From contig OY761611.1 of assembly GCA_963664875.1 (NCBI GenBank), forward strand, positions 1,952,001-2,016,000: a stretch of DNA of 64,000 bases. Reading direction: 5' to 3'. This document shows, piece after piece, positions 1 to 64,000 of the stretch. Numbering within the stretch: position 1 is the stretch's first letter; each line of letters opens with the position of its first letter. This stretch comes from Candidatus Kapaibacterium sp. Its GTDB lineage: Bacteria > Bacteroidota > Ignavibacteria > Kapaibacteriales > UBA2268. The position numbers and the translations under genes were made by a program. Under the pieces are notes generated by a model, which made no database searches, was not told the DNA's origin, and saw only the letters and a program-made list of their open reading frames with translations.

Positions 1-748
1 ATACTGTACCTTCAGCAGCACCAGTAGTATTCAAGTTTTCTAAAGCTACTGCACCAAGACCAATTTTGTCAGCAGTTACTGCGCGAGGAGCAATAATTGG
101 ATCTGGGTAAGTACCAGTCAAATCACCAGAAGCAGGACCAGATGGAGTAGTAGATACGTTAGGAGCTAACATATTCTGAGTTATACCACCATTAGGGATG
201 TTATTTAAAACAGCTTCAGGTTTGATAGTTGGGTTAGGGTAAGTACCATCGAGGTCACCACCAGCAGCACCCATTGGAATAGCCATTACGTTAGGATCTA
301 ACATAGCTTGAGTAACACCACCATCAACAACACCAAGAGCTACAGTTGCTGTGTCAGCCATAGAAGCTGATTTTGCCATACCTGCATAAGGTACCAAAGA
401 CATAGCAGTTCTTGCGTATGGATCGCCACCGCCAACTGTTACTTGCAAGAAGTATTGTTTGTTGAAAGGTAAGTTAATTGGAGTAGTCTGACCCAAGTTA
501 ACGTTGAAGTAACCTTCAGTTACTTTAACATTTTGAGTTTCAGTCCAAATTGCAGTACCACCTGCTTCGCTTTCGAAGATTTCGAAAGTCATTGAAACAT
601 TTTGGTCTAAAGCTTTTTTGTCTTCATTTACCAATGTACCTTGGTAGTTAATTTGGTCTGGCAAATCAGCCGGTGCAGCTTGCACTCTACCAAATGGTGC
701 TAAAACGAAGGCAACGATAAGTAAACCGAGAAGAAGAAGTCTCTTCAT
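1..748 (-). CDS. Secreted fibre-like surface protein, N-terminal part (runs off window edge)
   Basis: Hand-translated from ATG at 748 with GGAG RBS: MKRLLLLGLLIVAFVLAPFGRVQA signal, then INYQG...IWTETQ...GYFNVNLG...VPYA head domain and two GDLxGTYPxPxI repeats. Not in ORF track because no stop lies within the window. Confidence 0.8.
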   Translation of the reverse strand, partial: MKRLLLLGLLIVAFVLAPFGRVQAAPADLPDQINYQGTLVNEDKKALDQNVSMTFEIFESEAGGTAIWTETQNVKVTEGYFNVNLGQTTPINLPFNKQYFLQVTVGGGDPYARTAMSLVPYAGMAKSASMADTATVALGVVDGGVTQAMLDPNVMAIPMGAAGGDLDGTYPNPTIKPEAVLNNIPNGGITQNMLAPNVSTTPSGPASGDLTGTYPDPIIAPRAVTADKIGLGAVALENLNTTGAAEGTV

Positions 749-817
749 TACTTTGCACTCCTAAACGATGTTATACAAAAAAATCTCATTTTATTATCTA
801 ATTTCTTATTCGAATGA

Positions 818-1402
818 TTATTTAGAAACAATCATAACTGTACGCACAGACTGAGTATCAAAAGTAGAAGCGCCAACAGGTCTAACTACTACTTCACACA
901 AGTAAGAACCGCTTGCAACATCAGCGCCACTGTTATCAGTAGCATCCCATGTTTGAGAAACCATACCGGATGTTTGTCCTACGTTGAATGTTTTGATAGT
1001 TTTGCCACTCATGTCGTAGATATTGATAGTTACATCACCATAACCCGGCATTTCGTATTCGATAGTTGTGTTTTGTGCAAACGGGTTTGGAAAGTTTTTC
1101 AAACCGTCGTTTGTAATAACAACATTATCATCTACTGATGTTCCAGGTTCGCCCGGAGACCAAAAACCTTGGTACAATGTCCAGAGTTTCCCTTCAACAA
1201 CTGTACCTGCATCACGCTTGCCGATTGCAGTCTGTCCCATAACGCCGGAAAGTGTTTCCCCATTGTTATTTGAAACAGCCACCATGCCACCGGAACCGAT
1301 CACAGATCTTTCGAGAGTAATCTCTTCCTGAGCAACAGCAGAATCCGCTATAAACGGAAGTGCTATCCCACAGACCAAGATATACTTCATAATTTTTTTC
1401 AT
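818..1402 (-). CDS. Small T9SS type A sorting domain (FlgD-Ig-like CTD) protein
   Basis: Signal peptide; SVIGSGG...GQTAIG...QGFW domain; CTD NFPNPFAQNTTI...IYDMSGKTIK...WDATDNSGADVASGSY. Confidence 0.85.
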   Translation of the reverse strand: MKKIMKYILVCGIALPFIADSAVAQEEITLERSVIGSGGMVAVSNNNGETLSGVMGQTAIGKRDAGTVVEGKLWTLYQGFWSPGEPGTSVDDNVVITNDGLKNFPNPFAQNTTIEYEMPGYGDVTINIYDMSGKTIKTFNVGQTSGMVSQTWDATDNSGADVASGSYLCEVVVRPVGASTFDTQSVRTVMIVSK

Positions 1403-1514
1403 GTGAACACTCCTATATACTGACTATGTATATTATTGTAAATTGCTTTTTTATAACGACTTATTTATATTTCAAAGGTTTCTGTAAACCTGCTTGTATT
1501 GCTTAAGTTACAGT

Positions 1515-1529
1515 ACAATAATTATGCCA
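1515..1529 (-). promoter_or_regulatory. Putative sigma54 -24/-12 promoter
   Basis: Minus strand TGGCATAATTATTGT resembles TGGCACG-N4-TTGC, ~110 nt upstream of the 1402 start. Confidence 0.4.
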
Positions 1530-1988
1530 AAGTATTTGACGTATATTATACTACTATCCGAATCTATAATTGACAATCGGAATCGAAAACGAAATTACGA
1601 TATTTCGCCTTAAATAACAAAAAAGAATTTATTTCATCCATAAGATTTATGATAATAATTTCTCCAATTATTACATCCTGCACTCTAAATCTATATGCCT
1701 AAATGATTTATAAGTATTTACCATCTCTTAACATAATAAAATATCCTAAGCTATTTATCTATTCGACAAAAGATAAACAGCCTCAAAATCGCTTTTTTCG
1801 TCTATTTCTGATTTTTTTGAGCGGTTGCATGCCACATTACTATTTTCGGACATGTATTTGCCTTATGTGGTTTATAATTTTTTACTTCATGCTGCAAATT
1901 GAAAATAACTGAATCGCAAATGAATTCCAAAAACTTTTTTATTTTTTTGTATTTTTGTATCAAATTTCTTTACCAAACCGGAATTATA

Positions 1989-3386
1989 ATGAAACTTCAC
2001 GAGCTTATCGCACATTGCATCACCATCGATGATGCTGTTTCTCTTTCTCTCAAACCTGCTGACAGTACAATCTCTGAGTACCTCAAGCAAAACAAATCCA
2101 TTGGCAGTAAAGAACGAAAGTTTGTGATGGAACTTACTTTTTTCGGAATCAGAAATCAGATTCTTATAAATCATTTATCTCAATGTATAAATTATAATTT
2201 GCATACCCAAACAAAATTTTTTGTCGTTGCAATTTTATTGCAATCTGTTTACGATGATTCAGGTTCAGATTTATCGTTCGACAAGCTATATTATGCAATA
2301 GATAAATCATCGGAAAATAATATTATTCAGTCTTTTCAAAAATACTTCTCTAAAGATGCACTGACGACTGAATTGCTAAATAATTGGAAACTTGCAATAA
2401 TCAATAGAGTTAGAGAGCTTAATGATAAAATCGCGAACATGTGTAGCGACTCTCTTTGCTTAAGATATTCTTTTACAAAACCTTTTTACGATTTGCTAAA
2501 CACTCGATATAGTTACGAAGAAATTACTCAAATGTTCATAGCTTTATCTAAGCCTGCTGATATTTCTATCAGAGTAAACACGGTAAACACTAATATAGAT
2601 AAACTCTTTGATAGTCTTTCTACTAACTATGCAGATGGCATTATTGCAAAAAGTAAACTAATACCAAATTCTTTAAATGTTTCGGGCAGAGCTAATTTGT
2701 TGCAATCCAAAGAGTTCCAAAACGGAAGATTTGATTTTCAGGACGAAGGTAGCCAAATCATTTCTCTAATTCTTGATCCACAGGAAGGAGAAACAATTTT
2801 AGATGCATGTGCAGGAGCCGGAGGCAAAACCGTTCATATTGCTAACCTTATGAACAACAAGGGCACAATCGTAGCTACAGACACAGGACAAAAAAGGTTG
2901 AATGAAATACTCCCCAGAGCAAAAAAGGCAGGTATTAAAATCATTGAAACAGAGCTTATCAGATTAGGTTCCCGTACGCAAACCAAATACAATCAAAAAA
3001 AATACGATCGCATACTTATAGATGCTCCGTGTTCGGGCTCGGGAACTATCAGACGTGCTCCTTTTTTGAAATACAATTTCTCTAACGACAAGCTAAATGA
3101 GCTTACAAGGCGCCAGGCAGGCATTCTTCAGCATTATTCTAAATACCTCAAGCCTGGTGGTATTTTGGTATATGCTACTTGCTCAGTTTTCCCTCAGGAA
3201 AACTCTGATATTGCTCAAGCTTTTCTTGCTGCTAATGAAAACTTTGAACCTTGCCCATTACAGGGAACTTTAGACAAACATAATATCGCTGTCAGTTGCA
3301 ACACAAACTCTTCTGATTTGACTATCGTGCCCCATACATATAATACTGACGGCTTCTATGTTGCCAAATTCAGGAAAAAATTATGA
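1989..3386 (+). CDS. rsmB: RsmB/NOP family RNA m5C methyltransferase
   Basis: FQDEGSQ, ILDACAGAGGKT, ILIDAPCSGSG, LVYATCS motifs; NusB-like N-terminus; ATG 1989 preferred over 1899. Confidence 0.85.
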   Translation: MKLHELIAHCITIDDAVSLSLKPADSTISEYLKQNKSIGSKERKFVMELTFFGIRNQILINHLSQCINYNLHTQTKFFVVAILLQSVYDDSGSDLSFDKLYYAIDKSSENNIIQSFQKYFSKDALTTELLNNWKLAIINRVRELNDKIANMCSDSLCLRYSFTKPFYDLLNTRYSYEEITQMFIALSKPADISIRVNTVNTNIDKLFDSLSTNYADGIIAKSKLIPNSLNVSGRANLLQSKEFQNGRFDFQDEGSQIISLILDPQEGETILDACAGAGGKTVHIANLMNNKGTIVATDTGQKRLNEILPRAKKAGIKIIETELIRLGSRTQTKYNQKKYDRILIDAPCSGSGTIRRAPFLKYNFSNDKLNELTRRQAGILQHYSKYLKPGGILVYATCSVFPQENSDIAQAFLAANENFEPCPLQGTLDKHNIAVSCNTNSSDLTIVPHTYNTDGFYVAKFRKKL

Positions 3387-3979
3387 TAAAAAATCTTATA
3401 ATTGACTTTGGTGGGGTGCTCTATCAGATAGCCCCCACTAGAACACTTGACCTATTAAACAGCTATGGTGCAATAAAGCATACTTACAATGAGTTAGCTA
3501 ATATGCAGGTATTCAGAGATTATGAGACAGATAGTATCTCTTCTCAAGGATTTATTGCTTCTATAAGAGATCTGTTTGCTATTCCCATGTCTATTTCGGA
3601 TGTTCAAATCATTGAGGCATGGAATAGTACACTCGTAGGATTGTTTGAAAATATTATCAGCACTGTTAGAGAGTTAAAAAGTCGTTTTAACATAGTATTA
3701 TTGAGCAATACAAATGAATTGCACTATGACTGTTTTTTGCCTGATTGTCAAGAACTTTTCTCAATATTTGACCGATGTTTTTTTTCGCATCATATTAAGA
3801 TGAGAAAACCGGATACCTATATTTACGAATATGTCATCAATGAAATGCGGTATAAGTCTAAGGAAACTATATTCATAGACGATTCTATGCAGAATTTAGA
3901 AGGAGCAAAAAAGGCAGGGCTTGCCATTTATGCGGTAACTCCTGACACATCTGTGTCAGATTTTTTACACACTGTTTAA
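3383..3979 (+). CDS. HAD family phosphatase (YihX-like)
   Basis: IIDFGGVL motif I, LLSNTN, RKPD, FIDDS. Confidence 0.9.
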   Translation: MIKNLIIDFGGVLYQIAPTRTLDLLNSYGAIKHTYNELANMQVFRDYETDSISSQGFIASIRDLFAIPMSISDVQIIEAWNSTLVGLFENIISTVRELKSRFNIVLLSNTNELHYDCFLPDCQELFSIFDRCFFSHHIKMRKPDTYIYEYVINEMRYKSKETIFIDDSMQNLEGAKKAGLAIYAVTPDTSVSDFLHTV

Positions 3980-4121
3980 GCATATACACACTTTTGTTGG
4001 TTTTGTCAGATGGAACACTCTCATACAATGTAAGTTTTTAAAACTCTATCATTTTTATTTCTGCTGATAAATCCTTATCTTTATATTACTTTTATCAATA
4101 TGTCTGAAAGCACAAGAAGAT

Positions 4122-5807
4122 ATGAATTCTTTTTGGGAATCTTCTTTTATCGTAGTTGATGTGGAAACTACAGGCTCCGATCCAGAAAAAAACCGAATCA
4201 CCGATATAGCCTGCATCCTAGTGCAAGGTGGAGAAATCACAGATGTCTATGCCTCGCTGGTAAACCCTCACCAGTTTATTCCTCATTTTATAGCTAATAT
4301 GACCGGAATCACAAACGAAATGGCGTTTAATGCACCTGAGGCTCATGAAGTGTTTCAGGAAGTGAGCAAGATATTTAATGTACCTAATCCGGTCTTTGTA
4401 GCACACAATGTCAATTTCGACTGGTCTTTTGTGCAGCGTTCTTTTGTTCGCGAAGGCCTCACCCCTTTGGAAATGCCAAAACTTTGCACATTGAAATTAG
4501 CACGGCGAATACTTCCTAAAGAAGATAAAAAAAATGTCGGTGCTTTGGCAGAGTATTACGGGATTACAATAAAGAATCGCCACAGAGCTCTCGGCGATGC
4601 AGAAGCAACTGCACTGATACTCTTAGAGCTATTAGAAAAGATACAGGAAGAGCACAATATCACTTCTATTGATGATTTGCTGCATTTTCAAAACAAGCCG
4701 GTAAAAGCCTACACACTAAAAGAAGACTCTTTCGCAAAACACGAATCTGTTTTAGACACTTTGCCGGACGAACCCGGAGTGTACTATTTTTTTGATAAAG
4801 CAGGGAAAAATATCTACATAGGCAAAGCAAAGTCGCTTCGCAGCAGAGTGCAGTCTTACTTCAGAAACGGCAATCTCACTTCTAAAAAAGTAGTCGAGAT
4901 GGTCAAAAAGATAGAAACTATTACTTGGGAATGCACAGGCAACGAACTATCTGCTCTTGTTTTTGAATCTCGCGAAATCAAAAGGGTGAAACCTAAATAC
5001 AATGTTTTAGAAAAGCGCTACCTCAAATACCCTTTTATTAAAATAACTACCGGAACAAACTACCCTAAAGTTGCTATATGCAATGAAGTAGAAAATGACA
5101 ATGCGATATATTACGGCCCTTTCAAGAACTACTCTCTTGTAAATCATGTCTTTTCGATTATTGAAAAGCGGTTTGGTCTCAGAAAATGCGATCTTAATTT
5201 GGATAACGGCAACGTAAAACCTTGTTTTTATGCTGACATAGATAGATGCATAGCACCATGTAAAGCAGAATGTACCGTAGAGATTTACAACGAAGAAGTA
5301 GAAAAAGTAAAAGCATACCTTTCTAACTTCAGAAACGGAGTACTTACCGATTTAGAAAAAGAGATGATTAAATACTCTGAAGAATTGGATTTCGAAACTG
5401 CGGCAAAGATACGTGACCAAATTAACGAAATAAAAAAGGTTACTGCCAACAAGCCTGCTGACAACTCTTCTACCGGAAGAAACAATATGGTCTTTGTAAT
5501 GCCGGCGAATCCTCGAGAAAAGACAATCGACCTATTCCTAATCTCAGACGGCAAACTTGCCAAACAAATAACTATCGGACGGAAAGCTTCTTTGAAAAAC
5601 CTGTTCGAGGATATTCATCATTATTATTTCAACGGCAATGAGACTGATTCCAATCTATCAATGTACGACATTGACGAGATACGAATAGTCAATTCTTGGC
5701 TTTTCAAAAATCAGGATTTCGGTTATTCTTTGTTTCTCGAACAAAAATCTGAAACTGCCTTTATAGAAGAGTTAGAAAAAACAATACGTGAAATTGAGTT
5801 TGAATAA
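4122..5807 (+). CDS. DEDDh 3'-5' exonuclease (DnaQ-like) fused to UvrC-type GIY-YIG endonuclease with UVR domain
   Basis: VVDVETTG, AHNVNFD, HRALGDA; PGVYYF..IYIGKAKSLRSRV; Cys cluster C..C..CIAPC; LDFETAAKIRD. Confidence 0.9.
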   Translation: MNSFWESSFIVVDVETTGSDPEKNRITDIACILVQGGEITDVYASLVNPHQFIPHFIANMTGITNEMAFNAPEAHEVFQEVSKIFNVPNPVFVAHNVNFDWSFVQRSFVREGLTPLEMPKLCTLKLARRILPKEDKKNVGALAEYYGITIKNRHRALGDAEATALILLELLEKIQEEHNITSIDDLLHFQNKPVKAYTLKEDSFAKHESVLDTLPDEPGVYYFFDKAGKNIYIGKAKSLRSRVQSYFRNGNLTSKKVVEMVKKIETITWECTGNELSALVFESREIKRVKPKYNVLEKRYLKYPFIKITTGTNYPKVAICNEVENDNAIYYGPFKNYSLVNHVFSIIEKRFGLRKCDLNLDNGNVKPCFYADIDRCIAPCKAECTVEIYNEEVEKVKAYLSNFRNGVLTDLEKEMIKYSEELDFETAAKIRDQINEIKKVTANKPADNSSTGRNNMVFVMPANPREKTIDLFLISDGKLAKQITIGRKASLKNLFEDIHHYYFNGNETDSNLSMYDIDEIRIVNSWLFKNQDFGYSLFLEQKSETAFIEELEKTIREIEFE

Positions 5808-5905
5808 TACTTGACAATAAAAATATATTTTTTAATATTTTCTTTGTTGCGAACATATATTTTTTTGTATATTGTATTGTATGTTGTTTTTTCAAGTTTA
5901 TAATT

Positions 5906-6544
5906 ATGCCCCAAATATTAAAAGACGATATTAAGCAACGAATTAGCGAAGCCGCATTCAAGCACTTTGCTACATTTGGATTTAAAAATACTTCAATGGC
6001 TCATATCGCTAAAGATGCCAACGTTTCGGTCGGTAATATTTACAGATATTATGTAAATAAAGACGACATATTTTACTCTTTGATTACGCCACAGTTTGTA
6101 AATAAATTCAAACAAACTATGCAGATAAGAGTAAACAAATCCGGCACCAAATTCTTCAATGTACTTAAAAGAAAAGCTCCTGCTGAAATCATAGACCAAG
6201 ATGTTATTGATTTTTATTTTGAGTACCGTCTTCACATTGTCATCCTGCTGGACAACAGTAAAGATACTGTTTACGAAAACATCCGCAGAGAACTGAAGGA
6301 CATGGCATTCGAATATATCCAGAAATATTTTCAGGAAAACATTGCCCCTCAGTACAATCTGGATCAGGAAAAACGGTTTTTGCTCGATATCATTTACGAA
6401 AATCTTGTTTACGGAATTCTAAAAATTTTAAAAGAATATACAGACAAAGAAGATATTGAAAGAGCCTACAAATCTCTAATAGGTTATCACCTCTACGGAC
6501 TTTTAGGTATTTGGGAAACTCCTGATTATATCTCAAAATCGTAG
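5906..6544 (+). CDS. TetR/AcrR family transcriptional regulator
   Basis: GFKNTSMAHIAKDANVSVGNIYRYY HTH. Confidence 0.9.
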   Translation: MPQILKDDIKQRISEAAFKHFATFGFKNTSMAHIAKDANVSVGNIYRYYVNKDDIFYSLITPQFVNKFKQTMQIRVNKSGTKFFNVLKRKAPAEIIDQDVIDFYFEYRLHIVILLDNSKDTVYENIRRELKDMAFEYIQKYFQENIAPQYNLDQEKRFLLDIIYENLVYGILKILKEYTDKEDIERAYKSLIGYHLYGLLGIWETPDYISKS

Positions 6545-6712
6545 ATTTTACAATAAGATTCAATTTTTTTACAATTTGATATTTCTTTTTGCATCCAAAT
6601 CATTTCTTATGACTCTTACTTTCAGAAGCGAAAATAATTGAAACTTTGTTCGACTATATTCGTTTCTGTCAAAGTGTTTATAACATAATGTCATTTTGGA
6701 GATATTTTTTCG

Positions 6713-9007
6713 ATGCAGAAACTTATCAAACAAATCCTCACACTATGCCTTGCTATAGTAATTATGGCGGCTAATCTCTCCGCAAATAGTGCTGCTGCAA
6801 GCTCAGAGTATGCCTCTATGAGCGGCTTTGTTTACGATAGCGAATCAAAAGAAACGCTTATCGGTGCTACTGTCTATCTTGTTGGTTCTAAAAAGGGCGC
6901 TTATTCCAACAAAGCAGGCTTTTATTCTATCACTGACATAGAGCCGGGGAAATATACCGTCCGGGTCACTTATGTTGGATACGAAAAGTTAGAATATGAT
7001 GTTACTTTGAAGAAAGGGCAGTCGTTCAAAAAGGAAATCTTTTTGAAATCAGCAGCTGTTTCAACCAACACTGTAACAGTTACAGCTGAAAGAGAAGTCG
7101 AAAAACGACAAATCACAGTAAGTAAAATAAATGTACCTATACAGCAGATAAAGGAAATCAGAATCGGGGGCGAATCTGACGTATTCCGTACTTTGCAGTT
7201 ACTTCCGGGTATCCTTACTTCTTCCCAAATTTCGAGTGGACTATATGTTCGTGGCGGCTCTCCCGATCAAAACCTTGTGTTGCTGGATGATGCCGTAGTT
7301 TATAATCCTACTCACTTATTTGGCTTCTTATCTACTTTCAACAGTGACGCCATCAAAGATGTGGAAATGTTGAAAGGTGGTTTCCCTGCAGAGTATGGCG
7401 GAAGGATGTCTTCTGTGCTAAGCATAACTCAAAACAACGGCTCCCAGAAAGAAGTGCAGGGCATTGGAGCTTTAGGACTTATCAGCTCTAAACTTAGTTT
7501 AGAGGGGCCTCTGCCCGGTACAGATGGTTCATGGTTTATAGGTGGTCGCAGAACTTATTTTGACCTACTTACTTCGCTTATGTCGGAAGACCCTGAAAAT
7601 CCTTTGCCTGATTTCAACTTCTATGATTTGAATGGTAAACTTACATTCAATTTATCACCATCGGACAAACTTTTTGTTTCGGGCTTTCAAAGTGCTGATG
7701 CTTTGCAATATGATACTTATGGTGTAAATTTCAGAATGGATATCGGAAACAGATTAGGTGCTATCAAATGGACTCACATCTGGGACGATAATTTCTTTTC
7801 TGATGTAATAGTTTCCGGTAGTCATTATTTTAACAAATTTAAAGGCGACCAGACAGGCTATGAGTTCCTAATCAATAATGCTATCACTGACTACTCTACA
7901 AAAATCAAAACCGAATGGCTCGTTAACGATAAATTGACTGTAAAATCAGGTTTCGAATATACTAACTTCCACTTCCAATATCTTCAAAATTACTCCGGAG
8001 ATACAGATTCTACACAGCAAGGTGGAGGTGGTCAGACCAATCTGAATTTGTTTGATAATAACTATAGTGCGTATTTGCAGACAAATTTGCAGGCTAATCA
8101 ACATCTTTCATTCCAGTTAGGCGGTAGAGCGAACTACTGGAATCTTAGCGATCAATTCACAGTTGATCCGAGAGCTGCAGCCCGCTACCAGTTCAACGAA
8201 GGTTTTGCCATTAAAGTTGCCTGGGGGCTTTTCCATCAAAACCTAAGACTTGCTACTCAGCCGGATTTTAGCTTCTTTGACACTTGGATGCCTTCGGACA
8301 CGTCAGTTGCAGGGCCGGGCAGGTCTGACCAATACATCTTTACTGTTGAGACTAATCCTATGGAAGGTTTTGATTTAAACGTAGATTTATATTATAAAAA
8401 ATTACACAATATAAACGAGTTAAACGATAAATCTTTAGAAGGCGAAACTGTAGCGGACGTACTTTTCTTTGGTAAAGGTAGAGCATACGGTGCTGAAGTA
8501 TTTTTACAAAAAAAATACGGCAGACTTACAGGTTGGGTCGGCTACGGTTTAGGCTGGATTTTTGCTCAGTTTGACACTATCAACGGCGGTAGAGAATTCA
8601 GTCCTAAATACGACAGAAGACATGATTTGAAAATTGTAGCTCAATACAAAATCAATGACAGTTGGGATATAGGAGGTACTTTTACCTTGCAGAGTGGACA
8701 GCCTTACACAGGTGCATCTTCAAGATTCCAAACAAAACTTCCCGGGCAGAACTACGGCGACGGTAAAACAGTGCCTTCTCAGAGATATGGACTCAGATTG
8801 CCGGCTTCGCACCAACTGAACCTAAATGGAAGCTACAAATTCAAAATGTTTGGGCTTGCGTCGAGAGTCATTTTAGATATTTATAATGTTTACAACAGAA
8901 GAGATATCTGGTTTAGATATTACAACACTCAGTCGGAAACTACGACTGTAGAAGATGTCAAGCTGTTGCCTATAATTCCTACGTTTTCAATTGAAGTCAA
9001 GTTTTAA
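6713..9007 (+). CDS. TonB-dependent receptor with N-terminal CarboxypepD_reg-like domain
   Basis: Signal peptide; ETLIGATV; plug VRGGSPDQN, KGGFPAEYGGRMSSV; C-terminal Phe. Confidence 0.92.
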   Translation: MQKLIKQILTLCLAIVIMAANLSANSAAASSEYASMSGFVYDSESKETLIGATVYLVGSKKGAYSNKAGFYSITDIEPGKYTVRVTYVGYEKLEYDVTLKKGQSFKKEIFLKSAAVSTNTVTVTAEREVEKRQITVSKINVPIQQIKEIRIGGESDVFRTLQLLPGILTSSQISSGLYVRGGSPDQNLVLLDDAVVYNPTHLFGFLSTFNSDAIKDVEMLKGGFPAEYGGRMSSVLSITQNNGSQKEVQGIGALGLISSKLSLEGPLPGTDGSWFIGGRRTYFDLLTSLMSEDPENPLPDFNFYDLNGKLTFNLSPSDKLFVSGFQSADALQYDTYGVNFRMDIGNRLGAIKWTHIWDDNFFSDVIVSGSHYFNKFKGDQTGYEFLINNAITDYSTKIKTEWLVNDKLTVKSGFEYTNFHFQYLQNYSGDTDSTQQGGGGQTNLNLFDNNYSAYLQTNLQANQHLSFQLGGRANYWNLSDQFTVDPRAAARYQFNEGFAIKVAWGLFHQNLRLATQPDFSFFDTWMPSDTSVAGPGRSDQYIFTVETNPMEGFDLNVDLYYKKLHNINELNDKSLEGETVADVLFFGKGRAYGAEVFLQKKYGRLTGWVGYGLGWIFAQFDTINGGREFSPKYDRRHDLKIVAQYKINDSWDIGGTFTLQSGQPYTGASSRFQTKLPGQNYGDGKTVPSQRYGLRLPASHQLNLNGSYKFKMFGLASRVILDIYNVYNRRDIWFRYYNTQSETTTVEDVKLLPIIPTFSIEVKF

Positions 9008-9021
9008 AGGAGCTTTCAAAA

Positions 9022-9882
9022 ATGCAAAATATAAAGTTAATATTTTTAAGTCTTGCAGTAGTGCTTTTACTCGCGTCTTGCGGTGATCCTGTACCTACTG
9101 ATTATATCGAAGAAATTTATGTAGAAGCGTATCTGCTCGTAGGCGAACCAATTCAAAATATAGTAGTTGCCAAAACTCAGCCTTTAACATCTACATTTGA
9201 TTACTCAAAGTCGCTATACAGAGATGCGACAGTTGTAATCAAAGGAGACGGCAGAGAGTTTAATCTAAAAATTGACGCAAGCGGCACTGACGGTTTTTAT
9301 TACGAAGATAAAGACTATTTAGTAAAAGAAAACACTATTTATACTTTAGAAATCACTACCCCTGACGGCAAAGTAGTTAGCGGAAAAACTACAACACCTC
9401 AGGATATAAGCTGGATAGACAGAGTCCCGAAACCCTTGCAGTTCCCTAAAGACACATTGGATCCTGAGACTTCCGATCCTATCAGCTGGACTAAGTCCAA
9501 AGATGTAGATTACTATCTCATCTCTGTCAAATGTCTTGATACATTGGACTATGGAAAGTATTTAGATGATGTACCGGATACTGAGATGAACAGACCAATT
9601 GAAAGACCTTGGACTGACAACGAAGGCTATTTTAATGATATAACTAATTGGGGATTTATACCTAACACAAACAGCAAAATAGTTTGGGCAATTTTCAAGT
9701 GGTTTGGTCCGCATGAAACAGCAGTCTATGCTCCTGATAAAAACTTCAGAGACTGGTTTATCCAAAATCAATGGTTCGGCAGATATGACGAAAATCTTAC
9801 CTCTGTAAACGGTGCAATTGGCGTCTTCGGTTCTGCTGCTGTAATCAGAGACACAACTTTTCTACTAAAAAATCAGCCTTAA
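9022..9882 (+). CDS. Lipoprotein partner of TonB receptor (DUF4249-like)
   Basis: Lipobox LLASC; C-terminal VNGAIGVFGS; directly downstream of the TBDR. Confidence 0.75.
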   Translation: MQNIKLIFLSLAVVLLLASCGDPVPTDYIEEIYVEAYLLVGEPIQNIVVAKTQPLTSTFDYSKSLYRDATVVIKGDGREFNLKIDASGTDGFYYEDKDYLVKENTIYTLEITTPDGKVVSGKTTTPQDISWIDRVPKPLQFPKDTLDPETSDPISWTKSKDVDYYLISVKCLDTLDYGKYLDDVPDTEMNRPIERPWTDNEGYFNDITNWGFIPNTNSKIVWAIFKWFGPHETAVYAPDKNFRDWFIQNQWFGRYDENLTSVNGAIGVFGSAAVIRDTTFLLKNQP

Positions 9883-10116
9883 CAGCAAATAAATTCCACA
9901 TATCTATCAATAAGATGAGAACAGATTCGATTATTTTTCGGTCTGTTCTTTCTTTTTTTATATATTGAGCTTGTAGAAGTATATTTACAATGTCATTAGA
10001 GAACCCTATTGAGTCTTCTTCTTGTTTCTTGGGAGCCTCTCCCCTGCTTTGATTGATTTCGGGTAGGAACTTTTTGACAATTTTTTGATTATTCAACGCA
10101 ATTTGATAGGAAAACT

Positions 10117-10974
10117 ATGAAACAAGATTACATTAATTATGCCCTGATTGTAGTAATCTCTCTTCTGTCTGCAACTATTCTATCTTTGGTATTACGCAAG
10201 ATAGTAAATACTTTTATGAAGAAATACTCCGGCAAGCTATCTGTAGAGATGACTAATCTATCGTTTATAAAAAATTCCATAAGTGCAGTAGTTTATTCAA
10301 TGGCTGTATATGTCATGTTTGCAAACATTCCATATTTGTCAGCTTTAGGCAATGCACTTTTCGCTGGTGCCGGTGTGTTGGCTGCAATAATAGGCTTTGC
10401 TTCGCAGAAGGCATTTTCTAATATAATAAGCGGTGTTTTTATACTTATCTTCAAACCTTTCCGGGTCAATGACACAATAGAGTCCACCACTATAGCAAAA
10501 GGCATAGTAGAAGAAATTACTTTGAGGCATACAGTAATCAGAGATTATGAAAACAGAAGAATTGTTGTGCCGAACAGCAAAATATCGGACGAGACAATAA
10601 TAAACAGTGATATGGAAGAATCTCTAATCAGAAAACACATTGTGTTTTCTATAAGCTATGACTCTGATATAAATTTGGCTATGTCCATCATCAGAAAACA
10701 TGCTTTGGATCATCCGCTTTGCTTAGATAATAGGAGCGACGAAGCAAAAGCAGCCGGAGAAGAAATTGTAATTACTCGTGTTGTAGGACTCAAAGATTTT
10801 TCTGTGGAAATAAAGGCTTATGTATGGGCTAAATCGAATGACGATGCGTTTGTATTATACACAGAAATCCTTAAATCAGTTAAAGAAGAATTTGACCGAA
10901 GCGGCATTGAAATTCCATTCCCTTACCGTACTATTGTTATGAAAAAAGACAAGAAATCTGATGAAGAAAAATAA
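10117..10974 (+). CDS. mscS: Small-conductance mechanosensitive channel
   Basis: IGFASQKAFSNIISG, KPFRVND, GIVEEITLRHT, VPNS, GIEIPFP. Confidence 0.9.
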   Translation: MKQDYINYALIVVISLLSATILSLVLRKIVNTFMKKYSGKLSVEMTNLSFIKNSISAVVYSMAVYVMFANIPYLSALGNALFAGAGVLAAIIGFASQKAFSNIISGVFILIFKPFRVNDTIESTTIAKGIVEEITLRHTVIRDYENRRIVVPNSKISDETIINSDMEESLIRKHIVFSISYDSDINLAMSIIRKHALDHPLCLDNRSDEAKAAGEEIVITRVVGLKDFSVEIKAYVWAKSNDDAFVLYTEILKSVKEEFDRSGIEIPFPYRTIVMKKDKKSDEEK

Positions 10975-11992
10975 GATAAAAACAGATGATCCATATCAAC
11001 TTTCATTCGAAGGACGAAAGTATATGGACACAACAGACCTGCAGCTTTACGCCTACAACGCTGAGCAGATAGACATAATTTCGAAAGATGTCATAAAAGC
11101 GGCAATCTCAGAGGCGAATGTTGAAAGCCAAAAATGGCTCAATCTGAATGGAATACATGATGTAGCCCTCATTCAGAAATTAGCTAAAAAGCTGCAGCTT
11201 CATAGCTCGATTCCCAGAAAAGTAATAGATACAGAGCAGTCACATCGGCTGATTGATTATGACGAGCATTACTACTTCGGCATACACAACGTACCGGAAA
11301 GCAAAGACGCCCCGCCGGAAAAAATCAGCTTCCTTTTCAGGAAGAACTTATTGCTGACTGTGCAGGAAAAATCAAATAAACACTTTGAGCATATTCGCAA
11401 ACGACTTGCTAAAAATTCAGGCAAAGCTCGTCAAAAGCAAATAGATTACCTCATCTTTTTGATGCTCGAATCAATTATAGACAACTACGCAGCTGAGACA
11501 GACAGACTTTCCGAAAAGTTAGAAAATATCTACAAAGATATAAAAAATCTTAAAGAATTAGACGCTTTGGAAACACTCCGGGAAGAATTCTCTTTAGTAA
11601 AAATCTATTTCATCCCAATTAAAGACACTATAAAAAGTTTGCCGGATGTTTGCGAAAATATCTTTGACGACAGCAACGAGAAGCATTTCAAATTTTTGAA
11701 AGATTGGGCAGATCAAATTTTGGATGATATCAATTTTGCCTTACAGAAAATCGAGAGTGGGGTCAATCTCTTTTTTTCATATCAGAATCAGAGGCTTAAT
11801 GAGGTAATGAAAACACTGACATTGGTATCTGTCATTTTTATTCCAATTACATTCATAGCAGGCGTTTACGGTATGAATTTCCACAATATGCCCGAACTTA
11901 GCATGCCTTACGGCTATTTTGCAGTGCTTGGTTTGATGTTTGCCATATCTGTTGCATTCCTGCTTTTCTTCCGAAAGAGAAAATGGCTTTAG
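10961..11992 (+). CDS. corA: CorA family Mg/Co transporter
   Basis: NEVMKTLT...PITFIAGVYGMNF..MPEL signature. Confidence 0.92.
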   Translation: MKKNKIKTDDPYQLSFEGRKYMDTTDLQLYAYNAEQIDIISKDVIKAAISEANVESQKWLNLNGIHDVALIQKLAKKLQLHSSIPRKVIDTEQSHRLIDYDEHYYFGIHNVPESKDAPPEKISFLFRKNLLLTVQEKSNKHFEHIRKRLAKNSGKARQKQIDYLIFLMLESIIDNYAAETDRLSEKLENIYKDIKNLKELDALETLREEFSLVKIYFIPIKDTIKSLPDVCENIFDDSNEKHFKFLKDWADQILDDINFALQKIESGVNLFFSYQNQRLNEVMKTLTLVSVIFIPITFIAGVYGMNFHNMPELSMPYGYFAVLGLMFAISVAFLLFFRKRKWL

Positions 11993-12053
11993 CATTCGAC
12001 AAGGGCTTGCAAATAATATCAGCTATAACAATAATTTTAACTCTTATAGAAGC

Positions 12054-12087
12054 AAAACCGCATCAGAGATTAAGGTTTCTGATGCGG
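12054..12087 (-). terminator. Intrinsic terminator hairpin, copy 1 of a direct-repeat pair
   Basis: ccgcatcagag...ttctgatgcgg stem, T-tract on minus strand; 31/34 identical to 15615-15648. Confidence 0.7.
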
Positions 12088-12326
12088 CATTCGAGTGATG
12101 TTTTTTTTGCAGATTTAATCTACAATTCCAAATTTTTCTTTTTTGGCTTTTAGCAGCGAATCAATTAAAATACTAAGTTTTTCGCTGTAATAATCAATGC
12201 AACCTAACATTACACCTCTGACTTTGACTCCATTCTCCTGAAGTTGGCATTCAGAAATAGTAAAATAATCAGCTAATATCTTTGCATTTTTATCGAGTAT
12301 TTTATACTCGCGAAAGATTAAATCAT

Positions 12327-13361
12327 TTATTTGAGTGCAGTTTTGTTACGTTTTATTCCTTTGAAATTATATCTTTCAGAGTTAAAGTATATAAAACCTG
12401 ATTTGGTATAATAACTTCCGTCACGGCTGTCAAAAGAGAAATGGAATTTCCAGTTTTCACCGTCATCTTTAGATGTGTAGATGCTGAAAAAACCATAATA
12501 GTCTTCTTCATGATCAAAATAACCTGATCTGGACGCGATAACAGTGTTGTTGCTGTTTATATCGTATATATAAAAGTCGCCCTTTTCCGGTTTTTTAATC
12601 TGACTTGGTTGTTTGTTATAAGCAATATATTCGTTACTGTAAAATTTATAATATTTAGAGTTCTTCTCATTTCGAGAATAATCGAAAGTAGATTTTGTCC
12701 ACGTTTCTCCTTTATCAGCACTTACATAATATTGATATTCAGAGGTTGATATTTCTGCATTTGATATAATATAGTTATCAATTGCAGCTGAATAAGATGA
12801 ATATTCAAATGGTCTCTTAATTGTAACCCAGGTCTCTCCATAGTCTGTGGACTTAGCATAAGCTGAAGCATAAAGGACACCATCTTTGTCAGCGAAGTTA
12901 AATTGACTTCCAAATTGACAAAAATAGGTACTGTCTTCCGATACTATTATAGTCTTCAAAGTTTGAAATTTTGACTCACTTTTAGATTTTCTGTATTTAT
13001 TGCTATTTATGTAATAATACACATAATCATCATTCCCATAAATAATATTTGGAGCATTATAAAATTGATTCATTGTAGAATCAAACATATCCATCGTGAA
13101 TATATCCTCTAATTGCCAGGTAGCACCAAGATCTGTGGATTTAAAAATGTCGTATTGCTTTGTGCCGTGATTTCGCAAAATTGCGTAATAATTATCATCG
13201 TAGTTATTTTGAAAAATGTCAGCAATAAAGTCATATCCCGGAAATGCAGGCTCTATTTTATCAGCACTTTGATATAAAACCGGTTTACTTGGCTCTTCTC
13301 CACACCCATAAACTCCCAAAATCAAAGCAGCTAAAATCAAAAGTAAAGATAGTTTTTTCAT
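12327..13361 (-). CDS. Lipoprotein with BNR/Asp-box repeats (beta-propeller), paralog 3
   Basis: Lipobox VYGC; STDLGATW, STDYGETW, SADKGETW, SKDDGENW. Confidence 0.8.
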   Translation of the reverse strand: MKKLSLLLILAALILGVYGCGEEPSKPVLYQSADKIEPAFPGYDFIADIFQNNYDDNYYAILRNHGTKQYDIFKSTDLGATWQLEDIFTMDMFDSTMNQFYNAPNIIYGNDDYVYYYINSNKYRKSKSESKFQTLKTIIVSEDSTYFCQFGSQFNFADKDGVLYASAYAKSTDYGETWVTIKRPFEYSSYSAAIDNYIISNAEISTSEYQYYVSADKGETWTKSTFDYSRNEKNSKYYKFYSNEYIAYNKQPSQIKKPEKGDFYIYDINSNNTVIASRSGYFDHEEDYYGFFSIYTSKDDGENWKFHFSFDSRDGSYYTKSGFIYFNSERYNFKGIKRNKTALK

Positions 13362-13373
13362 GGTGTTTGTCCT

Positions 13374-14417
13374 TTATTTAATGGGAGTTTTGTTTCGAGT
13401 TATATTAAATATATTTGCATTTAGAGTATTGGTATATACATAACCTGATTTTGTGTAATATACTTCGTAGTTATGATGAGGAAGCTGCCTCTCACTAATA
13501 AGACAGAATTGGAAGTCCCATGTTTCACCGTTATCTGCAGAAGTATGAATATTGCAGTTATGATCATATTCTCCAGGTAGATAGTCTTCTGTATAACCTG
13601 TCCAATTCGCTACTATCTTTCCATCGTTGTTGATATTTAATATTTCAAATTCACCAGCGACAGGAATTTTAATTTTATACTCTCCGGGCTTATTGTCTGC
13701 AATTTTTTCTATATCATAAAAATATCTGATACTATCAGAATCAGGATTTTTTTTATCTAAAACTTTGGTCCAAGTTTCTCCCTTATCTTCACTAATCCAA
13801 AAACTACATTCAGCATCTACAATTAGTTTATTGTTTACTATTTCAGTGGTAACTGCTCTTTGAATATCAAAGGGAGCTTTAATATATGCCCAAGTTTCTC
13901 CCTTATCAGTTGATTTATAGACTACTCCAGAATAAATAACTCCTTCATTATCAATATTAATGGGATCCCATGGGTTGAACATACACCAAGCATTTGGATA
14001 AAGTATACTTTTCATCTCTGACAAGTCAGGACTTATTATATTTATTGCTCCACCAGATTGAAAATAAATATAACCATCTCTTCCAATTCTAAATTCCCTA
14101 TGGTAAAATTCAAATGCGAAGTCATAAAAAACACGGTAATCTTTTAATTCTTTGTATATTTCCCATGTAATACCATCAGAAGATCTATAGAAACTAACGA
14201 TGGAGTTACTGGTTCCGGCTGTCATATAGTACATCCCATCATTGTAATTATAATCTATATAATAAATGAAGTCGCCATCTTCAAAAGGAGTTTCAATGGT
14301 TTTCTTATAAGCGTTCATAGCTGTCTCTTCAGGACTAAGAGGTGAATCTCCCTTGCCACACCCATAAATTCCCAAAATCACAGCAGCTAAAATCAATATC
14401 AAACTTAGTTTTTTCAT
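13374..14417 (-). CDS. Lipoprotein with BNR/Asp-box repeats, paralog 2
   Basis: Lipobox IYGC; SSDGITW, STDKGETW, SEDKGETW, SADNGETW. Confidence 0.8.
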   Translation of the reverse strand: MKKLSLILILAAVILGIYGCGKGDSPLSPEETAMNAYKKTIETPFEDGDFIYYIDYNYNDGMYYMTAGTSNSIVSFYRSSDGITWEIYKELKDYRVFYDFAFEFYHREFRIGRDGYIYFQSGGAINIISPDLSEMKSILYPNAWCMFNPWDPINIDNEGVIYSGVVYKSTDKGETWAYIKAPFDIQRAVTTEIVNNKLIVDAECSFWISEDKGETWTKVLDKKNPDSDSIRYFYDIEKIADNKPGEYKIKIPVAGEFEILNINNDGKIVANWTGYTEDYLPGEYDHNCNIHTSADNGETWDFQFCLISERQLPHHNYEVYYTKSGYVYTNTLNANIFNITRNKTPIK

Positions 14418-14427
14418 GATAAGGTCC

Positions 14428-15468
14428 TTATTTCACAGGTTTTTTATTTCTTAGAATACCAAGAGGCGAGGTTATGTAGAAATATCCGGATTCTTCAATA
14501 TAATTTACTTTCCAGGCATTTTCCACGCAAAATTGGAATTCCCAATCTTCTCCAAAATCAGAGGAAGTGTATAAGTTGAATGTAAGAGAGTATTCCCACT
14601 TATTTTTGCCAACTGTATTATTACCACAGATATTAGCGATCATTGTGCTGTCTTTTGTCATATAATACAATTTCGTTGTGCCTTGATTATGTTTTTTAAC
14701 ATCTATTGGATTAGGATTTTGATATAGTAAATCTTCAGGATTATTATAAATCAAGTAGCCTTCTTTTACATGCTTATCCGGATATCTCATCAGTGTCCAG
14801 CTTTCTCCTTGGTTTTGGCTGATATAATAGTAATCATAATGGAAAACAACAATTGTCTGGTCGTTGAATAGGGTATTTTCATTGGATGCGTATTCGATAT
14901 CACCTCCCAGTTTCTGCCAAGTATCTCCGTTATCTGTAGATTTTAAACTCATTCCTGAATAAATCGTTCCATCTTCATCAAACATTATCTCTCCGTAGAA
15001 ATTATTCTCGACTATAGAGCCATTGTCTTTCAAATTAGAATATATTTCTTCGAAGTTTTCAAATTTTGATAGAGACCTAAATAGCCGATTTCGAATTTTG
15101 TAAAATATTACATTGTGTTTACCAATGTAAATATTCTTATAATCGTTGGTATATTCTACCTCAAATCCGAAATCAAAATCCAAATTTTCAGGGATAATGC
15201 TTTCTCTTAATTCCCAGTCAACTCCATCATCAGATACATATATATCAACTATATTTGTATCCTTTCTGAGTAAATTCAAGTACTGCTTGCCATCAATGTT
15301 ATTTTTATATTGTTCCATAACCCAAGAATGGTTTGGAAATATATTTTCAATTTTGCTCCAGTAAATTTCTTCCTCAGGAGAGATTGCAGGATTTGAGTTG
15401 GTGTCTTTGCAGCCATAAATACTAAAAACTAAAGTAGTAAAAAGCAGGAGTAGTTGTAGTTTTTTCAT
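14428..15468 (-). CDS. Lipoprotein with BNR/Asp-box repeats, paralog 1
   Basis: Lipobox IYGC; SDDGVDW, STDNGDTW, SQNQGESW, SSDFGEDW. Confidence 0.8.
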   Translation of the reverse strand: MKKLQLLLLFTTLVFSIYGCKDTNSNPAISPEEEIYWSKIENIFPNHSWVMEQYKNNIDGKQYLNLLRKDTNIVDIYVSDDGVDWELRESIIPENLDFDFGFEVEYTNDYKNIYIGKHNVIFYKIRNRLFRSLSKFENFEEIYSNLKDNGSIVENNFYGEIMFDEDGTIYSGMSLKSTDNGDTWQKLGGDIEYASNENTLFNDQTIVVFHYDYYYISQNQGESWTLMRYPDKHVKEGYLIYNNPEDLLYQNPNPIDVKKHNQGTTKLYYMTKDSTMIANICGNNTVGKNKWEYSLTFNLYTSSDFGEDWEFQFCVENAWKVNYIEESGYFYITSPLGILRNKKPVK

Positions 15469-15614
15469 GCAATTGCCTTGTTAGTATTCTAATCAACTAA
15501 AATGTCATTATGTAAAATACGAAACTATATAAGATTATACAATATTTTTATACATCTTTATTTTAGTCTTAATTTATATTTATATCAACGCACTTTTTTA
15601 GAATAGGTTGCAAA

Positions 15615-15648
15615 AAAACCGCATCAGAGTTTGCGGTTTCTGATGCGG
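15615..15648 (-). terminator. Intrinsic terminator hairpin, copy 2 of a direct-repeat pair
   Basis: aaaaccgcatcagagtttgcggtttctgatgcgg just after the stop of 15679..16248. Confidence 0.75.
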
Positions 15649-15678
15649 TGAGATTAGAATATCGTATTGAGGATAATG

Positions 15679-16248
15679 TTATTTTTCAAAAACTTTTTGA
15701 GCAGTTCCATCTGAAAACACGTGGAAAACAGGAACTCCTTTTGTATCTAAAGGCAGTTCTCTGCCCAGCATATCAAAGACTCCTATAAGTTCCTTATTGG
15801 CAACATTTCTATCTTCTTCAATGCTAGTGGGGCTTCTACTGAGCAATATCGCTTGTACGTCAGGATGAGCTTCCTCATCATCCCAAAAGTTGTAATGCAG
15901 TACAAGCATACCGTTTTCCAATTTTATAATTTCATAAAAGAAATGTGTATAAAACCTTTGCCCTGCATAAACTGTTTGCAGATATTGGAAATGAAGTCTG
16001 TTGGTGGCAGCATCATAGTCCCAAGTCTGAGTGTTAGGATATATTGTTGGCATAAGCTCGCCTGAAGATTCATAGTAAGTGCCGTCAGAGTTGAGGTTAA
16101 GTTCTGTATTTACCGAATATCCCCCTTGCTCACTTACAATAGAGCCATACCAAGTACCTGCAAAATCATTTTTCATATATTCCTGGGCTTGAGAACCGTG
16201 AATAGAGCCAATCAATAAGGCAATGATAAGTGTGTATAATTTCAGCAT
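15679..16248 (-). CDS. Secreted lipocalin-like protein with short T9SS-like C-terminal tail
   Basis: Signal peptide; FAGTW; C-terminal VFDMLGREL...FSDGTAQKV. Confidence 0.65.
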   Translation of the reverse strand: MLKLYTLIIALLIGSIHGSQAQEYMKNDFAGTWYGSIVSEQGGYSVNTELNLNSDGTYYESSGELMPTIYPNTQTWDYDAATNRLHFQYLQTVYAGQRFYTHFFYEIIKLENGMLVLHYNFWDDEEAHPDVQAILLSRSPTSIEEDRNVANKELIGVFDMLGRELPLDTKGVPVFHVFSDGTAQKVFEK

Positions 16249-16338
16249 GTTTATATTCTCCTAATTTTTTACATAGTCTTACCTAATTTTATACGTATAA
16301 TTGCCACTATTGTTTTTGGTAAAGTCTAAAGATGAATG

Positions 16339-16914
16339 CTATTCTGTCCAAATCCCATGTTTAAACAGATTATACCAAGCTTCGGTTTGAGCTTTTGGGA
16401 ACAGCTCTATTTTATTGAATATCTCCTTAGCAAATTCTATAGGAGCAATTCCGCTTGCAGTAATGATATTGTCTCCGGTAGCAGCTAAGGACTTCTGATA
16501 AAGCTTTTCTCCGGTATAATTTGGAGCCATAGCTTTAAGATAGTTCAAATCATTACTTGTATGTTGTACATTATCCAATAAACCCATTTTCCCTAAATGT
16601 ATAGTAGCCGCACAAATTGCTGCAATGCATATATTTTTCTTGCTGCACTGCCGTATATAGTTAGTAATCTCAGTCATTTCAGAATTTTCCCAGGCAGTAC
16701 CGCCGGGAAGAATAAGCATTTCTATATCCTCAAGATGAATATCAGCTAAGCTATGCGTTGGTTGAATTGTAAGGCCACCCATTGAGTTGATTGGCTTTCC
16801 ATCATCTGAAACGAAACAGAGTTTAAATCTCTTATCTTTGTTTATTTCAGGTGTTAGGTATGATATTTCCCAATCAGAGAAGCCATCGAACAGATAAATA
16901 ATAATGTTTTTCAT
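16339..16914 (-). CDS. DJ-1/PfpI family protein (YoaZ/YdeA-like)
   Basis: DGFSDWE, SMGGL, LILPGG, AAICAA, IITASG. Confidence 0.9.
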   Translation of the reverse strand: MKNIIIYLFDGFSDWEISYLTPEINKDKRFKLCFVSDDGKPINSMGGLTIQPTHSLADIHLEDIEMLILPGGTAWENSEMTEITNYIRQCSKKNICIAAICAATIHLGKMGLLDNVQHTSNDLNYLKAMAPNYTGEKLYQKSLAATGDNIITASGIAPIEFAKEIFNKIELFPKAQTEAWYNLFKHGIWTE

Positions 16915-16980
16915 AGTATTCTTATAATTTGATTTTGAAAAAGTGTTTCTGAGAATGATTCAAATATATGCATCGATATG

Positions 16981-16996
16981 TGACAACTGTCTGTCA
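16981..16996. promoter_or_regulatory. TGACA-N6-TGTCA palindromic operator
   Basis: tgacaactgtctgtca ~65 nt upstream of the DJ-1/PfpI gene. Confidence 0.5.
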
Positions 16997-17094
16997 TATA
17001 TAAAACACGGCAGTAAAATAGTTTCGAAATATCAGAGGGGTTCTTATAATATATTGCTTTTGATTTTAAGAAATTTATAAATTTAGCGATATAA

Positions 17095-18183
17095 TCAAAA
17101 ATCTATATCAGTAATTGGCAACAAAAGACCAACTCCTATTTGTAGATTTTCTTCAGCTAATCTTTGATGTATATTCCAAAACCGATATCCCGCATAAGAT
17201 TCTATACCAAATCCGTTTTTGTACAAATATCTGATACCTATTTTGGGTTCTATAAATGCTTTTTTCGGAATGATATTTTCAAATTCTTTTGCATTTTCAT
17301 TTACAATCAAATAGTCCCAGTTTATTTTAAAGAACAGTGACACATAATGATCGCTTGTTATTATCGGATAATCTATTCCCGGATTAGTTACTGCAGCGAA
17401 CATAGCTACTAAAAATTGAGAACCGCCAAACATCCAGGTAGCAGTTTCTTTATGGATTACGTAAACTATTCCACCGATTGCACTCATTGCAGGAAAAAAT
17501 AAAGCTTGATAAGATACTCTGTATTTATCGTTTTCTGTTTTGACTATTGAAATATTTGGAAAGGTGAATGATAATAGAGAGTAAGGCTCGTATCCCAGGT
17601 TACCTAAATAAGAAAACATATTGCCTTGAATTATAAAATCATTGTTGTGCGGGGAGTAATAAGCTGCTGCCCAATAGTTTTGAAATCTATCAAAAGGACG
17701 AGGTAGTATGTGCTTGTTTTTCGGGACTTTAATAATTTCTGCAATTTCTAATGGATTGGTTGCGATTAAATTGACTCTAACACTATCCCTCTCTTTATAA
17801 TAACTTATGCCATTAATTATATTTCCTTCCAAACTTCTGATTTTTATACCAGCAATCTGTGTTTGTATTTCTGAGTTTGTATCTAAAGTAATAACAGCAT
17901 CCCCATAATGGAAATAGCAGAAATCAGATTCGCCTTTGGTATAAGATTCATTTATTACTAGTTTTCTGTATATGTCATCATTCAATTCACGATAGTAGAA
18001 ATTAGATTCACCACCTACAGGCAGATGCATGTAAAACTCGTAGCTCTTAATTTCGAGTGAGTCTTCATCAAATTGCACCTGACCGTAATACAGTTTGTCG
18101 ATTGTGTAGGTTAATTCTGTAGCTGAGAGAACCGAAATAGAAAAAGCAAATACGACGAGTAAATATAAAAATGGTTTGTACAT
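17095..18183 (-). CDS. Hypothetical secreted/outer-membrane protein
   Basis: 362 aa ORF, signal peptide, amphipathic beta-strand-like C-terminus. Confidence 0.6.
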   Translation of the reverse strand: MYKPFLYLLVVFAFSISVLSATELTYTIDKLYYGQVQFDEDSLEIKSYEFYMHLPVGGESNFYYRELNDDIYRKLVINESYTKGESDFCYFHYGDAVITLDTNSEIQTQIAGIKIRSLEGNIINGISYYKERDSVRVNLIATNPLEIAEIIKVPKNKHILPRPFDRFQNYWAAAYYSPHNNDFIIQGNMFSYLGNLGYEPYSLLSFTFPNISIVKTENDKYRVSYQALFFPAMSAIGGIVYVIHKETATWMFGGSQFLVAMFAAVTNPGIDYPIITSDHYVSLFFKINWDYLIVNENAKEFENIIPKKAFIEPKIGIRYLYKNGFGIESYAGYRFWNIHQRLAEENLQIGVGLLLPITDIDF

Positions 18184-18257
18184 TTGGTCTTCTTATTTTA
18201 TTTAAACTAAGCCAATATACAAACCATTTTTTCGAATAATAAATTTTTTAATATCAA

Positions 18258-19310
18258 TCACCCAAAATCTTTTACTCCGAAGTATCGCTTACCTATCCAT
18301 ATTGATAGATTTACGAGCATTATCAGCACCGGCACTTCGACCAATGGGCCAATAACTGCGGCAAAAGCTTCTCCGGAATTTATCCCGAATACTGCTACTG
18401 CTACGGCTATAGCAAGCTCGAAATTATTACTTGCTGCAGTGAATGACAGAGTCGCTGTTTTTTTATAGTCAGCACCTAAGACCTTGCCCATAAAGAAGGA
18501 CACCAGGAACATAAATATGAAATAAATTAGAAGCGGCACTGCAATTCTCAAGACATCAAACGGCAGCTTAACGATATATTCCCCTTTGAGTGAGAACATA
18601 ACAAAGATTGTAAACAGTAAGGCGATTAGCGTAATCGGACTAATCTTTGGTATAAACTTTTGGTTGTACCATCTGTCGTCTTTTGCTTTTCTTAGTAGCC
18701 ATCTCGTTAAAAAGCCTCCGAGGAACGGAACTCCGAGATAAATTGCAACACTTTCTGCAATCTGCCCTATAGTTATATTCACTTCAAAAGACTCTAAACC
18801 GAACCAGCCTGGTAGCACAGTTATAAATATGTAGGCATAGATTGAGAAGAAAACTATCTGGAATATGGAGTTAAATGCTACAAGTCCTGCAGCATATTCT
18901 GTGTCGCCTTTTGCGAGGTCATTCCAGACTATTACCATAGCGATACAGCGAGCAAGACCAATCAATATTAGCCCTGCCATATAGTGTGGGTAGTCCTGCA
19001 AAAATATAATGGCAAGCAGGAACATAAGCACGGGGCCGATAATCCAGTTTTGCACCATAGAGAGAGAGAGTATTTTCACGTTACGAAATACTTTGCCGAG
19101 CTCTTCATATTTAACTTTTGCAAGTGGCGGATACATCATAAGTATTAAGCCGAGCGCAATAGGTATATTTGTTGTACCGATGCTGAATTTATCCCAGAAA
19201 TGAGAAATCTCTGGTGAGATGTAGCCCACAGCCACACCTGCAGCCATAGCAAGAAAAATCCACAGGGTCAGATATTTATCTAAGATTGTCATCTTTTGAG
19301 CTATAGACAT
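18258..19310 (-). CDS. acr3: ACR3 family arsenite efflux transporter
   Basis: [43 protein letters not shown]. Confidence 0.95.
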
Positions 19311-19319
19311 ATCTCCCCC

Positions 19320-19727
19320 TTAAGCCTTGAATAGTTTAGTCATTTCTTCTTTAATCTCTTTTCTGATTTTGCGGAAGAAAAAGAGTTTTTCTTCTTCGCT
19401 GCCCTGAGCTGCGTCCGGATCTTCAAAACCTTTGTGCAATCTATTTTTCACCTCACCCATAAACACGGGGCAGGTTTCATTTGCATGGTCGCAAACAGTT
19501 ATAACATAGTCAAAGCTCATTTTGATAAACTGATCAGAGTGCTTAGGCACTGCGCCTGTCATATCGTAGCCGTCTTCTTCCATCACTTTAATAGTAAGCG
19601 GATTGACTCTACTTGCAGGCTTAACCCCTGCAGAATAAACTTCCGCATCGGGTAATATTTTTTTGATAATATATTCGGACATTTGGCTTCTACCGGAGTT
19701 ACCGGTGCAAAGTACAAGTATTTTCAT
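19320..19727 (-). CDS. arsC: Thioredoxin-coupled arsenate reductase (LMW-PTP fold)
   Basis: CTGNSGRSQM P-loop, VITVCDHANETCP, FEDP; ars context. Confidence 0.9.
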   Translation of the reverse strand: MKILVLCTGNSGRSQMSEYIIKKILPDAEVYSAGVKPASRVNPLTIKVMEEDGYDMTGAVPKHSDQFIKMSFDYVITVCDHANETCPVFMGEVKNRLHKGFEDPDAAQGSEEEKLFFFRKIRKEIKEEMTKLFKA

Positions 19728-19796
19728 GTTGATTTATTCCTTATATTTTATTTACACTTTACTTCTCTTTAAGACCGTGGTTTATCGTTCCTTAAG

Positions 19797-19860
19797 ACCG
19801 TGGGGTTAACCCCACGGTTGATGCAGAAATTTACTTCTGCCGCCAGCTAAAGCAGGCGGT
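19797..19860. repeat. Two REP-like palindromes in the arsG-arsC spacer
   Basis: Perfect 22-bp palindrome accgtggggttaaccccacggt (19797-19818) and gccgccagctaaagcaggcggt (19839-19860). Confidence 0.7.
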
Positions 19861-19985
19861 ACAAATTGTAAAATTACAGCTATTTCTGGATATTTTGACT
19901 TACAAGACAACTGCTTGATGCAGCACTCTTCACTTCTAATGTTTAGAAACTTCTGCAAGTATGCAAACCTTCTTTTATAATGTTT

Positions 19986-20693
19986 CTACACCAATTCCAT
20001 AAATATCATTATATAGTAAATTCCTGTCAGAACAAAGATTAAGCCTACAATCTTGCGAAACCATTTTTCAAAAGTTTTGATTTTATTGAATACGCTACCT
20101 ACGCCGGCAAGCCCGTAAGCTAAAATTAGAGAAATAATTATCACCGGCAGACCTGTTCCAATTGAAAAAGACAGCAGGTTTATAAGCGAGCCGTCGTCTT
20201 TTACAGACATCGGTATAAGCATTCCAAAATAAAGCACCCCGCTATAAGGGCAAAACGCAAGGGCAAATACTATCCCCATAAGGAAAGCACTGATGTAGCC
20301 CTTTCCGCTTATTTTGTCGGTTACTTTTTGCGACACACCAACTCCGGTAATATTACCAAATTTGATTACACCAAGCATAAACAGACCTATTATTATAAGT
20401 AAAGGACCGAGTAGCTTTTCGCCATAAGTATTAAAGAGAGTAGATATATCAAATTTGCTTGCTCCGAGATAGATTAGTACGCCCACGCCCACATAGCTGA
20501 CAGCCCTGCCGAATGTATATATAATAGAGTTAAGGAGTACTTTTCTTTTGTCGGAAATATCTTTAGAGAGGTATGCCGTAGCAGTGATATTAGTCGCAAG
20601 AGGGCAAGGGCTGATAGCAGTCATCAGCCCGAGCAAAAATGCACTTATTATAGGAATATCAGAATTTTCGAATAATTGCTGCAAAAATTCCAT
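19986..20693 (-). CDS. arsG: ArsG-family / DsbD-CcdA-like membrane protein
   Basis: AISPCPLATN and LAFCPYSG motifs, multiple TM helices, within ars operon. Confidence 0.75.
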   Translation of the reverse strand: MEFLQQLFENSDIPIISAFLLGLMTAISPCPLATNITATAYLSKDISDKRKVLLNSIIYTFGRAVSYVGVGVLIYLGASKFDISTLFNTYGEKLLGPLLIIIGLFMLGVIKFGNITGVGVSQKVTDKISGKGYISAFLMGIVFALAFCPYSGVLYFGMLIPMSVKDDGSLINLLSFSIGTGLPVIIISLILAYGLAGVGSVFNKIKTFEKWFRKIVGLIFVLTGIYYIMIFMELV

Positions 20694-20695
20694 TT

Positions 20696-21100
20696 CTATT
20701 TCCTTAGTTTATCGATTTCAGTCTTTATTTTTTCGATGTATTCCTTTGTCTTTGCAGCATTCATAAAAGCAAAAGTTGTAAGGTCAACTATTTCTTCTTC
20801 GCCTGAATTGTCTTTTACGAGGATAAGCATACTGCTATCAGCACCATATTTTTTGGCAAGTTTTTCGTTTTCTTCGAAGTTGATAGATTTAAAAACTATC
20901 TTACCTGCTTTTACTTCTTTAGAGTAGTATTTATATAATGCAGCTTTCGCGTTAGCTTCTACTTTTTTGCAGGTAGGGCAGCGTCTTTCGCCATGGAAAT
21001 AATAAATAGTGATTTCAGCTTTTTCAGCTGCAACGACTTCTAATTCAGGCAAAGCCCACATAAAGGCGAGCATCATAAAACTAACTAATAGTAAACGCAT
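20696..21100 (-). CDS. arsF: ArsF-family periplasmic thioredoxin-like protein
   Basis: Signal peptide; YYFHGERRCPTC. Confidence 0.75.
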   Translation of the reverse strand: MRLLLVSFMMLAFMWALPELEVVAAEKAEITIYYFHGERRCPTCKKVEANAKAALYKYYSKEVKAGKIVFKSINFEENEKLAKKYGADSSMLILVKDNSGEEEIVDLTTFAFMNAAKTKEYIEKIKTEIDKLRK

Positions 21101-21110
21101 AAATCTCTCC

Positions 21111-22070
21111 TTAGAATATAAAATTGAAGAAATAGCCTAAGACTATAATAAAAACAGTTACAGTCCCAAAAAATGTTGCGAGGAACTGCCATTTCATAAC
21201 TTTTTTCAGTAACATGGCTTCAGGTAGAGAAAGTCCTACCACAGCCATCATAAATGCAAGCGCTGTACCAAGCGGAATACCTTTGCCGACTAATGCTTCT
21301 ACAACAGGTATAGCACCCGAGGCATTGGTGTACATTGGCACTGCAAGTATCACAGATACAGGAACAGCGAAGAAATTATCTACTGCCATATACTGCTCGA
21401 AGAAGCCATGAGGCACATAGCCGTGGATAGCTCCGCCGATAGCAAGACCCGCTACTATATAAAGAATAATACCTTTGATGATTCTAAATGCTTCGTTACT
21501 AACTTCAGGCATACGTTCAAGAAGAGAGCGGGTGTCTTTATCCCCGGCATTTGGTTTCATCTCCTGCATAGATTTTACCCAGTCAGTCAGGAATCTCTCT
21601 AACTTCATTCTGCCCAGTATCAAGCCACCCAAAGTGCCTAAAATCAGACCTGTCGCCACATATATGAGAGTAACTTTGATACCAAATATACCTATAAAAA
21701 GAGCAACTGCCACCTCATTTATAAGTGGCGAAGTAATCAGAAATGATAATGTTACTCCCATAGGAATACCGCCCTTAACAAAGCCGATAAACAGCGGAAT
21801 GGAAGAGCATGAGCAGAATGGAGTTACTGCACCAAGAAATGCCGCTATAAAGTTTTCAAAGCCAAATAGGTTTCTAGTTGCTAAGAAGTGACGAACTTTC
21901 TCTACGGGAAAGTAAGAATTAAACAAACCCATCAGATGAGTAATACCAATTAGCAATAGACCAATTTTGATAAAATCATAGACAAAGAACTGAAGTGCAG
22001 GCCCTAAACCACCTGCACTGCTAAGTCCGAAAGTATCATAAATCAGCCAGTCTGCAAAAGCTTCAATCAT
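21111..22070 (-). CDS. arsP: ArsP/DUF318 permease
   Basis: TPFCSCSSIP, SPLINE, LAVPMY, GLSLPE. Confidence 0.85.
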   Translation of the reverse strand: MIEAFADWLIYDTFGLSSAGGLGPALQFFVYDFIKIGLLLIGITHLMGLFNSYFPVEKVRHFLATRNLFGFENFIAAFLGAVTPFCSCSSIPLFIGFVKGGIPMGVTLSFLITSPLINEVAVALFIGIFGIKVTLIYVATGLILGTLGGLILGRMKLERFLTDWVKSMQEMKPNAGDKDTRSLLERMPEVSNEAFRIIKGIILYIVAGLAIGGAIHGYVPHGFFEQYMAVDNFFAVPVSVILAVPMYTNASGAIPVVEALVGKGIPLGTALAFMMAVVGLSLPEAMLLKKVMKWQFLATFFGTVTVFIIVLGYFFNFIF

Positions 22071-22074
22071 TGCA

Positions 22075-22323
22075 TTAGCCTAAATGTTTTTCTAATAGTT
22101 CTTTCGCCTGTTTCACATTTAAAAGTGAGCCATAAGAAGCAACTTTTTCGTTTATCACTAAGCCGGGAGTAGTCATTATACCATAAGCGAAGATTTTTTC
22201 CATATCATCTACTTTTTCAACCTTCACATCCAAGCCCATTTCTTTAACAGCTTCTTCAACATTTGCCTGCAATTTTGTGCATTTAGCACAACCTGTACCT
22301 AGTACTTTGATAGATTCAATCAT
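22075..22323 (-). CDS. arsE: MTH895/ArsE family small thioredoxin
   Basis: IKVLGTGCAKC, YGIMTTPGLVINE. Confidence 0.8.
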   Translation of the reverse strand: MIESIKVLGTGCAKCTKLQANVEEAVKEMGLDVKVEKVDDMEKIFAYGIMTTPGLVINEKVASYGSLLNVKQAKELLEKHLG

Positions 22324-22383
22324 TTTTGTTTTTCCTTTAGAAATTACTGTATTATTGCTATGGAATTACCATTATTATTTTCA

Positions 22384-22557
22384 GAGCTTGTCTTAAAAGT
22401 AAAATTTGAAATTTTTGCCGCAAGCTAAAGCATGCGGTTGCACATATGTAACTCATTGCTACCGCCTGCTTTAGCTGTCGGTAGAAACGCATATGGCAAT
22501 TATTAATTTACATATTTGCTAAAGTGTATGTAACACTACTAATTCTGCGACAAGCTC
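22384..22557. mobile_element. MITE-like element with terminal inverted repeats carrying an inverted REP doublet
   Basis: TIR gagcttgtc (22384-22392) / gacaagctc (22549-22557); internal palindromes at 22417-22438 and 22461-22482 related to 19839-19860. Confidence 0.55.
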
Positions 22558-22589
22558 GTGATAGCATAAGACACACGGTTCTAACATTA

Positions 22590-22940
22590 TTACCCCAACT
22601 CACAAAAACTGACACCGCAGCCGCAGGTTTGTCTATCTGCGAGCACAAGCGGATCGTCGTTTAGTATCGATTTTATATGATTTAAGTGGCAGCGGACACT
22701 CTCATCTTTGCTGTTTTCGACAAGAGAATAATGTACCCACTTACCCTCTTTTCTGCCTTGTATCAGCCCTGCGTCCCGAAGTATCGAAAGGTGCTTTGAA
22801 ACAGTTGAGTTTGCAAGACCGAGTATATCAGGAATTTTGCAAACACATTTCTCACCTGCTTCCAAAATCTTTAGTATTCTAAGCCGATTCGGATCAGAAA
22901 GGGCTTTGTATATTTTAACTGTGCTATCCATAAATCTCAT
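22590..22940 (-). CDS. arsR: ArsR/SmtB family repressor
   Basis: KALSDPNRLRIL, EKCVCKI, STVSKHLSILRDAGLI, GKWVHY; Cys-rich C-terminus. Confidence 0.92.
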   Translation of the reverse strand: MRFMDSTVKIYKALSDPNRLRILKILEAGEKCVCKIPDILGLANSTVSKHLSILRDAGLIQGRKEGKWVHYSLVENSKDESVRCHLNHIKSILNDDPLVLADRQTCGCGVSFCELG

Positions 22941-22947
22941 TTCGTTA

Positions 22948-22965
22948 TTTCGCTAATTGTCGAAA
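22948..22965. promoter_or_regulatory. Putative ArsR operator
   Basis: TTTCG-N8-CGAAA palindrome immediately upstream of arsR. Confidence 0.5.
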
Positions 22966-23087
22966 CGTAATATACGTTTGAATTTATATAATTGCAAGCT
23001 TTTCCTACCATTACAAATAAAATACATAGCGACATCATACGTTAATTATATTAGCGGTTTTTAATTTTATATCATATACATATCGCC

Positions 23088-23501
23088 ATGACAAGCAAAA
23101 ACACAAGCGGCAAATTCAAAATAACCTATATTACTACTAACGAATTTGAGATTAAATTCGAGGAAAGAGAGCAATACCTCTATGCTTTTGTGAAGGGATC
23201 ACAAGATAGCAAAAGTGTTTCAATTCAATTTTTAGAATTTGTTTTCTCGAGAATGGATGAGCTAAAATATGACAAGGCACTTATAGAAGAAGACTTCCCA
23301 AACCAAATTTCTATAGGTGACTTATACGAGGTTACAGAATATATTATTAAATATTTGAAAGGTGGTAAAAAACTTGCTCACGTTGATGATCAATCCGCCG
23401 ATTTGGATTTAAATCAGTTTGCTGAAACTGTTGCTACGAATCGGGGTACTTTATTCAAATCTTTCGGCGACAATAAATCTGCATTGAACTGGCTCCTATA
23501 A
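23088..23501 (+). CDS. Hypothetical protein (STAS/SpoIIAA-like small alpha/beta protein)
   Basis: 137 aa; FAETVATNRG...F...A..WLL C-terminus; adjacent paralog. Confidence 0.7.
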   Translation: MTSKNTSGKFKITYITTNEFEIKFEEREQYLYAFVKGSQDSKSVSIQFLEFVFSRMDELKYDKALIEEDFPNQISIGDLYEVTEYIIKYLKGGKKLAHVDDQSADLDLNQFAETVATNRGTLFKSFGDNKSALNWLL

Positions 23502-23697
23502 GTTTGTTATATTTTTAGCACTTTAAGAATTCTTAGTCTATTTTAAAACTATGCCACCAAAAACAACTTATTTTATTCTATTCCTTATAGGGATTAAAAC
23601 ATTCACTACAGATAGTTAAATTCAGTAGAAGTACCTATTTATATATCTCTATATTTACGTATTTTGAAATACTTATTATTGCGTACCAGAGAATCAG

Positions 23698-24104
23698 ATG
23701 TTATTTAGTCAAGTACTTTTGCCGGATACTGTTGAGTATTCATATACATTAAAAGAGAAAGATAAAACAAACTATCTTTATGCTTTCGCTAAAGGTAATA
23801 AAGATACTAAAGAAGTTTCTTTTGATTACCTCTTTACTGCCTTGAATAAGGCTGAATTTTTCAATACTGATAAAATTTTATTAGAAGAACACTTTGGTTC
23901 TCAACTGTCGACAACTGAGTTATTTGACATTGTACCTTCTTGGTTCATAAATCTGAGTGTAAATATAAAATAGCACATGTAGATCGTAGCTCTTCCGATA
24001 TAGATTTAAATAGATTTTTCGAACAAATTGCTGTAAACAGGGGCCTAAACTTTAAAGTTTTCGACCACTTAGAAGAAGCAGAGAAGTGGCTCTTAGAATT
24101 GTAG
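23698..24104 (+). pseudogene. Frameshifted paralog of 23088..23501
   Basis: After a 1-nt shift near 23934 the frame continues FLVHKSECKYKIAHVDRSSSDIDLNRFFEQIAVNRGLNFKVF..AEKWLLEL*, collinear with the upstream paralog. Confidence 0.8.
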
Positions 24105-24132
24105 CTCCAAAAGAAGTTATATTTATTCATAT

Positions 24133-24150
24133 TTTCAATTATTTTTGAAA
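24133..24150. promoter_or_regulatory. TTTCA-N8-TGAAA operator (site 1)
   Basis: tttcaattatttttgaaa upstream of the GbsR-like gene; second copy at 24705-24722. Confidence 0.6.
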
Positions 24151-24178
24151 ATACAGAAACTATTTGTATATTGTATGT

Positions 24179-24685
24179 ATGAAACTATCTGATGGACAAT
24201 ATAAGTTTATTATGTCATGGGGAAGTCTTGGTTCTCAGTGGGGAATGAATAAGACTTTGGCTCAGATTCACGGCTTATTTCTAGTAACTGAAGAAGCGTT
24301 GAGCACTGATGAGATCATGGAAACACTCAAGATATCGAGAGGAAATGCAAATATGAATGTGCGAACTCTTGTTGATTGGGGTATGGTTTATAAAGAGTTA
24401 GTAGCCGGTGAGAGGAAAGAGTTCTTCATAGGCGAGAAAGATATGTGGCTTATCCTCAAGCGTATCATGAAAGTCAGGAAAGAAAGAGAACTTGATCCGA
24501 TGCTACGTATGGTAAAAGATTTGAAAGCATCAGAACAAAATCAAAAAACTGAAGAATCAGAACAATTTGTAGAGCGATTAAATGAAATCGAACAATTTGC
24601 AACTCAAGCAGATAAAACTCTTTCTACACTACTTAGCTCAGATGAAAGCTGGTTTTGGAGTACGTTTATGAAGCTAATGAAGTAA
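24179..24685 (+). CDS. GbsR/MarR family transcriptional regulator
   Basis: WGSLGSQWGMNKTLAQIHGL, ISRGNANMNVRTLVDWG, GERKEFF; ATG 24179 preferred. Confidence 0.88.
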   Translation: MKLSDGQYKFIMSWGSLGSQWGMNKTLAQIHGLFLVTEEALSTDEIMETLKISRGNANMNVRTLVDWGMVYKELVAGERKEFFIGEKDMWLILKRIMKVRKERELDPMLRMVKDLKASEQNQKTEESEQFVERLNEIEQFATQADKTLSTLLSSDESWFWSTFMKLMK

Positions 24686-24704
24686 ATATTTTTTTACATA
24701 TAAG

Positions 24705-24722
24705 TTTCAATATTTTCTGAAA
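24705..24722. promoter_or_regulatory. TTTCA-N8-TGAAA operator (site 2)
   Basis: tttcaatattttctgaaa upstream of the SDR gene. Confidence 0.6.
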
Positions 24723-24746
24723 GTACAATATATTACAGAGGTTAAT

Positions 24747-25652
24747 ATGAAAAAGATTATTGTAACAGGTGCCTTAGGATATTCAGGTAAAGTGATAAGC
24801 GAGAAACTAATTGAACGCGGATTTTCAGTCAAAACTCTGACTAATTCGCTACACAAACCAAATCCATTTGGAAAAAATCTGGAAATAGCATCTTTTAATT
24901 TTGACAGACCTGATGAACTAATCAAGTCTATGGAATCTTACGATACACTGGTAAACACATATTGGGTTCGTTTTAATCATAAAAGTTTCAATCACCAAGA
25001 TGCAGTAAAGAATACAAAGATTCTCATTGATACTGCAAGAGAGGCAGGTATAAAAAGGTTTGTACATGTTAGCATAACAAATCCTGATAAAAATTCAAAC
25101 TTAGAGTATTTTAGAGGGAAGGGTGAACTCGAAGAATATTTAGTAACATCAGGTCTTTCATACTCAATTGTTCGACCGGCCGTTCTTTTTGGAAGAGGTG
25201 ACATCCTTATAAATAATATTGCCTGGATGGTAAGACACTTGCCTGTTTTTGGAGTTTTTGGAGATGGAGGCTATAAATTACAGCCAATACATATTGATGA
25301 TTTTGCACAAGTCCTTATAGATGAAGCTCAATCTGCAGTAAATCATACTATTAATGCAATCGGAGTTGAAACATATACATATAAACAACTTGTTCAAACA
25401 ATAATGGAAATATTATCTATCAGCAAGCCAATTATCTCTGTTCCTCCATTCTTGGGTTATCTTGCAGGCAAAATTATTAGTTCTCTCAAAGGTGATGTAA
25501 CTATTACCAGAGAGGAGATTAAAGGCCTTATGGATAATTTACTTTATGTTTCGGATAATGCTTTAGGTAAGACCAAATTGAGTGAATATATCTTAGAAAA
25601 CAAAGATTCTATTGGAAAAATTTATGCAAATGAACTGGAGCGTAGAGTATAA
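24747..25652 (+). CDS. Atypical SDR / NAD(P)-binding protein (NDUFA9-like)
   Basis: IVTGALGYSG, YFRGK, IVRPAVLFG, QPIHIDD. Confidence 0.85.
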   Translation: MKKIIVTGALGYSGKVISEKLIERGFSVKTLTNSLHKPNPFGKNLEIASFNFDRPDELIKSMESYDTLVNTYWVRFNHKSFNHQDAVKNTKILIDTAREAGIKRFVHVSITNPDKNSNLEYFRGKGELEEYLVTSGLSYSIVRPAVLFGRGDILINNIAWMVRHLPVFGVFGDGGYKLQPIHIDDFAQVLIDEAQSAVNHTINAIGVETYTYKQLVQTIMEILSISKPIISVPPFLGYLAGKIISSLKGDVTITREEIKGLMDNLLYVSDNALGKTKLSEYILENKDSIGKIYANELERRV

Positions 25653-25759
25653 TTTCTTAACACAAATCAAACAAAACTTACTCAATAAATTGATTTAGTC
25701 TTGCCAAAACTTTTAGCTAATTTTGAAATAATAATATTTAACATTTTTGATTAGGACAA

Positions 25760-26737
25760 ATGTTTATGCAGCTAAGAAAATTGATTTATCTGGCAATGCT
25801 TTTTGTTAGCTTTTCACTGGCTACGAACGCACAGATGCAGCCACAGCTACCTACTCCTGTTGATGCTGACTCACTCGGTACACTTGACGGAAAATTTACC
25901 TATATGATAGCAAGTGATCTCGGCAGGAACGGGTATTATTATCAGAAACCTATTGCAGAGATGATGGGCGAAGTGGCTGATATAGCTGATGTAGAGTTTA
26001 TAGCAGGTCTTGGAGACGTGCATCATTACTTAGGAGTCCAATCCACAACAGATCCTTTATGGATGACAAATTTTGAGCTTGTTTATAGCCACCCGGAGTT
26101 GCAGCGACCTTGGTTCACTATTCTTGGCAACCATGAGTATCGTGGGAACACGCAGGCAGTTTTGGACTACTCTAAGGTGAGCAGACGTTGGAAACCTGAA
26201 GGAAGATATTATGCAAAAGAGGTAGAAATTTCTGATTCTACAACAGCACTTTTACTATTCATTGATACTCCTTCAATGATAGATAAATATAGACAAGACG
26301 CAGAAGACTATCCGGATGCAACTGCTATCAGCATAGAAGAGCAGCTCAAATGGATAGAAACTACTCTAAAAAATTCAAAAGCAAAATGGAAAATAGTTAT
26401 GGGGCACCACCCTGTATATGTTGGCACTAATAAAGATGAAATCGAACAACTTAATCTGCAGGAACGCCTTTTGCCTATACTCGAAAAGTATAACGTAGAT
26501 ATGACTTTTGCCGGCCATATTCACAACTTCCAGCATTTACAAATCAAATCATCGAAAATTGATTATTTCGTAAACTCTTCTGCCTCTCAATCCAGAAAGG
26601 TAGAACCACGCGAAGGGCAGGTTTTTGTAAATCCTGAAGCAGGCTTTACGCTTTGCACTTTGGAAGATAATCAGATCACAGTCACATTTGTAAATAAAGA
26701 TGGAAAGATAATCTATCAGTACAGTAGAGTCAAATAA
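25760..26737 (+). CDS. Secreted metallophosphoesterase (purple/tartrate-resistant acid phosphatase type)
   Basis: Signal peptide; DLG, GD, GNHE, GHHP, GHIH. Confidence 0.9.
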   Translation: MFMQLRKLIYLAMLFVSFSLATNAQMQPQLPTPVDADSLGTLDGKFTYMIASDLGRNGYYYQKPIAEMMGEVADIADVEFIAGLGDVHHYLGVQSTTDPLWMTNFELVYSHPELQRPWFTILGNHEYRGNTQAVLDYSKVSRRWKPEGRYYAKEVEISDSTTALLLFIDTPSMIDKYRQDAEDYPDATAISIEEQLKWIETTLKNSKAKWKIVMGHHPVYVGTNKDEIEQLNLQERLLPILEKYNVDMTFAGHIHNFQHLQIKSSKIDYFVNSSASQSRKVEPREGQVFVNPEAGFTLCTLEDNQITVTFVNKDGKIIYQYSRVK

Positions 26738-26740
26738 AAT

Positions 26741-26770
26741 GAGGATACGAATTTTGTAGTTCGTATCCTT
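26741..26770. terminator. Hairpin between convergent genes
   Basis: gaggatacgaa...ttcgtatcctt. Confidence 0.65.
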
Positions 26771-26784
26771 AATTTTACATATTT

Positions 26785-27504
26785 TTAATCTACTTTGAGA
26801 AAAATTCCATCAATTTCCATTATTTCACCTGTCTTGAGGTTGTGCCATCCGGATTCAACAGAAGCCAGTCTAAATCCTAATGAATACATATAATATATCA
26901 TTTCAGTGAATGATTCGGAATCTTCGTAGAAACTATTTACGGGCAATTCTAATTGAAAACCCTGTATTTTATCTAAAGAGTTTCGTGCCCCTTCAATAAT
27001 ATTCTTTTCGAAACCTTGTGCATCAATTTTGACAAAAAGTTTGTTGCCTTCTTTATAATAGTCCAACAAAACTGTATCTAACTTTTTAACTTGTATAGTT
27101 TCTTTTCCTATGACTTTTGATTCAGGTACTAAATCTACAGAACTTTGTTTGACATCTAGTATTGAAGAAGATACAGAGTTTTCTGATATATTGATTTCAG
27201 CTTCTCCGTCAAAATCTCCTAAAGCGAAATTTTCAGTATCCCATTGTTTATCATTTTTAGCTAAGTCGGTCAAAGCCATGAAAGGTTTAGATTGAGGTTC
27301 AAAAGAAATAATTTTGCCCGAAAACCCATTATGTCTGACTCCATGGCCATAAAGTCCTATGTGAGCACCTATGTCAAAGATTAAATCTATCTTGTTGTGC
27401 TGAAATATTAGATTTCTCATTTTAGCATCTTTGTTCTTAAAAGCATACATCCCATAAGAAAATTTTGGGAAATATTTCTTTAGCATCAGTTTAAGATTGC
27501 TCAT
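26785..27504 (-). CDS. FkbM family methyltransferase
   Basis: FDIGAHIG, SFEP, ALGD, KIDAQGFE. Confidence 0.9.
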   Translation of the reverse strand: MSNLKLMLKKYFPKFSYGMYAFKNKDAKMRNLIFQHNKIDLIFDIGAHIGLYGHGVRHNGFSGKIISFEPQSKPFMALTDLAKNDKQWDTENFALGDFDGEAEINISENSVSSSILDVKQSSVDLVPESKVIGKETIQVKKLDTVLLDYYKEGNKLFVKIDAQGFEKNIIEGARNSLDKIQGFQLELPVNSFYEDSESFTEMIYYMYSLGFRLASVESGWHNLKTGEIMEIDGIFLKVD

Positions 27505-27739
27505 AATTTGTCCGTAAAGTAATATAATTTATGCTCATAATAAAACTTAAAAATACAAAAAACTATTTACAAACAATACAAAAAGAATAATTCAATCCCG
27601 GCTGTGATATTAAATTGACCAATTTTAAAATTGATAGTAAAAATCTTAAACTAATTCGATTTCTATTTGTCTAATCTAAAGAAAACGGATTTTCAATATT
27701 CTATATTAAAATGTGGGTATAATCAAATTGGGGCACAAT

Positions 27740-30700
27740 ATGATTAAAAGACATCTAACAAAAATAATATTTCTATTTACAGTTGGGATTCTTTTCCCAA
27801 TATGCAACTTTGTACTAGGTCAAACACCAGAAATCATTGAAAAGATTGAACCTGCAACAGCAAAAGCAGGAACTAACAATTTGGATATTTCTATTACTTT
27901 ATTGGATTTGGGTACTCCACCTATACCACCATCTGAAGTCATTCCTTCTTCAATTACTTTCGGTAATATAGAAGCTAATAGCATTTCGCGGGATGAGCTT
28001 ATTATATCAGCAAAAATTAGTATCCCTGAAGATGAAACAAACGGACTGAAAGATGTGTCCATTTCTTTTCCGGGACCAAATAGCCAAACAATAACTTTTA
28101 CAAAAACTGTGGCATTTGAAATAACAGGAGGTAAAGATGATGAGGCTCCCAATCTCACAGGTGGAGAAGGTGGCGAAACACTATTTACTCCACTTGGTTC
28201 TAAGAATACATATCTCATCAATCAGGAAGGCAAAACAATTCATACCTGGACAAGCGATTATCGCCCTGCTCTAAGCTGTTATTTGCTTAATGACAAATCA
28301 CTTCTCCGAACTGCAAACGGAAACAATCCTAATTTTCCTAATGCGGCAGGCACTTGTGGTAAAATTGAACGTTTTGATTGGAATGGTAATCTGATATGGG
28401 AATTTGAACTTGAAGACGAAAAAATGATGATTCATCACGATATAGAATATCTACCAAACGGCAATATCCTTGCAATTGCTTTTCAATATAAATCAGACGA
28501 TGAAGCTATTGCCGCAGGCAGAAAAACAAATCTATTATCCAACGAAGGTTTATGGCAGGATGTTATTATTGAAATCGAGCCTACTTTCCCAAGTGGTGGG
28601 GACATAATTTGGAAATGGGAGACATGGGATCACTTAGTACAGGATGTTGACACGAGCAAACCTAATTATGGGGATGTCTCAGAAAACTTTGGGAAAATTG
28701 ATATAAACTATGCCTTAATGCCAAAAGGCGGAGATTGGACTCACTTCAATGGTATAGACTACAACGAAGAACTTGATCAGATTTTAATTACATCTCGTAA
28801 CTTTTCAGAAGTTTGGATAATAGACCACAATACCAGCACAGAAGAAGCTGCAGGCAAAAAAGGAGATTTACTCTATCGTTGGGGCAATCCTGCTGCTTAT
28901 GGAAGAGGAACAGAAGCTGACCAAATGCTATACGTACCTCATAATGCAGAATGGATTATGTCTGGTTACCCGGGCGAAGGAGATATTTTGATATTTAACA
29001 ATGGTCAAAACAGATCTGACGGCAATTACTCAACTATCGACCAGTTTACTCCACCTATTGTTAATGGTAAATATGAAATTTCCAATAATGAAGCTTTCGC
29101 ACCAAGTAACTTGTCTTGGACTTATAAAGCGGCAACTCCAACTGAATTCTTTAGTACCAACATCTCCGGGGCGCAAAGACTTAAAGGAGGTAACACACTA
29201 ATTTGCGAAGGAACTACAGGAAGGATGTTTGAAGTTGAAGAAGATGGAACTATAGTTTGGCAATACATAAATCCTTACTATAATGTGCAACAAGCTGATA
29301 CAAATCGTCAGGTTTTCAGAGCGACTCGATATGATGTGAAAACTATGGGTTCGGGAACTCCAAATCTTACTATTCCTTATCCAATAGTCGATACCGGTCA
29401 GGATTTGTGCTATAATTCCAAAGGTGCAGAAATAGAATCACCTTCTGAATCCGATGATTTTTACGGACAGGACGCACAATTTAACGGAAATCTGCCAAAC
29501 TACACAGACAATGGTGACGGCACTATCACAGATAACGTAACCGGACTTATGTGGTCCAAATCTTCAGATTTGAATGGAGATGGCACTATAAATGTAGCTG
29601 ATAAACTTACTCAAGCTCAGGCTGAAGCCGGAGCAGAAGAATTTACTTTAGGAGGTTACGATGATTGGAGACTTCCTACTATCAAGGAGTTATACTCTTT
29701 GATAATGTTCTCAGGCAAAGACGTTAGCGGTTATAGCGGAACAGATACAGAAAATCTGACTCCATTCATTGATAGCGACTACTTTGAGATAGGGTATGGC
29801 GATATGGATGCAGGAGAAAGAATAATTGATGCGCAATTCGCTACTACTACAATCTATGTCAGCACTACAATGAACGGTGCAAGAACTATGTTTGGTGTTA
29901 ATCTCGCTGACGGGAGAATCAAAGGCTACCCGACAGATGCTATGCAAGGAGGCGAAGGCAAACTTTTCTATGTTCATTATGTTCGTGGCAATGCTGAATA
30001 TGGCATAAATGATTTTGTTGATAATGAAGATGGTACTATTACTGATAAAGCTACAGGACTAATGTGGTCGCAAGATGACTCCAAAACAGGGCTTAACTGG
30101 CAGGAAGCTTTAGCTTGGGTAAAACAGAAAAACAGCGAAAACTTCTTAGGTCATAATGACTGGAGCTTGCCAAATGTGAAAGAGTTGCAAAGTATTGTTG
30201 ATTACACTCGCTCTCCGGCAACATCAGGCACTGCTGCAATAGATCCACTTTTTACCTGCACTGAGATAACTGATGAGGGTGGAGAGCCTAACTTCCCGTT
30301 CTATTGGAGCGCCACAACCCATGCAAATATGCAAAATGGTTCTTCTGCTGCTTATGTTGCTTTTGGCGAAGGGCTTGGCTTTATGACTAATCAGCAAGGG
30401 AATAACCCTACTTTGATGGATGTCCATGGTGCAGGTTGCCAAAGAAGTGACCCGAAAGAAGGCAATCCTGAAGAATACCCAACAGGGCACGGTCCACAGG
30501 GAGATGTAATAAGAATTTATAATTATGTTCGCTTAGTTCGGGCTGCAGAACCGGATGTAAGCATAAATGAAAACAGAAATCTATATCATGAGATGGAGCT
30601 TTATCAGAACACTCCTAATCCGGTTCAGAACAGCACAGATATATCATTTACTATCTCGAATAGTCAAGATATAACCCTTGCGGTATATGATGAATTAGGT

Positions 30701-30850
30701 CAAAAAGTAGCTGAAATATTAAACTCACATCTCGAAGCAGGTGAGCATAGCTACAATTTTGATGCTAAGAATCTTAATAGCGGAGTTTACTACTATATCC
30801 TAAATGCAGGAGATAAGCTGCTGACTAAAATGATGACAGTAGTTAAGTAG
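27740..30850 (+). CDS. T9SS-secreted aryl-sulfate sulfotransferase-like / DUF1566 fusion protein
   Basis: HHDIEYLPNGNIL, DWTHFNGIDY, HNAEW, ISGAQRL (ASST); two DNxDGTITDxxTGLMW...DW(R/S)LP..KEL units (DUF1566); CTD QNTPNP...SGVYYY. Confidence 0.85.
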   Translation: MIKRHLTKIIFLFTVGILFPICNFVLGQTPEIIEKIEPATAKAGTNNLDISITLLDLGTPPIPPSEVIPSSITFGNIEANSISRDELIISAKISIPEDETNGLKDVSISFPGPNSQTITFTKTVAFEITGGKDDEAPNLTGGEGGETLFTPLGSKNTYLINQEGKTIHTWTSDYRPALSCYLLNDKSLLRTANGNNPNFPNAAGTCGKIERFDWNGNLIWEFELEDEKMMIHHDIEYLPNGNILAIAFQYKSDDEAIAAGRKTNLLSNEGLWQDVIIEIEPTFPSGGDIIWKWETWDHLVQDVDTSKPNYGDVSENFGKIDINYALMPKGGDWTHFNGIDYNEELDQILITSRNFSEVWIIDHNTSTEEAAGKKGDLLYRWGNPAAYGRGTEADQMLYVPHNAEWIMSGYPGEGDILIFNNGQNRSDGNYSTIDQFTPPIVNGKYEISNNEAFAPSNLSWTYKAATPTEFFSTNISGAQRLKGGNTLICEGTTGRMFEVEEDGTIVWQYINPYYNVQQADTNRQVFRATRYDVKTMGSGTPNLTIPYPIVDTGQDLCYNSKGAEIESPSESDDFYGQDAQFNGNLPNYTDNGDGTITDNVTGLMWSKSSDLNGDGTINVADKLTQAQAEAGAEEFTLGGYDDWRLPTIKELYSLIMFSGKDVSGYSGTDTENLTPFIDSDYFEIGYGDMDAGERIIDAQFATTTIYVSTTMNGARTMFGVNLADGRIKGYPTDAMQGGEGKLFYVHYVRGNAEYGINDFVDNEDGTITDKATGLMWSQDDSKTGLNWQEALAWVKQKNSENFLGHNDWSLPNVKELQSIVDYTRSPATSGTAAIDPLFTCTEITDEGGEPNFPFYWSATTHANMQNGSSAAYVAFGEGLGFMTNQQGNNPTLMDVHGAGCQRSDPKEGNPEEYPTGHGPQGDVIRIYNYVRLVRAAEPDVSINENRNLYHEMELYQNTPNPVQNSTDISFTISNSQDITLAVYDELGQKVAEILNSHLEAGEHSYNFDAKNLNSGVYYYILNAGDKLLTKMMTVVK

Positions 30851-30871
30851 GTATTTTGCTACAAAAGAATA

Positions 30872-30908
30872 AAAGCTGCCCGGAGATTATATTTCTGAGC
30901 AGCTTTTT
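30872..30908 (+). terminator. Intrinsic terminator, left copy of the direct repeat flanking darTG
   Basis: aaagctgcccggagattatatttctgagcagcttttt; 34/37 identical to 32727-32763. Confidence 0.8.
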
Positions 30909-31036
30909 TTGTGTCATTTTTAAGATTTGAGCAAATTTGCTAAGATTACAACTATATTTGCTATATTAGAGTATATTTTTGCATTTTTTGTGAAATTTAT
31001 TACGATTAGATAATATATTTAAAAGGATGTAGCCTT

Positions 31037-31675
31037 GTGCCGAAAGAGTTTGACAAAATAGGACTTTATAGGATTACTCATATTGATAATCTAGAATATA
31101 TACTGAAATCAGGAAGGCTAACTGCACCTAATCATCCTGACCATAATGCTAATTATATTGGCATAGGTGATATGTCTCTGATTGAAAAAAGAAGCTCGAA
31201 GAAAATTCCTTTGTCTCCATTTGGCACTTTTAGAGATTATATCTCTTTCTATTTTTCCAAGCGTTCAGTAATGTTATATGTCATTCAAAATGGTTATAAT
31301 AATGTTCCAAAACGTGATCCGGCTGAAATAATTTATTTGGTTACATCGTATGTTAAAGTAAAGGACAGTTCTATTCCTTTTGTATTTTATGATGGACATG
31401 CCTACGAATCAATGTCAGTTTGTTATAAAGATGATTCAGCTTTAGATGAAATTGATTGGCATATTATAAGAAGTAAAGATTGGAGAGATACAGAGGAAGA
31501 CCAAGACAGAAAACGAAGAAAATCAGCAGAGCTTTTGATATTTAAAGAATTTCCAATCTCAAATATTTTGGGAATCGCTGTTTATAATAAAAAAGCTCAG
31601 GAAAAAACAAATAGTATTTTAAAAAGTTTGGATGTATCTTTAGATTGTAAAATATATCAAGATTGGTATTATTAG
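31037..31675 (+). CDS. darT: DarT ssDNA ADP-ribosyltransferase toxin (DUF4433)
   Basis: LYRITHIDNL..IL..G.L, YISFYF..RS.MLY, FYDGHA, RKSAELLI catalytic Glu; directly upstream of a macrodomain gene. Confidence 0.92.
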   Translation: MPKEFDKIGLYRITHIDNLEYILKSGRLTAPNHPDHNANYIGIGDMSLIEKRSSKKIPLSPFGTFRDYISFYFSKRSVMLYVIQNGYNNVPKRDPAEIIYLVTSYVKVKDSSIPFVFYDGHAYESMSVCYKDDSALDEIDWHIIRSKDWRDTEEDQDRKRRKSAELLIFKEFPISNILGIAVYNKKAQEKTNSILKSLDVSLDCKIYQDWYY

Positions 31676-31676
31676 G

Positions 31677-32705
31677 ATGCTTAAGTTTACAAATGGTGAC
31701 ATATTAAGATGCGAAACCGAAGCTATTGTGAATACGGTGAATACTGTAGGAGTGATGGGTAAGGGGATAGCTTTATCATTTAAAAAAGCTTTTCCAACTA
31801 ATTTTAAATTATATGAAAAAGCATGCAAAGAGGGTACTGTTGAAGTAGGTAAAATGTTTGTTACAGAAACTGAAGAACTCTACCCTAAATATATTATCAA
31901 TTTCCCAACTAAAAAGCACTGGCGAAATCCTTCAAAATATGAATATATCACTTCCGGTCTTGAAGACTTATTTGAAGTAATAAAAAAATATCAAATTAAA
32001 TCCATATCTATTCCACCTTTAGGTGCAGGTAACGGTAGGCTGGAATGGACTAAAGTAAAAAGGATTATTGAGCAGTATTTGTCCGAAATCTCAAAAGAAA
32101 TGGATATAGTGATTTTTGAACCGGGATACCAAGACCAGACCACTACTGTTCCGAGAGATGCTTCTTTGACAGATAAGAGAGCAATTTTTCTTTATATGTT
32201 ATGGAAGTACCAAGTGCTTGGCTATCAAACTAATCTAATTGTTGCTCAGAAAGTTGCATACTTCATACAACGATTTCAAGAGGATTTGAATTTAGTATAT
32301 CAAAAAGGTATTTATGGCCCTTATGCGCATAATTTGACTCATCTTTTGAAAAAAATAAATAACACATATATTCAATATGATGAGAACAAAACTGCACCGA
32401 TGACACCAATTCAGATGATAGATGCTAAGTATGATGAGATTGAAACATTTTTTAAGTATAGACTTTCTGAAGATCAGCATCATAAGATAAGCAGATTAGT
32501 TGAATTTATTGAGGGATTTGAATCTCCATATGGTTTGGAATTATTAGCTACTATAGATTTTATTTATACTCAAACACAAAAAAATACAATCGAAGAAATT
32601 GAATCTGAAATTGGGAGTTGGACAGATAGAAAAAGAGAGATTATGAAATCTAAACATATCGGTATAGCCATAGAGCGCCTTAGGGAATTCGATTTGATAA
32701 AATAA
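31677..32705 (+). CDS. darG: DarG macrodomain antitoxin
   Basis: IVNTVNTVGVMGKGIA, IINFPTKKHWR, SIPPLGAGNG; C-terminal QKVAYF...YGPYA...GFESPYGLELLATI. Confidence 0.93.
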   Translation: MLKFTNGDILRCETEAIVNTVNTVGVMGKGIALSFKKAFPTNFKLYEKACKEGTVEVGKMFVTETEELYPKYIINFPTKKHWRNPSKYEYITSGLEDLFEVIKKYQIKSISIPPLGAGNGRLEWTKVKRIIEQYLSEISKEMDIVIFEPGYQDQTTTVPRDASLTDKRAIFLYMLWKYQVLGYQTNLIVAQKVAYFIQRFQEDLNLVYQKGIYGPYAHNLTHLLKKINNTYIQYDENKTAPMTPIQMIDAKYDEIETFFKYRLSEDQHHKISRLVEFIEGFESPYGLELLATIDFIYTQTQKNTIEEIESEIGSWTDRKREIMKSKHIGIAIERLREFDLIK

Positions 32706-32726
32706 AACAAACATTACTTAATATAT

Positions 32727-32763
32727 AAAGCTGCCCGGAGAATATAGTTCCGAGCAGCTTTTT
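32727..32763 (+). terminator. Intrinsic terminator, right copy of the direct repeat flanking darTG
   Basis: aaagctgcccggagaatatagttccgagcagcttttt. Confidence 0.8.
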
Positions 32764-32854
32764 CTATTTTTTCATACTTTTTCATTTTGTCTGAAATAAC
32801 GGAACAGCTTATTCGACTCTGCTTAATACTTGTTATTAACTTATCTAAGAAAAA

Positions 32855-34114
32855 ATGTTCAATCTTTTTAAAAATATTGATAAAGAAGGCTACAAAGCTA
32901 AGTATGGGGCTCTTGATATTTTCAAATTCATAGGGCCGGGTTTGTTGGTTACAGTTGGGTTTATTGATCCGGGTAATTGGGCTTCTAACCTTGCTGCCGG
33001 AGCGGATTACGGTTATGCACTTTTGTGGATGGTAACGCTTTCGACTATTATGCTTATTATTTTACAGCACAACGTTGCCCACCTTGGCATTGCTACAGGA
33101 CTTTGCCTTTCGGAAGCTACAACTAAATATCTGAAGCCGCGCAATTCCAAGTTTTTACTTTCATCAGCGATGCTGGCATCTGTCTCAACTTCTCTTGCGG
33201 AGATACTGGGAGGTGCTATTGCTCTTAATATGCTGTGGGATATTCCTATCAGGGCAGGGGCTGTTCTTGTAACAATCTTTGTGTATATCATGCTTTTTAC
33301 TAATTCATACAAGATGATAGAGAAGTGGATTATTGCCTTTGTTTCAGTGATTGGCTTGTCTTTTCTCTATGAGCTTTCTTTAGTAAATGTTGATTGGAAT
33401 AGTGCTATTGTCGGCTGGGTGAAGCCTTCATTTCCTGATGGCTCAATGATAGTAATCATGAGTGTGCTCGGGGCAGTGGTCATGCCGCACAATTTATTTC
33501 TACACTCAGAGGTTATTCAGAGTAGGCAGTGGAATCTGAAAGATGATAAAGTTATCAAAAAGCAGCTTAAATATGAGTTTATGGATACAATGCTCTCGAT
33601 GGTGATTGGCTGGGCGATTAACAGCGCTATGATTTTGCTTGCTGCTGCAACATTTTTCACAAACAAAACTCCCGTTACTGAGTTGCAGCAGGCAAATGAG
33701 CTGCTTACTCCATTGCTTGGCGAGCATGCTTCTGTAGTCTTTGCTGTCGCTCTTTTGTTTGCAGGAATTGCTTCTACAATTACCTCAGGTATGGCTGCGG
33801 GTTCAATATTTTCAGGCATTTATGAAGAACCTTATGATATAAAAGATAATCACTCAAGATTGGGGGTTTCCATATCTTTATTAGTGGGTTTGGGAATAAT
33901 CTTTTTAATATCAAATCCTTTTAACGGCTTGATTCTTTCTCAGATGTTTCTAAGTATTCAGTTGCCTTTTACTATCTTCCTTCAAGTACACCTTACTTCT
34001 TCTGAAGAGGTAATGGGTAAGTACAAGAACAGCAAACCAACGAAATATATTTTATATTTGATAGGTGCGATTGTAACTATTCTGAATATAGCCTTGTTTA
34101 TTAGTATGTTTTAG
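32855..34114 (+). CDS. mntH: Nramp family divalent metal transporter
   Basis: GPGLLVTVGFIDPGNW, GAVVMPHNLFLHS. Confidence 0.9.
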   Translation: MFNLFKNIDKEGYKAKYGALDIFKFIGPGLLVTVGFIDPGNWASNLAAGADYGYALLWMVTLSTIMLIILQHNVAHLGIATGLCLSEATTKYLKPRNSKFLLSSAMLASVSTSLAEILGGAIALNMLWDIPIRAGAVLVTIFVYIMLFTNSYKMIEKWIIAFVSVIGLSFLYELSLVNVDWNSAIVGWVKPSFPDGSMIVIMSVLGAVVMPHNLFLHSEVIQSRQWNLKDDKVIKKQLKYEFMDTMLSMVIGWAINSAMILLAAATFFTNKTPVTELQQANELLTPLLGEHASVVFAVALLFAGIASTITSGMAAGSIFSGIYEEPYDIKDNHSRLGVSISLLVGLGIIFLISNPFNGLILSQMFLSIQLPFTIFLQVHLTSSEEVMGKYKNSKPTKYILYLIGAIVTILNIALFISMF

Positions 34115-34121
34115 AGAAAAT

Positions 34122-34154
34122 AAGCTGCTCAGATATTTGATTGATGAGCAGCTT
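34122..34154. terminator. Hairpin between convergent genes, related to the darTG-flanking hairpins
   Basis: aagctgctca...tgagcagctt. Confidence 0.65.
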
Positions 34155-34178
34155 GTAAAACTATAAACAAAGTATCTT

Positions 34179-34757
34179 CTATTTATATGTGTCGCAAATT
34201 TTCAGGAAGTTTTTTATCATAATCATTCCGTCTTCGCCGGATACTTCGGGGTGAGACTGGAAGCCATAAATGGGTTTTTCTTTGTGCCTGATAATTTCAT
34301 TGGGTGTAGTTTCTGATGAAGCTAAACTTATAAAATCAGCAGGAAGCTCCGCGACATGAAAAGAATGTCTTTTGGTCAAAAGTAGTTCTGTTTTATTTAA
34401 ACCTGCAAAAATTGGATCATCCGGCAGGTCTATTGTAACGCTCTCTTTTTTGTTATGTGTCGCCGGAAGCCTTTTGATTCTGCCACGATAAGCCGCTGCT
34501 ATAATCTCATGCCCAAGGCAAAAACCTATAGTAGGAACATTGAAGCAATTAAGAGCCACAAAGTCAGATGTCAAATTTAGGGGCTCGAAAGGATTACCTT
34601 TGCCGCCTGAGAGTATAAGTCCCTTAATATCAGTCTTTGCTGATAGAGTAATTGGCTGATTATGATCAAAAAATATGTAATCAAAATCCTGCTCAGCAAG
34701 AAATTGTCTTTTGAATTTTTTTATAAAAGAGCTCTGGTTATCAATGATAAGTAGCAT
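34179..34757 (-). CDS. Class I glutamine amidotransferase (stand-alone, GuaA/TrpG-like)
   Basis: IIDN, ILSGG, GFCLGHE, GFQSHPE; ATG 34757 preferred over 34883. Confidence 0.85.
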   Translation of the reverse strand: MLLIIDNQSSFIKKFKRQFLAEQDFDYIFFDHNQPITLSAKTDIKGLILSGGKGNPFEPLNLTSDFVALNCFNVPTIGFCLGHEIIAAAYRGRIKRLPATHNKKESVTIDLPDDPIFAGLNKTELLLTKRHSFHVAELPADFISLASSETTPNEIIRHKEKPIYGFQSHPEVSGEDGMIMIKNFLKICDTYK

Positions 34758-34949
34758 CGTTGTAATCCTCGTCAATCTGAGAACACTAAACTTATTAAAC
34801 TCTATGAGTTTCTGAAATATCAAATAACACAAATAATATACGTAATAAGTTTGGATTACTCTAAAGAATAATTTGTGCAACAATCCTTTCCTTTCATCTA
34901 AAATATTTGCTATATTAGAGCCACCTAAATACTAAACAAAGGATAAAAT

Positions 34950-37028
34950 ATGAAATTACATCTACTTCTGCTTACAGTGCTTATTCTGCCTTTTGCTTAT
35001 CTGACAAGCTGTGCTGAAGCAAGTCAAAATTTACAACATGACATCAAAATAGAGCTAATACCTTCTACAAGCAAGCTTATTGCTACGGATAAAATTACTC
35101 TCAATTCTAAATCTGTAACTCTGACTTTATTGAATGACTTGCAGATAGAAAAGATTGTTGATGATAGTGGAAAAAGTATTGAGTACAAAACTGAAAAGTC
35201 TGAAAACTATAGAGATATTACCATTTCAGGTGCAAATGAGTTTACTATTTATTACTCCGGGACTGTCTATCATCAGCCGGGCGAGACTTCGCTTAAAGTA
35301 ACTCACGCTCATTCTCTTGGAATGATTTCAGAAAAAGAAGGCGAAGGAATTTATCTACCTGCAGGTAGTTTTTATCCTTATAATGGCGAGCTGGCTGACT
35401 ATAAAGTAGATGTAACTTTTCCTGCTAATCTTGAAATAATTACTTCAGGAAAGGTGCTCGCTGAAAAAGTAAATGCTGAGAAGAAAACAAAAGTATTCCA
35501 GTCTGAACTTGCTATGGATAATATCACACTTGTTGGCGGAAAATATATAAAAGCGGAAACTGAACATAAAGGTGTTATGTTTCGAGTATATACATTTGCG
35601 GAAAGCAGATCAAGTCAATCATATTTGAAATCCATGACTGAGTATTATGATATTTATACTGAGCTATTTGGAGACTATCCATACAGCAGCTTCGATGTAG
35701 TCGAAAACTTCTTTGCAACCGGCTTTGGTATGCCTAATTATACTCTAATCACTGGTATGCTGATGAAAATGCCATGGGTGTTTTTAGCTCCCGGCTCGCT
35801 TGCTCACGAATTTGTACATAACTGGTGGGGCAATAGTGTTTACGTAGCTGAAGGAGACGGTAACTGGTGCGAGGCACTTACTACATTTAGCTCTAATTAT
35901 TACTATAATGTTGTTACCGGAAACGCAGCGAAAGAGCTTGAGTGGCGTAAAAAAGCCTTAATAGATATCGAAGCATTGCCTGAGGAAATGAATTACCCTG
36001 TCAAAGACTTTGTTACTCAGAGACACACAGATGACGCTGTTGTTGGCTATTCCAAAGGTGCATTTGTCTTTTATGAGCTTTATAAATTATATGGTAAGGA
36101 TAATTTCTTTGCAGCATTAAAGCAGTTTGCTAAAGAATATAAAGGTAAACGTGCAGGCTGGAAAGATATAAAATCAATTTTTGCAGCTACTGCCAAAGCA
36201 AATAATCTTGATTTAGATGTAAATAAAATATTCGCTCAATGGCTTGAAAAAACAGAAAGACCAACTTTAAAATTAGAAGTATTAAGTCATAACGGAAACA
36301 AATTAGACATTTCTATCAAGCAGGATCTGGATTTTATATTGAGTGTTCCGCTTGTAATTACTACTGACAAAGTCGAAACTCAGCAAGAATTAGTAATCAG
36401 CTCCAAAGATAACAAGTTTAGCTTTGAGCTTGACGGTAAATTGCAAAAAGTAAGTTTAGATCCTAACTATCAGGTGCTTCGCCATTTAAATAATTTTGAG
36501 ATCCCTTATACTTTGCAAAGCACTTTAAATAACAATCCGCTTGTGATTATTCCTGATGAAAGCAAGCCTACACATAAAGTCTCTAAAGAGTTTACCGAAT
36601 TACTAAACCAAAGTGGCTATAAATGTGAAAGCTTAACTGCAAGCCAAGCTGCTAAATCGGACTGGAAAAACAGACCAATAGTTATTCTTAGCTCTCAGGC
36701 TGATAATAGTTTCTATTCTGAGTTTTCCGGCAAATATCCTAGCGGTTTGAATTTTGAAAATGATATGCTCAAAGCTGCAGATAAAGAATTGCCTCTCACA
36801 GGGAACTTGATGCTGATGAACCTAACTCATCCGGCAAATAAGTCGCTTCCGGCAACAATTATAGCTTTTGATAATTTGGAATCAACAGACCAGCTTAAGC
36901 GTTTATTTCACTACATGAGCTATTCTATGCTCATGATAAGCCAGACTAAGCGAGGAACGCCTCTTCATTCGCAGGAGATTTTCCCGGAAGCACCTGTGAA
37001 TAACGACATCAGATTTGATGCTAAATAA
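34950..37028 (+). CDS. M1 family zinc aminopeptidase, probable lipoprotein
   Basis: LAHEFVHNWWGN...WCEAL, YSKGA; LTSC lipobox. Confidence 0.88.
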   Translation: MKLHLLLLTVLILPFAYLTSCAEASQNLQHDIKIELIPSTSKLIATDKITLNSKSVTLTLLNDLQIEKIVDDSGKSIEYKTEKSENYRDITISGANEFTIYYSGTVYHQPGETSLKVTHAHSLGMISEKEGEGIYLPAGSFYPYNGELADYKVDVTFPANLEIITSGKVLAEKVNAEKKTKVFQSELAMDNITLVGGKYIKAETEHKGVMFRVYTFAESRSSQSYLKSMTEYYDIYTELFGDYPYSSFDVVENFFATGFGMPNYTLITGMLMKMPWVFLAPGSLAHEFVHNWWGNSVYVAEGDGNWCEALTTFSSNYYYNVVTGNAAKELEWRKKALIDIEALPEEMNYPVKDFVTQRHTDDAVVGYSKGAFVFYELYKLYGKDNFFAALKQFAKEYKGKRAGWKDIKSIFAATAKANNLDLDVNKIFAQWLEKTERPTLKLEVLSHNGNKLDISIKQDLDFILSVPLVITTDKVETQQELVISSKDNKFSFELDGKLQKVSLDPNYQVLRHLNNFEIPYTLQSTLNNNPLVIIPDESKPTHKVSKEFTELLNQSGYKCESLTASQAAKSDWKNRPIVILSSQADNSFYSEFSGKYPSGLNFENDMLKAADKELPLTGNLMLMNLTHPANKSLPATIIAFDNLESTDQLKRLFHYMSYSMLMISQTKRGTPLHSQEIFPEAPVNNDIRFDAK

Positions 37029-37040
37029 CTAAAAAGCTAA

Positions 37041-37085
37041 AAGCCTTAACTTATGCAATATTTGACATGGTTAAGGTTTTTTTTT
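37041..37085 (+). terminator. Intrinsic terminator
   Basis: aagccttaac...gttaaggttt followed by T-run. Confidence 0.65.
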
Positions 37086-37144
37086 GTTCTTCCAATTTCC
37101 CATCCTTTTGTGTCAACTCTTTTTAGGACGGGCACATATCACAC

Positions 37145-37189
37145 AAAAAAAAAGACCTGACGATTTTTTCTACCGTGCAGGTCTTTTTT
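37145..37189. terminator. Bidirectional terminator
   Basis: aaaaagacctg...caggtcttttt with A/T runs on both sides. Confidence 0.65.
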
Positions 37190-37206
37190 ATTTTTTGTCT
37201 ATAGTC

Positions 37207-38763
37207 TTAGTAATGCAACTTGAGTATTGCTTTTCTTTTCGGACGGCTATCTAACTGTGTAAGCAGATAGTTCCATAACTTATCGTAAGGCATTACTTCA
37301 AGATTGTCTAAGTATGAAGTATCTTCTTCGGAGAAAGGAGCCAACTCCATAAACATCTTTTCAGCTGAGTTTCTGACACGAATATAGTCAAAATTATGCT
37401 GCACTAATTTGAGGAGCATATGTATGAAAATATTGCTTCTTTCGTGGCCGTAGCGTTTCAAATGCTTACGGGCATAAAAGTGCAGAGCATCAGTTGTATT
37501 GTAAATACCTTCGAAATCGTTGTGTGCGAATAAAATAAGCACTCTCATAATCACTGCAGAAACGTTATAATCCAATGTTTCTTTGGAGAATTCAGGAATA
37601 GATTCCATCAAGTCTAACAAGCCATGGCGTTTTTGGAATGGTCTGTTTGTACATTTTTTGGACATAAGCCATTCTGTTGTAGCTGTAAAGTAGAGGTAGC
37701 CTGCATAAATATTATATCTATTAGTGATATAATCAGGCATTTCTGCATACTTAGGCTCTTTAATAACTTTAAGGAAATGCTCTTCTGCTTCGTCGAAGCG
37801 TTCGGCATGGAACAACATAAGGATATAGAAATCCATAAATTCGAACCATTCCAAATTCCCTTTAACAAAGAATTTGAACATTTTATTAGTTTCTACGACA
37901 CCTCTTTCGAAATCACGAAGTTTGATAAAGCTCTTAATCTTCATAATAGAGAACAGTTTAAGAGTTTCGATATTTTCAATAAACTCGTTTCTCGCATAAA
38001 GGTTTTGGATATCGTTGCAATGCTCGATTACCTTTTCGTACTCTTTTTTCATATAGTGAAACGCGATGCGGCATCTGTGGTAAGCCACAGTAGTGTTATA
38101 GTAGTCGAGCTTATCGGCTCTTTCTTTGATAACATTTAGTTCTTCTTCCACTTTGTGGAAATAATCTTTGCGATAACTTGCCGCTCTACTGATATGTTTT
38201 TCTAATTGAGTATAAAAATGTTTCGATTCGACCTCCGCGAAATAATATTCGTTGTATTTTTTGACAATTTTAGCATATCTATCAAAAGAGTATTTAGTCT
38301 TGTGTTGATAAGATAAGCTCATTAGCATTTGTGCAGATTCCAGAACTAAGCTAGTGAAACAGTATTTTTTCGCATCTTCCAATAGATGATCTAAAAGCTT
38401 AATAGCTGTTTCAAAAACATTTCCTTCGATAAGCGTTTTGATAAAAAACATACTTTTGTTTGCTTCAAAGTATGCTTCTTGATATGCACTGTATTTAGGC
38501 TGGTTGATATTCAAAAATATCAATGAATCCAAAAGGCGCGATCTCAATCTACCTTTGAGCATCTGATATTTTTTTTCCAACTCATCCACATTGTATAAGT
38601 CTTGTGCAGCTTCAGCATCAGTTGCGTATTTTTGATAGCGGATACCTGCATAAAACCTATTTAAAATAGTCTGTTTAGAAGGATCATCGACCTCGTTGAA
38701 AACTTCAATCACACGATGTCTTCTCTTCTTAATCAGATTTACCAAGTTAGTCAATTCTTGCAT
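37207..38763 (-). CDS. Hypothetical all-alpha (TPR-like) cytoplasmic protein
   Basis: 518 aa, no signal peptide, helical-repeat-like pattern (e.g. AERFDEAEEHF); N-terminal AAQDLY...YQMLKGRLRSRL. Confidence 0.7.
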   Translation of the reverse strand: MQELTNLVNLIKKRRHRVIEVFNEVDDPSKQTILNRFYAGIRYQKYATDAEAAQDLYNVDELEKKYQMLKGRLRSRLLDSLIFLNINQPKYSAYQEAYFEANKSMFFIKTLIEGNVFETAIKLLDHLLEDAKKYCFTSLVLESAQMLMSLSYQHKTKYSFDRYAKIVKKYNEYYFAEVESKHFYTQLEKHISRAASYRKDYFHKVEEELNVIKERADKLDYYNTTVAYHRCRIAFHYMKKEYEKVIEHCNDIQNLYARNEFIENIETLKLFSIMKIKSFIKLRDFERGVVETNKMFKFFVKGNLEWFEFMDFYILMLFHAERFDEAEEHFLKVIKEPKYAEMPDYITNRYNIYAGYLYFTATTEWLMSKKCTNRPFQKRHGLLDLMESIPEFSKETLDYNVSAVIMRVLILFAHNDFEGIYNTTDALHFYARKHLKRYGHERSNIFIHMLLKLVQHNFDYIRVRNSAEKMFMELAPFSEEDTSYLDNLEVMPYDKLWNYLLTQLDSRPKRKAILKLHY

Positions 38764-39337
38764 ACCTAACCCTCGTTTAGTTTGAAAAAAGGCAATCTAT
38801 TTGTTATTTCTTTTAACTGTCAAAGAACTGTTTAATTTCTTCCTTAAATAAACAAAAAAAATCGAAATATCCTAATGAAAATTACCAAAAATTGCAGTCG
38901 TTTTAATATAAATAATGACAATAGAACTTGTTAAATCTTCTATATTCCCAATAAATAAGTGATTTAGAGAATTTGTAAATATTTTATATTAAAAGAGTAT
39001 TTATAGACTTCGTTCGACCATTCTTATGATTTATGAGCTTTACATAGTAATATTTCTATCAAATTGGTAGGCAATAATTATCAAATCCAATGTTATTAGA
39101 TATTTTATTGACATATACTGCCCACAGGTTTGGCTTTTTGTAGTGTTAACTTAGTTGTACTCTTTTGAGACAGTCATTGTATCATTTCCGTACATATTCT
39201 TTTAGATTTCATAAACATAAAGACTGTTCTATTTTTACCTATTCTACTTAATTTACAGTGAGTTACAATTACAATCAAACTATAAGTTATATTTATGGCA
39301 CGCAAATGGGAGTATCGTAAATGAGGATTTGAAGATA

Positions 39338-39622
39338 AACTACCCGAGTTATTCAGGCAATAATCTAATTAAAGTTTGAATCATGGGGTGCAAAGCTCGG
39401 GTAGTTCCTTTCTTTACTTCTCAGAGTCTTATTTGGTCAGTAAGACTTCGGGCTTGCCCGAACAACTAATGGAAAATCATCAAAAATGCAATTTATATTT
39501 TCTGCTCGGATTTTGCTCCTTTCCCGGCTTTTCTGGAAGCACTCTCTGGGCAGAAGATAAAAAAAATTCCCCGGAAAAAGCAACTGCCCGGGTCTTAACA
39601 AACAAGCTCCGGGCAGTTTTGC
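39338..39622 (+). ncRNA. Candidate structured non-coding RNA (multi-hairpin)
   Basis: Four GC-rich stems in an AT-rich ~960-bp intergenic region, with G-U pairs that work only on the + strand; no Rfam family recognised. Confidence 0.35.
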
Positions 39623-39727
39623 TAATTTCTTTAAACCGCTACTCTCCAATTATACATTATAATCTATTCCCACTTTTTGAATTTTTAGGTATATTTGCTC
39701 TGGTAACATAAAAATAATAGAGCACCT

Positions 39728-40966
39728 ATGAGCAAGTATCTACTCAAATTTTCTAAGTGGATAGACCAATATGCAAATCAAAAAACTCTGATTGCTTTGA
39801 TGGCTGTTACTATTTTCTGTCGAATCATTTTTGCTCTGTCATCAGGTAATTATAACTACGCAGAGGATTATAAAATTGCTTTAAATCTGGTGCAGAACTG
39901 TGAGTATGTTCTTTATCCGCATCTTGGCAGCACGGCAATGAAATCTCCTTTATATCCTATGTTTTTAGCTGCTTTTATCAAAGTATTTGCTAGTTTATCT
40001 CAGCAGGCTATTGTTGTCGTGCAGCATATCATGATTGGTTTTGTGCCGCTTTTGATTTATAAATCTTCTGTCTTATATACTGATAAGAGAAATGCGTTTT
40101 TTGCATCATTGCTTTTTATGCTCCATATTAGCTATTTTTACTATCCCAACGTAATTGAAGCTACAAATTTGTTTGTGCCCATATTTGCAGTTTATTTTTA
40201 TTTACTCCTCCTTGCTAGAACTTCTCAAAGATATATTAGCTTAGCTATCACCGGAGGCTTACTGGTAATGTTGCAACCTACTATCATTCCTGTTTTGATT
40301 TTTAGTGCTGTGTTTCTGAGAAAGAATTTGAATTGGACTTCCCTGCTTAAAATCGTTCTTATTATCAGTCTAATGCAGCTACCTTGGATTTACAGGAACT
40401 ATGCAAGTTTTGATAAGTTTATTCCTACAAAATCCCCTTTCTGGATGAATTTGTACATAGGGATACTACCCGAAAGCCAAGAGAATTCGGTTAATCACTA
40501 TCTTAGGAAAGAAACGATACAAACCATAGATTCACTGAAAGACAAGCTCAATGATGTGGATATGGAAATCCATTATAAGCACGCTTTTTTGAGTTTTTGG
40601 GAGAAAACCCCGGGAAGGTATTTAGAGAAGGTTGGTAACCATCTGAAGTACTATTGGATACTACCCCCAAGATATATAGATAATCTCTCGTTACCTATAA
40701 TCGTTGTAAGGCTTATTCCAAATATTGCCCTATTGATTCTTACTCTACTCGGACTCAAAAGAGCATATCACAAGGATAAATCTGTTTTCTGGTTTATCAT
40801 ATCTATCCTTGTGTATTTTTCACTCGTTTATTCTTTAACCGCAGCTGTAAATATTCGTTACAAACTCGATATAGAGTTTTTGCAGGTTTTTATAGCATCA
40901 TTTGGTTTGATTTCTATTGCTGAAAGAATCAATATCGAATCAAAGAATCATGCAAACAATGATTAG
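39728..40966 (+). CDS. ArnT/GT39-like membrane glycosyltransferase
   Basis: Multi-TM; Y..IA.NL, PLYPMFL, PWIYRNY, NIRY. Confidence 0.75.
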   Translation: MSKYLLKFSKWIDQYANQKTLIALMAVTIFCRIIFALSSGNYNYAEDYKIALNLVQNCEYVLYPHLGSTAMKSPLYPMFLAAFIKVFASLSQQAIVVVQHIMIGFVPLLIYKSSVLYTDKRNAFFASLLFMLHISYFYYPNVIEATNLFVPIFAVYFYLLLLARTSQRYISLAITGGLLVMLQPTIIPVLIFSAVFLRKNLNWTSLLKIVLIISLMQLPWIYRNYASFDKFIPTKSPFWMNLYIGILPESQENSVNHYLRKETIQTIDSLKDKLNDVDMEIHYKHAFLSFWEKTPGRYLEKVGNHLKYYWILPPRYIDNLSLPIIVVRLIPNIALLILTLLGLKRAYHKDKSVFWFIISILVYFSLVYSLTAAVNIRYKLDIEFLQVFIASFGLISIAERINIESKNHANND

Positions 40967-40979
40967 AACTACCGGCTAA

Positions 40980-41579
40980 TTAAAACAGCTCAGGGAACAT
41001 TAACTCTTCTACCATTTCGCACCAAATATGACCAATCATGATGTGAGACTCCTGCACTCGAGCTGTTACATTGCTCGGTACAACAACAGCCGTGTCACAC
41101 AAAGGTAACAAAAAGCCTCCGTCTTTGCCTAAAAGCCCAATAATCTTCATGTTTTTCTTTTTTGCTTGTTCGCAGGCTCTTCTGACATTTTCTGAATTAC
41201 CGGATGTAGAAATTGCGATAAGTACATCTCCATCATTGCCGTATGCTTCCACACCGCGAGCAAAAACGTTGTCAAATCCAATATCATTGCCACCGGCAGT
41301 CATGATAGATGGATCAACAGTAAGAGCAATTGCCGGTATGGCAGCCCTGTTTATTTCGCTTCGAAGGCGAACTACAAGCTCTGCAGCAAGATGCTGGCTA
41401 TCAGCAGCACTACCACCGTTACCGCAAAAAAGAACTTTTTTGCCTGCGTTAAGTCTTTCAGCGAGCAAATCGCCACATACTTTTATATCATTTGCTTTTT
41501 CATTCAACACTTTTTGCTTAACAGCAATGCTTTCAGAAATTACATTATTTATTTTTTGAATAGTATCCATTTTCATCAA
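40980..41579 (-). CDS. gmhA: D-sedoheptulose 7-phosphate isomerase
   Basis: CGNGGSAADSQHLAAE, ISTSGNS, ARVQESH. Confidence 0.93.
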   Translation of the reverse strand: MMKMDTIQKINNVISESIAVKQKVLNEKANDIKVCGDLLAERLNAGKKVLFCGNGGSAADSQHLAAELVVRLRSEINRAAIPAIALTVDPSIMTAGGNDIGFDNVFARGVEAYGNDGDVLIAISTSGNSENVRRACEQAKKKNMKIIGLLGKDGGFLLPLCDTAVVVPSNVTARVQESHIMIGHIWCEMVEELMFPELF

Positions 41580-41600
41580 ACTCCAAAAATCAGATTTTTA

Positions 41601-42194
41601 TCAAATTTGACATTCTCTTTTTATAACCTGTTGCAACTCTGCTCTTCCTAAACCTGTTTTCGCAGAATATGGTAGCACTTCAATAGCAAAGGCACACTGC
41701 GAAATTAGAGTGTCGAGCTGCTCTTTGCGTTCCTCAATTTCTGTTTTCGATATTTTGTCGCATTTAGTCAATATTATGATATAACGCTTGCCGTTATTCT
41801 CTAACCATTCTATCAACTCAAGGTCAGTAGCCTGCGGATCGTGCCTGCTATCAATCAATACGCAAATCAGCTTAAGATGTTCTCTTTTCTCTAAGTAGTC
41901 ATAGTTCAGAAAATGCCAGTGTGAGCGTTGCTTTTTGGAACGCTGAGCATAACCGAAACCGGGCAAATCGGCAAAGCACCATTGCTTATCTACAAGAAAA
42001 AAGTTGATTGCAGCAGTTTTGCCGGGCGTCTGACTTGTGCGTGCAAGATTTTTTCTGTGAACTATGCTATTTATCAGAGACGATTTCCCTACATTAGATC
42101 TACCTGAAAAAGCTACTTCAGGATAAATACTCTCAGGATAGTCTCCAATTTTTTGAGTACCAAAAACAAATTGAGCTTCGTTTATTTTAATCAT
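41601..42194 (-). CDS. engB: Ribosome biogenesis GTPase YihA/EngB
   Basis: GRSNVGKSS, TPGKT, DLPGFG, TKCDK. Confidence 0.95.
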   Translation of the reverse strand: MIKINEAQFVFGTQKIGDYPESIYPEVAFSGRSNVGKSSLINSIVHRKNLARTSQTPGKTAAINFFLVDKQWCFADLPGFGYAQRSKKQRSHWHFLNYDYLEKREHLKLICVLIDSRHDPQATDLELIEWLENNGKRYIIILTKCDKISKTEIEERKEQLDTLISQCAFAIEVLPYSAKTGLGRAELQQVIKRECQI

Positions 42195-42421
42195 GTTATA
42201 TTTTATTTCTATTAATTTGACAATTCAAATCTACGAAAAAAATCGCTTTGAGATATTTCTTTTACATCCAATGAAGTTGCTTCTTCTCAGTATTATCGTC
42301 ATTCTAATCAGCCATTGTTTCATCTCTGCCATACAAACAAAAAAGGAAGGCAACTATTACCTCCCTCTCTAATTCTTTATTAGCACCTGAATAAAATCAC
42401 CAGATTCACTCAATAGATATT

Positions 42422-43495
42422 CTACTTTTGAGCTACTATACTTCTGTTTATAGCCTCAAAAACATCATCTACTTCTAAATGATCCATACAGAAGTATTCT
42501 TTGTTTGAGCATTTTGGGCTGAAATAGCAGGTACATTCTTTTCGTGGCTGCACTATTTCACCTCTGCCGTACAATTCAAATTCATAAGGGTTGAAAATAT
42601 TATTCATTAGCACAAGTGGCTTTTTTAAGCCTATTGCAATGTGCATACCCATAGTTACAGCAGAAACTACTACATCAGTAGTATCGACCAACGAGATGAA
42701 TTGTGGAAGAGAATAATAACCAAGATATGTAGCTCCTGTTTTTTGCTGAAGCAATATATTATTTTCATCTTCTTGTTTTCCGCCAAGCAATAAAGCCTGA
42801 TAACCTGCCTGATGAATTTTAGCAATTAAAGCTTCCCATTTCTCATTTGCCCATAATCTCGAAACCCACCTTGCTCCACAGCCGGTATTGAGACCAATAA
42901 CTGGCTTGTTAGAGGTTTTGTAATCCCATGTGATGTCTTTATCGCAATCGAGCAAATAATCCTCTCCTGCGAACTGCCAGCCGCATATTTCAAATATTTC
43001 TTCAGGGTATGATTTACGATTGGCTTTGTTTACATCGTCAAACAGCCCGGTAACGAACTTATGTTCTGCAAGTTCATTAGCTGGAGCTGGCACACCGTCT
43101 TTGAGTATAAAGCCGAATTTTTTATCAGCTCGGACGATATTTGCAAGCGCACATGCCTGTATGTCTTTGTCAAGATTTATCATAACATCAAAACTAACTT
43201 CCTGCATTATTGCAAGGGTTTCGGCATTATAGTTAAACACTTTGTCCACTAAAGAAGGAACAATATCAGGTGAATACGTAATCCACCAAATCTGTGCAGT
43301 TGGATATTCCTTTTTTATTCGCGGCAATAGAGTAGTTGTCCTAATGACATCACCGATTGCACCGAGTTTAATAATCAATATCTTTTTATCAGTCTTATCG
43401 TAATATTTACAATCCGAGCAATGTACCCCTTCTTTTTTATGGAATTTGCAAGGTATATGCCCAAGAAAATGTCTGCAATCACTTTTGTAAATCAC
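42422..43495 (-). CDS. GT9 family glycosyltransferase (heptosyltransferase-like)
   Basis: ILIIKLGAIGDV, TMGMHIA; near gmhA. Confidence 0.88.
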   Translation of the reverse strand: MIYKSDCRHFLGHIPCKFHKKEGVHCSDCKYYDKTDKKILIIKLGAIGDVIRTTTLLPRIKKEYPTAQIWWITYSPDIVPSLVDKVFNYNAETLAIMQEVSFDVMINLDKDIQACALANIVRADKKFGFILKDGVPAPANELAEHKFVTGLFDDVNKANRKSYPEEIFEICGWQFAGEDYLLDCDKDITWDYKTSNKPVIGLNTGCGARWVSRLWANEKWEALIAKIHQAGYQALLLGGKQEDENNILLQQKTGATYLGYYSLPQFISLVDTTDVVVSAVTMGMHIAIGLKKPLVLMNNIFNPYEFELYGRGEIVQPRKECTCYFSPKCSNKEYFCMDHLEVDDVFEAINRSIVAQK

Positions 43496-43507
43496 TACTG
43501 TTCCTAA

Positions 43508-44290
43508 TTATAAATGGTACTGTATAACAAGTGAGAAATCAAGGAAAGTAACGTAAGATTCCTGTACCTCAATTTTATTAGTATATGTAAAGAGTTCTCC
43601 TCTTTCATCGTCTCGTCCAAAAAGGTTGAGCACTCCGAGTCCTAATCCGACATTGATATAAACTCGTTGATGCAAATGACCTTCAACTCCTAACCTTATC
43701 ATGCCTCCTATTCTTGTGGCATTTGCTTTTGAAAGTCTCGCAACTTCTATATCAGGTTCGTTCGGCGATAGGTTATCAAACTTTTCGACGTACAAAGAAT
43801 TAGTAATAAAAGAGTACATAAACTCAGGGCCGATATAAACTTTTGCTTCTGAAGAATCTAAATCCCAGAAGGCAAACTGGAATCCTGCGTTTATTTTTAT
43901 TAAATCAATATTATGATTGTATCTTGTTAGTATTCCTTGAGATGCCGCCGGACGGGTCTGTGCAGCATTCAAAAAATTGTGCGACACACCGATAGGTATT
44001 TTATAATCTTCTTCTTTATCCAAATAAGCAGTAAATTGGATATGATAGCCGGGATGACCGCCCCCCATTTGACCACCAATTACTAAATCTCCTTCTTCTG
44101 AAGCGATAGGCATCAAAGAAGCAGTATTCAGATTATTGTCGCCTGCTACAATCGAAAAGACATTGAGCCCTGCACCAATTTTGTAATGGTCAAACAGACC
44201 GCTTCCGGAATTAGTGTTTATTTCTTTCTGTGCTAATAAGCTAAGTGTAGGTATCAGCAATATAAGTAAAATGTATTTCAGTTGTCTCAT
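43508..44290 (-). CDS. Hypothetical outer-membrane beta-barrel protein
   Basis: Signal peptide, alternating beta strands, terminal QYHL. Confidence 0.65.
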   Translation of the reverse strand: MRQLKYILLILLIPTLSLLAQKEINTNSGSGLFDHYKIGAGLNVFSIVAGDNNLNTASLMPIASEEGDLVIGGQMGGGHPGYHIQFTAYLDKEEDYKIPIGVSHNFLNAAQTRPAASQGILTRYNHNIDLIKINAGFQFAFWDLDSSEAKVYIGPEFMYSFITNSLYVEKFDNLSPNEPDIEVARLSKANATRIGGMIRLGVEGHLHQRVYINVGLGLGVLNLFGRDDERGELFTYTNKIEVQESYVTFLDFSLVIQYHL

Positions 44291-45306
44291 AATAGACGCT
44301 CTTTTATGTTATAATTCTGTGGTTTAAACGAATTCTTTATTATCAATTCCCCTAATAGTCCCATAGAGATAAACTGCACACCAACTATTATAAACGCTAT
44401 ACCCATTAGAAAAAGAGGGCGTTCGCTTAAGTATGTCATACCGAGTGCCCACTCAACCGCAAGATAGGAATCTATGCTCAAACCTAAAATTACAAACATA
44501 GTCCCTAAAAGACCAAAGAAATGGAGAGGTCTTTTCATATATCTGGTAGTAAACATTACCGTGAGTAAGTCAAGAAAACCATACAAAAATCGTGATAAGC
44601 CAAATTTAGAAACACCGTAAGGTCTCGCATGGTGCGTTACAGGTATTTCAGTTACCTTAAATCCATCCCAGTGAGCAAGTGCCGGCAGGTATCTATGCAT
44701 TTCGCCATAAACCTGCAAACGTTTAGCAACTTCTCGTCTGTATAGTTTGAACCCGCAGTTGAAATCGTGTAAACGAATACCGCTTGTTTTTGAAGTAACA
44801 TAATTGAAAAATTTAGATGGCAGTGTCTTTGAAACAGGATCATGTCTAACTTTTTTCCAGCCCGATACCAAATCCCAGCCTTGATTGATAGTATCCACCA
44901 TTCTTTTCAGCTCTTTTGGATCATCTTGAAGATCTGCATCCATTGTACCAATAAGCTTGCCGGATGCAGCCTGAAAACCAACAGATAAAGCCGCAGACTT
45001 ACCGTAATTCCTTCTAAAGCGAATACATTTAAAGTTATTATTTCTCGAATGTATCTTTTTAATTACTTCGTAAGAACTATCCGTAGAACCATCATCTATA
45101 AAAATCACTTCCCATTTATCGTCAGCGATGTCAGTTAGTTCGCCTTCTAAAGAAATAGCTAATTCCTGCAGTGATTCTTCTTCATTGAGTAAAGGAATCA
45201 CCATAGAAATATAAATATTCTTAGACCTGCCTTTATTGACATTACCTGATTTAGGATTGTGTTGTTTTCTTATGTTATATCGTATATTTTCTTTATGTTG
45301 CTCCAC
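44287..45306 (-). CDS. GT2 family glycosyltransferase (DPM1/ArnC-like)
   Basis: VIPLLNEEE, IDDGSTD, RNYGKSAAL, MDADLQDDP, DFNCGFK, MHRYLP. Confidence 0.92.
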   Translation of the reverse strand: MEQHKENIRYNIRKQHNPKSGNVNKGRSKNIYISMVIPLLNEEESLQELAISLEGELTDIADDKWEVIFIDDGSTDSSYEVIKKIHSRNNNFKCIRFRRNYGKSAALSVGFQAASGKLIGTMDADLQDDPKELKRMVDTINQGWDLVSGWKKVRHDPVSKTLPSKFFNYVTSKTSGIRLHDFNCGFKLYRREVAKRLQVYGEMHRYLPALAHWDGFKVTEIPVTHHARPYGVSKFGLSRFLYGFLDLLTVMFTTRYMKRPLHFFGLLGTMFVILGLSIDSYLAVEWALGMTYLSERPLFLMGIAFIIVGVQFISMGLLGELIIKNSFKPQNYNIKERLL

Positions 45307-45323
45307 TAAGCAGCTCCGAGATA

Positions 45324-46088
45324 CTATAATTTTATGAATTTTTTAGAAATCATCTTAGCGTTATTATCTATCAAAACAATATTATAAAATCCATTTTCCA
45401 AAGCAGAGATATCTATCATTTCTCCGTTGTACACCTGATTTAATACTTCGTTTCCTTTAGAATCGAATATTTTGTAATAACTTATATCAGAGGCAATTAT
45501 TTTAAGATAGTCCTGAGCAGGATTAGGATATAAAGCGATCGCATCATTTTGTACATCATCTATTACAGAAACAGGGTTCTTGAATACAAGTGTAATTTTA
45601 ATTCTTTTCCATGCACTGTTATTTAAGGTACATTGATCCTGAGCAAGCATATCATAATAAAATAGATTACCTGTAAGGTTATCTTTGATATACGCAGAAT
45701 CTAATCTTGCATTAGCAGGGATATTCCATTTGAGTGTAAGATCCTGAGCTCCAAATTGTGCATACATATTGTATTCTCTAACAAAAGCTTCGTTAGTATC
45801 TTCCTGTTTATAATCAATATAAGTATTCGTAGAGGCACCTTCAATATTTTTATCTGGCACTATAAAAAAGCACGCCAACTGCCCCCCTCTTCCAAGACCG
45901 GGATGTTCATATTCATTTAACGGAGGCTCTTCATCAATATAATCTGTAGCAGCAGGATCTACTCCAATAATCAGATTATTTTGTGTTTCACCGTTGCTGT
46001 TAGATGCTTCTATATTGATAGTATATTGTGCAAAAGAAATAGTCTGGGAAAAAACTACTAAAAATAATAATGTAAAAAGCTTATTCAT
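45324..46088 (-). CDS. T9SS type A sorting domain protein
   Basis: Signal peptide; IIGVDPAATDYID domain; CTD LYPNPAQD...LENGFY...KKFIKL. Confidence 0.85.
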   Translation of the reverse strand: MNKLFTLLFLVVFSQTISFAQYTINIEASNSNGETQNNLIIGVDPAATDYIDEEPPLNEYEHPGLGRGGQLACFFIVPDKNIEGASTNTYIDYKQEDTNEAFVREYNMYAQFGAQDLTLKWNIPANARLDSAYIKDNLTGNLFYYDMLAQDQCTLNNSAWKRIKITLVFKNPVSVIDDVQNDAIALYPNPAQDYLKIIASDISYYKIFDSKGNEVLNQVYNGEMIDISALENGFYNIVLIDNNAKMISKKFIKL

Positions 46089-46143
46089 GTTTATAGACCG
46101 ATTTATTGAAATAATGTTACTTACAAAAATAGATAAATTGTAT

Positions 46144-46176
46144 AAAAAAAGGCAACATTTCTGAAAAATGTTGCCT
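46144..46176 (-). terminator. Intrinsic terminator of the large T9SS operon
   Basis: aggcaacattt...aaatgttgcct with T7 tract on minus strand, just after the 46195 stop. Confidence 0.8.
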
Positions 46177-46194
46177 CTTTTTATTTGTTAGATC

Positions 46195-49100
46195 TTACTT
46201 AACAACAACAACTTTCAATACAGAATTGAAACCGTTTGCAGTAAGTTTGCAGATATAGCTACCTGAAGTCAATGCAGAAGCATTGAATTCGATAGTGTTA
46301 ATACCTGCATTAGCAGTCTGATTGTTTACTAAAGTCATTACTTCATTACCTAATTCATCGAATAATGCGATAGTTACATTTTCTTGAGCAGGCATGTTGT
46401 AAGAAATAGTAGCCATAGAAGTTACAGGGTTAGGACCTACTGTAAATTCAAATGTATTAACATCAGCTTCTACTTTAATAACTTTTACAGCGTCAGCAGC
46501 TGTTTCAGTAATTTCGATGTTTCCGTTTTCGCCTTTATTGATAAAGCCTAAAACGTCGTTAGTAGCAGCGTCAACAAATTGATAATCTGCATCAGCATAA
46601 GACATAGAAATTGAAACAGGATAAGTTACACCTTGCAAATTGATAACGCTTTCGTTTTTGTTAGATACATAAGTACCTTCTTCGAAACGTACGTCAAACA
46701 ATTCAACCATAGGCATAGGAGGCATTTGGAAAGTAGCAGTGCTAACATTGTTAGAAGCTAAGTACAATGAAGTATTGTGCTGAGCATTATCAACGATGTT
46801 TAACTGAGTGCTAGATGCCAAAACTGCTTCGTTATTGTTATAAGTAGCTTTACCAGTATAATTACCACCTTTAAGGTTCAAGAAACCGTTTTTGTCAGTT
46901 TTGATCCAGTAACCTCTGCCAGGTTCCATCATGTTTACAGCTACGTAACCATTTTCTAATGTGTATTTGTAAACATTGTGTTTCAAAGTAAATTCAGAAG
47001 TTGGTACTTCGCCATTGAATTCATCAAATTTGATATTAGAGATAGAAGTGTTCATTGTAGGACAGCCGATAGCGTTCCATCCACCTTTATCATCAGTATC
47101 GCCAGGATAAACTCTTACTTCGTAACCTTTGTCTCTAGAAATTTCATTAACAAACGCACCCGCAAATTTTGTATCTACAAGGTTGTTGTATTTTACAAAG
47201 TAACCATAACCAGGTTTAACGATGTCAGCTGGTTCCCACATATTGTAAGCCCAGTGCATTGGTTTAGTTACAGCATTTGGATATACGTTTTTGTATTCGT
47301 TGTTGATTGGGCTAACAGGTACAGATACCAAGTTCCAACCTTTAACGATAACAGGAGTACCATCAGCATTTACATAGTCAATAACTGAAGGAAGAGTATA
47401 TTCAATTAAGAACTCATTGATTTCAGGATCATTGATGTAGTATGTGCCTTTAGCAACTCTCATGTTAGTAGCTTCTTGTGGTACACCGTGCAATACTGAA
47501 CGGATGAATAACTGAGCACCAACCGGGAAGTCAGCAGCGTCCCAAGAAACAACTACAGGGTAGTTTTGTACGCCGTCAGCGTTAAATTTAACATTGTAGA
47601 TAATAGAGTTTACAGTGTCTTTAGAAGATCTGATATCTCTTGAAGCATACAAAGGAGCTTCCAAGTTTGGATTGATACATTCGAAACCGTAAGGGATCAA
47701 TGTTTCTAAAACAGGATCAACAGGGTAGAAACGAGCACCAAAACCAGACAATGGGTAATTGAAAGCTCTTTCGCCGAATAACAAGTCAACATTGTCAGTA
47801 GCTCTTGGAGCAGTACCGAATACTAATGAAGTCATGTCACCTGCAGAACCTCTTGAGTTACGTACATTTAATCTGATACCTGTGCCATTAGCAGCCAAAG
47901 TTGGTTCGTAAGGGCTACGGAAATAGATGAAAGTAACTTTAACTCTTACTGGAGAGATTTCAGCATTTTCTGATCTGATAGTTACATAACCGGTATAGAT
48001 ACCTTCTGATTCTTCAGCAGCACCTTTTACTTTGTTTTGATCGCAAACGATGTTGAAATATACTTTTTTATCAACAGGACCACTGATGTTCATAGGATCA
48101 GCCTGACCCATGATACCATTATCGATAAAGATACCATCTCTGAAAGTTTTAGAATCACCTTTTTTAGCTGATTCAACTTCTAACCATTCTTGGTCTGTTT
48201 CGATTCTGATATCTCTTAAACGAGTACCTGTAACTATATTTTGTAATTCTAAAACTAATTCACCTTTTGCATCTGATTCATCAGAAGCAGTAATTGGTTT
48301 AGTGATTACATAGAAAGCACCATTTTGTTCACCTTTGATTGGATCATCTTTTTCGTTGAAACCAATTTTAGGCAATTTATCCATAACACGGATATAAATA
48401 CTACCTTCTACTGTAGGCTCTGTCAACCAAAGCGGAGTCAAGCTGTTATTGATACCAGCCAAACCTGTTTTTTCAGTTGGATCCGGATAGTAGTTGATAA
48501 TTTGAGGATCTACAGCTCTGAATTCTTTGAAAGGAGCTTCTTTTCTAATGTTTAAACCATTGTAATTGATTTCCTGTCTGCCAATGTAGATAGGAGCAAT
48601 TTTTGTCAGCGGGTTAGTAGCATTAGGAATAACTCTAAAACGGATAAACATCAAAGGACGGAACTCAGGAGTTCTTGGGTCTTCGTTTACCGGTAATGAG
48701 TCAAAAGTATGTCCAACGATAGTAATTTTGTGACCATGTTTTTTGTTTTCAATACTTGCATTTGGCATGATGTCTTCCAAATAAGATTTATCAGGAACAT
48801 CATTAAAGTCAATTGAAAAACCATCTGCAGTACCGATTACTGGTTTACCTTCTTCAGTAGCATAATCAGCCAATTCAGGGATTGATGCAACTGTTTCGTA
48901 ACCTACGGCTCTAACCATAGTAGAGTCATAAAAGATATGGAATTTAAAATCTTTTATTGGTTCAGGATTTACCAAGTGGTGTCTATCTGCGAAAGGATGC
49001 CACTGATTGCTGATAAATATAGGCATCAAGAATTCTCTTGGCCCATTATCAGAAGGAGCAACCCAGATACGTCCATCAGGATATAATTCTGTATTATACG

Positions 49101-49248
49101 ACCCATCCGCACCGGTCAAAGAAAGAACCGGAATGGAAGGATTGTCAGCTTGAGCTTTTTCAAATGTTGCAAATGAAAAGCCCATGACTAGCATCAAGCC
49201 AAGAATCAACTTACTAGTCAACCCCTTTGCTTTAAAAGCTATTGTCAT
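46195..49248 (-). CDS. Large T9SS-secreted protein: cohesin-like, BACON-like, GWN-repeat and CTD modules
   Basis: Signal peptide; MPIFI...FKFHIFYDSTMV...PLMFIRFRV; TDQEWLEV...GIYTGYVTI; KGWNLVSVPV, GGWNAIG; CTD GPNPV...SGSY; ATG 49248 follows GGAGG. Confidence 0.85.
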   Translation of the reverse strand: MTIAFKAKGLTSKLILGLMLVMGFSFATFEKAQADNPSIPVLSLTGADGSYNTELYPDGRIWVAPSDNGPREFLMPIFISNQWHPFADRHHLVNPEPIKDFKFHIFYDSTMVRAVGYETVASIPELADYATEEGKPVIGTADGFSIDFNDVPDKSYLEDIMPNASIENKKHGHKITIVGHTFDSLPVNEDPRTPEFRPLMFIRFRVIPNATNPLTKIAPIYIGRQEINYNGLNIRKEAPFKEFRAVDPQIINYYPDPTEKTGLAGINNSLTPLWLTEPTVEGSIYIRVMDKLPKIGFNEKDDPIKGEQNGAFYVITKPITASDESDAKGELVLELQNIVTGTRLRDIRIETDQEWLEVESAKKGDSKTFRDGIFIDNGIMGQADPMNISGPVDKKVYFNIVCDQNKVKGAAEESEGIYTGYVTIRSENAEISPVRVKVTFIYFRSPYEPTLAANGTGIRLNVRNSRGSAGDMTSLVFGTAPRATDNVDLLFGERAFNYPLSGFGARFYPVDPVLETLIPYGFECINPNLEAPLYASRDIRSSKDTVNSIIYNVKFNADGVQNYPVVVSWDAADFPVGAQLFIRSVLHGVPQEATNMRVAKGTYYINDPEINEFLIEYTLPSVIDYVNADGTPVIVKGWNLVSVPVSPINNEYKNVYPNAVTKPMHWAYNMWEPADIVKPGYGYFVKYNNLVDTKFAGAFVNEISRDKGYEVRVYPGDTDDKGGWNAIGCPTMNTSISNIKFDEFNGEVPTSEFTLKHNVYKYTLENGYVAVNMMEPGRGYWIKTDKNGFLNLKGGNYTGKATYNNNEAVLASSTQLNIVDNAQHNTSLYLASNNVSTATFQMPPMPMVELFDVRFEEGTYVSNKNESVINLQGVTYPVSISMSYADADYQFVDAATNDVLGFINKGENGNIEITETAADAVKVIKVEADVNTFEFTVGPNPVTSMATISYNMPAQENVTIALFDELGNEVMTLVNNQTANAGINTIEFNASALTSGSYICKLTANGFNSVLKVVVVK

Positions 49249-49264
49249 TCTAACCTCCATTGAG

Positions 49265-50416
49265 TTATTTAATATTTAAATATCTTACTTTTGCAATTTT
49301 ATTTTGGGCTTTTATGACGACTAAATACAATCCAGCACTTTTATCGTCAAAGCTTATTATCTGTCTATCTTGATATTTTGTACAGTTTCCATTCAAATCA
49401 TATATCTCTATAATGTTATCTTGGTCTTTTACGATTATGCTGTTGTCGGCAATTTCGTAAACTGACTGTACATCTACATCTGTGACACTTGTAGTTCTGT
49501 TTGCAAAGACACACGTATCTTTTTCAAGAGTTTTGGCACAGTTACAGTCGTTTAAGTCTGCAATCTCTACCTCAATAGACTCATCATAGTTTTCGTTTAT
49601 CACTCTGTCTATTTCAAAATCTAAAAAGTACTCTTGAGTGTTTTCTTTTATATTTAGAACAATATCGTAACTGCTATCTGACTCTATTACATTTGCTATT
49701 TCGATGTCGCTGTTTTTTGCAGCAAAGTTTGAAAATAAGAATTTATCTGATTTTTGAAGTTTCAAAAGAAAATTGCTTACTTTTGCCTCTTCCGGAATAT
49801 CTAAAATCATAGTAGAATTTAGTTTTCCTGTTTCATCAAATTCTTTTTCTTCAGCATCAAAGCTAACTTTTGCATATCTGTTTTCACCTGATTTAACTTC
49901 TGATTCAATATAGAATGTTTTATTGGCAAAAGCAGGTATTTTACATTCGGATGTAAATGATAATTCTTCTACAACAAGGCTCGCAGAATCCGGACAATCT
50001 CCGATATAAGTAAACTGCAAAGCTATTAACGGCAAGTCTCCATAACTAGGAACATTTATATGTCCACTTAAGATGCCTGCATTTAACAATATATGATTAT
50101 CATCTATCACTTTTATACTAACTTTATCAAACCTCTCAGAAAGAGTATTTAAAGTGGCATAAGTATTACCAAAGTATAGTTTGGTATTATCATATTCCAT
50201 GTATAAAGTAATACCGAACAGTGAGTCAGATGGCTCTATAGTGCCTAAATCTAAATGTATAAGAACGTCTCTTTTGCTGTTTTGAAATACTATTCCGCAA
50301 GCATCAGCTTTTGACTTAGGAATTATTTCTAAGTTATAATCTTTTGCATTGCTCGGGATACTGCTCCAAAAGAGCAGTATTCCGATGCAAAATATATAAT
50401 AGCTGAGTTTACGCAT
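49265..50416 (-). CDS. Secreted cohesin-like domain protein with degenerate T9SS CTD
   Basis: Signal peptide; LFGITLYMEYDNTKL...GDLPLIALQF cohesin-like pattern; IYDLNG...GLYLV. Confidence 0.75.
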   Translation of the reverse strand: MRKLSYYIFCIGILLFWSSIPSNAKDYNLEIIPKSKADACGIVFQNSKRDVLIHLDLGTIEPSDSLFGITLYMEYDNTKLYFGNTYATLNTLSERFDKVSIKVIDDNHILLNAGILSGHINVPSYGDLPLIALQFTYIGDCPDSASLVVEELSFTSECKIPAFANKTFYIESEVKSGENRYAKVSFDAEEKEFDETGKLNSTMILDIPEEAKVSNFLLKLQKSDKFLFSNFAAKNSDIEIANVIESDSSYDIVLNIKENTQEYFLDFEIDRVINENYDESIEVEIADLNDCNCAKTLEKDTCVFANRTTSVTDVDVQSVYEIADNSIIVKDQDNIIEIYDLNGNCTKYQDRQIISFDDKSAGLYLVVIKAQNKIAKVRYLNIK

Positions 50417-50417
50417 A

Positions 50418-52307
50418 TTATTTGCTTAGAACTACTTTTTCTGTTACAGAAGTATCATTACCTGATAGTCTGATAATATATACACCATTTGCAACAGCAT
50501 TACCGTTGTCATCTTTACCGTCCCAAACGTATTCGCTACCGCTAATTGCAAATGATTTTACTTTGTTACCTAACATATCGTAGATAGCCAAGTTCATATC
50601 ATTTGTCAAATTAGCATTTAAGCTGAATATAGCATTTGAAGAGAATGGATTTTTAGACAACATTTTAATGCCTAATGTATAGTTTGAAGTTTCAACTTGA
50701 CTTACAGTTGAAGTCAAATCTGCTACTTCATTATCGTTCAATCTGATACCGCTTAATTTTACTTCTTTTTCATTTAAGCTAATTTCGATATCGCAAACTT
50801 TAGAATCTTTAGCTAAGTCTTGATTAGCACCAGCAATAACTACTCTGTTTTGAGTAAAGCTTACCATCAAATCTTTGTTAGCAAGTTTCACATCAGCTAC
50901 GTTAGCATTGATGTCAAATTTAGTACTAAAAGCACCTTTTACATCGCCATTAACATATACAGGAATAGTATAGTTACCGTTTTCAAGTTTAGTCATTGTA
51001 CCAAGAACTAAGTTAGTAGCTTGAACATCAACATCTACAGCTGATTTGCCTTTATAATCAATCGGATGTTTCCAAGGCAACTGAGAAATCTGACCACCTA
51101 AGTATTCTAATACATAAGCAGCATCATGTTCGTTACATTGGAATCTAATTTGTTTGATAGAAGCAATTGCTTCAGGTAAATCATCAGAGTATTTGTCAGA
51201 TTTTGCTTCAATTCTAACTTTGTTACCATCAACGTCGAAGTAGAAACGACCATCGTGAGTAACGTCGCCATGGTATGCTTGTCTTCTTCTTGCATCATCC
51301 AATGGTTGGTTAGTAGCTACAGATTTCATAATGATGCGAGCATCATTTATAGAAACGAATCTGTTTTGTGGCTGACCTTCGTGAATATTACCTACAGCTT
51401 TAGAGAAATCAACATCGCCATCGCCCCACCATTCTTCGATTTTGTTAGTAGCTTTAGCAATAAATTTGATTCTTGCATCAGATCTTTGACCTGAAGGCTG
51501 CCAGATATTAGTCAAGTCAGTTGTAGTTTTTTGAAGGTTGATGTCTTGATCGTACAACAAACCGTTCATATAGTCATCAGCTTCACCTTTGATACCAACT
51601 GAAGCGTCTTTGTAAACAACTACAGTATTTGGTGAGTTAGGGTTACCACCGATACCGCCGTAGCAAAATTCGATATCGCCTTGAGCAGAGTACAAAGAAG
51701 TTGATTTATAGATAATCAACTGGAAGTTTGCAACGCTTGAAGGTTGATTTTTATCGTTGATATTCAAATTTTTCCACTGAACGATAAATTTATCAGTTTC
51801 TTTCAAATAAGAAATTTCAGAAGCTAAGTAAGAATTTTTTTCATCCAAAACATTTCTGTAGTAGTGGTCACCCCAGAAAGGAGCCAATACGTTTACAGGA
51901 TATGAAGAAGATTCGATAAACAAAGCTTCTGCATCTACAGCAGGAACCATTGGAGGATCGATTCTAACGATCTGATTGTATTGGTTCTTTTCATATTTGC
52001 TGAATGTTACAAAGCCATTGACGTTGATAAATATTGAGTTATAGACTTCTCCATTATATTCGAAATCAAAACCCAAATCAACCTGATAGTAACCGTCGTC
52101 GTAGTCAACTTCATTTGCCGGAGGCAAAATGAACTCTTCGCGAGGTATAACGGTTTTCTCGTTATCATTTAGCTCTGCATATGGAACTCCGGTTATCAAT
52201 GTAGCAGGCTGAAACTCTGTCCATATTTGAGCTTGGAGATTTGGTGATACAGCTGTTAAACTTGCGATAGCGGCAAGTCCAACTGCAACCTTTTTAAATC
52301 TCTTCAT
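50418..52307 (-). CDS. T9SS-secreted NIDO-like / dockerin-like / cohesin-like protein
   Basis: DDG..VDLGFDFEYNG..INVNG..APFWGD..FQLII (NIDO-like); GDVD..VSINDA..GDVTHDG..DAAYVLEYLGG..LP (dockerin-like); CTD YDMLGNKV..WDGKDDNGNAVANGVY; ATG 52307 follows GGAG. Confidence 0.85.
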   Translation of the reverse strand: MKRFKKVAVGLAAIASLTAVSPNLQAQIWTEFQPATLITGVPYAELNDNEKTVIPREEFILPPANEVDYDDGYYQVDLGFDFEYNGEVYNSIFINVNGFVTFSKYEKNQYNQIVRIDPPMVPAVDAEALFIESSSYPVNVLAPFWGDHYYRNVLDEKNSYLASEISYLKETDKFIVQWKNLNINDKNQPSSVANFQLIIYKSTSLYSAQGDIEFCYGGIGGNPNSPNTVVVYKDASVGIKGEADDYMNGLLYDQDINLQKTTTDLTNIWQPSGQRSDARIKFIAKATNKIEEWWGDGDVDFSKAVGNIHEGQPQNRFVSINDARIIMKSVATNQPLDDARRRQAYHGDVTHDGRFYFDVDGNKVRIEAKSDKYSDDLPEAIASIKQIRFQCNEHDAAYVLEYLGGQISQLPWKHPIDYKGKSAVDVDVQATNLVLGTMTKLENGNYTIPVYVNGDVKGAFSTKFDINANVADVKLANKDLMVSFTQNRVVIAGANQDLAKDSKVCDIEISLNEKEVKLSGIRLNDNEVADLTSTVSQVETSNYTLGIKMLSKNPFSSNAIFSLNANLTNDMNLAIYDMLGNKVKSFAISGSEYVWDGKDDNGNAVANGVYIIRLSGNDTSVTEKVVLSK

Positions 52308-52355
52308 TGTTTTCTCCAATTTATTTATTAATCTCTTTTTCTATTTTTTAAGTAG

Positions 52356-52383
52356 GCAGGTCTTCAGTCTAAAGAAGACCTGC
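52356..52383 (-). other. Intergenic 10-bp stem-loop lacking a U-tract (candidate mRNA-stabilising/processing hairpin)
   Basis: gcaggtcttc/gaagacctgc; followed on minus strand by CTACTTAAAA rather than poly-T. Confidence 0.55.
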
Positions 52384-52396
52384 TATATTCTAAGTG

Positions 52397-55300
52397 TTAT
52401 TTTACTAAAACAACCGGCATAGAAGAAGAAACGTTACCTGCTTTCATTCTGATAGTGTAAGTTCCACTTACGATGCCTGAATTAGCTACTTTCCAGTCGA
52501 TTGTATGAGTACCGGCTTGGTAATTACCACTGTTAATTACTTCAACTACGTTACCTAATACATCGATCAATTCGAATGATACTGATTCACTTCTTGTCAA
52601 AGTAAATTCAATGTTAGCACTTGTTGTAACAGGGTTTGGACTTACTGAGTTCAAGCTTGTTACGAACATTTCGTTATCATCGATGCTCATAGCAGGATCA
52701 TAAACGATTACAAATTCTGTAAGAGCTAAGTCATTGATTGTAATAGTACATTCAGAACCGTTTTTCTCGAATTGAACTGTAGATACATGGTTGCCTTCAC
52801 CATCTTTCATGTTGAAAGAGTAGTAGTTACCATCTGTAGTCAATCTGTCTTTGATAAAGAACTGACCATCAGTTGGGATTTGGTCTGTATTCCATGCGAT
52901 AGTTACAGGAACTAATGGACCTGTAGCACCGTTTTCACCACCTGGTTGGAACTGACCATTGTATCTAAACAAACCATCTACGTTTGAAGGATAGATATTT
53001 CTAGCAACACCGTTAGTTGCAGGGATATCCCATCTTGCATCAAATGCGTCTAATGGCGGAATTGGAGCCAATTCAAATTCGCAATGTGTTTCATCGATAA
53101 TACCTACTTCTTTACCATCATCGCCATAACCTGTAGTTGCGTTTGCAGGAGCAGTACCGAAAGAAAGTACTTTTGCAGCGCCGATGCTATTTGTAATAGT
53201 CAAATCAGCAACGAAATCTGTAGGATCAGCAAGTCTGATAATGTAAGGGATAACCAATTCTTCACCATATTTATCAGTGATAACAATCAACAATCTTGCA
53301 GAAGATTTATCAATTGGATCTCTGTCTAGATCTAAGTTAGAAGCTGTGATTTCGATATCTTGTTCTTCGTTGATAGGACCAACTAAAGAAGAAGGGCTAA
53401 ATGTAAATTTGCTAGTAATTTTTTGACCTTTAGTCCAATCTGCCTGAGCATAATAGATATCGATAGTCAATTCTTCTTCGTGTCCATCTATGTTACGTAA
53501 CAAGTCTCTGTCGCTGATAGTGATTTCATCTCTGAAGTTACCACCAAGATCAGCACAAATTACTTCTTGTTGAGCTACATAGTTTGGAGCGTGGTTAAGT
53601 GAGTCAACTTGTAACTGCAATACTTTAATTGTTGGAAGACCTTCTTCGTCTCTTACTACTACAAATACAGGGTCTGTTTTTGGAGCATCAAGTACGCCAG
53701 GTGTACCGAACAACAAGCCTGATTTAGGATTGATTTTCAACCAAGCAGGAGTTGCATAAGTCAAGTCAGCAACATTGAAGCCTGCAGCTGTCAATTCATC
53801 TTTAACATTCCAAGCACCTGCTTCAGGGAAACAAGGATCTTTTGGTATGTCTGCAGCATTGATGTCATAAACTAATTCGAATTCGTGTGTTTGATCGAAG
53901 TTAGCATCTTTTACATGAATCATTCTATTAGAGTCAAGTAGGTCGATGTTGTAATCTTCGTCTTCTTTAGCATTGTCTAATGCTTCAGTGATGATTTCAG
54001 GAGCGATATTGATAAGTACTTTGTACTGTTGCAATGCCATAGCACCATGACCATCATTAACAACGATATTTACGATTGTGTCTAAGTTTAATGCACCATT
54101 AACTGATTTAGAATCAGCTTTAGCTGTAAGCAATTCGATAGCTTCTGCTCTGTCGATGCGGATGTTCAATTGACCTTTGCTAGTGAATAGCAAGCCATTA
54201 ACATCAGGAATAGTAGCATCGTCGAAAGTCATCATATATTCCGGAGCCAACCATTTAGGAGCGATTCTATTGATCATAGAAATGCCACTTGGGTCGTAAC
54301 CGTCACTATCAAAATCAACTGCTAATGTATCAAGGTCAATTACGTTACCGTCGTTATCATAAGCTACGTGTTGGAAGCCGTAAGCTGTTTTACCATAAGG
54401 GAACGTCCAAGGAGTTCTACCTGCAGCTACGTCATGAGCAAGAGCCCATTGGTCTTCGTTTTCATCGTTAGTGTTAACGTCGATTTGGAAACGCAATTTA
54501 TCTGTTAAGTTAGCTTTCAACTGACCGTCATCAGTAATATCGCAAGCTGACAATGAAGGAGTGTATTCAACCCAAGTTTTAGTTGTACCTTGAGCATCTG
54601 TTCTGATTTCAACTACTTCTTTAGCTGCATCTACTGCTGCCTGATCTCTCATATCTACGAAATCTGCAAATTGAGGAACAGAGTCAACAACGATAAGTTT
54701 GAAAGTGTAAGAACGTTTGTAGTTAGTACCAAAGTTGATAGTATCTTGTTGCAAGAATCTTGCATTATCAGTATCGTATTTTTCTGCATGGAAATATTCA
54801 GGATAAGTTTCGATATACTTATCTATTTCGTTTAAGTCAAAGTTAGGATCATGTGCTAACAATGAATCAAGTACTCTGTAGTGAGGAGGGAAGTTAGAAA
54901 CTGTAACAGTTACATCTTCACCGCCAGGTACTACAAATGGGTTCAACGGACGACCACGGAAGATCATGTAACCATTTGCAGAATCAGCAACAGAAGGAAC
55001 ATTGATATTTGCAATGTCAGTAGTAGTTCTGTAAACTTTATCAAACATCAACCAACGAGAAACTGCTGTGTTAGGATCAACATTCCAATCGTAGAACAAT
55101 TCAGAATATTGGTCACCAGCGATTTCAGATCTTGGATCGATAAATTTGTTTAAGTCTTTTGCAGTAATTTTTACGATTACGTTATTGTTGTTGTTACCTA
55201 ATTCATAAAGATGATCTTCAAGAACAAATTTAGTGTTCAAGAATTCTTCAACTTGAATTGTGTCTGGTCTGTTAGGAATATCAGAACCTGCAAGGTATTC

Positions 55301-58300
55301 AGGAACTTCAGTTTGCAATTTAACAACATCACCTGTAAACACTGGAGGATTTGTAGATTCAGAGATACCGAATTTCAAACCATCTTCCATAGCTTTTACA
55401 ACACCTTCTCTCCACAATACTGTACGAGAAACGATTCTGATTGTATCGCCAACGTTTACCGGAAGTGCTTTATATCTTTCACCAGCGAAGTACGCTTGGT
55501 TACCATCGTTAGAAGCAGGCATATCAGGTCTGTTGCTATAGATTTTAGCAAAGTCACCTAAGTTATAGTTATTGATTGCTTCTAATACAGAGTATTTACG
55601 ACCTTGAAGAGCAGCGCCATCTTCATTATAAGGATTGCGAGCTAATTTTTCAAGTAAAGGCTGACCAGAACCTAAGTTCATCAAACCTTCTTCGTTACGA
55701 CGGAACAAGAATTTGTTATTTCTGTTTGTAGAGTCAGGAACCAATTCAACTCTTGCACGGAATACTTCTTTGTTAGCACCGGCTTCAGCAACCTGTTTCA
55801 TGTTAACGCGGATGTAGTCAGTAGTAGTTTCATTGATTACAAAGAATACTGTTTCGTTTACAACGTTTGTGTCGTGGTTAGATCTTTCAATCATACCATC
55901 GTAATCAACCATAGATTCTAAGAACATTGGGTATCCGATTGGATGAGAATCTTCTTTGAAGTCTGTGATTAATTTAGAAACGATTGCATCATCTTCCATA
56001 TAAGGATCGCGAGTCATACGACGAACATATTTACCGTCGAATACTTCACCTGCAGCAGCATATCTATCTACAACAGGAGCGATACCAACTGCGAAGTCTT
56101 CAATTGGAGACATTCTGCGGTTAGAATAGTCAGCAGTTTTGATGTCAGTACCTTTGTCATATACGTCATAAACGCGACCTGACATAAGTAATGTTTCTTT
56201 GATTGAATTAGTACCAGGTAAAGTAACGTCATTAACGTCATTTACTAATGGTATTGGAGTATAGTTATATTTGTTGTAAGATTCAAATGGACCTTGTTCT
56301 CTTGGATCAGCCAAAGTAGTTGGATCAGCAGCATACATAGTTTTCATATGAGTTTCGCCGTCACCTTCGATGTAGAATGTTTCGAAACGTGCGTTAGCGA
56401 TACCGCCACCAGCATTTGGCAATTCAAAGATAATGTTTGCTTGAGTTTCACCCCAGTAGTTACCGCGCAATGTGTCAGTACCACCGGAACCGATACCTGT
56501 AATACCAGCCAATAAGCCTTTAGTATTAGGAGCATCCGGTAATCTTACAAAGAAGCGAGCGCTGTTATCATAAACAGAGTTAGCTGCTTCAGAGTAAATG
56601 TAAGAAGGTAGTGGACCTTGAACTTCACCATAAATAGTAGTAGAAGCCAAATCGCTTGAAGCTAAGTTTTTAGGGTTAGAGTTAGGATTGAAAGGACCAT
56701 CGATTGTGTTTTGTTCCCAACCGTATTGGTTTCTTGCATCTACATCATTACCTGCAATAAGAGATCTATTGAAGATAAGTTTCAAATCGTAGTTGTCAGA
56801 GTAAACAGCTGAACCAGTAAATGATTTGTTACCAACCATTCTTACGCGGTTAAAGTTTACAGAGTCAATTCTACCAATTCTGTTTTGAGTTACTGAGTCA
56901 AGGATGTACAATGCACCGCCAAGACCAACGCCATTTTCAGGAAGCATCACTTCTTGGTGATAACGAGTAACATCAGTGAAGCCTTCGTCAGCTGGTTTAA
57001 CAGAAGTCCATTCAGTAGCGCCGTTTGTAAGTACAAGACCGGCATCACCTACTACAAAACCTTTGTTAGGAGCTGAGAAGAAGATATCAGCAAAAGAATA
57101 TTTAGCATATTTGTTTTCAACTTTTTCTTCAGTCCAAGTCAAACCACCGTCAACTGATTTGAAGAAAGTACCAAACTGACCAACCATATAGCCTGTAGTC
57201 TGAGCAACAAAGTAAACTTTATTGATAGTGTGAGTAGCAGGGCTATTAGGATTGATTACCCAGTTATCGCCTTTGTTAGCAGTAGTCATCATGATACCGC
57301 CTTCACCTACAGCGTAACCGTCGTTAGGATTTTTGAAGAATACAGATTTCAAGTTTTGAGTAACGCCGGCAACTGTTCTTAAGATCCAGTCTTGGCCACC
57401 GTTAGTAGTTTTCAACATAGTACCACGATCACCAACAATGAAACCATTGTTAAGACCATCGTTGAAATCTACAGCATTCAAATGAGCAGTAACAGGTTGA
57501 GTTGAAGTCCAAGTCTGACCTGCATCAGTTGTTTTCAAGATATAACCATTATCGCAAGCAGCAACAGCTACGTTAGTACCAATAAATTTAACATCATTGA
57601 TTTTAGCTGAAACAGGAGTAGTCATTTTTACCCAAGTTTTACCTGCGTTTGTAGTTTTCAATACAGTACCGCGGTCACCAACTACATAACCTGTTTGGTA
57701 GTCAGTAAAGTGAACGTCAGTAAGTCTGTAGTTAGTACCTGAAGTCAAGTATTCCCAGTTTGCACCACCGTTAGTAAATTTAACGATAAGACCACCCATA
57801 CCAACGCCATAACCAATGTTGTTATCCAACCAGTTAGTAGCGATAATATTGTTAGTAGTTACTTGAGTACCTTGATTAACTTGAGTAGCACCTGAGCCAG
57901 TTTGAGAAGCAAGAATATTATCATCAACGATAATTTCGTTGTTGTAGAATCTTGTCAACATTCTAACATCAGGAGGGAAGTTTTCAGAGTCATAAGTAAA
58001 TACATCATTGTATGAGTTGTAAGAAACAGGCATACCGTACATGTCATACTGAACATCATCAACGTCAGTGATAAAGAAACGTTTAGAAGAAGTTTCAGGA
58101 TTAACCATACAGATTGCACCACCGTTACCGTTATAAACAGTATTGTGAGCAAACTCAACACCTTTAACTAAAGTAAGGTCAGCGTTAAGAGCATAAATAG
58201 CACCGCCACCTCTGATTTCAGGTTTGTTAGCATCAACAGTAATGTCTTTACCAACAGTGTTGCCTAAGAAAGAAGCTCTTACAAATGAGCAAGCTCTTTC

Positions 58301-60397
58301 GTGAGCAGGAAGAACAGGATATGCATTAGGTATTCTCAAATCGATAGCACCACCAGCATAACCGGCTTTGTTATTTTCAAAGATTACAGGGTAATTACCG
58401 CCATAACCGATAATTTCTTTAGAAGCTACACCACCGGCGCCATTTACAGACATTGCTCTTTTAGAGAATACTGCACCACCGAAAGTTTGAGCTACGTTAT
58501 CTTTAAATTTGATATTGAAACCATAATCTCTTGTAAGCAATGAAGCATCAGAACCACCGATTACAGGTGATTTCATGTGGTCAACATTACCATCAACAAA
58601 AATCGCACCGCCAGCACCAGCTTCGTTACCTTGGAATAAAGTAGCGTTATTGATTGCATCGCGAGCAGGACCACCAACTACTTGCAAACGACCGATTGTA
58701 TTTGCATGGAACACAGCACCACCCATAGAGAAGTAACCGCTGTTAGAACCTGCAACATCGTCTTGCAAGAATTTAGTGTAAGTTTTGTTGAATTTGAATT
58801 CACCGGCTAAGATCATAGAAGTGTAATCACCAACGTACAAAGCACCACCACGTGCACCGTAAGTAGAGCCTGAGCTTTGGAAGTTACGAGCTTCGTTACC
58901 TTCAGCAACAAATTCGTCAGCATCAGCAAAAGTAATCAAATTACCATGAGCATCTTTTATAGTATTGTTTATACCAAAACCAACTTCAATCTGGCGAGGA
59001 TTAGCACCGTAGAAACCGGCAACATAAATCGCACCACCGAAAGCGTGGTTACCATATTTTTGTGGGTAATTAGCAGGGTTGTCAGTATCGTCAACAACTA
59101 CGTCAACGCCACCGATTTTTTTAACAACAACATTAGCTAATTGAGCTTTGTTACCTGAGAAAGTAAGATTACGCATACGACCTAAGTAAAGAGCAACGCG
59201 AGCGTCGTCCCATGCTTGACGATCGAAATCTGTAGCAAATGGTTCCTGAACATCACTATCTATATTATCAATAGCAGGAACAGGATTATTTCTGATGATT
59301 TCAGAAATTTCGCCTTGAGCATTTACAATCTGAGGGTTTTTGTCAGAAGCATAAGTAGGCAATGAAGTAACATTTTTAGGGTAACCTTCTGGAGCTTGCA
59401 AAATCTGCAATGCACCACCGCGGTTACGAGACATGTTATTTACAAATTCGCAATTCAACAACCAAGTTCTTGAAGACAAAGTAGTGATAACACCACCGCC
59501 ACCATTAGTTAGAGTGCGAATTTTTTCATTCATTTCAGCAGTTTTAGCGCCGAATTCATTACCATTATAAATAGGGTCTCTATCTACAGTAGTGTCTTTT
59601 TTGAAACCTTCGAAACGTACGTTTCTAAAGAATGCAGCTCTTGCACCTGGAAGAACCACGATGTGACCCCATTCTCTTGAAGCGTTATTTACAGGTTGAC
59701 CGATGAAGTTGATTTGTTCAGCTTCAACAGCAACATCTGCACCACTAACTCTTTTCCAAGGTTGAGTGTTTAGAAGGATGTCGATTTTAGGATCAAACTG
59801 CAAACGAGCGTTTTTGAACATTAACGCTTGTTCGAAAGGAACGATGAATTTGTGAGGACCAACCACGTCATTTGCTCTGTGGTTTGCATCAATCATCTGG
59901 AAGTCTTCGATTTTTCTGTTTAGAGTATCGACAACAACATTGAAAACAGTGTTGTATTTAGATGTATGAACAGACAAATCGCGAGTAGTATTTACATCAA
60001 CTGTTTTAGTGTCAGATGTATATCCTAAACCACGAGTGAAATAAGCCATATCAGCATAGCCGGTATAGCCGGAACCGGGAGCGATAGGGTTAACACCATC
60101 CGGTGCTTTAATGTAATTAGCAACAGCTTCGCCATCGGCGATGATTCTACCACCAACTGAGTCAATTAGTCTTGAGTTAGGGTAGAAGTAAACTGTTGTA
60201 CCCGGCTCGATAATCAAAGACCCGCCAACTACGTAATTCTTATCGATTACGTAAACGGTATCTTTTTGGAACAACCTTACATCCCCGGGTGCTATTCGAC
60301 CGGAAACGTAAGCTTGCGGTTTTTGAGCCATAGCCTGTCCAAACGAGAGGACACAGAGTAATACAGCTAAAAAGCTCAAACGAATCAATCGTTGCAT
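52397..60397 (-). CDS. Giant (2666 aa) T9SS-secreted protein: Pmp-like beta-helix, YCF48-type propeller, Ig/cadherin-like domains, CTD
   Basis: Signal peptide, GGAGG RBS; repeated FxxN...GGA(I/L/V); ~7 G(Y/F)xVGxxG.xLKTTxGGxxW blades; TPAWLKINPKSGLLFGTP; CTD SPNPV...SGTY. Confidence 0.9.
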   Translation of the reverse strand: MQRLIRLSFLAVLLCVLSFGQAMAQKPQAYVSGRIAPGDVRLFQKDTVYVIDKNYVVGGSLIIEPGTTVYFYPNSRLIDSVGGRIIADGEAVANYIKAPDGVNPIAPGSGYTGYADMAYFTRGLGYTSDTKTVDVNTTRDLSVHTSKYNTVFNVVVDTLNRKIEDFQMIDANHRANDVVGPHKFIVPFEQALMFKNARLQFDPKIDILLNTQPWKRVSGADVAVEAEQINFIGQPVNNASREWGHIVVLPGARAAFFRNVRFEGFKKDTTVDRDPIYNGNEFGAKTAEMNEKIRTLTNGGGGVITTLSSRTWLLNCEFVNNMSRNRGGALQILQAPEGYPKNVTSLPTYASDKNPQIVNAQGEISEIIRNNPVPAIDNIDSDVQEPFATDFDRQAWDDARVALYLGRMRNLTFSGNKAQLANVVVKKIGGVDVVVDDTDNPANYPQKYGNHAFGGAIYVAGFYGANPRQIEVGFGINNTIKDAHGNLITFADADEFVAEGNEARNFQSSGSTYGARGGALYVGDYTSMILAGEFKFNKTYTKFLQDDVAGSNSGYFSMGGAVFHANTIGRLQVVGGPARDAINNATLFQGNEAGAGGAIFVDGNVDHMKSPVIGGSDASLLTRDYGFNIKFKDNVAQTFGGAVFSKRAMSVNGAGGVASKEIIGYGGNYPVIFENNKAGYAGGAIDLRIPNAYPVLPAHERACSFVRASFLGNTVGKDITVDANKPEIRGGGAIYALNADLTLVKGVEFAHNTVYNGNGGAICMVNPETSSKRFFITDVDDVQYDMYGMPVSYNSYNDVFTYDSENFPPDVRMLTRFYNNEIIVDDNILASQTGSGATQVNQGTQVTTNNIIATNWLDNNIGYGVGMGGLIVKFTNGGANWEYLTSGTNYRLTDVHFTDYQTGYVVGDRGTVLKTTNAGKTWVKMTTPVSAKINDVKFIGTNVAVAACDNGYILKTTDAGQTWTSTQPVTAHLNAVDFNDGLNNGFIVGDRGTMLKTTNGGQDWILRTVAGVTQNLKSVFFKNPNDGYAVGEGGIMMTTANKGDNWVINPNSPATHTINKVYFVAQTTGYMVGQFGTFFKSVDGGLTWTEEKVENKYAKYSFADIFFSAPNKGFVVGDAGLVLTNGATEWTSVKPADEGFTDVTRYHQEVMLPENGVGLGGALYILDSVTQNRIGRIDSVNFNRVRMVGNKSFTGSAVYSDNYDLKLIFNRSLIAGNDVDARNQYGWEQNTIDGPFNPNSNPKNLASSDLASTTIYGEVQGPLPSYIYSEAANSVYDNSARFFVRLPDAPNTKGLLAGITGIGSGGTDTLRGNYWGETQANIIFELPNAGGGIANARFETFYIEGDGETHMKTMYAADPTTLADPREQGPFESYNKYNYTPIPLVNDVNDVTLPGTNSIKETLLMSGRVYDVYDKGTDIKTADYSNRRMSPIEDFAVGIAPVVDRYAAAGEVFDGKYVRRMTRDPYMEDDAIVSKLITDFKEDSHPIGYPMFLESMVDYDGMIERSNHDTNVVNETVFFVINETTTDYIRVNMKQVAEAGANKEVFRARVELVPDSTNRNNKFLFRRNEEGLMNLGSGQPLLEKLARNPYNEDGAALQGRKYSVLEAINNYNLGDFAKIYSNRPDMPASNDGNQAYFAGERYKALPVNVGDTIRIVSRTVLWREGVVKAMEDGLKFGISESTNPPVFTGDVVKLQTEVPEYLAGSDIPNRPDTIQVEEFLNTKFVLEDHLYELGNNNNNVIVKITAKDLNKFIDPRSEIAGDQYSELFYDWNVDPNTAVSRWLMFDKVYRTTTDIANINVPSVADSANGYMIFRGRPLNPFVVPGGEDVTVTVSNFPPHYRVLDSLLAHDPNFDLNEIDKYIETYPEYFHAEKYDTDNARFLQQDTINFGTNYKRSYTFKLIVVDSVPQFADFVDMRDQAAVDAAKEVVEIRTDAQGTTKTWVEYTPSLSACDITDDGQLKANLTDKLRFQIDVNTNDENEDQWALAHDVAAGRTPWTFPYGKTAYGFQHVAYDNDGNVIDLDTLAVDFDSDGYDPSGISMINRIAPKWLAPEYMMTFDDATIPDVNGLLFTSKGQLNIRIDRAEAIELLTAKADSKSVNGALNLDTIVNIVVNDGHGAMALQQYKVLINIAPEIITEALDNAKEDEDYNIDLLDSNRMIHVKDANFDQTHEFELVYDINAADIPKDPCFPEAGAWNVKDELTAAGFNVADLTYATPAWLKINPKSGLLFGTPGVLDAPKTDPVFVVVRDEEGLPTIKVLQLQVDSLNHAPNYVAQQEVICADLGGNFRDEITISDRDLLRNIDGHEEELTIDIYYAQADWTKGQKITSKFTFSPSSLVGPINEEQDIEITASNLDLDRDPIDKSSARLLIVITDKYGEELVIPYIIRLADPTDFVADLTITNSIGAAKVLSFGTAPANATTGYGDDGKEVGIIDETHCEFELAPIPPLDAFDARWDIPATNGVARNIYPSNVDGLFRYNGQFQPGGENGATGPLVPVTIAWNTDQIPTDGQFFIKDRLTTDGNYYSFNMKDGEGNHVSTVQFEKNGSECTITINDLALTEFVIVYDPAMSIDDNEMFVTSLNSVSPNPVTTSANIEFTLTRSESVSFELIDVLGNVVEVINSGNYQAGTHTIDWKVANSGIVSGTYTIRMKAGNVSSSMPVVLVK

Positions 60398-60492
60398 GTT
60401 ACCTCCAAAAAATAAATACTTAAATGAAAAAATTTATTTCTACTATTTAAATTGTTTCACACTTTTACGGCATAAAATGATGTAAGATGTAA

Positions 60493-61221
60493 TTACTCAA
60501 TTTTCATGCCAAGACGTGCCAAGCCTGATTTAGCAAGCGTTGTAAACTCGTTCTGATATGTATCGGCAACTATCTGATTATAAAGCTCTTCAGCTTTTTT
60601 TGTATCTTTTGCCACTTCAAATAATTTACCTGCATAATATTTATATCTGAATTCTGTATTTTTTTGCACTGCTAATTGGCTTGCCTGAAGGTATAAATCC
60701 GCTGCTTCAAGAGCTTTTCCTTCTTTTTCCCTGCATGCTCCCATACCGGCTAAAGCACCCATTTTCAACACGTTAGACTCACTTTCGCCAGCCATATCAA
60801 AAAATTTTGCAGCTTCTGCCAATTTGTTTTGTACCAAATAAGCGTTTGCTGCATACAATGCTGCCTGCATACCCTGATCAGTACCTGAGTACTGCTCAGC
60901 CACTTCCGGAAGACTCATGATAGGCATTCCGTCGATTTTTATAGACTTATCGCCATTGAGTGCTTTGTCGTATTCGCCGTTAAAATAATAAGCCTGAATA
61001 CGGGATAGAGCCACAGATGCTTCGTTAATCTCTTCTTCTTTCTGGGAGTTAACGAAATATCCGACTAATAAAACTACTAATAGACCGGCAGCTCCTGCCA
61101 AGATATAACGACCATATTTCTTTACTTTTTCCATTATGTCTTCATGGTCGTCTATCAAAATCTCGTTCTCAACCTGAATCATAGGTTCTTGATTGAGCTC
61201 TTCTTGGTTTTTCATTATCAA
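60493..61221 (-). CDS. Membrane-anchored TPR protein (YfgM-like)
   Basis: Single N-terminal TM, TPR-like helices, QYSGTDQG..AALY. Confidence 0.8.
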   Translation of the reverse strand: MIMKNQEELNQEPMIQVENEILIDDHEDIMEKVKKYGRYILAGAAGLLVVLLVGYFVNSQKEEEINEASVALSRIQAYYFNGEYDKALNGDKSIKIDGMPIMSLPEVAEQYSGTDQGMQAALYAANAYLVQNKLAEAAKFFDMAGESESNVLKMGALAGMGACREKEGKALEAADLYLQASQLAVQKNTEFRYKYYAGKLFEVAKDTKKAEELYNQIVADTYQNEFTTLAKSGLARLGMKIE

Positions 61222-61250
61222 CCTTTCTTCTATATTTTTAAAATACTTAG

Positions 61251-61324
61251 CACGCCCGAAGGGATTCGAACCCCCAACCTCTGGAACCGGAATCCAACAC
61301 TCTATCCAGTTGAGCTACGGGCGT
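61251..61324 (-). tRNA. tRNA-Arg(CCG)
   Basis: ACGCCCG acceptor stem, TAGCTCAACTGGATAGAG D-arm, anticodon loop TTCCGGT, GGTTCGAATCC T-arm; CCA not encoded. Confidence 0.95.
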
Positions 61325-61485
61325 AAATATACTATACGCTCCTTAGCCTACAAATATAAAACACATACCTTACATTTCCAATCTAAATTGTGAATGAATT
61401 CAAGGTATGTGTCTTTTATCTGTTTTTTCTTGTCAATGCTATTCCACAGTGTCAGGTTTTTTACACATTACACAAAATGTGTCAA

Positions 61486-63615
61486 CTAATACCTGACAGT
61501 TTCCAAAGCAGCCAATTTTACATCTTCAATATTTAGCAATATACTCTTTTCGTACTCTTTCGCAAAACCTACCGGAGTATTTTTTGAGCCTATTCTTTTT
61601 ACAGGTGCGTCTAAGTATTTGAACATTTTATCTGTTATTTCCGCAGCTATTTCGCCACCAAATCCACCGATAACTCTGTCCTCATGAGCAATTAGTACTT
61701 TGCCTGTTTTTTCAACAGAGGCGAATACGGTTTCCTTATCCCAAGGGGCAAGAGTTCTTAAGTCTATTACTTCTGCTTCGATACCTTCTTTTGCCAACTC
61801 TTCAGCAGCGAATAATGAAAGATGGACAGCAGTACCATAACTAACGATGGTCAAATCTTTGCCTTCTCTTCTGATTTTCGCCTTGCCAAAAGGTACGATG
61901 AAATCATCTCCGGGTTTAGGAGCAGCTGCAGGTTTAAAATTATATAAAAATTTTGGTTCGAGGAACATAGTCGGACCTTCGGAACGAATTGAATTACGCA
62001 TTAGCCCCACAGCATCATCAGCAAATGCAGGAATTACTACTCTAATCCCAGGCTGTGTTGTGAATATTGCTTCAAGATTTTGTGAGTGATAAAGTCCGCC
62101 TTGAATATAGCCACCACTTGCCAGCCTAAGAGTAACGTTAGGTGAAAATTGTCCTTTTGTTCTCCAGTATTCGTGAGTCAGTTCAATAAACTGTTCCATA
62201 GCCGGCCAGAAGTAATCTGCAAATTCAGCACCTTCAATCACAACTCGTATATCTTTGTCGTATCTACTGAATCCGTTAGCAGAGCCAACTATTAAATCTT
62301 CAGCTATAGGGGCATTAAAGATTCTGTCTTTTCCAAATTCTTCAGGCATTCCTTTTACTATATTAAAAACGCCACCTTTACCTATGTCCTGCCCCCACAT
62401 AAACGTTTTTGGGTTTCTTCTGAATTCACCTTTTAATGCTAAATTCAGACCTTCCAGATAAGTAATGGGTTCAGCATTTGGGTCAATATCTTTTTCTTTA
62501 TCATCCCATATATTAATGTATGCAGGAGGCATTAAAAATTCCATATAGGAATCCCCGTTTGCGTTTGGTGCTGCTTCGGCTTTGTCCGCAGCTGCAAACA
62601 TTTCGATTTTATTATCCTCTTCAATTTTCAGAACTTCTTCTTCTGTAAGTATGCCTCTGTTAATTACATGCCATCTAAACTGCATCAGTGGATCACGCCT
62701 TTTCACAGCAGCGAGCTCTTCTTCTGATCTGTAAGATTCATGCCTGTCTGAGTTAGAGTGAGAAGTTACACGGTCGCAATCAGCATGAACCATCGCCGGT
62801 CCATTACCTTCGAGAGAATAATTCCTTGCTTCTTCTAAGGCTCTAAAAGAATCAAATGGGTCTCTACCGTCGCAGTTGATAATTTTTAGGTTTTTCATAC
62901 CGCTATAGTTGTCAGAAACAACATGATTAGCTGTCTGATCTATAATTGGTACTGAAATGCCGTATTTGTTGTTTTGAATAACATAAATTACCGGCAATTT
63001 TTCTAATGTCGCTGCATTTAATGATTCCCAGAAGTATCCTTCGGAAATTGCAGATTCGCCACTTGAATAATATGCCACAATATCATCGTTAAATTTTTTT
63101 GCAGCTCTTGCAAGTCCAACTGCGTGAAGTGAATGATTGCCTGTGCAAGAAGAAACATTTTGAATATTTATCGAAGGTTTAGCGAAGTGGTTACTCATGT
63201 GTCTTCCACCTCCTGCGACGTCAGTTTCTTTACTCAAGCCGTTAAGAATTATTTCTTCAGGAGTAATTCCTGCGGCAAGACTAGTCATCATATCACGATA
63301 ATAAGGGAACAAGTAATCTTTCTTTTGTCTGAAAATGCGTCCGAGAGCCAATTGGATTCCGTCATGACCTGCAAAAGGAGCATGATAAGACCATCCTTTA
63401 GCCATTTTTAAATAAAGAGCAGCTTTTTCATCCATTTTTCTGCCGAGATGCATTAGCTTATACCACTCTATAATCTTTTCTTTATCAAAACCTTCGAAAT
63501 CAAATTTGCTCGAAAGTTCTATTTCTACCTCTTTGCCATTGTAAATCATTTTCTCTACAGAAGGCACCACTTTGTCACCGGCCTTTTTCGAGTTAGTCGC
63601 TTTCTTTGCTGCCAT
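61486..63615 (-). CDS. 2-oxoacid dehydrogenase E1, fused alpha/beta (likely branched-chain)
   Basis: PYYRD, GESAISEG...QNN TPP-binding motif, HSNSD; beta half FNAPIAE, HSQ, EPK, IDLRTL. Confidence 0.92.
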   Translation of the reverse strand: MAAKKATNSKKAGDKVVPSVEKMIYNGKEVEIELSSKFDFEGFDKEKIIEWYKLMHLGRKMDEKAALYLKMAKGWSYHAPFAGHDGIQLALGRIFRQKKDYLFPYYRDMMTSLAAGITPEEIILNGLSKETDVAGGGRHMSNHFAKPSINIQNVSSCTGNHSLHAVGLARAAKKFNDDIVAYYSSGESAISEGYFWESLNAATLEKLPVIYVIQNNKYGISVPIIDQTANHVVSDNYSGMKNLKIINCDGRDPFDSFRALEEARNYSLEGNGPAMVHADCDRVTSHSNSDRHESYRSEEELAAVKRRDPLMQFRWHVINRGILTEEEVLKIEEDNKIEMFAAADKAEAAPNANGDSYMEFLMPPAYINIWDDKEKDIDPNAEPITYLEGLNLALKGEFRRNPKTFMWGQDIGKGGVFNIVKGMPEEFGKDRIFNAPIAEDLIVGSANGFSRYDKDIRVVIEGAEFADYFWPAMEQFIELTHEYWRTKGQFSPNVTLRLASGGYIQGGLYHSQNLEAIFTTQPGIRVVIPAFADDAVGLMRNSIRSEGPTMFLEPKFLYNFKPAAAPKPGDDFIVPFGKAKIRREGKDLTIVSYGTAVHLSLFAAEELAKEGIEAEVIDLRTLAPWDKETVFASVEKTGKVLIAHEDRVIGGFGGEIAAEITDKMFKYLDAPVKRIGSKNTPVGFAKEYEKSILLNIEDVKLAALETVRY

Positions 63616-63715
63616 CGTTCTATTCCATATTTTTTATTAATACTAATTATTTTCTTTGTCGTAACTAAATCGGCTTGCACCAATATGGATAGAACGAATA
63701 TTGCCAATAGAGATT

Positions 63716-63910
63716 TTATATTAAATCATTTTTTAGGTATTCCGAAATATATTTAGGATTTATATCAGGGTAAGTTAATGTTATGATTTTTATTAGTTTA
63801 CCAACGTTTTTAATAGGATCTGTCGCAATTTTGAGCTGGCTCATAGTTTCTGTATCAAGTACTTTGTTTATACTTTGAGCGATATACTCTCTATCATTAT
63901 TATATATCAT
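63716..63910 (-). CDS. Small hypothetical protein or 3' gene fragment
   Basis: 64 aa ORF; the frame stays open upstream to a TAG near the window end. Confidence 0.3.
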   Translation of the reverse strand: MIYNNDREYIAQSINKVLDTETMSQLKIATDPIKNVGKLIKIITLTYPDINPKYISEYLKNDLI

Positions 63911-64000
63911 TTTGTTCTTTTTCGCAAATTCTATGTAATCGAAATTACAATCAACTATCGAGAGTTTAAGAAGCTCTACACAACTTTCTTTGCTAATCTG

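Follow-up and report, generated by a model that had tools for sequence, protein, structure and literature searches.

A lineage-conserved cluster of T9SS-exported proteins with divergent cohesin- and dockerin-type modules, proposed to form a non-cellulosomal surface assembly in Candidatus Kapaibacterium

Pairs of cohesin and dockerin modules, which fit together as plug and socket, assemble cellulosomes. [quoted passage not shown] The combination of cohesin or dockerin with a T9SS CTD has also been proposed in Cloacimonadota (PMC8542988). Given both this proposal and its frequency in the phylum, the combination is less unprecedented than the initial annotation implied. Here, we analyzed a cluster of five genes (P1-P5) in a window of 64,000 nucleotides, the whole stretch of DNA under study. 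The second protein of this cluster, P2, shares the Dockerin-Cohesin-CTD order, and its profile aligns to the Pfam-recognisable proteins of the phylum that have it. The cluster does not match a scaffoldin-plus-many-cargo design, as it holds one dockerin-type module and three cohesin-like modules, with neither in the giant protein P1. Moreover, where a cellulosome recruits enzymes, the assembly that we propose for P1-P5 would be structural, of fixed stoichiometry and without enzymes.

All five genes lie on the minus strand in the same orientation (Table 1). The initial annotation had described four close-packed, co-oriented genes ending at a terminator, with a 254-aa gene beyond it, and both the ORFs and the hairpin bear this out: P1-P2, P2-P3 and P3-P4 are separated by 77, 1 and 4 bases, and P5 is located just past the terminator. 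The closest homologues of P2 have the 629-aa length that corresponds to its ATG start. Upstream of P1, the g242 product has one N-terminal transmembrane helix, assigned by eye from the sequence, and a match to TPR_21 (YfgM-like) that falls below the Pfam cut-off (E 1e-4).

Table 1. Genes, domains and terminator of the cluster, in positions of the window. Domain assignments are predictions.
Feature	Residues	Position	Strand	Remarks
g242		60493..61221	-	242-aa protein; directly upstream of P1, first gene after tRNA
P1		52397..60397	-	2666 aa; secreted giant protein
P1 Pmp repeats	583-685	58343..58651	-	within beta-helix region
P1 Ycf48/BNR-like beta-propeller	847-1129	57011..57859	-	Pfam PSII_BNR E 7e-32
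P1 X domain	2396-2575	52673..53212	-	just before CTD
P1 T9SS type A C-terminal sorting domain		52400..52645	-	TIGR04183 29.4 bits; Pfam Por_Secre_tail 31.2 bits
P2		50418..52319	-	633 aa from TTG; 629 from ATG at residue 5
P2 NIDO-like beta domain	30-291	51447..52232	-	Pfam NIDO E 0.011; pLDDT about 90
P2 divergent dockerin-like module	298-416	51072..51428	-	motif, hhalign, model helices
P2 cohesin-like beta-sandwich	431-545	50685..51029	-	between dockerin and CTD
P2 T9SS CTD		50421..50675	-	TIGR04183 33.4 bits
P3		49265..50416	-	383 aa
P3 cohesin module	22-177	49886..50353	-	hhalign, HMM, VIA-align
P3 second beta-sandwich	178-309	49490..49885	-	generic pilin / macroglobulin type
P3 T9SS CTD		49268..49459	-	TIGR04183 19.9 bits, under cut-off; clear at family level
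P4		46195..49260	-	1021 aa; 1017 from M5
P4 cohesin-like module	about 64-216	48613..49071	-	hhalign; insert of ~50 residues
P4 X domain	462-621	47398..47877	-	hhalign, hmmsearch
P4 T9SS CTD		46198..46437	-	TIGR04183 37.8 bits; Pfam 40.5 bits
Hairpin terminator after P4		46150..46176	.	11-bp stem, T-runs on both strands
P5		45324..46088	-	254 aa
P5 X domain	~24-167	45588..46019	-	hhalign
P5 T9SS CTD	186-254	45327..45533	-	TIGR04183 32.0 bits

Signal peptides, assigned by eye, and T9SS CTDs were found in all five proteins, as first proposed: the CTDs of P1, P2, P4 and P5 score above the NCBIfam TIGR04183 cut-off of 23 bits, and that of P3 is recognised through its family, in which 49 of 60 homologues match Por_Secre_tail and the profile matches the solved T9SS CTD 8glk_D (E 7.4e-7). 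The modelled fold of the P2 CTD resembles those of PorU (VIA-align Z 10.8) and PorZ (Z 10.4). The SprA translocon is present in the genome (786 bits), and from their sequences P1-P5 are predicted to be exported by the T9SS; their CTDs most likely keep them attached to the outer surface. Because at least 150 T9SS CTD matches occur in this genome, five adjoining genes with CTDs are unremarkable in themselves; the excess over chance is the conserved synteny, not the clustering of CTDs.

Indeed, in line with the synteny expected in relatives, 60 of the 80 related loci retained the gene order and sizes under strict size-and-spacing criteria, and ORF maps showed the same order in those loci long enough to display it. 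By tblastn, P1 was present in 79 of the 80 loci, g242 lay upstream of P1 in 69, P4 was matched in 76 (5 of these being CTD-only cross-matches in short loci) and P5 was recognised in 34, while in loci that extend far enough the next ORF after P4 measures 240-304 aa. Of 17 other genomes sampled from the order, 16 hold a full-length P2 orthologue, and each cluster module is single copy in the genome analysed here. Contigs from four metatranscriptome libraries, drawn from three studies, match P1-P4 with 90-99% identity; several of the contigs span the P1/P2 junction. This hints at expression of P1-P4; as these are assembled contigs, they settle neither a single transcript nor DNA carry-over.

The three cohesin-like modules are highly divergent. 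Pfam Cohesin and Dockerin_1 gave no match in P1-P5 at E<=1 and nothing in a six-frame scan of the cluster region, PDB profile searches of the cluster proteins returned no significant cohesin or dockerin, and mutual similarity among the three modules was not detectable (all <=2.7%). At the family level, Pfam Cohesin was found in only 4 of 60 P3 homologues (best E 0.003), and neither Dockerin_1 nor Cohesin was among the matches listed for 48 homologues of P2 and 46 of P4. We compared family profiles by hhalign with a profile built from 30 cohesins of this phylum that score in Pfam, against which control domains reached 0.1-8.5%. P3, in which the cohesin module is followed by a pilin/MG-like sandwich and the CTD (an architecture shared by 124 representatives), is the fastest-evolving member of the cluster. 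Its N-terminal domain matched this profile at 96.7% (E 4e-10, 102 columns), scoring 61.9 against 27.0 for the best of 25 block-shuffled decoys and also above reversed alignments. Conversely, an HMM of this domain searched against 460 ORFs matched Pfam-scoring cohesins at E 6.1e-14 and 4.4e-11, with 11 of 15 domain matches falling on listed Pfam matches. The AlphaFold model of P3 (mean pLDDT 90.9) agrees: among 48,161 chains, the 12 best VIA-align matches of this domain are without exception cohesins, with Z 13.4-12.0, rmsd 2.6-3.1 and 128-146 aligned residues; 5nrk_A (rmsd 2.7 over 137/143) is one example, and the non-cellulosomal cohesins 2vo8 and 2xdh are among them. In other words, the predicted fold is that of a cohesin, not the generic Ig fold that the initial annotation had listed among the outcomes that would speak against it. 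The second sandwich of P3 is of a different kind, aligning equally well to the BcpA pilin and the alpha-2-macroglobulin RBD (both Z 10.0), reaching 8.5% against the cohesin profile and ending in a conserved CxC (C291 nearly invariant, C293 invariant).

In P4, the N-terminal cohesin-like module precedes the X domain, further domains and the CTD. It matched the cohesin profile at 95.2% (E 2.7e-8, 99 columns; 92.7% with the full-length profile) and scored 57.2 against 29.5 for the best of 25 block-shuffled decoys, again above reversed alignments. Its HMM gave three weak matches, all inside Pfam cohesins, and in a PDB profile search the cohesin 4dh2 was the second match (E 0.57), at the FKxxYDS motif. 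The motifs on which the cohesin calls were originally made, LYMEYDNTKL...PLIALQF in P3 and FHIFYDSTMV...PLMFIRF in P4, are present, and both coincide with strands matched to the cohesin consensus.

The evidence is weaker for P2 (AlphaFold mean pLDDT 82.5), in which a NIDO-like domain, a dockerin-like module and a cohesin-like module precede the CTD. Against real cohesins, residues 431-545 reached 57.9% (E 1e-4), with a score of 30.8 against 20.7 for the best of 25 block-shuffled decoys and also above reversed alignments. In structure, the best domain-level VIA-align matches were 2w1n_A (Z 9.5, 107 residues aligned at rmsd 3.0), followed by 2vo8_A (Z 9.4), with some non-cohesin sandwiches nearly equal (Z 8.5-9.2), and the top Foldseek match was the 2w1n cohesin-FN3 construct (E 2e-8). 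Taken together, the sequence comparisons and the models of P3 and P2 indicate genuine, though very divergent, modules of cohesin type in P3 and P4 and, with weaker support, in P2.

The dockerin-like module of P2 consists of two segments of a calcium loop plus helix, D300-x-D302-x-D304...D326 and D352-x-N/T354-x-D/N356-G357...D399, with inserts of about 16 and 36 residues inside the loops. Across 48 homologues these patterns and helices are conserved or invariant, and every calcium-ligand position is kept. Aligned to 30 Pfam-scoring dockerins, the module reached 89.0% (E 2.3e-6, 61 columns), with the 36-residue insert placed within loop 2; it scored 36.8 against <=24.4 for decoys, and other cluster modules gave 0.1% in the same comparison. 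Helices in the model (324-336, 347-351 and 397-407) are where expected, residues 358-369 form a hairpin, and residues 300-320 are modelled at low confidence (pLDDT 53-57). An HMM of residues 292-548 matched five of the 460 ORFs (E 9.4e-9 to 3.8e-5), and these matches coincide with Pfam Dockerin_1 followed by Cohesin. Full-length profiles lowered the P2 scores to 25.9% for dockerin and 12.5% for cohesin. The dockerin-like motif and following cohesin-like segment first noted in this protein thus hold up, and by sequence P2 appears to carry the one dockerin-type module of the cluster, atypical in having inserts in both calcium loops.

The presence of such modules raises the question of a cellulosome-like, polymer-degrading complex, in which enzymes encoded elsewhere dock onto the cluster cohesins; cohesins and dockerins with T9SS CTDs in Ca. 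Stygibacter have been so interpreted (PMC8542988). We disfavour this reading as very improbable here. No GH, CBM or peptidase family was detected in P1-P5 by Pfam scan at E<=1, in agreement with the initial annotation; every module is single copy, without tandem cohesin repeats; the genome as a whole has 5 Dockerin_1 matches at E<=10, just one above the cut-off; and on its flanks the cluster has genes for envelope glycosyltransferases instead of CAZyme loci.

The cargo instead looks structural or adhesive. P1 is built of a signal peptide, Pmp-type beta-helix repeats (Chlam_PMP at residues 670-685, Pfam E 3.7e-9; POMP_repeat at 583-605, NCBIfam E 0.1), a Ycf48-like propeller (residues 847-1124 match Ycf48-like proteins in the PDB, E 1.6e-18), a long middle, an X domain and the CTD. 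Of the cargo modules named earlier, the Pmp repeats and propeller stand, NIDO is weak (NIDO matches in 10 of 48 P2 homologues, best E 4.4e-5) and BACON is absent from P1-P5 at E<=1 in the Pfam scan. T9SS cargo includes adhesins of the SprB type, whose genes are co-transcribed with accessory genes, and P1-P5 could be read as an SprB/RemA-like apparatus for surface motility or adhesion, with P1 as mobile adhesin, P2-P5 as loading or anchoring accessories and the modules as mere connectors. The giant repetitive P1 with its CTD, the accessory genes that follow it in the operon and the SprA translocon would all fit. Nevertheless, Pfam and NCBIfam scans of P1-P5 showed no similarity to gliding proteins, and P1, unlike typical variable adhesins, is well conserved from end to end, with 41-52% identity among members of the group; we regard this reading as improbable. 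A GldM model had no match in the genome, but none in any control genome either, and so carries little weight.

P1, P4 and P5 share a cluster-specific domain of about 150 aa, termed X, that within the genome is confined to these three proteins. The P5 N-domain family matched the P4 family at 97.8% (E 8.6e-13, 138 columns) and the P1 family at 97.6% (E 3e-12, 142 columns), which accounts for the suspected relatedness of P5 to its neighbours; hmmsearch in the own genome also recovered the domain in P4 (E 6.6e-6). A 33-sequence family alignment of P1 compared with real cohesin and dockerin profiles gave 0.2% each, and any attachment of P1 would rest only on domain X.

On balance, we lean towards a T9SS-exported structural or adhesive surface assembly of fixed stoichiometry, held together through cohesin-dockerin and X domains and distinct from a cellulosome; as part of this best explanation as a whole, held with the same slight preference, g242-P1-P2-P3-P4 would form an operon conserved in the lineage, with P5 past the terminator. 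After export, the P2 dockerin would plug Ca2+-dependently into the P3 cohesin, the P4 cohesin or both, and X domains would link P1, P4 and P5, yielding a defined hetero-oligomeric structure on the cell surface, whose exposed working part may be the giant beta-helix/propeller P1, as adhesin or structural coat. We infer here the surface anchoring, the cohesin partner of the P2 dockerin, any function of domain X and what the assembly does for the cell. With one dockerin for three cohesin-like modules, the wiring is ambiguous, which also favours an unlikely but not negligible alternative without a five-protein complex: the genes may be co-regulated and act separately, the cluster cohesins may receive dockerin-bearing proteins from other loci, or the P2 dockerin may fold back as an intramolecular clasp onto its neighbouring cohesin-like module. 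The own genome does encode dockerin candidates in ORFs of 2124 aa (Pfam E 1.1e-4), 492 aa (0.0047) and 2320 aa (0.019), as well as cohesin candidates (E 1.4e-4 and 0.0017), and in the 492-aa protein the dockerin is accompanied by a cohesin-like domain and a CTD-like end; these weak candidates could be real partners. Likewise, dockerin and cohesin are frequently adjacent in one polypeptide in this phylum, as would suit self-interaction. Against this alternative, an order-level group has retained the gene order, spacing and sizes, which would be unusual if the surface proteins were unrelated, and within the genome both the modules and domain X are peculiar to the cluster. In a rough mirror-tree comparison, the residual distances of the dockerin correlated best, among the cohesin modules, with the P3 cohesin (0.43, against 0.12 for that of P4 and -0.11 for P2's own), correlations that are a lead only, without a significance test. 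The proposed T9SS-built surface assembly of P1-P5 is probably a new, non-enzymatic variant among non-cellulosomal cohesin-dockerin systems.

The region consists of five minus-strand open reading frames (ORFs) in a single orientation, encoding the putative surface proteins P1 to P5 (Table). The intervals between P1 and P2, P2 and P3, and P3 and P4 are 77, 1 and 4 bases, and all five N-termini resemble signal peptides as judged by eye. [quoted passage not shown] P1, P2, P4 and P5 score above it (29.4, 33.4, 37.8 and 32.0 bits with the NCBIfam model TIGR04183), and P3 taken alone lies slightly under it at 19.9 bits. At the family level the tail of P3 is clear: 49 of 60 P3 homologues match Por_Secre_tail, and the P3 family profile matches the solved T9SS CTD 8glk_D (E 7.4e-7). 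The ORFs, the hairpin and these tails thus confirm the five-gene secreted T9SS cluster described in the initial annotation. In a fold search with the AlphaFold model of P2, its CTD resembled those of PorU (Z 10.8) and PorZ (Z 10.4); PorU or PorZ was rejected as the identity of P4 or P2, since the similarity is confined to the CTDs. The genome itself encodes the SprA translocon (786 bits) and gives at least 150 CTD matches; a search for the GldM family returned no match, but none in control genomes either, so that it is uninformative.

Table. Features of the cluster and its surroundings, with positions in the window
Feature	Position	Strand	Size or product	Module order (N to C) or remark
E1 fusion gene	61486-63615	-	709 aa; single polypeptide joining E1 alpha (E1_dh) to E1 beta (Transket_pyr, Transketolase_C); 2-oxoacid dehydrogenase
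tRNA-Arg, anticodon CCG	61250-61324	-		separates the fused E1 dehydrogenase gene from g242, which lies directly upstream of P1
P1	52397-60397	-	2666 aa	beta-helix, propeller, long unassigned middle, X, CTD
P2	50418-52319	-	633 aa from TTG; 629 aa from the ATG used by the closest homologues	NIDO-like, dockerin, cohesin-like, CTD
P3	49265-50416	-	383 aa	cohesin, sandwich, CTD
Second domain of P3	49490-49885	-	residues 178-309	contains a CxC motif
P4	46195-49260	-	1021 aa	cohesin, unassigned, X, unassigned, CTD
Hairpin	46150-46176		11 bp, T-runs on either strand	after P4
P5	45324-46088	-	254 aa	X, CTD
Three envelope genes	42422-45306	-		directly downstream of P5; kept in about 50 of 80 loci
Contig X8	51577-53263		metatranscriptome contig	bridges the P1/P2 junction
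Contig X16	51900-52400		metatranscriptome contig	bridges the P1/P2 junction
Contig X19	51999-52540		metatranscriptome contig	bridges the P1/P2 junction
CTD protein	27710-30847	+	1046 aa	genome positions 1979710-1982847

Apart from the secretion tail, three of the five proteins show no family above Pfam's own cut-off. P1 also carries the Pmp repeats and the propeller (Ycf48-like) that had been read from the sequence, the NIDO match in P2 is weak, and the BACON domain likewise proposed for the cargo was not found in P1-P5 by the Pfam scan. The same scan returned no hydrolase, glycoside hydrolase, carbohydrate-binding module (CBM) or peptidase family at E<=1 in any of the five proteins, in agreement with the initial reading of the cluster as non-enzymatic. 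Every module of P2, P3 and P4 is present as a single copy in the genome.

The cohesin modules are invisible to standard annotation. Pfam Cohesin (PF00963) gave no match at E<=1 in P2, P3 or P4, a six-frame scan of the genome with this model gave three matches, none of them in the region, and the NCBIfam scan of P1-P5 found neither cohesin nor dockerin. Among homologues, 4 of 60 P3 proteins match Pfam Cohesin at E<=1 (best E 0.003), and cohesin is absent among the families listed for 46 P4 and 48 P2 homologues. When family profiles of P2, P3 and P4 were run against the PDB, they returned CTD and FlgD matches and no significant cohesin; a non-significant match to the cohesin of 4dh2 (E 0.57) sits exactly on the FKxxYDS motif of P4. 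We compared the modules by hhalign with two reference profiles, one of cohesins and one of dockerins, each built from 30 segments that exceed the Pfam cut-offs in other genomes of the phylum. Residues 28-175 of P3 align with the cohesin profile at 96.7% (E 4e-10, 102 columns) and residues 38-300 of P4 at 95.2% (E 2.7e-8, 99 columns, an insert of about 50 residues being skipped), while residues 426-548 of P2 give a borderline 57.9% (E 1e-4, 98 columns); control domains of the same proteins reach 0.1-8.5%. The scores for P3, P4 and the cohesin-like module of P2 are 61.9, 57.2 and 30.8, against maxima of 27.0, 29.5 and 20.7 among reversed profiles and decoys (block-shuffled alignments, 25 per module). 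With full-length profiles the values against cohesins are 94.0% for P3, 92.7% for P4 and 12.5% for P2. In a set of 460 ORFs, an HMM of the P3 module matches real cohesins at E 6.1e-14 and 4.4e-11; of the 15 domain matches that it gives, 11 fall on listed Pfam cohesins. An HMM of P2 292-548, from which the CTD was excluded, matches five ORFs of about 1750-1790 aa in the same set (E 9.4e-9 to 3.8e-5), over a stretch that takes in the last part of the Pfam dockerin and the Pfam cohesin of each. In the reverse direction, HMMs of real cohesins and dockerins hit P2-P4 at the right positions and below threshold (E 0.43 for P4, 2.1 for P3, 5.9 and 8.4 for P2). The modules are far apart from one another: whole-family alignments compared by hhalign aligned in their CTDs alone, and cut-out modules reach at most 10.6% in any pair and at most 2.7% between cohesin-like modules.

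AlphaFold models of P3 and P2 were searched against PDB structures (48,161 representatives in the case of P3). According to the initial annotation, generic Ig folds in the predicted structures would speak against the proposal; for P3, the model (mean pLDDT 90.9) instead shows the nine-stranded jelly-roll beta-sandwich of the cohesin type. For residues 22-177, cohesins occupy every one of ranks 1-12 (Z 13.4-12.0, rmsd 2.6-3.1, 128-146 aligned residues), and the next unrelated folds over this domain lie at about Z 9. Among the twelve are the cellulosomal type I cohesins 5nrk_A (Acetivibrio cellulolyticus ScaB Coh6-Cel5 Doc; Z 13.4, rmsd 2.7, 137/143 aligned) and, from Clostridium thermocellum, 4dh2_C of OlpC (Z 13.1) and 1ohz_A (Z 12.2), with the non-cellulosomal cohesins 2vo8 (Z 12.1) and 2xdh (Z 12.0) further down. 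Residues 178-309, which make up the second domain of P3, form a generic sandwich of pilin or macroglobulin type (Z around 10). In the P2 model (mean pLDDT 82.5), for which the fold-search matches cover residues 431-633, the best domain-level matches of residues 431-545 are the cohesins 2w1n (Z 9.5) and 2vo8 (Z 9.4), with eight more cohesins at Z 7.8-8.4 interleaved with other sandwiches that score about equally; the top Foldseek match is the cohesin-FN3 construct 2w1n (E 2e-8). We conclude that the cohesin homology of P3 and P4 is real, and that the homology of the P2 modules to cohesin and dockerin is probable.

The dockerin of P2 is equally hidden from Pfam: Dockerin_1 (PF00404) does not match P2 at E<=1, does not match the region in the six-frame scan, and is absent among the families listed for 48 P2 homologues. 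When the domain is cut out, residues 292-425 align with the dockerin profile at 89.0% (E 2.3e-6, 61 columns), with a score of 36.8 against 24.4 for the best decoy or reversed profile, and the other modules of the cluster give 0.1%. Support for dockerin homology is nevertheless moderate, because the full-length P2 profile yields only 25.9% plus 4.6%. P2 carries the dockerin pattern of two EF-hand-like calcium loops with Asp or Asn at positions 1, 3, 5 and 12, each followed by a helix. Unlike those of canonical dockerins, both loops contain an insert, one of about 16 residues and one of about 36, of which the second falls within loop 2 in the hhalign alignment. Across 48 homologues, D300, D302, D304 and D326 of the first segment are invariant, as are D352, G357 and D399 of the second; D326 opens helix 1 and D399 the last helix, while position 354 is a nearly invariant N (T354 in P2) and position 356 is D or N. 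The AlphaFold model places helices at 324-336, 347-351 and 397-407 and a hairpin insert at 358-369 (pLDDT 53-87). The dockerin is the most conserved part of the cluster, with a mean distance of 0.61 against 1.2-1.8 for the cohesin modules. In a rough mirror-tree comparison, partial correlations with the P2 dockerin were 0.43 for the P3 cohesin, 0.41 for the middle of P1 and 0.12 for the P4 cohesin; these distances are non-independent and carry no significance test, so that as a lead without statistical weight they would lean towards the P3 cohesin as the partner.

Neither module is present in P1, which gave 0.2% against each of the cohesin and dockerin profiles in hhalign. P1, P4 and P5 instead share domain X, a cluster-specific domain of about 150 aa: in profile comparisons the N-domain of P5 has homologues in P4 (residues 462-621; 97.8%, E 8.6e-13) and in P1 (residues 2396-2575; 97.6%, E 3e-12). 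This relation is visible with profiles only, as BLASTP searches with P5 gave no significant match to P4 or P1. Elsewhere in the genome, domain X gives one weak match.

From bacterial species genomes we collected the surroundings of P2 homologues (80 loci); most of the records are labelled Kapaibacterium, Kapabacteria, Ignavibacteria or Chlorobiota. By tblastn, P1 was found in 79 of the 80 loci, g242 in 69, P3 in 67, P5 in 34 and P4 in 76, of which 5 are cross-matches to the CTD only in short loci. Wherever the contig suffices, ORF maps show constant order and sizes (from g242 to P5, about 240, 2200-3090, about 630, 364-414, 1015-1136 and 240-304 aa), and the full P1-P4 quartet passes a strict size-and-spacing filter in 60/80 loci, which bears out synteny in relatives. 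In a separate sample of 301 genomes drawn evenly from the phylum, 16 of the 17 other genomes of the order to which the window belongs, and one further genome, contain a full-length P2 orthologue. P1, P2 and P4 retain about 35-50% identity across relatives. P3 diverges fastest (20-30% identity), with size and architecture constant in 124 representatives. Within P3, two paired cysteines of the cohesin, the invariant C40 and the nearly invariant C141, and the CxC motif of the second domain (C291 nearly invariant, C293 invariant) are retained; their retention despite fast evolution suggests disulfides or metal binding.

Upstream of P1, g242 encodes a protein that crosses the membrane once and has a YfgM-like TPR_21 domain; the gene is preceded by the tRNA-Arg(CCG) gene and then by the E1 fusion, which is 60-94% identical in those related loci that extend that far (40/80). 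As the tRNA gene lies directly ahead of g242, the surface-protein unit begins right behind it. The envelope trio downstream of P5 comprises an ArnC-like polyprenyl-phosphate glycosyltransferase of family GT2 (found by tblastn in 53 loci), g260, a 260-aa signal-peptide protein with the look of an outer-membrane beta-barrel and no family match (49 loci), and a GT9 heptosyltransferase-like protein (51 loci). A link between this trio and the LPS anchor of T9SS cargo is possible and hypothetical. Metatranscriptomes hint at expression: contigs that cover P1-P4 with 90-99% identity come from four libraries in three studies (wastewater, sediment and outdoor samples), and some of these contigs bridge the P1/P2 junction (Table); assembled contigs prove neither one transcript nor freedom from library DNA. 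Cover is zero over P5 (45000-46107) and near zero over g242, and from assembled contigs absence is not demonstrable. Loose ends of the contigs accumulate near the tRNA-Arg gene. The P1-P5 gene set is an operon-like unit retained by the whole order.

Cohesin-dockerin pairs are the textbook connector of cellulosomes. Non-cellulosomal copies, reportedly surveyed by Peer et al. in 2009, are many, though to our knowledge almost without an assigned role. The locus resembles cellulosomal type I pairs in the predicted fold and profile alignment of the P3 N-domain and in the duplicated loop-plus-helix pattern of P2. It differs from them in lacking a scaffoldin with multiple cohesins, enzymes that bear dockerins, and a CBM. 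The host, moreover, is diderm, with predicted export and anchoring through T9SS CTDs rather than SLH domains or sortase; the modules are too divergent for the Pfam models, and the dockerin has inserts in its loops. We rejected identity as a cellulosome: no enzyme or CBM family appears in P1-P5 at E<=1, a scaffoldin is lacking, and the modules are single copy. Further counterparts are the non-cellulosomal cohesins of Clostridium perfringens GH84C and GH33 (2w1n, 2vo8, 2o4e) and of Archaeoglobus fulgidus (2xdh), which have the same fold outside the cellulosome, include the best domain-level matches of the P2 sandwich, and belong to systems with one or few modules per protein. The clostridial modules, however, join glycoside hydrolases, whereas P1-P5 form an enzyme-free, syntenic, T9SS-secreted multi-gene set found order-wide.

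Related architectures come from the phylum itself. At E<=1e-5, Pfam-level cohesins occur in 74 and dockerins in 81 of the 301 genomes, very often adjacent to one another, in either order, in one protein with a T9SS CTD, and small Cohesin-CTD proteins are encoded next to such proteins across the phylum. Examples, which belong to other families of the phylum, are a 919-aa protein with Dockerin_1, Cohesin and CTD; a beta-helix protein of 1772 aa in which Dockerin_1 precedes a cohesin (seen in a six-frame scan) and CTD; and a BACON-Cohesin-Dockerin-CTD protein whose gene is followed by that of a Cohesin-CTD protein of 244 aa. P2 has the same order of Dockerin_1, Cohesin and Por_Secre_tail as the Dockerin-Cohesin-CTD proteins of three other genomes (G109, G028 and G173; loci L149-L151), its profile aligns with them over the dockerin end and the cohesin, and P3 has the order of the Cohesin-CTD proteins whose genes adjoin theirs. 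In contrast to P2, these proteins exceed the Pfam thresholds, have other N-terminal parts (Beta_helix/NosD, BACON) and lie outside the P1-P5 gene set. In Cloacimonadota, one study proposes a cellulosome-like complex of T9SS-CTD cohesin proteins and dockerin-bearing enzymes (PMC8542988). There, Candidatus Stygibacter likewise has a cohesin protein with a T9SS-type CTD for attachment to its own surface and dockerin partners, but in that proposal GH18, GH57 and peptidases are recruited by a scaffoldin of 3,755 aa that bears tandem cohesins as well as CBMs, while the P1-P5 locus has neither enzymes nor tandem cohesins, and a single dockerin. Of two rumen papers, one states that cohesins and dockerins are absent from Bacteroidetes genomes (PMC5831590); the other, a survey, assigns a minority of its dockerins to Bacteroidetes and refers to Peer et al. 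2009 for non-cellulosomal modules (PMC6487960). In the literature searched, available in part and outside subscription journals, we found no description of this locus or of the Dockerin-Cohesin-CTD cassette.

Genome-wide, Dockerin_1 gives only five matches at E<=10, which also speaks against a cellulosome. One lies outside the window, in a 492-aa ORF (G000:C1:1581923-1583398, + strand; L005) with a cohesin-like N-domain, a dockerin with a long insert between its two segments (Pfam E 0.0047) and a CTD-like end; similar-sized ORFs of three related genomes match Dockerin_1 at E 3.5e-8 (466 aa), 1.7e-7 (477 aa) and 4.1e-6 (499 aa). This protein is a candidate outside partner for the cohesins of the cluster. 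The 1046-aa CTD protein within the window has a non-significant Dockerin_1 match (E 0.97) that is probably due to chance. The genome also contains tandem arrays of four to six CTD genes, mostly of about 440-510 aa and with near-identical CTD scores (for example G000:C1 1823039-1827665, 2200500-2206002, 925089-931146 and 1109256-1116040), which look like paralogue families of T9SS cargo.

Taken together, the locus is a non-enzymatic, T9SS-linked variant of non-cellulosomal cohesin-dockerin systems, previously undescribed in the literature searched. The initial proposal of a secreted, non-cellulolytic cohesin-dockerin surface complex is supported in part, by the cohesin homology of P3 and P4, the probable homology of P2 and the lack of enzymes; surface location, binding and role belong to the mechanism that we infer. 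In its most economical form, the T9SS would export P1-P5, the CTDs would attach them to the cell surface, and the P2 dockerin would bind the cohesin of P3, P4 or both, presumably in a calcium-dependent manner, to give a fixed hetero-oligomer. Domain X would perhaps join P1, P4 and P5 within it, and P1 may serve as the exposed adhesive or structural element. A bolder reading, which we regard as rather unlikely, is that the Dockerin-Cohesin-CTD cassette serves for polymerisation: once exported by the T9SS, each P2 would insert its dockerin into the cohesin of the next to form head-to-tail chains, P3 and P4, which have cohesins only, would cap these or anchor them at the outer membrane, and the X domains would hang P1 and P5 on the lattice. 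If so, cohesin-dockerin contacts would hold together a surface layer or filament built by the T9SS; it would be near-universal in one Bacteroidota order with canonical cousins across the phylum, and would amount to a structural, enzyme-free use of the cellulosome connector in diderm bacteria.

The locus offers a concrete, testable case for the role of non-cellulosomal cohesin-dockerin copies. A small, fixed gene set that has a single dockerin and three cohesin-type modules, lacks enzymes, is exported by the T9SS and is conserved almost universally throughout the order argues for a structural or adhesive connector function in diderms. In addition, the modules of a gene set that is kept across an uncultured order escape Pfam annotation entirely, and the use of cohesin-dockerin pairs in Bacteroidota may therefore be under-counted.
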